Shown here piece by piece: positions 1 through 34,935 of a DNA stretch of 34,935 bases (position 1 is the first letter of the stretch; each line of letters starts with the position of its first letter). The notes under the pieces were generated by a model. It was given only the letters and a program-made list of their open reading frames with translations, did no database searches and was not told the DNA's origin. Both the position numbers and the translations under genes were made by a program. Origin of the DNA: Rhodothermales bacterium (lineage in GTDB: Bacteria; Bacteroidota; Rhodothermia; Rhodothermales; DATKEJ01); the NCBI GenBank assembly GCA_035512315.1, contig DATKEJ010000404.1, positions 1 to 34,935 of the forward strand, written 5' to 3'.

Positions 1-1
1 G

Positions 2-628
2 GCAACGCTTCGATCTGCGACCAAGTTGCTCAGTGAGAGGTTGGGGCCACGCAGCATAAAGGCAGCCCAAGCAAAAAACAACCTGGCAGTTCTTCTTGAG
101 GAAAGCGGCGATGTCGAACAAGCCGAGAGTTTGTACCGGGAGGCATTGGAGGTATGGGAGAGCTCACTCCAGCCGAACCATCCGACGCTCGCCAAAGGCT
201 GGCACAACCTCGCAATGCTCTTAAGAGATCAGGAACGACCAGAAGAGTCCCTCGAGTACTATTCGCGTGCCGTCAGGGGATACCGATCTCATGGTAATCT
301 TAACCGGGAGTCTTTGGGTGACGTGCTGATCGGACAGGCGAAGGTTCAGCGCTCTGTTGGCGATCTCGTCGGCGCCGCCTCCAGCTTCCGAGAATCTTTG
401 GCTATCCGCCAAGAGGAGCTTCCCCCTGGACACTGGCGCATCGGCACCGCGATGAGCCTCCTTGGAGAGACGCTCGGTCAACTCGGTGAGCGCGAGGAGG
501 CCGAGGCGATGCTACGATCGGGCCTCGAGATTCTGACGGCAGCTCTCGGACCGGACGACGAGAAAACCCACGAAGCCGAAGAGCGCCTTCGGAGATTCCG
601 GCCGGCTGTGATGGCGTCGGCGGGTTAG
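2..628 (+). CDS. TPR-repeat protein, C-terminal part (5' end outside window)
   Basis: Frame is open from the window edge (no stop between nt 2 and the listed TTG at 26). The translation is a run of helical-hairpin units with a TPR-like pattern (AESLYREALEVWE, SLEYYSRAVRGY, AEAMLRSGLEIL). Confidence 0.6.
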   Translation, partial: ATLRSATKLLSERLGPRSIKAAQAKNNLAVLLEESGDVEQAESLYREALEVWESSLQPNHPTLAKGWHNLAMLLRDQERPEESLEYYSRAVRGYRSHGNLNRESLGDVLIGQAKVQRSVGDLVGAASSFRESLAIRQEELPPGHWRIGTAMSLLGETLGQLGEREEAEAMLRSGLEILTAALGPDDEKTHEAEERLRRFRPAVMASAG

Positions 629-634
629 CCGGGA

Positions 635-1681
635 TCACGCGCCCTCCGTCACCTCAGGGAACGCCTTTCTCACGGCCGACAGCAGCCCCTCCTGCCCCGG
701 CGAGAGCCGTTCGTGCTCGTCAAGGCAGCGGTTGGACTTCAGCCGCCCCTCCCTTCGCAGCACTTCGTTGATCCCCGCAATGCACCCCGCAAAGTCGTTC
801 GCGACGTCGAACACGGCGGCGTTCGCTTCCGTGAGTTGCTCGCCGAGCGTGATGAGCTCGGCCGGGATGATCCCCGTCTCGCGCACTTTCTTGCAGACGT
901 CGAGGATCTCCACCGCACGCTTCGTCCAAACCGCCCACTGGCCCAACAAGCCGCCCGCCATGCCGAGGTAGACCGGACCCCTATCCGTCATGATCTCATA
1001 CGTGGTGATCAGGTCGAGCACGATGTGGTCGTCGTTGCCCGTGTACAGCGCCACCTCGCGCTCGCGCCCCGCCTCGGCCACCGCGCGCACGACGTCGATC
1101 GTCTCATACCGGTTGAACGCCGCGATCTTGATGCCGACGACGTTCGGGATCGCTGCGAATTGTTTCCAGAAATCCTTCGAAAGCCTTCGGCCGCCGACGG
1201 CGCGCTGGAGGTAGAATCCGAACAAGGGGATCTCGGCCGCTACCCGCCGGCAATGGGCGATCAGCTCGTCGTCGGAGGCGTCGGGAAACGCGGCGAGCGA
1301 CAGCAGCGCGGCATGGTATCCGAGCGATGCCGCGAGACGCGCCTCGGCGACCGCCTGCTCCGTTCGCCCTACGACGCCCGCGATCAGTACGGTCCGGCGG
1401 CCCGTCGCTTCGTCGAGTGCTGCGATTTCCTCGGCCGCGATCCGAAGGACCGGCTCGAGCAGCCCGTGCTGCGGCTCGCGGATGCTGAACTGGGTGGTGT
1501 GCACCGCCACCGCGATGCCGCCCGCGCCTGCCCCGTGATAATACCGCGTCAAACCGCGCTGGCTCGCCTCGTCGAACGTCCCGTCCTCGAACAGCGCCAG
1601 CGGATGGGCCGGAATCACCAGCCCCTCGAACAACCGCCGCCTCAGCCAGGGCGCGACCTCTGCATACGTACCGTCACTCAT
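635..1681 (-). CDS. DapA/NanA-family class I aldolase-like protein (dihydrodipicolinate synthase family)
   Basis: 348-aa ORF with a candidate Schiff-base lysine in NVVGIKIAAF and an upstream FGFYLQ tyrosine, as in DapA-family TIM-barrel aldolases. By-eye motif match only. Confidence 0.6.
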   Translation of the reverse strand: MSDGTYAEVAPWLRRRLFEGLVIPAHPLALFEDGTFDEASQRGLTRYYHGAGAGGIAVAVHTTQFSIREPQHGLLEPVLRIAAEEIAALDEATGRRTVLIAGVVGRTEQAVAEARLAASLGYHAALLSLAAFPDASDDELIAHCRRVAAEIPLFGFYLQRAVGGRRLSKDFWKQFAAIPNVVGIKIAAFNRYETIDVVRAVAEAGREREVALYTGNDDHIVLDLITTYEIMTDRGPVYLGMAGGLLGQWAVWTKRAVEILDVCKKVRETGIIPAELITLGEQLTEANAAVFDVANDFAGCIAGINEVLRREGRLKSNRCLDEHERLSPGQEGLLSAVRKAFPEVTEGA

Positions 1682-1717
1682 TCTGCGTCTCCGGTTTCGC
1701 AGGGCGTAATGTACGGA

Positions 1718-1780
1718 CGTCGAACGTTTTAACGTCTGAACGTCTTAACGTCTGAACGTCTGAAGGTCTGAACGTTAGAC
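1718..1780. repeat. Octamer tandem array, unit CGTCTGAA (about 8 units, 5 near-perfect at 1733-1772)
   Basis: Read directly: cgtctgaa cgtcttaa cgtctgaa cgtctgaa ggtctgaa. A degenerate AGACTGAG x3 follows at 1798-1821. Confidence 0.9.
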
Positions 1781-1873
1781 GTCGATGGATAAGCAAAAGA
1801 CTGAGAGACTGACGGACTGCATCGTGCCACGCGAGGGCGGTAAAGTTCTCAGTATGAACTCAGCAGTCAAATT

Positions 1874-1904
1874 CTGCTGTCTGCTGTCTGCTGTCTGCTG
1901 CTGT
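1874..1904. repeat. Heptamer tandem array (CTGCTGT) x4.4
   Basis: Read directly. It ends 2 nt from the stop codon (1907-1909) of the minus-strand SDR gene. Confidence 0.9.
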
Positions 1905-1906
1905 GG

Positions 1907-2941
1907 CTAGTACTTGCCGTCCCTGACCTCAAAGTGCGTCGGTTTGTCGAGCAGAGCGCCTCCGCGCCGTACCCAGTCGGCCGTCCATCGCGCGACCTGG
2001 CGGAGGTCTACGCGAGGCTCCCCGAAAGTACTCACCGCAAACGAGGCGTCGTTGAGCAGCGCGGTTTCGGCCTCCTCACCCGAGAAGACGACCGGGCGGT
2101 CCATGCGCGAGCCGATCCGCGTCGCGAGTCCCCGTACGTCATAGATGCCCGGGCCCGTCAGGTTCAGGAGGGCCGCCGGACTCTCAGCGAGGTCGAGCGA
2201 GCGGATGATCACGTCGTTCGCATCCCCCTGCCAGATGCAGTTCAGATAGCCCGTGCTCAAATCGACCGGCAGGCCGTCCCGTATCCTCAGCGCAATGTCG
2301 ACGAGCACGCCGTACCGAAGCTCCACCGCGTAGTTCAGCCGCACGAGAACTATGGGCGTGCCGTTGGCGATGGACCAGTGCTCGAAAACGCGCTCGCGGC
2401 CGAGACACGACCAGGCGTATTCTCCGACGGGGCCGACCGCATCCGCCTCGGTCGAGCCGCCGTCGTCGGGCCGTGTGAAGGGATACACGTTGCCCGACGA
2501 AAGGGCGACGATTCGGGAGGACGGATACCGGCGCGATACCAGCGACGGGGTCAACGTGTTGACGGCCCAGGTCCGTCCGGGATTCTCGGCGGTCCCGAAC
2601 TTCCAGCCGACGAGGAAGATCACGTTGCCGGCGTCGGGAAGCTTTTCGACACTCCTCGGATCCGTCAGGTCGCAGGCGATCGTCTCCACGCCTTGCCGTT
2701 CGAGGTCCTTTCGCGACCCGGCATCCGAGAAGCGGCTGACGGCGACGACGCGCACATCCGAGCCCGCCGCCTTGACCGCACGCCGCGCACGGACGCACAG
2801 CGATGGGCCCATCTTGCCGCCGGCTCCGAGAATCAGAAGGATGCCGGAGAGAGATCCAATGAAGTCAACGAGTTGTTCCGAAGGATCGGTCAGGAGCCGG
2901 TCGAGCTCGCGTTCGGAGGATATGGTGTCGGGGAGGCGCAT
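1907..2941 (-). CDS. NAD(P)-dependent epimerase/dehydratase-family (extended SDR) protein, atypical active site
   Basis: 344 aa. Rossmann motif LILGAGGKMG. Ser149 and Tyr175 lie at extended-SDR spacing, but the Lys of YxxxK is Cys (YAWSC). Confidence 0.7.
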   Translation of the reverse strand: MRLPDTISSERELDRLLTDPSEQLVDFIGSLSGILLILGAGGKMGPSLCVRARRAVKAAGSDVRVVAVSRFSDAGSRKDLERQGVETIACDLTDPRSVEKLPDAGNVIFLVGWKFGTAENPGRTWAVNTLTPSLVSRRYPSSRIVALSSGNVYPFTRPDDGGSTEADAVGPVGEYAWSCLGRERVFEHWSIANGTPIVLVRLNYAVELRYGVLVDIALRIRDGLPVDLSTGYLNCIWQGDANDVIIRSLDLAESPAALLNLTGPGIYDVRGLATRIGSRMDRPVVFSGEEAETALLNDASFAVSTFGEPRVDLRQVARWTADWVRRGGALLDKPTHFEVRDGKY

Positions 2942-2955
2942 GCACTCTTGTTCGT

Positions 2956-2983
2956 GTCATCCCGGGCTTGACCCGGGATCCAG
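2956..2983. repeat. 28-bp hairpin element GTCATCCCGGGCTTGACCCGGGATCCAG (copy 1)
   Basis: 8-bp perfect stem ATCCCGGG/CCCGGGAT with loop CTTGA. A second copy lies at 29615-29642. Confidence 0.85.
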
Positions 2984-2984
2984 A

Positions 2985-3005
2985 TCGACGTTCGACGTTC
3001 GACGC
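2985..3005. repeat. Heptamer tandem array (TCGACGT) x3
   Basis: Read directly. Same family as 3131-3165 and 26223-26281. Confidence 0.85.
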
Positions 3006-3130
3006 AACCTAACCCGAAAGGTACTAACGAGGACGCAACTCTTTCGGAGTGGAATCGTGGGTTTGCCCCCCAGCGAGTCGTGTGCCGGGGTTTTCTCTCA
3101 CCGTTCTCGCTCGTTCGGGCCAGGCTGTTT

Positions 3131-3165
3131 GACGTTCGACGTTTGACGTTTGACGTTTGACGTAT
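3131..3165. repeat. Heptamer tandem array (GACGTTY) x5
   Basis: gacgttc gacgttt gacgttt gacgttt gacgtat. It ends 8 nt before the creatininase-family ATG. Confidence 0.9.
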
Positions 3166-3173
3166 TTTGCTTC

Positions 3174-3887
3174 ATGGAAACCGAGGAAGCACCGTCGAAG
3201 CCTTGGGGCGAGTACGCCCGGCTGCGCCCGCACGAAATCGCGGAAATCATGTCGCGCCATCCGATCGCCTACCTGCCGTGGGGGGCGATCGAGTGGCACA
3301 GTTACCATAATCCCGTCGGGCTCGACGGCTTCATCGCCGAGGCGCAGTGCAAGGCCCTCGCGCGCCGCAACGGAGGCCTCGTATTCCCCGTCGTCTTCGC
3401 CGGCACCGATACCATCAAGCCGTTCAAAGGCTTCAAGTACACGATCGAGCACGGCGCGGGCACCGTGGATGCGCTCTGCTCCGAATTCCTCGGCCAATTG
3501 GCGGAGGAGGGATTCACCACGATCGTGCTCATCACCGGGCATGCGGGCGGCGGACATACAGACGCCCTCGCGACAGCGGGCGGGCGTTTCCGAACGGCGA
3601 GGCCCGACGTTGGGCTGATCGTGTATGCATCGTTCGAGCCGATAAAGGACACGCATCCGATGAACCACGCCGCGACCGGCGAGACGTCGCTCCAGTTGTT
3701 CGTCGATCGGGAGACGGTCGACCTCGCGCTCGTGCCGGCCGGCGACCCTCCCACGCTCGACGACGACGGCGTCTGGGGCGACGACCCGCGGGCCGCATCC
3801 ATCGAAAAGGGGGAGGCCATCATGACGAAGTTCGTCGAAACGGTCTCTCCCGAAATCCAAAAGCTTCAAAACCGGCGAGGAGAATGA
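3174..3887 (+). CDS. Creatininase-family amidohydrolase
   Basis: ATG at 3174 is preferred over the listed TTG at 3150, which lies inside the GACGTTT array. Family metal-site pattern present: PWGAIEWHSYHNPVGLD, ITGHAGGGH, NHAATGETS. Confidence 0.8.
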   Translation: METEEAPSKPWGEYARLRPHEIAEIMSRHPIAYLPWGAIEWHSYHNPVGLDGFIAEAQCKALARRNGGLVFPVVFAGTDTIKPFKGFKYTIEHGAGTVDALCSEFLGQLAEEGFTTIVLITGHAGGGHTDALATAGGRFRTARPDVGLIVYASFEPIKDTHPMNHAATGETSLQLFVDRETVDLALVPAGDPPTLDDDGVWGDDPRAASIEKGEAIMTKFVETVSPEIQKLQNRRGE

Positions 3888-4843
3888 GATATCGGACTCT
3901 GGGAAGAACGGGTCTGCGGTGCAGCGAAATCGGTCTCGGTACCTGGGCGTTCGCGTCCCAGATCTATGGCACGGTCGACCGCGGCGATGCGTACAGGACC
4001 GTCGACCGCGCGCTCGACAGCGGCATTACGTTCTTCGACACCGCGCCGCTCTACGGCGATAAGGAACACGACGGGATATCCGAAAAGGTGTTGGGCAGGG
4101 CGCTCGGGGATGCCAAACGATCGGTCATCATCTCCACAAAGTTCGGGAGGTACTCGACCGACGGCGCGGCGCCGAATTTCCACGCGAAGAGGGCGTACGA
4201 GTCCGTCGAGGGCAGCCTCAGGCGACTCGGCCGCGACCATGTCGACGTGCTATTCTTTCACTCGCCATTCGGCCCGCAGGACATCCACGACGACGTCTGG
4301 GAGGCGCTCGACGACCTGAGAAGTCAGGGCAAGGTGCGCTTCCTGGGGCACTCGATTTCGATGTTTGAAGACACCGAAGGGATGGCGAGGCAGTGGGCGG
4401 CCGAGAGGAAGATCGACGTGATCCAGGTCGTCTACAGCCTGATGAATCGGGAGTCGACCGCGCTGATCCGCGACCTGGCCGACGAGGGAATCGGCATCGT
4501 GGCCCGCGAGTCCCTGGCGAACGGATTTCTGTCGGGCGCGATCACGAAGGAGACGGTTTTCCCCGAAGGCCACCTGAACTCCCGGTACTCGCGTGAGGAA
4601 ATTGCCGACCGCGTGGATTACGTCGACGCGCTGTCGTTTCTGGTGAGGGGTCCGGTCAAGTCCGTACCACAGGCGGCTTTCCGCTGGGTGCTCGACAATC
4701 GGGACGTGTCGCTGGTCCTGAGCGGGGCGAGCAGCGAGGATCAATTGGCGGAATGTGCTGCCGTGTCCGACATTCCGGGGTATTCCAAAGACGAATTGAG
4801 GAAGGCAGATGAGATACATGTGCGCGACTTCCAGGCGGCTTGA
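3884..4843 (+). CDS. Aldo/keto reductase
   Basis: The listed ORF 3347-4843 is trimmed to the in-frame ATG at 3884, giving MRYRTLGRTGLRCSEIGLGTW and FFDTAPLYG, a typical AKR N-terminus. ATGA overlap with the upstream stop codon. Confidence 0.85.
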   Translation: MRYRTLGRTGLRCSEIGLGTWAFASQIYGTVDRGDAYRTVDRALDSGITFFDTAPLYGDKEHDGISEKVLGRALGDAKRSVIISTKFGRYSTDGAAPNFHAKRAYESVEGSLRRLGRDHVDVLFFHSPFGPQDIHDDVWEALDDLRSQGKVRFLGHSISMFEDTEGMARQWAAERKIDVIQVVYSLMNRESTALIRDLADEGIGIVARESLANGFLSGAITKETVFPEGHLNSRYSREEIADRVDYVDALSFLVRGPVKSVPQAAFRWVLDNRDVSLVLSGASSEDQLAECAAVSDIPGYSKDELRKADEIHVRDFQAA

Positions 4844-5504
4844 AGGCGCCGTTCGGACGATCATTCTGTCGGCGTGCGCCGTTCTTGCGGTCCAGGCCGG
4901 ATTGCATGCTCAGGAGGTTTCCGTCGGCGTGCGGCTCAGTACGCTCGGCTTCGGCGCAGAGGCGGGCGTGAAGGTACTCGACCGGGCGGGTGTACGCGTC
5001 GGTCTGAACGCCCTGTCGCTGTCGGTCAACGCCGAGGAGGAAGGGAACGACTACGAGTTCGACATCGGCCTGTGGACGCAATCCCTTCTGGCGGACTTCT
5101 ACTTCTCGAGGATCGGTTTCCGCGCGACCGCAGGCGTGTTCGCCAACGGCAACGAGGTCGACATGACGGCCGAGTCGCAGAACGGGTTCGAACTCGGCGG
5201 CAACGTGTACCCACCGGATCAAGTAGGCACGGTCTCAGGGGGGATGGACTTCAACGACATCAACCCGTACGTGGGGCTTGGCCTCGACACGTCGTTCGGA
5301 AGGGATCGGGGCCTCGGTTTCGTAGCCGAGTTGGGAGCGCTGTTCCAAGGCTCTCCGAGGCTGACCTTGAGTGCGGACGGCCCGATAGCAGCCGACCCGG
5401 ACTTTCAGGCGGAGCTGGAGTCCGAACGCGAATCGATCGAAGACGACATGTCCGCTTACAGCGTGTACCCGGTCGTCGTGCTCGGGGTCAGCTACAGGTT
5501 CTGA
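4809..5504 (+). CDS. Outer-membrane beta-barrel protein
   Basis: Signal peptide (TIILSACAVLAVQAGLHA/QE), alternating beta-strand-like pattern, and a C-terminal GVSYRF ending in Phe. The start (4809 or 4818) overlaps the AKR 3' end. Confidence 0.6.
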   Translation: MRYMCATSRRLEGAVRTIILSACAVLAVQAGLHAQEVSVGVRLSTLGFGAEAGVKVLDRAGVRVGLNALSLSVNAEEEGNDYEFDIGLWTQSLLADFYFSRIGFRATAGVFANGNEVDMTAESQNGFELGGNVYPPDQVGTVSGGMDFNDINPYVGLGLDTSFGRDRGLGFVAELGALFQGSPRLTLSADGPIAADPDFQAELESERESIEDDMSAYSVYPVVVLGVSYRF

Positions 5505-5530
5505 CGTCAAACGTTAAATGTCGAACGTCG
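5503..5530. repeat. Degenerate ACGT-core octamer array
   Basis: gacgtcaa acgttaaa tgtcgaa cgtcgtg. Weak relative of the CGTCTGAA family, starting inside the OMP stop codon. Confidence 0.4.
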
Positions 5531-5558
5531 TGTCCTTCGAGGAGCGCAAGCAGACTCT

Positions 5559-5626
5559 GTAGGGGCAGGCCAGAGCCCAACGCATCCGATTCGCTTGGGG
5601 TGGCGGTGGGAGCGTCGGCCTGCCCG
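5559..5626 (+). repeat. Hairpin-bounded dispersed element, copy A (68 bp)
   Basis: Termini are GTAGGGGCAGGCCAGAGC and GAGCGTCGGCCTGCCCG. GGGCAGGCC and GGCCTGCCC form a 9-bp inverted repeat. Further copies lie at 10930-10996 and, inverted, at 20925-20993. Confidence 0.85.
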
Positions 5627-5664
5627 TCGGCGCCGCGCCGGCGGTCGGTCACCCCTGTTCGTAT

Positions 5665-6489
5665 TCAAACCCCGTAAATATCCGTCCGCACGTCCTTCGC
5701 CGCCCGTTTGACGAGTCTCCGATTCGGTCCGTCGGCGTCGAGGTTGATGGCTGCGGAAACGATGTCCGGGCCCGCTTCGAGCGTCTGTGCGATGATCGAT
5801 CCCTCCGCGTCGAGGATGACCGTGGCGCCCATCCCGTCTTGTGTGCCATTGTGATTGTGCGGGTCGCGCATCCCGGAAGCGACCAACGGGAGGGCCGCAT
5901 CGACCGCCCGCGCCCGCAGGCGCGTGGTGAAATGCGGGCAGTCTGCGAGCGAGATCAGGTGTGGGAAGACGAGCAGATCCGCGCCCTTCCGAGCCAGGAG
6001 GGACGGAAGTTCGGGGTAGTTCAGATCCCAGCAGATGAAGATGCCGATCCGTCCGAAGTCCAGATCGAAGACCGGGACGTCGTTTCCCACAAGTGCATTC
6101 TGCTCGAGGCGGCAGATCTCGGGCTCGTGGATCTTTTCGTAGCGTCCGACGATGGAGCCCTCCCGGTCGATGGCGAGGGCGAGGTTCTGGCCGCCGGACT
6201 CGCGTCGCTCGATCAGCCCGATGACGACGTTGACGCCGAAGTCCCTCGCGATCCGGCAGGCGGCATCGGATGTAGGTCCGGGGATGGCCTCTGCGACGTC
6301 GAAGTAGGTGAAATCCGGATGGTCGTCCGGGTAGCAGAGCATAGCGACCGCCTCGGGGAGGACGACGAGGTCGGGTTTATCCCGTGCGGCCTTTTCCAGC
6401 ATGTCGAGGGCGTGCCGGCGGTTGTCGTCGGGCGACGCCGTACGAATTGACCAGAGCTGGACGGCTGCTATGTGAACCGGGGTCGGCAT
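5665..6489 (-). CDS. Carbon-nitrogen hydrolase (nitrilase superfamily)
   Basis: 274 aa. Glu-Lys-Cys triad contexts present: VVLPEAV, RYEKIH, IFICWDLNYPE. Confidence 0.85.
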   Translation of the reverse strand: MPTPVHIAAVQLWSIRTASPDDNRRHALDMLEKAARDKPDLVVLPEAVAMLCYPDDHPDFTYFDVAEAIPGPTSDAACRIARDFGVNVVIGLIERRESGGQNLALAIDREGSIVGRYEKIHEPEICRLEQNALVGNDVPVFDLDFGRIGIFICWDLNYPELPSLLARKGADLLVFPHLISLADCPHFTTRLRARAVDAALPLVASGMRDPHNHNGTQDGMGATVILDAEGSIIAQTLEAGPDIVSAAINLDADGPNRRLVKRAAKDVRTDIYGV

Positions 6490-6532
6490 TGGGGGATCAT
6501 GTTGGTTTTTTATTGCGCCAAGACGCTCTTGG

Positions 6533-6560
6533 AAACGCTAAACGCTAAACGCGAAACGTG
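6533..6560. repeat. Heptamer tandem array (AAACGCT) x4
   Basis: aaacgct aaacgct aaacgcg aaacgtg. The same family occurs at 10888-10920 and, inverted, at 34455-34482. Confidence 0.9.
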
Positions 6561-6618
6561 CCCCTTCCGCAGGGTTGCGCCAGCGGTGCGGTCGTTTCGG
6601 CGCTGTGTTGTTTTTCGC

Positions 6619-6642
6619 GCAAAGACGCGAAGACGCAAAGGT
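6619..6642. repeat. Octamer tandem array (GCRAAGAC) x3
   Basis: gcaaagac gcgaagac gcaaaggt. A related array lies at 34365-34388. Confidence 0.8.
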
Positions 6643-6668
6643 CCCGGTCAAAATGCGGCCGTCATTTT

Positions 6669-7079
6669 TCATTTTTCAATTGTAGCGAATTCCTCAAGCG
6701 AGACCGCCACGTCAGGGAAGACCCGGGCGATTTTGCCGTCACCCGTGACGAGGTGGAGGCCCATGGCATCGGCGAGTGCGACGAACTCGCAGTCGTAGCT
6801 AGAGTGGCCGGTGCGCTCGACGAGTTTCAGTACGGAGGCCGTAGCGACTGTGTACTCCTTTCCGCGCATGGATGCCTCCGCCTTATCCGCGATCCAGACT
6901 GCATCCGAGTAGCCTATATGGCCTGCGAGCATGTATTGGCGCAGCACGCTCCTGAATTCCGAGCGCCAGAGCACCGGCGCCGCCCAGTCGGGATCCCGTC
7001 GCCGGGCGCCGAGAGCGGCGGGCGTGCGCGGGCCCCTGATCCAGAATGCCGCGATCACGTCCGTATCGACCACGATCAT
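6669..7079 (-). CDS. vapC: Type II toxin, PIN-domain VapC
   Basis: 136 aa. PIN acidic residues in VVDTDV, WRSEF, SSYDCEF and LVTGDG. ATGA overlap with the upstream antitoxin gene. Confidence 0.85.
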   Translation of the reverse strand: MIVVDTDVIAAFWIRGPRTPAALGARRRDPDWAAPVLWRSEFRSVLRQYMLAGHIGYSDAVWIADKAEASMRGKEYTVATASVLKLVERTGHSSYDCEFVALADAMGLHLVTGDGKIARVFPDVAVSLEEFATIEK

Positions 7080-7342
7080 CGGTCAGCCGATTCGAGCGGA
7101 TCCTCATACCGCCTTCCCGCCCGCTTGCCCGCAGCGGTGAGATCCGGAAGCGGCTCCCCGAACCGGGCGTGTACGGCCTCGGCCTCCGCGATGAGGACGC
7201 CGGCGTCGACGGGTTGCGGGAGGAGAGTTTCTTCGAGGAGGGTGACGATTTCGCTGCTCATGGACCGGCGATGCCGGGAGGCGCGCTCGCGGAGTCGCTC
7301 GTAGAGGCGGTCGGGGATGTCGCGGACGGTGAGAGCAGGCAT
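7076..7342 (-). CDS. Type II antitoxin, ribbon-helix-helix (VapB/FitA-like)
   Basis: 88 aa. The N-terminus MPALTVRDIPDRLYERLRERA is RHH-like. The gene is immediately upstream of vapC and overlaps it by 4 nt. Confidence 0.75.
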   Translation of the reverse strand: MPALTVRDIPDRLYERLRERASRHRRSMSSEIVTLLEETLLPQPVDAGVLIAEAEAVHARFGEPLPDLTAAGKRAGRRYEDPLESADR

Positions 7343-7376
7343 GGACCTACGGATTCTTGCGGTGATATCGGTATGA

Positions 7377-7389
7377 CATCATTATGATG
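7377..7389. promoter_or_regulatory. Candidate TA operator: perfect 13-bp palindrome CATCATTATGATG
   Basis: Lies 35 nt upstream of the antitoxin ATG (7342, minus strand). Called on position and symmetry only. Confidence 0.35.
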
Positions 7390-7416
7390 CGAGGAGTTCC
7401 CGCGCAGGCGTAGTGC

Positions 7417-9339
7417 CTACTCCGGACCCCGCACTCCGGACTCCGGACGGTTCACTCCTGCTCCCACATGCCTCCCCTGAAACCGCCTCGTCCACACTTC
7501 GACAACGACGCTGATGGCCACGGCAAGCCCGGCGGCCACGGCATTCAGGGGCGAGCCCTCAAACCACGGGGTGGGGAAGGAGAGAAGCAGCAACACGATG
7601 CCGATTCCAAAAGAGAGGCGTCCCGCCAGGCGATAGGACCGGAGCCCGCGGAGGTCCACGTGCTCGGCCTCCGCGTAGGCGGGCGTTCGGAGATCGCGCT
7701 CGAGGCTCTCGATGCTTTCTTTGAACGCCCCTCCGCGCTTGTCGAAGAGCGCTGATCCGAAGAAGAAAGCCGTCGCCGCGCCGATGCCCACGAACGTGTT
7801 CAGCTCGTAACGGGTGAAAGCGACGCCGGCAATCGAAAAGTTGATGTCGCTGAAAAGATCCCCGATCGTCACCGGCAGCCCCAGAGCGACGTTCGCGATC
7901 ACGTCCGCTACGAGGACGCTCACCACCCCGCCTCCGAAAGCCACCATGCCCGACCACCAGGGCGTCCGCGTGAAAATCAGACCCAACATCACCGGGATGA
8001 ACATCGACGGGCTGTAAAGCGAGCTCGCCCTGAGGTATACCGAAAAGGCGCCGCCGTACTTCTCCATGTTGAGCGCGATCCAGATGGCGATCATGCTCAG
8101 CACTAGTACGCTGCTCTTCCCGACGATGAGCTGGATTCGTTCGGTCGGATCCTTCTTCTTGAAATGCTTCACGAGCGGCTTATAGACGTCCTTCGTCAGT
8201 ACCGCCGCCACCCAGTTGAACGTGGTGTCGACCGAGCTCATCGTGGCGGCGAAGATGGCTGCGACCATGATCCCGAGCATCCCGTGCGGAAGAACCGCGA
8301 GCGCGAGTGTCACGAACGCCGCTTCGGTCGGCTCCGACAGCTCGGGCCACATGGAGACGATGTCGGGGAAAAGGATCGGGGTGATCATGACCGGGATGAT
8401 CCACGTCAATGGCAGAACAATGCTCAGCCAGGCGCACCAGGAGGCCATCTTCTTCGTATCTCTCTCATCGGGCACGCTGTAGTATCGCTGCGCAATGTGC
8501 CAGTTAACGTTGTATCCGAGGATGATGTTGATGAAGTAGGCGATCCAGAAGCTCCGGGGTTGGTCGGTGATTTCGATGCTGTAGTAGCCATCAGGAGCAT
8601 CCGTGATCATCCGGCCTACGCCGTCCATGATGCTTCCGTCTCCCAGGAAGCTCAGGGCCACCGGCAGCATGATGAGGGAGATCAGAAAAAGGATTACGAA
8701 CTGGAGTGCATCCGTGACCATCACGGCCCACAGTCCCCCCACCGTCGTGTAGATCGCGATGACGAATCCGGTGACGATCAAGACCAGCTGGAATCCGTTG
8801 ACCTGAGCGACGCCCAGGTCGAACGTCTGCGAACTGAAACCCAGCGCCGTCGAGACGAAGATCGACAGCATGTAGATCATGATCCCGATGATCAGCACAT
8901 TGGGGATCACGGACAGGACTGTGTAGAAATACGTCGTTCCCGGCGAATACCTGCGCTGGAGGAACTGCATCGGCGTGTCGATGCGCGTGCGCCTCCAGAG
9001 CTTCCCGTAAATGAAGTAGCCGAGGTAGTAGGCCGGGAACGCCATCGAGAAGAGGATGAAGGCCGCACCGCCGTTCCGGTACGTGAAGCCCGACGCACCG
9101 ACGAACATGAACGCCGAGAAACCCGAAACGAAGAGCGAAACGGCCGAAAGCCCCCAGGGAATGTATCCGCCGCCCTTGAAGTAGTCCGCCGTCTCCTTGT
9201 TGAACCGCGAGACGTACATGCCGACGCCGATCACCATCAGCATATATAAGCCGACGACGGCGTAGTCGATTTCGTTTAGATGGTGGAGCTCAGGCAAGGG
9301 AATGTTCCAAGTTCCAGGTTCCACGTTCCAGGTTTCCAA
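7417..9339 (-). CDS. Sodium:solute symporter family (SSF) transporter, candidate rhamnose uptake
   Basis: 640 aa with many hydrophobic helices and an SSF-like N-terminus (DYAVVGLYMLMVIGVGMYVSRF, TADYFKGGG). The first 14 codons (METWNVEPGTWNIP) are encoded by an STR array; an in-frame TTG at 9297 is an alternative start. The substrate is inferred only from adjacency to rhaI. Confidence 0.8.
   Translation of the reverse strand: METWNVEPGTWNIPLPELHHLNEIDYAVVGLYMLMVIGVGMYVSRFNKETADYFKGGGYIPWGLSAVSLFVSGFSAFMFVGASGFTYRNGGAAFILFSMAFPAYYLGYFIYGKLWRRTRIDTPMQFLQRRYSPGTTYFYTVLSVIPNVLIIGIMIYMLSIFVSTALGFSSQTFDLGVAQVNGFQLVLIVTGFVIAIYTTVGGLWAVMVTDALQFVILFLISLIMLPVALSFLGDGSIMDGVGRMITDAPDGYYSIEITDQPRSFWIAYFINIILGYNVNWHIAQRYYSVPDERDTKKMASWCAWLSIVLPLTWIIPVMITPILFPDIVSMWPELSEPTEAAFVTLALAVLPHGMLGIMVAAIFAATMSSVDTTFNWVAAVLTKDVYKPLVKHFKKKDPTERIQLIVGKSSVLVLSMIAIWIALNMEKYGGAFSVYLRASSLYSPSMFIPVMLGLIFTRTPWWSGMVAFGGGVVSVLVADVIANVALGLPVTIGDLFSDINFSIAGVAFTRYELNTFVGIGAATAFFFGSALFDKRGGAFKESIESLERDLRTPAYAEAEHVDLRGLRSYRLAGRLSFGIGIVLLLLSFPTPWFEGSPLNAVAAGLAVAISVVVEVWTRRFQGRHVGAGVNRPESGVRGPE
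7420..7449. repeat. Heptamer tandem array (CTCCGGA) x4, one variant unit CCCCGCA
   Basis: Read directly. On the minus strand it encodes the last 9 codons (PESGVRGPE) of the SSF transporter ORF. Confidence 0.85.
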
Positions 9340-9367
9340 GTCGGAGGTTCCAGGTTCCAGGTTTCCA
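9303..9367. repeat. Heptamer tandem array (GGTTCCA) about x9, the reverse complement of the AACCTGG family
   Basis: tgttcca agttcca ggttcca cgttcca ggtttcca agtcgga ggttcca ggttcca ggtttcca. Confidence 0.9.
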
Positions 9368-9452
9368 AACTCGACGCTCCGTCACCTAGCCGGGCTGTTC
9401 GGGGAGGTGGACCGGAATCCAGCTGCAGTAACCGGTCCCTAGAGACTTGGGT

Positions 9453-9483
9453 AACCTGGAACCTGGAACCCGGAACCTGGAAC
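9453..9483. repeat. Heptamer tandem array (AACCTGG) x4.4
   Basis: Read directly. Positions 9453-9470 are the perfect reverse complement of 9346-9363. The array ends 3 nt from the rhaI stop. Confidence 0.9.
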
Positions 9484-9486
9484 AAA

Positions 9487-10770
9487 CTATAGACTTTTCG
9501 GCGGCACATACTCCCCCGACTTCCTCTTCGACGCAAGCTGCTCTCGATATCCCGACTTTCTGAAGATGCCAATCGGATCGACGGCACCGCCTGATCGCTT
9601 CCTTGCCTCGGCGATCAAGGCCGTGACGTCGGTCTCGTACGCAGTTCGTAGGGTTTCCTCGGCCATCAGCACGTCGTTTTCGTCCTGCAGGCTTTCGAGC
9701 GCCACGCGATCGACGATGAGCGCCTTGGCGTAAGCCCGCTGGAGCGCCATGACGCTCTGGAGAAGGGCCTCGATCGGGTCCTTCAGGTTGTGGCTCTGAT
9801 CGAGCATGTACGACGGTTCGAAACCGGGCGCTTGATGATAGGCCGCGTCGACCAGTTCGTTGAACACGAGGAAGAGCTGGAATGGATGGATCGATCCCGT
9901 CGTCAGGTCGTCGTCCCCATACTTGCTGTCGTTGAAATGGAAGCCGCCGAGCTTGCCGGCACTCACGAGCCGCGCCACGACCAGCTCGATGTTCGTGTTC
10001 GGAAGGTGATGGCCCAGATCCACGAGGCATTTCGCCCGCTCACCGAGTTGTGTCGCAAGCAGGTACGACGATCCCCAGTCCTGCACGACCGTGGCGTAAA
10101 ACGCCGGCTCGTAAGGTTTGTGTTCGGTAAAGAGCATCCAGTCGGCCGGGAGCTGCTGGTAAATCTCCCGAAGGGCCGATAGCGTCCGATCGAAGCTCTT
10201 CCTCAAGTGCATCTGACCGGGAAAGTTGCTTCCGTCGGCCAGCCAGATCGTGATGGCTTTGGATCCGAGCGTCTTGCCGACCTCAATCACATGCAGGTTG
10301 TGATCGATGGCATGGCGGCGAACGCCGAAATCTGTGTGGCACAGCGATCCGAACTTGTAGCTCACGGACTGGCCCGCCTGATCCTGAAAGGTGTTGGAGT
10401 TGACGGCATCGAACCCCAGTCCCAAATTTGAAGCGTGTGCAAGCAGGTCCGTTGGGTCGTCGGGCTCGTCCCAGGGGATGTGAAGGGAAACCGTAGGCGC
10501 CGAGCGCGTCAGTTGTTGGATGACGGCGATGTCCTCCATTTTCTCGTACACGTCGCCCGGCTCTCCCGGACCGGGATAGCGTCCGAACCGGGTACCTCCC
10601 GTTCCGAGCGCCCAGGAGGGGATCGCGCACGCGAAGTCTTGCACTCCGGCGATGACTCGTTCGATGTCGACGCCGCGCCGGTGGAGCTGGTCTCTCAGCC
10701 CGGAAAGGGCGCTTTCATGGGCGTCTGAACGATCCTGATTGTGGTTTTTTATTTGATCGGAGTCGAGCAT
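9487..10770 (-). CDS. rhaI: L-rhamnose isomerase, xylose-isomerase-like TIM-barrel type (Pseudomonas stutzeri RhaI type)
   Basis: Contains RRGVDIERV, IPSWALGTGGTRFGRYPGPGEP and SLHIPWD. The internal ATG at 10770 (MLDSDQIK) is preferred over the listed 10863, giving about 428 aa. Context with rhaB and rhaEW supports the call. Confidence 0.8.
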   Translation of the reverse strand: MLDSDQIKNHNQDRSDAHESALSGLRDQLHRRGVDIERVIAGVQDFACAIPSWALGTGGTRFGRYPGPGEPGDVYEKMEDIAVIQQLTRSAPTVSLHIPWDEPDDPTDLLAHASNLGLGFDAVNSNTFQDQAGQSVSYKFGSLCHTDFGVRRHAIDHNLHVIEVGKTLGSKAITIWLADGSNFPGQMHLRKSFDRTLSALREIYQQLPADWMLFTEHKPYEPAFYATVVQDWGSSYLLATQLGERAKCLVDLGHHLPNTNIELVVARLVSAGKLGGFHFNDSKYGDDDLTTGSIHPFQLFLVFNELVDAAYHQAPGFEPSYMLDQSHNLKDPIEALLQSVMALQRAYAKALIVDRVALESLQDENDVLMAEETLRTAYETDVTALIAEARKRSGGAVDPIGIFRKSGYREQLASKRKSGEYVPPKSL

Positions 10771-10887
10771 GATATCCAAAAAGTTGTCGAAAGCACTTTT
10801 ATGGCAAAGAAATACGGAATTTATCGTTCGCGGGGTAAACGTAACGAACCCGGGGATGAACAATGAGTAAGTTTCCCTCCTGAACGG

Positions 10888-10920
10888 TAAACGAGAAACG
10901 CTACGCTAAACGCTAAACGA
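10888..10920. repeat. Heptamer tandem array (TAAACGC family), partly degenerate
   Basis: taaacga gaaacgc tacgc taaacgc taaacga. Confidence 0.8.
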
Positions 10921-10929
10921 GCCTGTTCC

Positions 10930-10996
10930 GTAGGGGCAGGCCAAAGCACGATGCCTCGACTCGTTTCTAAAGACTTCGGTGGCGTCGGCCTGCCCG
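10930..10996 (+). repeat. Hairpin-bounded dispersed element, copy B (67 bp)
   Basis: Termini are GTAGGGGCAGGCCAAAGC and GTGGCGTCGGCCTGCCCG. A degenerate second left end lies at about 11019-11045. Confidence 0.85.
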
Positions 10997-11080
10997 GCGA
11001 GGGGCGCAAGCAGCCGAACCTTCCGGGGCAGGGGAAAAGTGCGGCGAGTGAATTGACGGTGCACCGGGCTTCGGTCCTGT

Positions 11081-11111
11081 AACCTGGAACCTGGAACCTG
11101 GAACCTTGAAC
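11081..11111. repeat. Heptamer tandem array (AACCTGG) x4.4
   Basis: aacctgg aacctgg aacctgg aaccttg aac. The rhaB TTG start (11106-11108) is the end of unit 4. Confidence 0.9.
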
Positions 11112-12506
11112 TCATACATAGCCGTCGATCTCGGCGCCTCGAACGGGCGCATAATCGTCGGCCGTCTCGACGGCGACTCGATCGCTCTGGAGGAGGCCTA
11201 CCGGTTCTCGACTCCGTCGATTGAGACGGACGGGCACCTCCGGTGGGACCTCGACGCGCTGACTGCGGGCATCAAGGAAGGTGTCGACCGGGCGATCCGA
11301 ACGGCGCCGGAGGCGAAAAGCGTCTCGGTGGATTCGTGGGCCGTCGACTACGTGAACCTCGACTCGAAGGGCCGGCCGCTCGGACGTCCGTACTGCTACC
11401 GCGATCCCCGCAACGAGGGTATGATCGATCAGGCCTTTCGCACGATTTCCCGCGAGCGTCTTTACGAGATCACGGGAATCCAGTACCTGCCGTTCAACAC
11501 GCTCTTCCAGATTCTGGCCGACCAGGCGTACGAGCCCGACGGCCAACAGGATGTGAGCAATCGGCTGCTGATCGCTGACTATTTCAATCACATCCTCGGC
11601 GGTCGCCCCGTCATCGATCTGTCCATGGCGAGCACGACGCACATGGTGGATGCCCGCACGCAGGACTGGTCGGACGAGATTCTCGCCGCTTTCGGAATCG
11701 GCCGATCGACGCTTCCCGAGATCGTGCCCTCCGGAACGGTAATCGGTGAAAGCGCCGACCATCCGGGATTCAAGGTCATCGCGACCTGTTCGCACGACAC
11801 GGGAGCCGCGGTTACGGCCGTGCCGGCGGACGAAGACACGTCCGACTGGGCTTACATCAGCAGCGGTACGTGGTCGTTGATCGGGCTCGAGCTCGAAGAC
11901 CCGATCCTCTCGATGGAGGCGATGAAGGCAGGTTTTACGAATGAGATCGGCCTCGACGGGCGGATCAGATTCCTGAAAAACCTCTCCGGACTGTGGATTC
12001 TCCAGGAGTGCTTGCGAGAGTGGCGCACGACCCGGCCCGGGCTTTCGTGGGCCGAGCTCGCGGAACAAGCGACGGCCGTAGATGTGGGAACACATCGTAT
12101 AGACGTCGACGATCCCCGGTTCATGGCCCCCGGCGGTATGCTCGCCCGGCTGAGCGCGTATTGCGCAGAAGTCGACATTCCGTTCCCGGCTGAGCCGGGT
12201 CCTGTCGCCAGGCTCCTTCTGGAAAGTCTCGCCTCGGCATACGCCGACGCCGCGAATCTCGTGGAGCAGGTATCGGGGCGACAAATTGAGGTGCTCCACA
12301 TCGTCGGTGGAGGCGCTCAGAACGAACTTCTATGTCAGTTGGCAGCGAACGCAACCGGCTGCCGGGTAACGGCGGGACCTGTTGAGGCCACCGCCATCGG
12401 GAATTTGCTGGTGCAGGCTCGAACGCTTGGCGACCTCCCGCACGGAGTGTCGATCCGCGAGGTCGTGCGTCGATCGTTTGCACCGAAAACCTACAATCCG
12501 CAATAG
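11106..12506 (+). CDS. rhaB: Rhamnulokinase (FGGY family)
   Basis: 466 aa. The N-terminus YIAVDLGASNGRIIVG matches the FGGY/RhaB phosphate-1 motif. Context with rhaI and rhaEW supports the call. TTG start. Confidence 0.85.
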   Translation: MNSYIAVDLGASNGRIIVGRLDGDSIALEEAYRFSTPSIETDGHLRWDLDALTAGIKEGVDRAIRTAPEAKSVSVDSWAVDYVNLDSKGRPLGRPYCYRDPRNEGMIDQAFRTISRERLYEITGIQYLPFNTLFQILADQAYEPDGQQDVSNRLLIADYFNHILGGRPVIDLSMASTTHMVDARTQDWSDEILAAFGIGRSTLPEIVPSGTVIGESADHPGFKVIATCSHDTGAAVTAVPADEDTSDWAYISSGTWSLIGLELEDPILSMEAMKAGFTNEIGLDGRIRFLKNLSGLWILQECLREWRTTRPGLSWAELAEQATAVDVGTHRIDVDDPRFMAPGGMLARLSAYCAEVDIPFPAEPGPVARLLLESLASAYADAANLVEQVSGRQIEVLHIVGGGAQNELLCQLAANATGCRVTAGPVEATAIGNLLVQARTLGDLPHGVSIREVVRRSFAPKTYNPQ

Positions 12507-12512
12507 ACTACA

Positions 12513-14690
12513 ATGACCTATAGACATGTAAAGGACGGCTGGAACGATGCCGTCGCAGATCAGCTCACCCCGCTCGACCGCCTGGTGTACCGTTCGAACC
12601 TGCTCGGTTCCGACTGGCGCATCACGAACACGGGCGGCGGCAATACATCCTCCAAGCTGATGGAGACCGACCCGGTAACGGGCGAGGAAGTGGAAGTGCT
12701 CTGGGTCAAGGGGTCCGGGGGAGATTTGAGGACGGCGAAGCGGGCCAACTTTTCATCACTCTACCAGGACAAGCTGATCAGCCTTCAACAGGTGTACGAT
12801 TCCTTCGATGAGAAAGGACCGAAGACGCCCGCCGAGGATGCAATGGTGGGGATGTACAAGCATTGCACGTTCAATCTGAACCCGCGGGCTCCCTCCATCG
12901 ACACGCCGCTTCATAGCTTCGTGCCGTTCAAGTTCGTGGATCACACCCATCCCGTATCCTGCATCGCAATTGCGACCGCGGCAGACGGTCCGGAGCTGAC
13001 CAAGGAGATCTTCGGCGACGATGTGATTTGGGTCGACTGGCTCAGACCGGGTTTCGAGCTCGGCCTCAAGCTTCAGGAGGTCTGCGAGAAGTACCCCAAT
13101 GCCAAGGGAGTGATCCTTGGGGCGCACGGGCTCATCAACTGGGCCGACGACGACAAGGAGTGCTACTATCTCTCGCTCGACTTGATCGAGAAGGCGGCGA
13201 TCTTTCTCGAGGAACGTATGTCCGGAATCAAGATCTTTGGGGGTGCCCGGTACCAAACGCTCAATGAGAGCAGACGCGCCGAGGTTCTCTCCGAGATGCT
13301 TCCGTGGTTGCGCGGCGAGGTCAGCCGCGATCAGAAAATGATCGGCACGGTTCAGACGGATGAAGACACGCTCGAGTTCGTCAACTCGGTGGACGCCCCG
13401 CGGCTGGCTGAACTGGGAACGTCATGTCCCGATCACTTCCTCAGGACCAAGATCAAGCCGCTTTTTGCAGACTGGAATCCCGCGTCTGGTGATCTTGGCT
13501 CGCTTAAGAAATTGCTCGCTGCCGGCATAGAGCAGTACAGGTCGGATTACGCCGACTACTACGAGCAGTGCAAGCACGAAAACTCGCCGGCGCGTCGTCA
13601 GTCGAATCCGACGGTGGTCTTGATCCCGGGTATCGGGATGATCACGTGGGGTAAGACGAAGAGCGAGTCACGCGTGACGGCCGAGTTCTTCAAAGCGGCC
13701 ACGGCCGTAATGCGCTATTCCGACACGGTGTCGACGTACCAGGCGCTTCCCCGACAGGAGGCCTTCGACATCGAGTACTGGCTGCTCGAAGAGGCGAAGC
13801 TCAAGCGAATGCCCCCCGAAAAAGAACTCTCGCGAGAGATCGTTGCCGTTGTCGGCGCAGGGAGCGGCATCGGCAAGGAGGTTGTCGAGCGGCTGCTGGT
13901 CGAAGGCGCCACGGTCGCTGCGCTCGACGTAAAGCGCGAGTCCGCCGAAGAAACGGCGCGCGACAACATCGCCCGGATCGGTATGGGTATCGGTATAGCC
14001 GGGTCAGGGATTAGCGGCTCCGGTGATGTGGTTGGAATCGGAGTCGATATTACCGACCGGGCTTCGGTCAGGCATGCACTCAATCAGATCGTGTTGGCGT
14101 ACGGCGGCCTTGACAGCGTCGTGGTGACGGCCGGCCTCTACGTGTCGCCCGACACGAACGGGCACATTCCAGACCAGGGATGGTCCGACAGCTTTGCCGT
14201 GAATACGATCGGCCCGTACGTGGTCGCAGACGAGGCGAAAAAGATCTGGAAGAAGCAGGATTTGGAGGGTGCACTCGTGATCACGACGTCCGTCAACGGC
14301 GTCGTTGCGAAACGCGGCAGTTTTGCCTACGACGCCAGCAAGGCCGCAACGAATCACCTCGTCCGCGAGCTCGCAATTGATCTGGCGCCCCGCATCCGCG
14401 TCAACGCCGTGGCGCCGGCAACCGTCGTGGCCGGCAGCTCGATGTTCCCGCGGGATCGCGTCATGGCGTCGCTCTCGAAATACGGGCTGGAGTATTCAGA
14501 GGATGAGGAAACGGAGGCGTTGCGCGATCGGCTGGCAGGGTTCTACGCCGAGCGGACGCTGACGAAGAAACCAATTACACCGCAGGATCAGGCGGAGGCC
14601 ATATTTCTCCTCGTCAGCGATCGCCTCGGAAAGACGACCGGACAGGTGATCGCCGTCGACGGCGGCCTGACCGAAGCGTTTTTGCGATAG
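12513..14690 (+). CDS. rhaEW: Bifunctional rhamnulose-1-phosphate aldolase / short-chain dehydrogenase (RhaEW type)
   Basis: 725 aa. N-terminal class II aldolase/adducin-like half (NTGGGNTSSKL, VDHTHP) and C-terminal SDR half (VVGAGSGIGKE, YDASKAA). Starts 6 nt after rhaB. Confidence 0.85.
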   Translation: MTYRHVKDGWNDAVADQLTPLDRLVYRSNLLGSDWRITNTGGGNTSSKLMETDPVTGEEVEVLWVKGSGGDLRTAKRANFSSLYQDKLISLQQVYDSFDEKGPKTPAEDAMVGMYKHCTFNLNPRAPSIDTPLHSFVPFKFVDHTHPVSCIAIATAADGPELTKEIFGDDVIWVDWLRPGFELGLKLQEVCEKYPNAKGVILGAHGLINWADDDKECYYLSLDLIEKAAIFLEERMSGIKIFGGARYQTLNESRRAEVLSEMLPWLRGEVSRDQKMIGTVQTDEDTLEFVNSVDAPRLAELGTSCPDHFLRTKIKPLFADWNPASGDLGSLKKLLAAGIEQYRSDYADYYEQCKHENSPARRQSNPTVVLIPGIGMITWGKTKSESRVTAEFFKAATAVMRYSDTVSTYQALPRQEAFDIEYWLLEEAKLKRMPPEKELSREIVAVVGAGSGIGKEVVERLLVEGATVAALDVKRESAEETARDNIARIGMGIGIAGSGISGSGDVVGIGVDITDRASVRHALNQIVLAYGGLDSVVVTAGLYVSPDTNGHIPDQGWSDSFAVNTIGPYVVADEAKKIWKKQDLEGALVITTSVNGVVAKRGSFAYDASKAATNHLVRELAIDLAPRIRVNAVAPATVVAGSSMFPRDRVMASLSKYGLEYSEDEETEALRDRLAGFYAERTLTKKPITPQDQAEAIFLLVSDRLGKTTGQVIAVDGGLTEAFLR

Positions 14691-14706
14691 ACATAGGGAT
14701 ACGACC

Positions 14707-15579
14707 ATGAAGCCCTTCAGTACCGTCGAGGTGCCCGTAATGTCCGTCAATGGCGACGGCAGCGCGACGCGCCTCGACGTCCTGGCGGTCGAGGAGCCGC
14801 TGGAGATCCGGATCATCCACCCCTCGACGGGGGAGACGACTATTTCAGTCACGATGCGGACTCCCGGCAGCGACGCGGAGCTGGCGATCGGGTTCTTGTA
14901 CGGGGAGGGGATCATTCGATCATTGGAGGATGTGCTTCGCGCCGGCAAGCGGGTCCGGGCCGCCTGCGGGAAGGAGAACATCGTGGTAATCGAGCTGGCG
15001 GAGTCGTGCAGCCCCGATCTCGGGAAACTGACGCGTCACTTTTACACGACGTCGTCGTGCGGCGTCTGCGGAAAGGCATCCATCGAGGCGATCGAGGTGC
15101 TGCCCGTCGAAGAGCTTCCGGTCGGCGATCTGAGGCTGAAGGCGGAAACCATCCACGAGTTCCCCGCCCGGATCGAAGCTTCGCAGGCATTGTTCGAACG
15201 CACGGGCGGACTCCACGCCGCGGCGCTGTTCACGTTCGACGGAGACCTGATCGAACTTCGCGAGGACGTCGGGCGGCACAACGCCATGGACAAGCTGATC
15301 GGATCACTGGTACGAAAGGGCGAGCTGCCGGCATCCGAGCGGATCATCATGGTCAGCGGCCGCGCGAGTTTCGAGCTGGTGCAGAAGGTCGTGATGGCGG
15401 GAGTTCCGGTCCTGGCCGCCGTCGGCGCGCCGTCGAGCCTTGCCGTGGAGCTCGCCTCGAGATTCGGGATCACGCTCATCGGATTCGTGCGTGACCGTCG
15501 GTTTAACGTGTACACTAAACCGATAAGGATCAGCGAGTTGGCGAAACAATTTGGGCCGCCGACGAAAGGGACGTGTTGA
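14707..15579 (+). CDS. fdhD: Formate dehydrogenase accessory sulfurtransferase FdhD
   Basis: 290 aa. Motifs SSCGVCGK, GGLHAAALF and DVGRHNAMDKLIG. Confidence 0.9.
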   Translation: MKPFSTVEVPVMSVNGDGSATRLDVLAVEEPLEIRIIHPSTGETTISVTMRTPGSDAELAIGFLYGEGIIRSLEDVLRAGKRVRAACGKENIVVIELAESCSPDLGKLTRHFYTTSSCGVCGKASIEAIEVLPVEELPVGDLRLKAETIHEFPARIEASQALFERTGGLHAAALFTFDGDLIELREDVGRHNAMDKLIGSLVRKGELPASERIIMVSGRASFELVQKVVMAGVPVLAAVGAPSSLAVELASRFGITLIGFVRDRRFNVYTKPIRISELAKQFGPPTKGTC

Positions 15580-15585
15580 ATTCTT

Positions 15586-15616
15586 GTACTAGGTACTTGG
15601 TACTTGGTACTTGGTA
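15586..15616. repeat. Heptamer tandem array (GTACTTG) x4.4
   Basis: gtactag gtacttg gtacttg gtacttg gta. Starts 6 nt after the fdhD stop. Confidence 0.9.
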
Positions 15617-15825
15617 AGGGTCCGTCGCGGGCAACGGCGTCTGTCCCCCTTCGGAGGGGCGGCTGAGTCCCGAACGGATCGACCGCGATTGGGATAGCGA
15701 GTCGGGGACGAAGCCGGGGGCTTGCCCCTCGAAGCGCAAGGGTGAAGAGGGGTCGTCCAGTCCCTCAATCGACTCGCGTCGTCGAATCCCTCGATCTGAT
15801 CCGGTCGGCTAATGCGCGGACAGTC

Positions 15826-15847
15826 ACCCCGGGCTTCAGCCCGGGGT
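15826..15847. repeat. GC-rich hairpin ACCCCGGGC-TTCA-GCCCGGGGT
   Basis: 9-bp perfect stem. It shares the core GGGCTTCAGCCC with the hairpin at 15874-15891. Confidence 0.7.
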
Positions 15848-15859
15848 TGGCGGGACGAC

Positions 15860-15895
15860 AATAAAACCTCCGAGCAGGGCTTCAGCCCTGCGAGG
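15860..15895 (-). terminator. Candidate intrinsic terminator for the minus-strand CTD transcript
   Basis: The minus strand reads CCTCGCAGGGC-TGAA-GCCCTGC(TC)GGAGG followed by TTTTATT. It lies 80 nt downstream of the stop at 15975. Confidence 0.45.
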
Positions 15896-15974
15896 GCCCG
15901 TTCAGGGCGGCTCCACCTTCTTCAATCTCGAGAGCAGCTCCTTGATTCATTCGCCGCAAGACCTGCAAGACGGC

Positions 15975-16291
15975 CTAGGGAGTCAAGAGGATGACACCGG
16001 TCTGTTCGGTCGATGAGGTCGAAATCCTGTACAAATAGCGACCTCCAGAAAGACCGGCGCCATCGATGGTGACATTGCGTCGACCGGGTGGCAACATACC
16101 CGTCGTGTAGTCCCGGACCAGCCGACCCGAGAGATCGTAAAGTCGCACCGAAACAGGCTCATCGCGAGCCAGCGTCACACCCACTATGGACAACCCGGAG
16201 GTTGGATTTGGAAATGGACTGCCTTGGTCTTGGCGATCGCCTCTACGACAAGGATAAAGAGTGCGGCCCACAAACGGCCTCGTAGCATCAT
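15975..16291 (-). pseudogene. Frame-split mini gene: signal peptide (16184-16291) plus T9SS C-terminal sorting domain (15975-16271)
   Basis: ATG at 16291 opens MMLRGRLWAALFILVVEAIAKTK and stops after 35 codons. The -1 frame carries SPFPNPTSGLSIVGV, VRLYDLSGRLV, LSGGRYLYRI and GVILL, a T9SS type-A CTD pattern. An assembly indel cannot be excluded. Confidence 0.55.
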
Positions 16292-16524
16292 TCTACCTTT
16301 CGGATGACAAACTCATTTGACCGAAGATCATCGTCGTCAAGCAAGTTCTTGAACCTCTCATCCTTGTAAAGATCTACTCTGAATCTGTACTTCACTTCGT
16401 CGGTGAATTGCGGCTGAACCTCTCCAGAGAAAACATCAGGCATTATTGTGTTCTTGAGAACCACCCTGACTCCTGGGTCAATGGGTTCAGGGACCGCGAA
16501 CCATGGCAGGACGGGCTGCGTCAT
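16288..16524 (-). CDS. Hypothetical 78-aa protein in an AT-richer patch
   Basis: ORF only, with no recognisable motif. Its TGA overlaps the ATG of the signal-peptide ORF (ATGA). Confidence 0.35.
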   Translation of the reverse strand: MTQPVLPWFAVPEPIDPGVRVVLKNTIMPDVFSGEVQPQFTDEVKYRFRVDLYKDERFKNLLDDDDLRSNEFVIRKVE

Positions 16525-16718
16525 GAGAATCGTAGGTCTCGTGAACTGAGTCTGTTATAAGGAGAGTGCACCTGAAACTGTAGGGGGATAAACAGAGCTC
16601 ATGTGGGTATTCGGCAGGGCAGCGTTTTCTACCCTTCGTTTCGCCCGGCCTGAGCCGACATCGCAACTGCGCTACCCGGTTCGGTATTTGAAGTTTGGTA
16701 TCTCCAGTTTGCCATATC

Positions 16719-17132
16719 ATGAATCGTCTTAAACCACCGCCAATGAAACTCCGCCTCCGCACCAACTCGATCCGGCTCCGGCTGACCAAGTCGGAGGTCG
16801 ATGAGCTGGTTTCGACCGGCACGGTCACGGAGCTCGTCAGTTTCGGCCCCGACCCCGAGCAGCAGCTCATGTACGCCGTGGAAGCACGAGAGAGCGACAA
16901 GATCGGGTGCGATTATCTCCCCGGGTCGATCACGGTGCACCTGCCCTCCCACGACGCGGCGACGTGGGCGCAATCCGACCAAGTCGGTTTCAATGTCGAA
17001 ATCAACGTCGGAGCCGGAGAGACCCTGACAGTGATCGTCGAGAAAGACTTCAAATGCCTCTCGGATCGTCCCGGCGAGGACGAGTCGGACGCCTACCCGC
17101 ATCCCGAAGAGGCAAAAGACCACACCTGCTGA
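16719..17132 (+). CDS. Small acidic hypothetical protein, operon partner of the YdeP-type enzyme
   Basis: ATG at 16719 (alternative 16743, MKLRLRTNSIRLRLTKSEV). Ends 5 nt before the ydeP-like ATG. No catalytic motif recognised. Confidence 0.55.
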   Translation: MNRLKPPPMKLRLRTNSIRLRLTKSEVDELVSTGTVTELVSFGPDPEQQLMYAVEARESDKIGCDYLPGSITVHLPSHDAATWAQSDQVGFNVEINVGAGETLTVIVEKDFKCLSDRPGEDESDAYPHPEEAKDHTC

Positions 17133-17137
17133 ACCCA

Positions 17138-19423
17138 ATGTCTGAAACGCATCGAACACCGCCGGAGGAGTCAGACGTTCGGATCGAAGCGCCCGCCGAT
17201 TCCGCAGCGGGAGCGCGGTCGGTGCGCTCGGTGATGAAGCATGCGAAAGAGGAGATGGGTCTCTTTCGGGGACTGCGGGTGCTCTCGAAAGTCAACCAGC
17301 AGGACGGTTTCGACTGCCCGGGATGCGCATGGCCGGATCTCGACCGCCGGAGCGCCTTCGAATACTGTGAGAACGGAGCGAAGGCGGTTGCGGAAGAGGC
17401 GACGATCAAACGGGTCACGCCCGAGTTGTTCGCCAGGCACTCGGTCGAGGAGCTCGGCGCGCAATCGGACTACTGGCTCGGAAAACGCGGCCGCATCACG
17501 CATCCGATGATCCTGCGAGCCGGCGCCACGCACTACGAGCCGATCTCGTGGGACGGCGCGTTCGCCTGCATCGCCGAAGCCCTGACGTCCCTCGACACAC
17601 CCGACGAGGCGGCATTCTATACGTCGGGGCGTACGTCCAACGAAGCGGCGTACCTCTATCAGCTCTTCGTCAGAATGTTCGGTACGAACAATCTGCCGGA
17701 TTGCTCGAACATGTGCCACGAGTCGTCGGGCGTCGGACTGTCGGAGGTCATCGGCGTGAGCAAGGGAACCGTCACGCTGGAGGATTTCGAGCAGGCAGAG
17801 GTGATCGTGATCATCGGCCAGAATCCCGGTACGAATCACCCCCGGATGCTCTCGACGCTCGAGGCCGCCAAGCGAGCCGGCGCGCGGCTCGTGCACGTCA
17901 ATCCGCTTCCCGAGGCCGGGATGCAGCGGTTCAAGCACCCCCAGGAGGTCACGGGCTGGCTGTCAACGGGCACGAAAATGGCCGACCATTTCGTCCAGGT
18001 GCAGATCAACGGCGACGTGGCGCTCCTTACGGGCCTTGCAAGACGGCTGGTTGAAATGGACGACGAATCGGAAGGATCCGTCCTCGACCGCCGCTTCATC
18101 GCCGAGCGCACGGACGGATTCGAGGAGTTCAAGGATGCCGTGCAGTCGACGGATTGGGAGACGATTTGTCGAGAATCGGGAATCTCGAGAGAGCAGATCG
18201 ACGAGATCGCGGGACTGTTGGCAGGCACGCAGCGGATCATCTTCTGCTGGGCCATGGGCCTCACGCAGCACGAAAACGCTGTCGCGAACGTCCAGATGCT
18301 CACCAACATCCTCCTGATGAAGGGGGCGATCGGACGTCCCGGCGCCGGCGCTTGTCCCGTCCGAGGCCACAGCAACGTCCAAGGCGACCGCACGGTCGGC
18401 ATCACGCCGCGACCCAAGGCCGCGTTTCTGGATGCCCTCGCCGAGCGCTATGGATTCGAGCCGCCGCGCGATGCGGGTCTCGACACCGTCGACGCCATCC
18501 GGGCGATGCATGCGGGAGCGATCAAGGTCTTCTTTGCCCTGGGCGGCAATTTTCTGTCGGCGACGCCTGATACGGATTTTACTGCCGACGCGCTGAAGCG
18601 ATGCGATTTGACAGTCCATGTGTCGACGAAGTTGAACCGCGCGCACGTCGTCACGGGTCGCACGGCGTTGATCCTTCCGTGTCTCGGTCGCACCGAGCGG
18701 GATGAGCAGGCGCTTGGGGAGCAGTTCGTGTCGGTCGAAAACTCGATGGGGATCGTCCACGCCTCGTGCGGCCATCTCGAGCCGGCGTCGGACGACCTGT
18801 TGAGCGAGCCTGCGATTGTGGCCGGGATTGCCGACGCCGTTCTAGGTTCGAAGTTCGACGTTCGGTGGCTCGAACTTATTGAAGACTATGACCGCATTCG
18901 GGAGGAAATCGAAGTGGTCATTCCGGGATTCGACAACTATGTGGGCCGCGTCCGCGAACCGAATGGATTCTACCTGCCGAATCCGGCGAGAGAAGGCCGG
19001 TTCGAAACGCCGTCCGGTCGCGCGCTGTTCACCGTGCATCCGATTCCCGAGCCTGACTTGGCCGAGGACGAGTTCATGATGATGACGATCCGCAGCCACG
19101 ATCAGTTCAACACGACGATCTACGGGCTGGATGACCGGTATCGTGGAATCTACGGAGGGCGGCGGGTCGTGTTCGTAAACGAGGACGACGCGGCGGAGCG
19201 GGGACTGTCGGCGGGCGACAAGGTCGATCTCGTGGGAGAGTACAACGGCCGGACGCGCCGGGCGGACGGATTTACGGTCATTCCTTTCGCGATCCCGAGG
19301 AAGTGCGTGGCGACCTATTTCCCGGAGGCGAACGTGCTGGTGCCGCACGACAAGGTGGCGGCGAAGAGTAATACGCCGGCGAGTAAGAGTGTGGCCGTCA
19401 GGCTCGTCAGGCCGGACGGGTGA
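17138..19423 (+). CDS. ydeP: FdhF/YdeP-family molybdopterin (Mo-bisPGD) oxidoreductase
   Basis: The listed ORF 16907-19423 is trimmed to the ATG at 17138. Motifs GFDCPGCAWPD, FYTSGRTSNEAAYLYQLF, NLPDCSNMCHESS and RGHSNVQGDRTVGIT. Length about 761 aa. Confidence 0.85.
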   Translation: MSETHRTPPEESDVRIEAPADSAAGARSVRSVMKHAKEEMGLFRGLRVLSKVNQQDGFDCPGCAWPDLDRRSAFEYCENGAKAVAEEATIKRVTPELFARHSVEELGAQSDYWLGKRGRITHPMILRAGATHYEPISWDGAFACIAEALTSLDTPDEAAFYTSGRTSNEAAYLYQLFVRMFGTNNLPDCSNMCHESSGVGLSEVIGVSKGTVTLEDFEQAEVIVIIGQNPGTNHPRMLSTLEAAKRAGARLVHVNPLPEAGMQRFKHPQEVTGWLSTGTKMADHFVQVQINGDVALLTGLARRLVEMDDESEGSVLDRRFIAERTDGFEEFKDAVQSTDWETICRESGISREQIDEIAGLLAGTQRIIFCWAMGLTQHENAVANVQMLTNILLMKGAIGRPGAGACPVRGHSNVQGDRTVGITPRPKAAFLDALAERYGFEPPRDAGLDTVDAIRAMHAGAIKVFFALGGNFLSATPDTDFTADALKRCDLTVHVSTKLNRAHVVTGRTALILPCLGRTERDEQALGEQFVSVENSMGIVHASCGHLEPASDDLLSEPAIVAGIADAVLGSKFDVRWLELIEDYDRIREEIEVVIPGFDNYVGRVREPNGFYLPNPAREGRFETPSGRALFTVHPIPEPDLAEDEFMMMTIRSHDQFNTTIYGLDDRYRGIYGGRRVVFVNEDDAAERGLSAGDKVDLVGEYNGRTRRADGFTVIPFAIPRKCVATYFPEANVLVPHDKVAAKSNTPASKSVAVRLVRPDG

Positions 19424-19428
19424 GTTTT

Positions 19429-19456
19429 GTCCGGGGTGCGGAGTCCGGAGTCCGGT
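19429..19456. repeat. Heptamer tandem array (GTCCGGA) x4, one variant unit GTGCGGA
   Basis: gtccggg gtgcgga gtccgga gtccggt. Inverted relative to 7420-7449. Starts 5 nt after the ydeP-like stop. Confidence 0.85.
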
Positions 19457-19547
19457 GAAGGGCATGCCGGCGGCGGCGAAACCGTGGAGCCTGCCCGTCC
19501 ATGAGGCGCGCAGTTTGGCGCACTCCGATAACCTTTTCCGCTTGATA

Positions 19548-19571
19548 GAGTATATATCAACGTATATACTC
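19548..19571. promoter_or_regulatory. Candidate brnTA operator/promoter: 9-bp perfect inverted repeat GAGTATATA-N6-TATATACTC
   Basis: Read directly. AT-rich, and ends 3 nt before the brnT ATG. Confidence 0.4.
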
Positions 19572-19574
19572 ACG

Positions 19575-19856
19575 ATGGAATTCGAGTGGGACGAGGCGAA
19601 GAATCGCCGGAACGTCCATAAACACCTGATTAGCTTTGACGAGGCGAAGACGATTTTCGACGGCGATGTCCTGACTGTTGTGGACAACCGAGTTGCCTAT
19701 GGCGAGGTTCGGTTCCTAAGTCTCGGCAGTTTAGATCTGGAGGTCGGGAGCATCGTGATCGTCGTAGCACATACGGAGAGGGGACACAAGACGAGGATTA
19801 TCTCGGCACGTCGCGCGAACCGAAGAGAAAGGAAGCAATACGATGAGTTCATCTAA
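19575..19856 (+). CDS. brnT: Type II toxin BrnT (DUF497)
   Basis: Internal ATG of the listed ORF 19389-19856. Family pattern MEFEWDEAKNRRNVHKHLISFDEA and RIISARRA. Confidence 0.85.
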   Translation: MEFEWDEAKNRRNVHKHLISFDEAKTIFDGDVLTVVDNRVAYGEVRFLSLGSLDLEVGSIVIVVAHTERGHKTRIISARRANRRERKQYDEFI

Positions 19857-20118
19857 AGAGAAGCGCCGTAAAACGCTCGTCAAAATGCGAGACGAGGACA
19901 TCGATTACTCGGACATCCCAGAGTTGGATGACTCATTCTGGGAAACGGTAGACGTCGTGATGCCGGCCACACCGGAGAAGAAGCAGATCTCAATCAAGAT
20001 TGATCGGGAGGTGTTGGACTATTTCCGAAAAGACGGTCCCGGCTACCAGACGCGGATGAACGCAGTACTGCGATCGTTTGTGCGTGCGAAACGGGAGAAG
20101 CGACAGGGTCGGCTGTGA
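19843..20118 (+). CDS. brnA: Type II antitoxin BrnA (DUF4415-like)
   Basis: 91 aa. DIDYSDIPELDDSFWE and GPGYQTRMNAVLRSF. 14-nt overlap with brnT. Confidence 0.8.
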   Translation: MSSSKEKRRKTLVKMRDEDIDYSDIPELDDSFWETVDVVMPATPEKKQISIKIDREVLDYFRKDGPGYQTRMNAVLRSFVRAKREKRQGRL

Positions 20119-20225
20119 GGTTCTGACTTTGCCGTTGTGTCCGCCGGGTGGAGTCTCTTTACGGCGTGGAACCCCTTTCTCTGGACGGGCGTACTGCCTC
20201 AAAACAGACTTAGTCCGATTCAACG

Positions 20226-20486
20226 ATGAGTACCAAGCCAGCCAAACGGGTAGGGCTTCACCAAGCCAAAACCCACTTCTCTGAACTCCTTCGGCGTGTC
20301 GAGGCGGGCGAAGAGATAACGATTTTGCGTCGGGGCAAGCCCGTGGCCCGCCTGGTCCCAAGCCACGAGCCGGCAGGGAAGCGTCCTCTCGGACTCTTGC
20401 GCGACCAGTGGCCGCTGCCCGCGGCCTCTGATCTGATCGCGCCCGATTCGGAGATCGACGCGCTATTCTACGAGGCCGATGGCTGA
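20226..20486 (+). CDS. Type II antitoxin, Phd/YefM family
   Basis: 86 aa. VGLHQAKTHFSELLRRVEAGEEITILRRGKPVARLVP. 8-nt overlap with the downstream PIN gene. Confidence 0.8.
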   Translation: MSTKPAKRVGLHQAKTHFSELLRRVEAGEEITILRRGKPVARLVPSHEPAGKRPLGLLRDQWPLPAASDLIAPDSEIDALFYEADG

Positions 20487-20865
20487 GCGTCTGCTGCTCG
20501 ACACCCATGCATTGATCTGGGCACTGGCCGACCCGGATGAGTTGAGCACGGCCTCACGCGACGCGATCGAATCGCCGGCGACCACCGTGCTGGTTTCGCC
20601 GGCATCGGTCTACGAGATCAACCTGAAGGTAGCACTCGGCAAGTTGCATGCACCCGCCATCGATCTCGTCAGCAGCATTGCAGCGGTGGGCTTCACGGAG
20701 TTGCCGTTGCGCCTGGCCCATGCGGCCCTGGCCGGTTGCCTGTCGTTCCATCACCGAGACCCGTTCGACCGACTCCTGATTGCTCAAGCTCAATTGGAGG
20801 ATCTGACGGTCGTCACGCGTGACACACATTTTACACGGTATGGATTGTCTGTTCTCGCATGCTGA
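20479..20865 (+). CDS. vapC: Type II toxin, PIN-domain VapC
   Basis: 128 aa. LLLDTHALIWAL, SVYEI, HRDPFDRLLIAQA and VVTRD. Confidence 0.85.
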   Translation: MAERLLLDTHALIWALADPDELSTASRDAIESPATTVLVSPASVYEINLKVALGKLHAPAIDLVSSIAAVGFTELPLRLAHAALAGCLSFHHRDPFDRLLIAQAQLEDLTVVTRDTHFTRYGLSVLAC

Positions 20866-20924
20866 TCCTCCAAGAGTTGAAGAGTGTAGACGACAGCCCG
20901 TACTCGCTCGTTCAAGCCTCGCCG

Positions 20925-20993
20925 CGGGCAGGCCGACGCCACGTCGGTTATCCTGGACGAAATACGTCCGTCTGGGCTCTGGCCTGCCCCTAC
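20925..20993 (-). repeat. Hairpin-bounded dispersed element, copy C (69 bp, inverted)
   Basis: The reverse complement reads GTAGGGGCAGGCCAGAGC, a variable core, then GTGGCGTCGGCCTGCCCG. Confidence 0.85.
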
Positions 20994-21073
20994 AGAATGG
21001 GTTCATCTGCGACGCCCGCATTATTTTCGCACCGCAAATGAACCCTGCTCGTCACGAAACCTCTCGATAACAG

Positions 21074-21113
21074 CTCCGGACCTTCGCCGGACCCCGGACC
21101 CCGGACCCCGGAC
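21074..21113. repeat. Heptamer tandem array (CCCGGAC) x4 preceded by CTCCGGAC
   Basis: gccggac cccggac cccggac cccggac. Ends 4 nt before the MFS GTG start. Confidence 0.9.
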
Positions 21114-21117
21114 CAGA

Positions 21118-22290
21118 GTGAGCATCGTTACCTCCATCCGCGCCTTCAAGCGCGAAGCCTGGATCCTCTACGCCGGCACCTTCATCAACAGGTTCGGCAG
21201 TTTCGTCATCGTTTTCCTGATCCTGTATCTGACCGGCAAGGGCTATTCCGTCGAACAGGCCGGTTTTGCCGTCGGGGTTTACGGCGTCGGGACGCTCATC
21301 GCCTCGCTCGTGGGCGGCCAGCTCGCAGACCACCTTGGTCGTCGAAGCACGATCGCCCTGTCGATGTTTTCCGCTGCTGTCGTGATGATGGCGTTCCCGC
21401 TGGCCGAGCGCTATTGGAACCTCGTCACGCTGGCTGGTCTCGCGGGACTGACTTCGGAGCTGTACCGGCCCGCATCCGCCGCTCTGCTGACCGACCTGAC
21501 GATTGCCGGGCAGCGCGTCCCGGCGTTCGCGATGTACCGCCTGGCGATTAATCTGGGCATGGCGTTTGGTCCCGCCGTGGGCGGCTTCCTGGCCGGATAC
21601 TCGTTCGTATGGATCTTCGTGGGCGACGCCCTCACGTCCGCGGCGTTCGGCGTAGTTGCTCTTACCGCACTTCCGAAAGACCTGCCGCAACTGAGTCATT
21701 CGCGCAGGTACGCGCTCGATTTTGGCCCCGTTCTCAAGGATCGCAGGTTCGTCCTCTTCCTGATCGCCTCCCTGCTCGGTGCGCTCGTCTTCTTCCAGCA
21801 TAATTCGACGTTTGCGCTGCAGGTCAAAGCCTATGGATTCTCGAATGCGATCTACGGAACCCTGATCTCCTTGAACGGCCTCATCGTGCTCCTGCTGGAA
21901 TTGCCGATCACGTCGCTCACGCAGCGTCCGAAGGCGTATTCGATGATGATGCTGGGCATCGTGATGGTGGGGATCGGATTCGGGGCAACGGCTTTTTCGC
22001 CGACCGTCCTTCTGTTGGCGTTTACGGTGGTGATCTGGACCATCGGCGAGATCATCTATGCTCCCGTGGCTTCGGCGTTCGTAGCGGATACGGCGCCCGA
22101 CAATCTCCGCGGGCGCTATCAGGGAGCCTGGGGCGTCACGCACGGATTTGGTCTCGTGCTCGGGCCGACGCTGGGCACCCTGCTATTCTCGAGAAGTCCA
22201 GGGCTCCTCTGGACCGCATGCCTGCTGGTGTCCTGTGTCGCCGCTCTTATCCTGCTCGTGATGCACCGACTGAATCCGGATGAATCGTAG
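21118..22290 (+). CDS. MFS transporter
   Basis: 390 aa with about 12 hydrophobic helices. MFS loop motif GGQLADHLGRR. Confidence 0.8.
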   Translation: MSIVTSIRAFKREAWILYAGTFINRFGSFVIVFLILYLTGKGYSVEQAGFAVGVYGVGTLIASLVGGQLADHLGRRSTIALSMFSAAVVMMAFPLAERYWNLVTLAGLAGLTSELYRPASAALLTDLTIAGQRVPAFAMYRLAINLGMAFGPAVGGFLAGYSFVWIFVGDALTSAAFGVVALTALPKDLPQLSHSRRYALDFGPVLKDRRFVLFLIASLLGALVFFQHNSTFALQVKAYGFSNAIYGTLISLNGLIVLLLELPITSLTQRPKAYSMMMLGIVMVGIGFGATAFSPTVLLLAFTVVIWTIGEIIYAPVASAFVADTAPDNLRGRYQGAWGVTHGFGLVLGPTLGTLLFSRSPGLLWTACLLVSCVAALILLVMHRLNPDES

Positions 22291-22312
22291 GATTCACAGA
22301 CTCCCTCCTTCA

Positions 22313-22333
22313 CCCGGGGGTAAACACCCCGGG
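22313..22333. terminator. Hairpin between convergent genes (CCCGGGG-GTAAACA-CCCCGGG)
   Basis: 7-bp GC stem between the MFS stop and the glgP stop. There is no clear U-tract on either strand. Confidence 0.3.
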
Positions 22334-22364
22334 CTTTGATGGACACGACGCTGCGTGCTCACCG

Positions 22365-22388
22365 AGACGTTCAGACGTTCAGACGTTA
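22365..22388. repeat. Octamer tandem array (AGACGTTC) x3
   Basis: Reverse complement of the 1718-1780 family. It contains the glgP stop codon and the last two sense codons. Confidence 0.85.
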
Positions 22389-24886
22389 AGCGGTTTGACT
22401 CCCCAGATCTCCTCGCAGTATTGCCTGATCGTGCGATCCGACGAGAAGTATCCGCAGCGGGCGGCGTTCAGAATCGACATTCGTGTCCACCGCTCCCTGT
22501 CACGATAAGCCTTGTCGGCTTCCTCCTGGCAGGCAATGTAGGATGCATAGTCGGCGAGCAGCAGGTACTCGTCGTGATCCAGCAGTGAATCCATGAGTGG
22601 CGCGAAGCGGGACGGCTCATCCGGAGAGAAATGCCCCGATGCGATCAGATCGATTGCCGCCTTGAGCTCCGCATTCTCGTCGTAGAATTGGCGGGGATCG
22701 TGACCGTTTTCCTTGACCGCGAAGACTTCATCAGTGTGCAATCCGAACAGGAAAAAATTCTCCTCACCAACCCGCTGGCGGATCTCGATGTTGGCCCCGT
22801 CAAGCGTTCCGGCAGTGACGGCGCCGTTCAGTGCTAGCTTCATGTTGCCCGTGCCCGATGCCTCCTTGCCGGCCATCGAGATCTGCTCCGAAATATCGGC
22901 GGCCGGATAGATCACCTCACCCAGCGTGACATTGAAATTCGGCACGAATGCGACGTTCAGCCGGCCGGCCAAGTCCGCGTCGTGATTGACGACGTCGCCG
23001 ATCGAATTGATCAGCTCGATGATCAGTTTCGCGGTGTGATAGCCGGGCGCGGCCTTGGCGCCGAATATGAACGTTCTTGACACGATCTCCTGTGTCGGAG
23101 CGGTCTTCAACCTGTTGTATAGCGTGACGATGTGAAGCGCTTTGAGCAGCTGCCGTTTGTACTCGTGCAGCCGCTTCACCATCACGTCGTAGAGAGAGGT
23201 CGAATCGACCGTGACGCCGAGCCGTTCCTGGATCACCGTTGCCAGACGTTCCTTGTTCTCAAGTTTGATCCGACGCCATGCGTCCCGGAAATCGGGGTCA
23301 TCGACGAATTCTTCCAACCCCCGCAGCTGGTTCAGATCCTTGACCCACCCCTCGCCGATCTTCGAAGTGATTAAATCCGACAACGGTGGATTGGCGAGCC
23401 GGATGAAGCGGCGCGGGCTGACGCCATTCGTCTTGTTCGAGAATTTCTCCGGCCATAGCTCATGGAAATCACTCAAGACACGCTCTTTCAACAACTTGGT
23501 CTGCAGCTCGGCGACTCCGTTGACTGAGAAGCTGCCGACGCACGCCAGATATGCCATCCGAATACGGTCTTCCTGTCCATTTTCGATGATCGACATGCGA
23601 CGGACTCTGTCCTCATCATCGGGGAACCGAGCTCGTACCTCCTCCAGGAAGCGGTCGTTGATCTCGTAAATGATCTCCAGGTGCCGCGGCAAGAGCGATT
23701 CGAAGAGCTCGACGGGCCACTTCTCCAGTGCCTCCGGGAGCAATGTGTGCTGGGTCGACGCGAATGTTCGGTGCGTAATATGCCAGGCTCGTTCCCAGTC
23801 TACTCGGTTCTCGTCCACCAGAATGCGCATGAGCTCGACGATGGCGATTACGGGGTGCGTATCGTTCAGCTGGATCACTGCGATGTCGGGCAGCTTGTCC
23901 CAATCGCTGTTTCGGATATGAAAGCGTTTGATGATGTCTTGCAGCGAGCAGGCGACGAAGAAATACTGCTGTCTGAGACGCAAGCGCCGGCCCTGTTCTG
24001 TGGCGTCGTTCGGGTAGAGGACCTTGCTGATATTCTCCGTGTGAATCTTCTGTTCGACGGCCCGTACGTAGTCGCCCACGTCGAAGAGTTGAAAGTCGAA
24101 TTCCTTGGTGGCTCGCGCTCGCCACAGGCGAAGAAGGTTGATCGTACTCGTCCCATATCCCGGCACGAGGGTATGATGCGGCTCGCCCAGCACCTTGTAA
24201 TCGCCGACCCAGCGGATGCGATCGGCTCCTTGTTCGTCACGATAGACCTCCGTGTGGCCTCCGAATTGCACCTCGACCATGTCATCGGGCTGCGCGAACT
24301 CCCAGTGGTATCCATAATGCAGCCAGTCGTCGGGCGCCTCGACCTGCCGGCCGTCGACGAAGGTTTGCTTGAAGATGCCGTACTCGTAGCGAATCCCGTA
24401 GCCCACTGCCGGGCGATCCAGCGTTGCCAGCGAATCCATGAAGCATGCGGCCAATCGACCCAGCCCGCCGTTCCCGAGACCGGGCTCGATGTCGAGTTCG
24501 AGCAGCGTGTCGAGGTCGATGTCGTATGCTTCCAGTGCCCGCCGTGCCAAGTCCCATGTTCCGGTATAGAGCAGATTCTGGGTCAATTGACGGCCCATCA
24601 GGTACTCGGATGACAGGTAGTAGACGAATTTTGGATTCTGTTCGTAGTACGCGTTGACGTTCTTCTGCCACTCGTACATGAGGTAATCGCGAACGGTGCT
24701 GCACACCGCTGCGTAGAGATCGCGGTCTGAGGCGGAGTGAAACGGCTGACCTCGCTTATAGTAGAGGTTGTCCAGAAATGCCTGGCGAAAGGCTTCGACT
24801 GTATGCTCAACGTGTGTGAGCGGCTGCGGTGTGATCTTCATGAGAGTTTCTGCGGTTATTTCCAGAGCGAGGTGGCTGTTTTCCAC
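22379..24886 (-). CDS. glgP: Glycogen/alpha-glucan phosphorylase
   Basis: 835 aa. PLP-lysine context [14 protein letters not shown], plus [14 protein letters not shown]. Alternative start at 24841 (MKITPQ). Confidence 0.9.
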
Positions 24887-24938
24887 CCCACCGTGTCGAT
24901 TCTGCTTATCATGCGGCGGCCTAACATGAACGACACTG

Positions 24939-26150
24939 ATGAAAAATAGATTTCTGTCTCTGGCGACGGCCGCACTGTGTCTCCTCGTTCCGGCCTGTGC
25001 GCCGTCCGCCCAGAATGATCATACTGCATCCTCGGCCCACGATCCTGTCCACCTCGTCGTTTTCGAGGCGGATTCACTCTACACGGCCTGGCCCGCGGCT
25101 GCCAGGACGGTGGAAGGCGACATACTCGTTCTCTACACGGAGACCGACGAGCACATGGGGCCCGACGGCCGGATTGTCGGTGTCCGATCGTCGGATGAAG
25201 GGATGACCTGGTCAGATCCGTTTCTCGTGTATGACACGCCGCTCGACGAGCGGGAGTCGGGGATTACGGTATTGGGTGATGGCCGTTTGGTTGTGCATCT
25301 CTGGTCGACGCGACACACCGAGGAGTCGTATGGAGGGATGTCGCCCGGATCCTACTACGACCACACGGTGGCCGCGTGGGTGGAGGAGGTTAACTCGGCG
25401 TCATACGCGCAAGCCGAGGCACTCGAGGGTGCGCGCGCAATCATGTCGTCTGACGGCGGAAGGACGTGGAGCGAGCCGGTCGACGGTCCCGATACGATCC
25501 ACGGCGGCATTCAGCTGCACGATGGGTCGATTCTCGTTTCGTCGTACAGATTGTCGCGCGACTATGTGACGGTGCACAAGGCGGAATCCTGGGAGGGACC
25601 GTACCGCCAGATTGCGACCGTGGGGGCGAACGATTCGTCCGTCCAAACGCGTCCTGACAGCTTGCGTTTTGGTGAACCGAGCATCCTTCAGCTCCCATCC
25701 GGCCGAGTGATCATGATGATGCGCGTCACGCCGAAGCCGTACTCCGACTCCGATCGGCGGAGCGTGCTCTGGGAATCATACAGCGACGACAACGGCGAGA
25801 CGTGGGTCGATCCGTTCCCGACGCCGCTCTGGGGATTTCCACCCCACCTAATGTTGCACAGCGACGGACGGGTTGTGGTTGTTTACGGCAGGAGGATACC
25901 GCCGTTCGGCCAGAGGGCGGCCGTCAGTTCGGACGGGATCACATGGCGCGAGGAGGACGAGATCGTGCTGCGAAATGACGCCCCGAACAAGGATCTCGGG
26001 TATCCCGCATCCGTCGAACTGGAGGACGGACGTGTTCTGACCGTGTACTACCAGTCGCATCCGAGCGATACGCTACGCCCGCCGGAGGGTCCTCCTCCCG
26101 ATCGTCACAAGCCGGATATTATGGGGACAGTGTGGCGGATGCCGGACTAG
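24939..26150 (+). CDS. Exported BNR/Asp-box repeat protein (sialidase-fold family)
   Basis: Signal peptide with Cys20. Four Asp-boxes: [42 protein letters not shown]. No FRIP motif noticed. Confidence 0.7.
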
Positions 26151-26182
26151 TCTGCAAGTCTGCAAGTCTGCAAGTCTCCCAG
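26151..26182. repeat. Octamer tandem array (TCTGCAAG) x4
   Basis: Starts on the nucleotide after the BNR gene stop codon. Confidence 0.9.
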
Positions 26183-26222
26183 TCGCCGCGTGTAAACCTT
26201 GGCTCATCCCGTTGAGTTGGGA

Positions 26223-26281
26223 GACGTTCGACGTTCGACGTTTGACGTTCGACGTTTGACGTTTGACGTTCGACGTTCGAC
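26223..26281. repeat. Heptamer tandem array (GACGTTY) x8.4
   Basis: Longest array in the window. Ends on the nucleotide before the stop (26282-26284) of the minus-strand gene. Confidence 0.95.
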
Positions 26282-27889
26282 CTACCAGGGAACGATCCGC
26301 GCGACTTTCGGTGTGACGGACGGCGAATTCCCGTATGCCACCCACACGCCGTCCGTTTCGCGGTCGACTGCCATATGCCGGATGAGCGATCGCGGTGACG
26401 GAAGGTTGTATGTGGTGAACTGGGCGGTTTCCGGATTGAAGCTGAACACCGCATCCGCGGCCGCCGTCGCGACCCAAATGTGACCCGTGTTTGGGTGGTG
26501 CCTGACGATGTACGGAAGCGCGTCACGAACCGGAAGCTCGTATTCCGTGAACTTCTCCAGCGCCGGATCGAACGCCGCGATCCGGTTTGCCGCGTACTCC
26601 GGAATCCAGATCGTGCCGTCAGGCGCCGGGTCGGGTCGTCGCGGTCCGCTGAACGGTGTCGGTAGCGGATACACGGAGAACATCTTGTCATCCGGGCTTA
26701 ACTTGATCAGCCGGTTCCCGATGAGCTCGGTGCCCCAGATGGCTCCGTCGGGGCCCTTCCTCAATCCGTACGGCATGTTAGTTCCTCCGTCAGGCATCGG
26801 GGGAACCGGGACCTCGAACGTTTCGATTTCTCCGGTCGCGACGTCGAGGCGGCCCATCAGCTCGGGATCCTTCGTGAAATGACCGTTGAACCAGACTGCG
26901 CCGTCGTTAGGGATAATGCTGTGCGGATACATCCCGATGCTGAACTGGGACCATGAACTGTCGGCCGGATTGAAGCCCGCTATCATTTGCGGGAATCCGA
27001 GCAGCGTCCAGTACACCCCGTTCGCGTCGATGTCCACAGCGCGAGGATTCGCGAACTGGACCGGAATCGGGATCGTCGCGAAATCTCCGGTTGCCGGATC
27101 GAGATCATAGAGGAGGTGGGTGAACATGCCCGTGACGATGACGTGTCCGCGGCTGTCGACGGCGAGGTCGTGCGGGAGATCGGCCTGCTCGGGTATCGGG
27201 TACTCGGTGATTGTGGCTCGAGCGGATCGGCCCATACTATCATCCCGAGGAGCGCCAGCGACGAGGGACCCCTCACTTGGTTCGGGATGACGAGTGGCGT
27301 TCAAGTGGGCCACCAGCCAGTCAGCCGTTTCTTCCGCGTTCCTGGACGGCGACATTACCGGGAATTGGGATGATCCTCCGGAGAAAGCGATCATCTGGTT
27401 GATGCGCTCGACCCACGACTCGCGCGTTCGCGGCTGCCCGTCTACCTCGACGATCTGCCGGTCGAATTGATGGCAGCCGGTACAGTCGAGAATGAACTTC
27501 CGTTTGGTTTCGCCGTCCGGCAGAAGAGAGAGATAGGCGGACGCCGGATGCAAGGCCGAGCCAGCGTCGCCCTCGACCTCGATGACCACGTCATCGGTTC
27601 CGCTGCCCTCGAGTGAAGTCGCCTTAATGGTGGGCCCGTGAGCCGCAAGTGCGTACGCGGTCGGCCGGACGAGGGGCGCAGCGAACCTTCCTCGCTCATC
27701 CGTCACTACGCTTACCGAGTAGGCGCTGTCGGAAGACCAACTTGTCACGAAGACGTTCGTGGCGGGTGTTCCTTCACCAGTGACGACCTCACCGACAATT
27801 ACCGCGTCGTCGGAGAAAGGATGCTCGAGGGGCTGACCGCAGCCTAGCCAGAATGCAACCAAGGCGGTCGGAAGGATGTACCTTGTCAT
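26282..27889 (-). CDS. Vgb-like (streptogramin-lyase-like) beta-propeller protein with an N-terminal CarboxypepD_reg-like domain and a CxxCH motif
   Basis: 535 aa with an N-terminal signal and Cys17. Six repeats of the form F..Y.LP, then P..L.VD..G.VW (for example ITEYPIPEQADLPHDLAVDSRGHVIV and FTEYELPVRDALPYIVRHHPNTGHIWV). CTGCH is encoded at 27470-27484. Confidence 0.6.
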   Translation of the reverse strand: MTRYILPTALVAFWLGCGQPLEHPFSDDAVIVGEVVTGEGTPATNVFVTSWSSDSAYSVSVVTDERGRFAAPLVRPTAYALAAHGPTIKATSLEGSGTDDVVIEVEGDAGSALHPASAYLSLLPDGETKRKFILDCTGCHQFDRQIVEVDGQPRTRESWVERINQMIAFSGGSSQFPVMSPSRNAEETADWLVAHLNATRHPEPSEGSLVAGAPRDDSMGRSARATITEYPIPEQADLPHDLAVDSRGHVIVTGMFTHLLYDLDPATGDFATIPIPVQFANPRAVDIDANGVYWTLLGFPQMIAGFNPADSSWSQFSIGMYPHSIIPNDGAVWFNGHFTKDPELMGRLDVATGEIETFEVPVPPMPDGGTNMPYGLRKGPDGAIWGTELIGNRLIKLSPDDKMFSVYPLPTPFSGPRRPDPAPDGTIWIPEYAANRIAAFDPALEKFTEYELPVRDALPYIVRHHPNTGHIWVATAAADAVFSFNPETAQFTTYNLPSPRSLIRHMAVDRETDGVWVAYGNSPSVTPKVARIVPW

Positions 27890-28006
27890 AAATATGGTGG
27901 AGAGGTGGATCTATAGACAATTGATGGGTCTGCCTACGAAACTACCGGCACCGGGATGCGAGGATCACTACAATTTGCCCTGCATCCTCGGTGCGACCGT
28001 TTTAGA

Positions 28007-28042
28007 GGGAGTGCGTCGCACTTAAAGGTGCGACGCTCTCCC
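28007..28042. promoter_or_regulatory. 15-bp inverted repeat GGGAGTGCGTCGCAC-N6-GTGCGACGCTCTCCC (14/15 complementary)
   Basis: Read directly. Lies 41 nt upstream of the OsmC-like ATG. A third GTGCGAC half-site is at 27991. Confidence 0.4.
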
Positions 28043-28083
28043 CTTAACGCCGTCACACACATTCAGCGAAAGACGATATCAAT

Positions 28084-28602
28084 ATGAGCCAGCCGGCAAG
28101 GATTAAGCACTTATTTGAACGTACCCGAAAGGCGTTGCGAGCACGACCCTTCATAGGGTTGAAAACTGCGACTTCTCACTCGCGCATTGTCGACGGGACG
28201 ACGTGCGAAGTGACTGAGGGCAAATGGACGCTGGTCGTCGACATGTCGGAAAAGGCGGGTGGCAGCGGGCGGGGACCCGACTCGGGAGTGTTTGGGAGAG
28301 CCGCATTTGGAAGCTGTACGGCTATTAGCTATGCGCAGTGGGCGGCCATTTTGGATGTCACGATTCAATCGCTCGAGGTGACGGTGGAAACGGACGCGGA
28401 CAACTCAGGATATTATGATGTCGCCGATGTGCCGGCCGGTTACTTACGTGCTCGCACACTCGTCAGGATCGAAAGTCCCGATCCCGTGGAGAAAGTCATC
28501 GAAGTGCTCGACAAAGGTGACAAACACAGCCCCTACCACGACCTGTGGAGCCGGGCATTCGAGATCGAGCGAACCGTAATCCTCAACGGAAACGAGATTT
28601 GA
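28084..28602 (+). CDS. OsmC/Ohr-family protein (second conserved Cys apparently replaced by Ser)
   Basis: 172 aa. GGSGRGPDSG and FGSCTAISYAQW. The usual C-terminal CPY context reads KHSPYHD. Confidence 0.65.
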   Translation: MSQPARIKHLFERTRKALRARPFIGLKTATSHSRIVDGTTCEVTEGKWTLVVDMSEKAGGSGRGPDSGVFGRAAFGSCTAISYAQWAAILDVTIQSLEVTVETDADNSGYYDVADVPAGYLRARTLVRIESPDPVEKVIEVLDKGDKHSPYHDLWSRAFEIERTVILNGNEI

Positions 28603-28603
28603 C

Positions 28604-29431
28604 ATGGATGAGAGACTGCAAAGACGAGTACAGCGCTACGGTTGGGACAAGGCCGCGGCTCATTACGAACTGCACTGGCGCAAACAACTCGAACCCGCCC
28701 AGAGACTCCTGCTGGAGATGGCCGGGATACGGGCCGGGGAGCACGTTATTGATATTGCCTGCGGCACCGGATTGACGACCTTTCCCGCGGCCGAAGCAGC
28801 CGGCCGCAACGGCCGTGTTCTTGGCACTGACATTTCGGACAGGATGGTCGAGGCGGCCTCGGCACGCGCTGCGTCGAACGGTGTAGAGCATGCCGAATTC
28901 GCCAGAATGGATGCAGAGTCCCTCGACGTTCCCGACCAGAGTTTTGACGTCGCGCTGTGCGGCCTTGGTCTTATGTACGCCCCGTTTCCCTCGGTGGCCG
29001 TTTCCGAGATGTTTCGCGTGCTGAAAGCCGGCGGCCGGGCCTCCGCCGCTGTTTGGGGACGCCGCGACAAGTGCGGCTGGGCCGAGATCTTCCCGATCGT
29101 TGATGCACGCGTATCGACCGAGGTATGCCCCATGTTCTTCCAACTGGGAACGGGGGACGTTCTGAGTGCAGTCTTCAACGAGGCGGGATTCACCGACGTC
29201 CGTTCGGAGCGGATTTCGGTCGAACTCCATTACGAGACGGATGATGACGCCTGCGGTGCTGCCTTCGCAGGTGGTCCTGTTGCGCTAGCCTATTCTCGTT
29301 TTGACGAGCCGACGCGTAAGGAAGCCTTCGAAGAGTACCTCGCGTCGATTCGTCCTTACCGGGATGGCGACGGATACAAGATCCCCGGGGAGTTCGTGAT
29401 CGTCTCGGGCCACCGAGATAACGATTCGTGA
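28604..29431 (+). CDS. Class I SAM-dependent methyltransferase
   Basis: 275 aa. Motif I VIDIACGTG; post-I LGTDIS; FDVALCGLGLMY. Starts 1 nt after the OsmC-like stop. Confidence 0.8.
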   Translation: MDERLQRRVQRYGWDKAAAHYELHWRKQLEPAQRLLLEMAGIRAGEHVIDIACGTGLTTFPAAEAAGRNGRVLGTDISDRMVEAASARAASNGVEHAEFARMDAESLDVPDQSFDVALCGLGLMYAPFPSVAVSEMFRVLKAGGRASAAVWGRRDKCGWAEIFPIVDARVSTEVCPMFFQLGTGDVLSAVFNEAGFTDVRSERISVELHYETDDDACGAAFAGGPVALAYSRFDEPTRKEAFEEYLASIRPYRDGDGYKIPGEFVIVSGHRDNDS

Positions 29432-29591
29432 ACACCGTCATTTGGGCGCGCCGCCATTTCGGACGTCTCCAGACGATGCATCTCAAACGAGGTCATGAGC
29501 GCTGTAGATCGCGAAAATGTACATCGAATTCGTCAAGTTCACTCCCGCTACTTCGTAGTCTTGTGATCAGTTCGGGCGAATCCCCGTGACT

Positions 29592-29642
29592 GTTATCCCG
29601 GACTTCATCGGGCCGTCATCCCGGACTTGATCCGGGATCCAG
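29592..29642. repeat. Hairpin element copy 2 (29615-29642, GTCATCCCGGACTTGATCCGGGATCCAG) preceded by a degenerate half copy
   Basis: 8-bp perfect stem ATCCCGGA/TCCGGGAT with loop CTTGA. The half copy GTTATCCCGGACTTCATCGGG is at 29592-29612. Confidence 0.85.
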
Positions 29643-29683
29643 CGTCGGATCATCCGGCGAACACGAGATATCTTGCGACGACT

Positions 29684-31753
29684 ATGCCGATGCGAAGCGC
29701 GAGCCTTGCAGCATGCCTGCTGATTGCTGTGACCGCGGCCACACCGGGGTTGCTTTCCGCACAGACGGGCGCCGACCGGATTCGTCTGAATCAGATCGGC
29801 TTTTATCCCACTGCGCCCAAGATAGCGATCGTCGTCGATGCCCCGGAAGGTCCGTTCTTCGTAACGACGCCGCAGCTCGACGACACCCTCTTCACGGGTG
29901 CCCTCTCCGGCTCCCGGACCTGGAGCACGTCCGCCGACCCTGTTCGCCGCGCTGATTTCAGCGCATTGCAGGCGGAGGGCGAGTTTGTCGTTACGGTTCC
30001 CGGGATTGGCGCGTCGCACGTTTTCGAGATCGGCCGCGGAGTTCATGACTTGGTGTCACGTGCAGGCTTGAAGAGTTTCTATTTCCAGCGCGCATCATCG
30101 GGGTTGGATGAACAGCATGCCGGGAAATGGCATCGGGCGGCCGGTCATCCGGACACGGAGGTACTCGTCCACGGATCAGCTGCAACGACGCAGCGGCCTG
30201 CAGAGACCAAGATTTCATCGCCTCGCGGCTGGTATGACGCGGGCGATTACAACAAATACATCGTCAATTCCGGCATTACGGTAGGAACGCTGCTGTCGCT
30301 TTACGAGGACTATCCGGAACACCTCGACACGCTGGATCTCGACATTCCTGAAAGTGGCAACGGGCTCCCGGATTTGCTGGATGAGGTCCTCTGGAATATC
30401 CGGTGGATGCTGACCATGCAGGATCCCGACGACGGAGGCGTCTACCACAAGCTCACGACGGCGAACTTCGAATCATTCGTGATGCCCGACAAGGCAACGT
30501 CGAGCCGATACGTTGTTCAGAAGAGTACGCCGGCTGCGCTCAATTTTGCCGCCGTTGCCGCTCAATCGGCTCGCGTGTTCTCGCGTTTCGGGACCGAACT
30601 TCCCGGGCTGGCGGATTCGTGCACCGTCGCAGCGCGCTCAGCCTGGAGTTGGGCCCGACGGAACCCGGAGATCCGCTACAGCCAGTCCGCCCTGAACGCC
30701 GCATTCAACCCTGACATTAACACGGGCGAGTACGGGGACTCCAGTTTCAGGGACGAATTCGCGTGGGCGGCGGCGGAGCTTTTCGCGACGACCCGGGAAG
30801 ACAGTTTCCTGACTGCCGTCGACGTCTTCTTTACGCCCAACTACACCGTCCCCTATTGGGGTCGTGTGGAGACGCTCGGGTACTACACGCTTTTCCGGAT
30901 GCGCAACGAGTTTACGGGGACCGGTGCGCAGTACGCCGCCCAGGCCCTCTCGAAAGTCATGGCTCTCGCTTCGGGCGTTAACGCGAATGCTTCCGGCACA
31001 GCCTACGGGGTCGCCATGGGAAAGACGAGCGACGATTTCGTTTGGGGAAGCAACGCCGTGGCCTCAAACCAGGGGATTGCGCTCATATACGGATACCGCG
31101 CGAGCGGAGACAGAAAGTACATCGAGATGGCGCTCGCCAATCTGGATTACCTGCTCGGCAGGAATGCCACGTCATACTCGTTCGTGACCGGGCACGGAGA
31201 CAAGACGCCGAGATTCCCGCACCACCGGCAGTCGGGATCGGACGGCATACCGGATCCCGTCCCGGGCCTCCTCGTCGGTGGCCCGAATCCCGACCGGCAG
31301 GACGGCTGCGTCTATCCATCGACACATCCGGCCGAGTCCTATACCGACACGGAGTGCTCATATGCCTCGAATGAGAACGCCATCAACTGGAGTGCGGCTT
31401 TTGCCTACCTCGTGACGGCGATCGAGGCACTCAAATCGGATGCCGGTTTTGCGTCGGTTGCCGTCGAGCCGCCGGAGCACGACTTCGGGGCGGCTCCTGC
31501 GATAAAAAGTGTCTTTCCGAACCCTTTACGCGAGCAAGCGACGATCTCGTTCTCGGTAGATCGACCGCAGCGCGTCCGAGTCGATGTTACCGATCAGCTC
31601 GGAAGGAGGGTGGGTGTCGCTCGCCAGATGGAGGTCCGCTCGGGCTCAAATCAAACCGTTGTTGACGGCCAATCGCTCCCCCCAGGTGTCTACTTTGTCA
31701 CACTCACAGGAGAGTGGTTTCGTGAAAGCTTCAAGTTCGTGCAGCTGAGATAA
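29684..31753 (+). CDS. Glycoside hydrolase family 9 endoglucanase with N-terminal Ig-like (CelD_N) domain and T9SS C-terminal sorting domain
   Basis: Start moved to ATG 29684 (MPMRSASLAACLLIAVTAATPGLLSAQ signal peptide). IRLNQIGFYP, GWYDAGDYNKY, FPHHRQS and YASNENAINWSAAFAY. The CTD VFPNPLREQATISFSV to FKFVQLR spans 31511-31750. Confidence 0.9.
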   Translation: MPMRSASLAACLLIAVTAATPGLLSAQTGADRIRLNQIGFYPTAPKIAIVVDAPEGPFFVTTPQLDDTLFTGALSGSRTWSTSADPVRRADFSALQAEGEFVVTVPGIGASHVFEIGRGVHDLVSRAGLKSFYFQRASSGLDEQHAGKWHRAAGHPDTEVLVHGSAATTQRPAETKISSPRGWYDAGDYNKYIVNSGITVGTLLSLYEDYPEHLDTLDLDIPESGNGLPDLLDEVLWNIRWMLTMQDPDDGGVYHKLTTANFESFVMPDKATSSRYVVQKSTPAALNFAAVAAQSARVFSRFGTELPGLADSCTVAARSAWSWARRNPEIRYSQSALNAAFNPDINTGEYGDSSFRDEFAWAAAELFATTREDSFLTAVDVFFTPNYTVPYWGRVETLGYYTLFRMRNEFTGTGAQYAAQALSKVMALASGVNANASGTAYGVAMGKTSDDFVWGSNAVASNQGIALIYGYRASGDRKYIEMALANLDYLLGRNATSYSFVTGHGDKTPRFPHHRQSGSDGIPDPVPGLLVGGPNPDRQDGCVYPSTHPAESYTDTECSYASNENAINWSAAFAYLVTAIEALKSDAGFASVAVEPPEHDFGAAPAIKSVFPNPLREQATISFSVDRPQRVRVDVTDQLGRRVGVARQMEVRSGSNQTVVDGQSLPPGVYFVTLTGEWFRESFKFVQLR

Positions 31754-31959
31754 CGTCGTCGTCGTCTTGCAACTGTAGGGATGAATCGGCCGCTACGTTG
31801 TGCATCTTACCCAGCAACCGGCGAACTTGAAACTCAGAAGGTCTCAAGCGGTAAACGGTGCTCAAGTGTCGGAAAAGGCGCGTCGCGTCCACCCCAGGCC
31901 CGGCACATGATTTGCATGTCGGACCAAGGCCATAGAATCAGCAAGCAAGTACCTGCGCC

Positions 31960-33570
31960 ATGTTGACACCGGACCTCGATCAACTGGTTTTCACGGCATA
32001 TCCCTTACTGGATGCCACCTTCGCGAGGGCGCTAGCTCGCCCCGAGCCGCTTGATCACTGGGTTCTAATTGTAGTTGTCGCTCTCGCCTCTGCGTTTCTG
32101 CTTCTCAGGCTAGGAAGTGCGGTGAGCCGGCGCAATTGGAAAGACAGCCTGCTGGATCAGAAGCGAGAGGCCAGGCGACGCACCAGGCAACTGGCACACA
32201 TTTTTTCAAGCCGCGAGTCTTCTTCGCCGCCGACGTCTACGATGGCCCCCACTGAAACGGCGCCTGCCGAGACGTTCGACCTCCGGACTCTCGACGTTCA
32301 GGATCGACTCAACCGTGCTCGCGCCGAAGCTATTCACGTGCTCATGCTGATCGACCGGCTTCTCGAGTCGACACGAACATATGACGGGATGATGAAACCG
32401 GACCTCTCCGAACGGGCGCTCACGGCGACGGTTGGAGAGGCATTCGGGCGTTTTGATGCGGGCGATATGCTGCCGCACATGTTGTTCGATGCTTGCTCGA
32501 CGGATGACGAAGGTGAATCCGAACTCCCTGTCTTGGACGACACCGGCGCGTCAGGCGACACGGCGACTGCGATGGAGGGTGACATCTCACGCCCACTCAT
32601 CCTTGTCGTCACCGAAAGTGCCGAGGTCCGATCGCTCGTCGACACACCTCGGTGGTCGAGATACCGGATTGCGGAGTCGAGCAGCGGTCACAACGGGCTC
32701 CAAATGGCCAGAAGGCTTCAACCCGAGCTCATCATCAGCAACGCCCTCGTGGGCGGGATGGAGGAAGTGGCGTTCAGTCGCAAGGTCAAGGCCGACAAGG
32801 ACCTCCAGCATATTCCCATCGTGCTTCTCGCCGCACTTGACTCGCCGGATGCGCGCGTCGAGGCCATTCAAGCCGGCGTCGATGCCTTCGTGACGCAGCC
32901 CTTCGGTGACAATGAGATCGCCGCAGTTGTTGACAACCTGATCAAGTCGAGGAGAGCGCTGCGCCAGCTGTACAGCCGGCAAGTCCTTCTGAAGCCGTAC
33001 GACGTCGTGGTCGCCTCGTCGGACTGCTCGTTTGTCGAGAGGGTCTACGAAGTTGTCAACCAGCATCTTGGAGACGCCGGCTTCACGGTCGGGCAGCTCG
33101 CTCGCGAAGTGGGTGTGAGTGAAAGTCGCCTCAAGCGAAAGCTGCGGTCACTCATTGACGAAACTCCTGTTGCACTTATCAGAAGGACCAGGCTGGAACG
33201 GGCCGCCGACCTGCTCAGACAGGGCTCGGGGAATGTTAGTGACGCTGCGTTTGCGACGGGCTTCAGTAACCTCAGCTACTTTGCAAAGTGCTTTCGGAAG
33301 CGCTGGGGGCTGACGCCGTCTCAGTTCCTGGCAAGTGAGACGTCGGCGCAGAGGAACGGGCGAGCTTCCGGGCAAGCCTGGCGACAGGAGTGGACGCAGG
33401 CCCCCCTGCGCCCACCTCCCGAAGCAACACAATACACGATAGTAGGATCTATCGGTTCGGCGAGGGCCGTCCCACGACGAAACGCACCCGCGAGCGACCT
33501 GGAGGAGTCCTCGCCCAACAACACTGAGGCCAGTTATGGAAAGCCCCCTCGCTTAACTGAGAGATACTAA
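31960..33570 (+). CDS. Membrane-anchored pseudo-receiver / AraC-type HTH regulator (decayed hybrid two-component system)
   Basis: 536 aa. One TM helix (residues 34-52), a DHp-helix-like remnant (residues about 120-165), a receiver-like domain (residues 212-330, nt 32593-32949) with all conserved phospho-site residues replaced, and an AraC HTH (nt about 33031-33333, FSNLSYFAKCFRKRWGLTPSQF). Confidence 0.75.
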   Translation: MLTPDLDQLVFTAYPLLDATFARALARPEPLDHWVLIVVVALASAFLLLRLGSAVSRRNWKDSLLDQKREARRRTRQLAHIFSSRESSSPPTSTMAPTETAPAETFDLRTLDVQDRLNRARAEAIHVLMLIDRLLESTRTYDGMMKPDLSERALTATVGEAFGRFDAGDMLPHMLFDACSTDDEGESELPVLDDTGASGDTATAMEGDISRPLILVVTESAEVRSLVDTPRWSRYRIAESSSGHNGLQMARRLQPELIISNALVGGMEEVAFSRKVKADKDLQHIPIVLLAALDSPDARVEAIQAGVDAFVTQPFGDNEIAAVVDNLIKSRRALRQLYSRQVLLKPYDVVVASSDCSFVERVYEVVNQHLGDAGFTVGQLAREVGVSESRLKRKLRSLIDETPVALIRRTRLERAADLLRQGSGNVSDAAFATGFSNLSYFAKCFRKRWGLTPSQFLASETSAQRNGRASGQAWRQEWTQAPLRPPPEATQYTIVGSIGSARAVPRRNAPASDLEESSPNNTEASYGKPPRLTERY

Positions 33571-33706
33571 ACAGAAACGGGGAACGCCCGTTACCCCAAT
33601 TCGACCAACCTTTGACATTCTCGGGTCGATCTGATGCGCGCGCATAGACGACTGGTCGAAAAGTGTCATCCGCTCGAAATGCTCGAGAAGCACCTCGGCG
33701 AGCCGG

Positions 33707-34318
33707 TTACAGGTCTGTCGCCGTTTTAGCGAATGTCTGATCGATGAGGGTGCACCAGATGTGGATGATGATGAGGTGCACCTCCTGGATTCGCGCCGTG
33801 GAGGTTGAAGGAACGCGAATCTGATAGTCGGCCGGAAGCGAGTTCAGACCGCCTCCGCCGGTAAGGGCGATCGAGCCGATCCCAGCTTTTCGAGCAGCTG
33901 CGAGGCCGCGCAGGACGTTTTCAGACTGCCCCGAGGTCGTCAGACCAACCGCAACGTCCCCCGGTCTGGCCAGCGCCTCGACCTGTCTGGCGAACAGCTC
34001 CGCAAACCCGAAGTCGTTGGCGATGCACGTTACCAGGCCCGGGCTCGCCGGGAGACTGACTGCCGCCATCGGCCGCCGCGTGAACTGGAAACGGCCCACC
34101 AGCTCACCGACGAAATGATCGGCCTGGGTCGCGCTGCCGCCATTGCCGAATGCCAGAATCTTGCCGCCCGATGACAGGCCCCGGATCAGCACTTCGCCGG
34201 TCGACTGAATCTGATCGCCGAGCGCGTCGCGACACAACCGGATTGTCTCGACGTGTGCGTCGAACTGGGCCTGGATGTTGTCGCGGGAGTTTCTCACACC
34301 TCGTTCCTCAGGAAGCAT
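33707..34318 (-). CDS. gmhA: SIS-domain D-sedoheptulose-7-phosphate isomerase-like protein
   Basis: 203 aa. FGNGGSATQADHFVGELVGRF, CIANDFGFAELFARQVEAL, TTSGQSENV and RIQEVH. Confidence 0.75.
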   Translation of the reverse strand: MLPEERGVRNSRDNIQAQFDAHVETIRLCRDALGDQIQSTGEVLIRGLSSGGKILAFGNGGSATQADHFVGELVGRFQFTRRPMAAVSLPASPGLVTCIANDFGFAELFARQVEALARPGDVAVGLTTSGQSENVLRGLAAARKAGIGSIALTGGGGLNSLPADYQIRVPSTSTARIQEVHLIIIHIWCTLIDQTFAKTATDL

Positions 34319-34364
34319 TTCGGATTTTACCGTTCAGCGTTTATCGTTTCTTGTTTTGTTCTCT

Positions 34365-34388
34365 CGCAAAGGCGCAAAGGTGCGAAGG
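34365..34388. repeat. Octamer tandem array (CGCAAAGG) x3
   Basis: cgcaaagg cgcaaagg tgcgaagg. Related to 6619-6642. Confidence 0.8.
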
Positions 34389-34454
34389 GGATTGGCAGTG
34401 GTCTTCCCGCATTCGTCTCTGACCGCGGACAAACTCGTGCCAGTGCCCGCAGGG

Positions 34455-34482
34455 GCGTTTAGCGTTTAGCGTTTAGCGTTTC
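34455..34482. repeat. Heptamer tandem array (GCGTTTA) x4, the reverse complement of the AAACGCT family
   Basis: Read directly. It contains the ROK gene stop codon (34473-34475) and the last three sense codons (V, K, R). Confidence 0.9.
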
Positions 34483-34935
34483 ACTATCGCCGCCATTAGC
34501 GCCGCAACGTCACCGAGTGCCGCTCCGAGGGCGCACGGCTCGATGCGCACCGCTTCAACGGCCTGAGGGAGCGCCTCGCGCGCCAGTTCATTTCGGAGCG
34601 GGCGAAACAGTCGCTCACCCAGCACTTCCGAAAGCCGGCCCAGTACGATGATCTGAGGATTGAAAGCGTCCACAAGCAGTGCGATTCCGCGGCCGAGCCA
34701 GAAGCCCGTCTCCTCGACGACGGCGAGAGCGTCCCCGTCATCCGCCAACACGTCGTCGACGAACATACGAACCGTTGTCTCCGCGTTCCATTTCGAAGGA
34801 TTCCTGCGCTTGGCGCGCTCCAACATAGCCTTGCCGGAGGCAAGACCCTCCCATGATCCCGCTTTGGAGAAGCCGACCGGACCCGATTCCATCAGCCGCC
34901 AGTGCCCGACCTCTCCAGCGGTGTCCGATGCCCCG
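34473..34935 (-). CDS. ROK-family protein (sugar kinase or repressor), C-terminal part; 5' end outside window
   Basis: The frame stays open to the window edge, upstream of the listed Met (GASDTAGEVGHWRL, a ROK GE[IV]GH-type motif). The C-terminal region is ROK-like (GFWLGRGIALLVDAFNPQIIVLG). Confidence 0.7.
   Translation of the reverse strand, partial: GASDTAGEVGHWRLMESGPVGFSKAGSWEGLASGKAMLERAKRRNPSKWNAETTVRMFVDDVLADDGDALAVVEETGFWLGRGIALLVDAFNPQIIVLGRLSEVLGERLFRPLRNELAREALPQAVEAVRIEPCALGAALGDVAALMAAIVKR

Follow-up and report, generated by a model that had tools for sequence, protein, structure and literature searches.

Heptanucleotide repeat arrays at reading-frame edges in a Rhodothermales contig

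What are the short head-to-tail repeats that recur between the genes of this stretch, and what keeps them there? The window (the whole stretch analysed, 34,935 nt) is an entire contig from an uncultured Rhodothermales bacterium, and the host genome is represented by this one contig. Its best relatives are Rhodothermales MAGs. A preliminary description, made from the sequence alone, had placed the host outside the cyanobacteria, citing T9SS sorting domains and high GC; both were found, as a Por_Secre_tail domain in two ORFs (29627-31753 and 15975-16271) and a GC content of about 0.60. The gene model for the window combined ORFs, position-specific GC and Pfam hits; under this model 88.6% of the window is coding and 3,985 bases (11%) are non-coding. 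In the creatininase-family gene, the TTG start of the longest ORF (3150) falls within an array (3127..3163).

Tandem Repeats Finder (TRF) returned 24 arrays, 18 of period 7 and six of period 8, with copy numbers from 2.4 to 8.4 (Table 1). These include every array in the preliminary description, to within a few bases, and two short ones beyond its list (AGACTGAC at 1798-1819 and TCATTTT at 6662-6678). Exact tandem duplications were counted per period and compared to 100 dinucleotide-preserving shuffles of the window. For k=7 there were 18 duplications against 2.6 expected, six of them with at least three copies against 0 expected; for k=8 there were 4 against 0.8. No excess over the shuffles was found for k=4 or k=5, and the window held no exact duplications with k of at least 9. 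The sole excess elsewhere was at k=6 (24 against 9.1), which we attribute to putative two-codon repeats within genes. Apart from k=6, periods 7 and 8 alone exceed the shuffles. Within the arrays, TRF also reported higher-order periods of 14, 21, 24 and 29 nt. Array lengths cluster near 4 units (27-32 nt) and show no steady fall-off. The arrays had no Rfam family match and no stable fold as single strands; they form no G-quadruplexes, and the units lack G-tracts.

Table 1. Repeat arrays of the window, with the hairpin formed by one inverted pair
Feature	Positions	Strand	Context
(ACGTCTGA)x7.5	1717..1783		octamer derivative, GACGTTC family; 36 nt upstream of start, gene 635-1681(-)
(AGACTGAC)x2.8	1798..1819		short octamer array, mid-gap; TRF
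(TCTGCTG)x4	1873..1904		end 3 nt from stop, gene 1907-2941(-)
(GACGTTC)x2.9	2985..3004		divergent gap; immediately after REP-like hairpin 2956-2983
(GACGTTT/C)x5.3	3127..3163		about 10 nt before likely ATG 3174, creatininase-family gene
degenerate (RAACGTC)x3.7	5504..5529		starts at TGA of gene 4809-5504(+)
(AAACGCT)x3.7	6533..6558		44 nt upstream of nitrilase-family gene 5665-6489(-)
(CGCAAAGA)x2.9	6618..6640		octamer array; TRF
(TCATTTT)x2.4	6662..6678		duplicates last 7 nt of PIN gene including TGA; 11/12 tail bases in phase
(CTCCGGA)x4.3	7419..7448		last 10 codons of SSF transporter ORF; stop directly after
(GTTCCAG)x8.4	9304..9368		ends about 6 nt upstream of SSF start (TTG 9297); inverted relative to 9453-9483
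(AACCTGG)x4.4	9453..9483		3 nt past L-rhamnose isomerase stop; kept in four lineages
isomerase-SSF gap hairpin	9295..9490	-	two inverted arrays; dG -108.6 kcal/mol, z -9.5
(AAACGCT)x5.6	10883..10919		upstream of conserved promoter/operator, isomerase gene
(AACCTGG)x5.1	11076..11111		degenerate last unit AACCTTG gives TTG start, FGGY kinase gene
(GTACTTG)x4.4	15586..15616		6 nt past FdhD stop
(GTCCGGA)x3.9	19429..19455		5 nt past stop, molybdopterin oxidoreductase gene
(CCGGACC)x4	21087..21114		3 nt before called GTG start, MFS gene
(AGACGTTC)x2.9	22365..22387		sense strand: last two codons + TGA, glycogen phosphorylase; 11/12 in phase
(AGTCTGCA)x3.6	26149..26184		starts within TAG of BNR gene
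(GACGTTC/T)x8.4	26223..26281		21-nt higher-order period; flush with stop, gene 26282-27889(-)
(CGCAAAGG)x3	34365..34388		octamer array; TRF
(AGCGTTT)x3.9	34455..34481		sense ACGCTAA; holds TAA + last two codons, ROK; 10/12 in phase

The units had been described as recurring in both orientations, which was borne out, and as several and unrelated, which was not. They fall into a few related groups: RAACGNN, which takes in GACGTTY, its octamer derivatives and AAACGCT; CCWGGTT/CCGGRGT; and CGCAAAGR. Three or four such groups recur within 35 kb, at up to nine loci each. The array at 6533..6558 is repeated together with 17 nt of its flank at 10903-10935. At three or four sites, RAACGNN arrays adjoin an 85-nt MITE-like element, and the array and the end of the element recur jointly. 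The view that the arrays are neither CRISPR nor REP/BIME elements was supported.

Twenty-two of the 24 arrays lie in or border the non-coding bases (binomial P = 4e-19), in agreement with their reported intergenic location. Thirteen of the 21 gaps longer than 50 bp contain at least one array and eight contain none, reproducing an earlier tally of 13 in roughly 20. The arrays had been said to fill these gaps. They do lie inside them, but close up against start or stop codons, in some cases taking in the stop itself. A start or stop codon lies within 7 nt of 15 of the 22 arrays, against 2.7 expected; 11 of these edge arrays are on the stop side and 4 on the start side. They come as near as 0-10 nt to start codons and 0-7 nt to stops. 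In three genes (PIN, GlgP and ROK) the array supplies the stop codon, and 10-11 of the last 12 ORF bases, stop included, are in phase with it. These are stop-spanning duplications that leave the protein intact; GlgP is as long as its homologues despite the array over its TGA. The TCATTTT array at the PIN gene looks like a proto-array, a stop-spanning duplication at an early stage.

The edge-of-ORF enrichment is general beyond the window: for 237 arrays of other genomes, the share within 7 nt of an ORF edge is 35% versus 12.5%. Within one genome and family, the strand with its 5' side toward the nearest ORF is constant. This polarity holds for 8 of 9 RAACGNN arrays in the window, for all six CCAGGTT-like arrays (window and L399) and for 9/9 arrays in a Gemmatimonadales MAG (overall P = 0.002).

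The arrays recur, site for site, in independent assemblies: L273 (ENA), L274 (Logan), and L401 and L275 (JGI). Indels between close relatives measure exactly 14 and 21 nt, that is, whole units; the AAACGCT array at 10883-10919 counts 6 units in the window, 8 in L273 and 9 in L401. Four lineages, down to 83% protein identity, have the array that follows the isomerase stop. In L275, the relative at 83%, arrays stand at the same sites, with the unit drifted from GTTCCAG to GTGCWGS. This shows that arrays persist for long at one site while the unit sequence drifts. The upstream arrays were missing in L274 and L276. In other phyla, period 7 is dominant with many unrelated units, the families of the window do not travel together, and arbitrary heptamers taken as controls are found in arrays about as frequently as the units of the window. 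The whole-unit indels, the dominance of period 7 over unrelated units and the control heptamers all fit the earlier suggestion of a generator that depends on period and not on sequence.

We consider the arrays, with moderate confidence, to be slippage-driven, self-renewing microsatellites held at ORF edges by selection; this is the most likely mechanism. Replication slippage, in the register of about 7 nt seemingly preferred by many bacterial replisomes, would create and renew the arrays, and loops of about 7 nt probably also evade mismatch repair. An insertion of 7 or 8 nt shifts the frame, and we propose that selection therefore purges arrays from ORFs. The survivors would be duplications outside ORFs, or duplications spanning a stop or start codon with the protein intact; loss of unconstrained spacer DNA would then leave self-renewing arrays against ORF boundaries. 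That units at distant loci are related suggests some copying between loci, for which ectopic conversion, template switching and hitch-hiking on the neighboring MITE-like element are candidate routes. Effects on expression, if any, would be secondary. In favor of slippage with selection are the period specificity, the intergenic restriction, the stop-spanning duplications, the whole-unit indels and the higher-order periods, as are the sites kept under unit drift, the unrelated units and control heptamers elsewhere, the general edge enrichment, and the lack of a stable fold or Rfam match. In contrast, slippage acting separately at every locus leaves the recurrence of three or four unit groups unexplained, and the strand polarity as well. 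Arrays 0-7 nt from an ORF in gaps of 150-400 nt are placed more tightly than simple tolerance predicts, and the clustering of lengths near 4 units also counts against it, as do Nostoc reporter assays in which deletion of a heptamer repeat alters expression (bioRxiv 10.1101/2022.06.06.494920). That an array stays at one site down to 83% identity might be due to selection to keep it.

In a second reading, possible although rather unlikely, the arrays are cis platforms at both gene ends, serving as 5'-leader and 3'-trailer elements for a putative protein that reads single strands in steps of about 7 nt. Candidate readers would be a cold-shock-domain or S1-type OB-fold protein, or a DNA-binding factor; the footprint of a cold-shock domain is roughly 7 nt. 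Short distances to starts and stops, consistent polarity, lengths near 4 units, unstructured single strands and a position kept while the unit drifts all suit a platform. On the contig, array-flanked starts leave no room upstream for a Shine-Dalgarno sequence, canonical terminators were not seen, and hairpin-plus-T structures in the window did not exceed the shuffled expectation. TAACTGA repeats have prompted the same suggestion (S1, Csp, CsrA; PMC4679880), and the Nostoc reporter output points the same way. However, with several unit groups side by side, the platforms would need either a reader indifferent to sequence or more than one reader. Copy number varies freely, eight gaps do without an array, and in two relatives without the upstream arrays the operon shows no visible change. 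At the isomerase gene, the AAACGCT array (10883-10919) precedes the promoter/operator and is hence outside the leader.

The isomerase-SSF gap folds as one long hairpin of 190 nt because its two arrays are inverted. The arrays might accordingly be arms of palindromic MITE- or BIME-like elements, whose inverted edge pairs form hairpins (RNA or cruciform) that process, stabilize or attenuate, with lone arrays as half-elements. In L399 an inverted GGTTCAA/CCTTGAA pair fills the gap between a stop and the next start, inverted GACGTTC pairs 60-150 nt apart occur in other phyla (L143, L155 and L159), the polarity rule is equivalent to inverted arrays at opposite gap edges, and the RAACGNN arrays beside the MITE-like element agree with this. 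We nevertheless judge it improbable: of the 13 gaps with arrays in the window, just one has a same-family inverted pair; gap 2942-3149 holds a direct pair, and different families are mixed in most. The orthologous gap in L275 shows no such fold (z +0.5), and no target-site duplications or transposase were seen.

Whole-unit copy changes between close relatives, and arrays that touch start codons or sit in promoter regions, also recall contingency loci, where copy-number change in SSRs of host-adapted pathogens switches flanking genes on and off (phase variation); Haemophilus HMW adhesins phase-vary via heptamer SSRs (PMC12721329). Such a role is very improbable here. The neighbors are housekeeping or catabolic (glycogen phosphorylase, rhamnose operon, FdhD, an MFS transporter, a nitrilase-family gene), a change of unit number cannot switch the ORF at the stop codons where 11 of the 15 edge arrays lie, and arrays that include the stop keep the protein the same at any copy number. 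Rehm et al. and MacGregor were equally negative for their repeats (PMC4692102, PMC4679880). Relatives' contigs often stop within arrays (L273 at 2908, for example), which means that arrays do disturb short-read assembly, but corresponding arrays at corresponding sites in four independent assemblies from different archives, in consistent relation to reading frames, make an assembly or sequencing artefact almost inconceivable.

The arrays are heptanucleotide (and derived octanucleotide) long simple-sequence repeats (LSSRs), a class that includes the cyanobacterial STRR. As related in PMC4679880 and PMC4692102, LSSRs are tandem units of 5-11 nt, beyond chance length and mostly non-coding, typical of larger, GC-richer, non-pathogen genomes; heptanucleotides are the commonest class in many bacteria (Mrazek et al. 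2007), with slippage in a 7-nt polymerase register the proposed cause (Mrazek, Guo and Shah 2007). The comparison with STRR made in the preliminary description is fair: as cited in PMC4692102, Mazel et al. 1990 described several heptamers per genome in dispersed non-coding arrays. The unit sequences and the phylum differ, and STRR are defined by particular cyanobacterial units, so the arrays of the window are an analogue and not a member. The implied novelty does not stand, as heptanucleotide arrays outside cyanobacteria have been described repeatedly; in the literature searched we found no description of them in Rhodothermales.

Edge-of-ORF position and strand polarity have also been reported before for other heptamer repeats. 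The GGGAATC/GGGGAYT heptamers of Xanthomonas and Nostoc (Rehm et al. 2015, PMC4692102) form dispersed arrays, mostly of about 4 units, 0-50 bp from ORFs and often over the stop, with a fixed strand whose 5' side is toward the nearest ORF; the same gene pairs flank them across related species while length and sequence vary, and no tie to gene function was found. Their units are G-rich and G-quadruplex-forming, whereas those of the window do not fold, and one unit dominates there, whereas several families coexist here. TAACTGA repeats of marine Beggiatoaceae, some cyanobacteria and five Bacteroidetes (MacGregor 2015, PMC4679880) share arrays of 2-6 units a few nt from starts without apparent Shine-Dalgarno, 7-nt-step indels between strains, and other heptamer families in the same gaps. 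They have a single dominant unit, mostly upstream of starts in forward orientation, whereas the window has other units, mainly stop-side. Geobacter metallireducens has four- and five-fold heptanucleotide elements (GGGACCG, MTYCTGA) at dozens of loci, read as possible global regulatory sites (PMC2700814); these are also intragenic and fixed in copy number, whereas the arrays of the window are excluded from genes and copy-variable. What sets the window apart from other LSSRs is extreme density, with about 0.5-0.7 arrays for each kb and 16% of all non-coding bases taken up by them. This is roughly 20-fold the density of 80 unrelated loci and about that of an Okeania cyanobacterium. The density is cyanobacterium-like and unusually high; the repeat class itself is already described.

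A TRF search recovered every array listed in the preliminary description, a few bases off at most, and added two short ones. This gives 24 arrays in the window; the period is 7 in 18 of them and 8 in six, and copy numbers range from 2.4 to 8.4. We used 100 dinucleotide-preserving shuffles of the window as a control. Exact 7-nt tandem duplications occurred 18 times (2.6 in shuffles), period-7 runs of at least three copies six times (0 in shuffles), and exact 8-nt duplications four times (0.8 in shuffles). The original observation of the arrays is thus correct. In the window, periods 4 and 5 gave no excess of exact tandem duplications over shuffles, and such duplications were absent at periods 9-12. 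Period 6 was elevated (24 versus 9.1); this excess is attributed to two-codon repeats within genes, without pinpointing the loci. At a TRF score of at least 40, the density of period-7/8 arrays was 0.46/kb in the window, 0.02/kb in 80 unrelated loci, and 0.7/kb in an Okeania cyanobacterium; the window counts rest on the one 35-kb contig that samples this genome.

Genes were modeled from ORFs, position-specific GC, and Pfam matches, and homologues corrected three boundaries. The window, a complete contig with a GC of about 0.60, carries a rhamnose cluster, consisting of an SSF transporter, L-rhamnose isomerase, FGGY kinase, and an aldolase/dehydrogenase fusion; the further genes include FdhD, a molybdopterin oxidoreductase, an MFS transporter, glycogen phosphorylase (GlgP), and a GH9 cellulase with a T9SS tail. 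The closest relatives of the isomerase are Rhodothermales MAGs at 94, 84, and 83% identity, and that of the aldolase fusion is a Rhodothermales MAG at 69%. Judged from these two genes, the host is an uncultured Rhodothermales member and, as the preliminary description had it, not a cyanobacterium. GlgP was dropped as a taxonomic marker because its best matches were scattered across phyla; the contig with a 79% GlgP relative (L396) comes from a different organism and is array-free. Coordinates of the features are collected in the table.

Positions of genes, repeats, and other features in the window and in contigs from its relatives
Feature	Position	Strand	Description
Short array (AGACTGAC)x2.8	1798-1819		Added by TRF
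REP-like palindrome GTCATCCCGGGCTTGACCCGGGATCCAG	2956-2983; 29615-29642		Pair 93% identical
Hairpins related to the REP-like palindrome	15826-15850; 22312-22338; L274 ~3395-3425; L275 ~480-515
Stretch without Pfam match	3888-4808		~0.9 kb; overlapping ORFs 3347-4843(+), 3966-4319(+), and 4250-4864(-) compete
MITE-/REPIN-like element	5556-5625; 10927-11000; 20916-21004 (reverse); L273 ~1330-1420; L401 ~380-450		~85 nt; inverted ends (C)TGTAGGGGCAGGCC ... GGCCTGCCC
Short array (TCATTTT)x2.4	6662-6678		Added by TRF
Toxin-antitoxin pair	6669-7342		PIN + FitA-like RHH antitoxin
SSF transporter	Start = TTG at 9297		Boundary set by homologues
L-rhamnose isomerase	9487-10770	minus	427 aa; boundary set by homologues
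Conserved block upstream of isomerase	10771-10870		…ACTTACTCA…GTTCGTTAC-N-TTACCCCG-N-AACGATAAATTC…TTTCTTTGC
Stretch of low coding density	15580-16906		1.3 kb; GC reduced (0.55); several hairpins
26-nt tandem repeat x2.2	15751-15807
98-aa ORF	15975-16271		T9SS sorting tail only
Toxin-antitoxin pair	19575-20118		BrnT/BrnA
Toxin-antitoxin pair	20226-20865		Phd/YefM + PIN
Array-free stretch	27890-33706		Four consecutive gaps (136-206 nt); GC slightly lower, 0.58-0.60
GlgP			820 aa; boundary set by homologues
GlgP stop junction			aacgtcTGA ACGTCTGA ACGTCT
ROK stop junction			aaacgcTAA ACGCTAA ACGCTAA
PIN stop junction			gaaaaaTGA AAAATGA
(TTTTGAA)x3.4	L275 564-587		Upstream of isomerase gene

The arrays crowd the boundaries of ORFs, a feature absent from the preliminary description. 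Coding sequence makes up 88.6% of the window, leaving 3,985 bases (11.4%) non-coding; 22 of the 24 arrays fall within this non-coding DNA or at its edge (binomial P = 4e-19) and take up 16% of it. Thirteen of the 21 gaps longer than 50 bp hold an array, which reproduces the earlier tally of 13 in roughly 20. For 15 of the 22 arrays a start or stop codon is at most 7 nt away (11 at stops, four at starts), compared with 2.7 expected when each array is placed randomly inside its own gap (P < 5e-6). Among 237 arrays from other genomes, with genes modeled by a crude ORF and GC3 caller, 35% were within 7 nt of an ORF edge versus 12.5% expected.

At several edges, the array and the gene overlap. In the genes for a PIN toxin, GlgP, and a ROK protein, the array starts inside the ORF, and 10-11 of the final 12 coding bases, stop codon included, are in phase with the downstream units. 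GlgP is nevertheless identical in length to its homologues despite the array (…KPLNV* versus …KPLVI* or …KPLKI*). In the SSF transporter gene, a (CCGGAGT)n array makes up the final ten codons. At starts, the TTG of the kinase belongs to AACCTTG, the degenerate last unit of an (AACCTGG)n array, and three other arrays stop 3-10 nt short of the start codon, too close for a Shine-Dalgarno sequence to fit in between. The possibility that the stop-bearing orientation is generally favored on the sense strand after stops was rejected (12 versus 15).

Some parts of the window lack arrays. The four gaps between 27890 and 33706 differ in this respect from the left two-thirds of the contig; they may be part of DNA acquired more recently, or regulatory sites may fill them. 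Within 14 kb there are three type II toxin-antitoxin pairs, and the gaps within and between the two adjacent pairs (19.5-20.9 kb) are array-free. The stretch around the isolated T9SS tail looks like the remnant of a decayed secreted-protein gene.

Searches for structured RNAs, known RNA families, intrinsic terminators, and sigma-70 promoters were all negative for the arrays. The arrays had no match in Rfam, and as single strands they folded no better than shuffles, except for the palindrome-containing CCGGA types. In the window, 19 hairpin-plus-T terminators were found versus about 27 expected from shuffles, and sigma-70 promoters were at or below shuffled expectation. The gap at 9295-9490 is the only long hairpin gap (dG -108.6 kcal/mol, z -9.5); it folds because its two arrays are mutually inverted. 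Compensatory covariation of these arrays in L275, the contig of a relative with an 83% identical isomerase, was rejected, as the orthologous gap does not fold.

The units in the window are related to one another and not independent. Nine arrays fit RAACGNN on one strand: GACGTTC, GACGTTT, the octamers ACGTCTGA and AGACGTTC, and AAACGCT with its variants AAACGAG and GAACGGT. In six others, AACCTGG (variant AACCCGG) grades into CCGGACC and CTCCGGA, and a CGCAAAGR unit occurs twice. Four-nt palindromes of the kind found in restriction or methylation sites were counted by eye in six of 12 families, not significantly different from the 36-40% or so expected.

The arrays also appear to be polar. Read on the strand with its 5' side toward the nearest ORF, eight of the nine RAACGNN arrays point the same way. 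The three AACCTGG arrays share one ORF-facing orientation, CCAGGTT, as do three CCAGGTT-family arrays in L399, the contig of a 74% Rhodothermales relative (6/6 together). These small numbers make the ORF-facing polarity of the window arrays suggestive. The rule amounts to mutual inversion of arrays at opposite edges of a gap. The GACGTTC arrays of a Gemmatimonadales MAG obey an ORF-facing orientation in nine of nine cases, and across 20 genome-and-family groups from other phyla, each of them small, 45 of 52 arrays had the majority orientation versus 37.5 expected (P = 0.002). Pooled over phyla, GACGTTC had no universal orientation relative to genes. Arrays agree in polarity only inside one genome; between genomes, one and the same unit can face either way, and polarity is therefore not a property of the unit.

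The isomerase locus was compared among contigs of relatives. The array upstream of the isomerase promoter has six, eight, and nine units in the window, in L273 (94% isomerase identity), and in L401, respectively; indels of exactly 14 and 21 nt separate these versions of a spacer that is otherwise about 90% identical. In all four lineages with sequence extending that far, an array follows the isomerase stop by 3 nt. Drift in L275 (83%) has turned its unit GTTCCAG into GTGCWGS; before the SSF start, the array unit went from AACCTGG to CACYTGG. Contigs L274 and L276 (83-84%) lack both kinase-isomerase arrays. A conserved block upstream of the isomerase (see the table) is kept in L273, L274, L275, L276, and L401, whether arrays are present or not, and is probably the operator and Bacteroidota-type promoter of the rhamnose cluster. 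Because the AAACGCT array lies beyond this block as seen from the isomerase start, it is outside the isomerase leader. A search of the JGI metagenomes with the operator 20-mer returned one 1.4-kb contig. L275 also contains a TTTTGAA array; in Nostoc PCC 7120, the same heptamer has been reported as a repeated element upstream of recF, among other genes (bioRxiv 10.1101/2022.06.06.494920), a match that the control heptamer searches indicate is probably coincidental. One more distant Rhodothermales genome had three arrays in 21 kb and another had zero; the arrays are patchily distributed within the order.

For each of the exact arrays (GACGTTC)n and (AACCTGG)n, over 110 loci were found in many phyla, and a single MAG could hold dozens; the window's families were never found together in these loci. 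Each genome has its own unit set, and period 7 is by far the commonest, even with the searched unit excluded. In IMG/VR, two arbitrary composition-matched control heptamers formed arrays at two and five loci, versus zero and four for window units; the window units are therefore not universally special. A repeat vocabulary common to phyla was rejected on these two grounds. Many period-7/8 arrays were also seen in L239 (Bacteroidota MAG LejiaD_53_15), L252 (an Ardenticatenaceae MAG), L194 (Rhodothermales SGMAG-46), Spartobacteria MAG JAYVPW01, and Gemmatimonadales MAG CAWDVJ01; these non-cyanobacterial MAGs either combine several families at a locus or repeat a single unit dozens of times.

Two kinds of inverted-repeat elements accompany the arrays. 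REP-like hairpins, separate from the arrays, share gaps with them. One copy of the REP-like palindrome directly abuts a GACGTTC array, and the other overlaps the called GH9 start (TTG at 29627), which makes this start doubtful. The MITE-like element has three copies in 35 kb, two of which share 24 identical nt, and a degenerate fourth may follow the array at 6559. Flanking arrays accompany it in close relatives, and it is absent at the kinase-isomerase site in L274 and L276. Its 22-mer core had no exact match in the JGI metagenome collection. At three sites RAACGNN arrays are 0-30 nt from its left end.

The best-supported explanation is that the arrays are heptanucleotide long simple-sequence repeats (LSSRs), made and resized by replication slippage. 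Whole-unit indels, higher-order periods within arrays, and a two-copy proto-array are the observed signs of this process. Selection would purge frame-shifting insertions from ORFs, so that the surviving events would be those outside the ORF or those spanning a stop or start codon with the protein intact; with unconstrained spacer lost, self-renewing arrays would be left flush with the ORFs. The preliminary description had already suggested slippage, a reasonable idea, though not a new one, as it had been proposed before. Slippage leaves the recurrence of related units at many loci unaccounted for; interlocus copying is needed in addition, and the joint recurrence at two sites of an AAACGCT array and the adjoining end of the 85-nt MITE-like element hints at such copying. 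It also fails to cover the polarity and the clustering of array lengths near four units.

The same three features, unit recurrence, polarity, and the four-unit clustering, keep a functional reading alive, in which the arrays would serve proteins as a binding platform at the ends of transcripts or ORFs. MacGregor proposed such a platform for the TAACTGA repeats (PMC4679880), and effects seen with reporters in Nostoc are a hint in the same direction (bioRxiv 10.1101/2022.06.06.494920); for the window we consider this reading doubtful. A more specific and quite improbable version would make the arrays functional punctuation: unstructured 7-nt-periodic tracts flush with both ORF ends, read by a single-strand-binding OB-fold protein of the cold-shock or S1 type whose footprint sets the period. 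The tracts would replace Shine-Dalgarno leaders and intrinsic terminators, and polarity would reflect directional loading. If true, this logic would also explain the heptamer repeats of cyanobacteria, Xanthomonas, and Beggiatoaceae. That the arrays are arms of MITEs or hairpins is improbable. One gap is a full palindrome, and two loci have an array and MITE end in common; no target-site duplications were seen, and inverted array pairs are missing from most gaps. Phase variation is unlikely, since contingency loci carry their repeats in the 5' part of the ORF or the promoter spacer of surface or virulence genes, where unit changes switch expression, whereas most arrays here are at stop codons of metabolic genes, and those containing the stop leave the protein unchanged. 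An assembly or sequencing artefact is likewise unlikely.

Questions about the function and origin of bacterial heptamer repeats date back to their description in cyanobacteria in 1990. With the contig, a further phylum (Rhodothermota) joins the hosts, its arrays being about as dense as in the richest cyanobacteria. The contig also provides clean examples of arrays that start in the last codons and supply the stop, of whole-unit length changes among close relatives, and of an array that keeps its site as its unit changes by drift. Any model will have to accommodate these examples and the ORF-facing polarity, which was also observed in other phyla, and such constraints would guide genome-wide tests.

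The exclusions made in the preliminary description hold: the arrays have 7-8 nt units and no spacers, unlike CRISPRs (23-55 nt repeats with unique spacers), and are direct repeats without hairpins, unlike REP, BIME, and REPIN elements (imperfect 20-40 nt hairpin palindromes, usually with a RAYT transposase in the genome). Its choice of STRRs as an analogue is apt in that both have several heptamer units per genome, dispersed over many loci. The window arrays are not STRR members, because units and phylum differ; to our knowledge, GACGTTY, AACCTGG, AAACGCT, and the other window units are not among STRR units. Its claim of novelty outside the cyanobacteria fails, as heptanucleotide LSSRs, Xanthomonas repeats, and TAACTGA repeats, the last already reported in five Bacteroidetes (PMC4679880), were known earlier. 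The TAACTGA repeats resemble the window arrays in their adjacency to start codons and 7-nt indels. LSSRs repeat a 1-11 nt unit head to tail. Those of the heptanucleotide class, as cited from the survey of Mrazek et al. 2007 (in PMC4679880 and PMC4692102), exceed the length expected from composition, are depleted in coding DNA when their units are non-triplet, and change by whole units between relatives; all three hold here. The window arrays are the same kind of repeat and do not make the case for a new kind of element. The closest anatomy is that described by Rehm et al. in Xanthomonas and Nostoc, where GGGAATC and GGGGAYT repeats follow the same polarity rule, with their own 5' side toward the nearby ORF, irrespective of ORF orientation (PMC4692102). 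Those repeats have G-quadruplex potential, with G-tracts of at least three Gs in each unit and a quadruplex from four units, whereas the window units contain no GGG on either strand; window units cannot form G-quadruplexes, and a G-quadruplex explanation is therefore not general. In both, the arrays lie within 50 bp of ORF ends, overlap stops, are polar, have about four units, and occupy the same gaps in related species at variable length.
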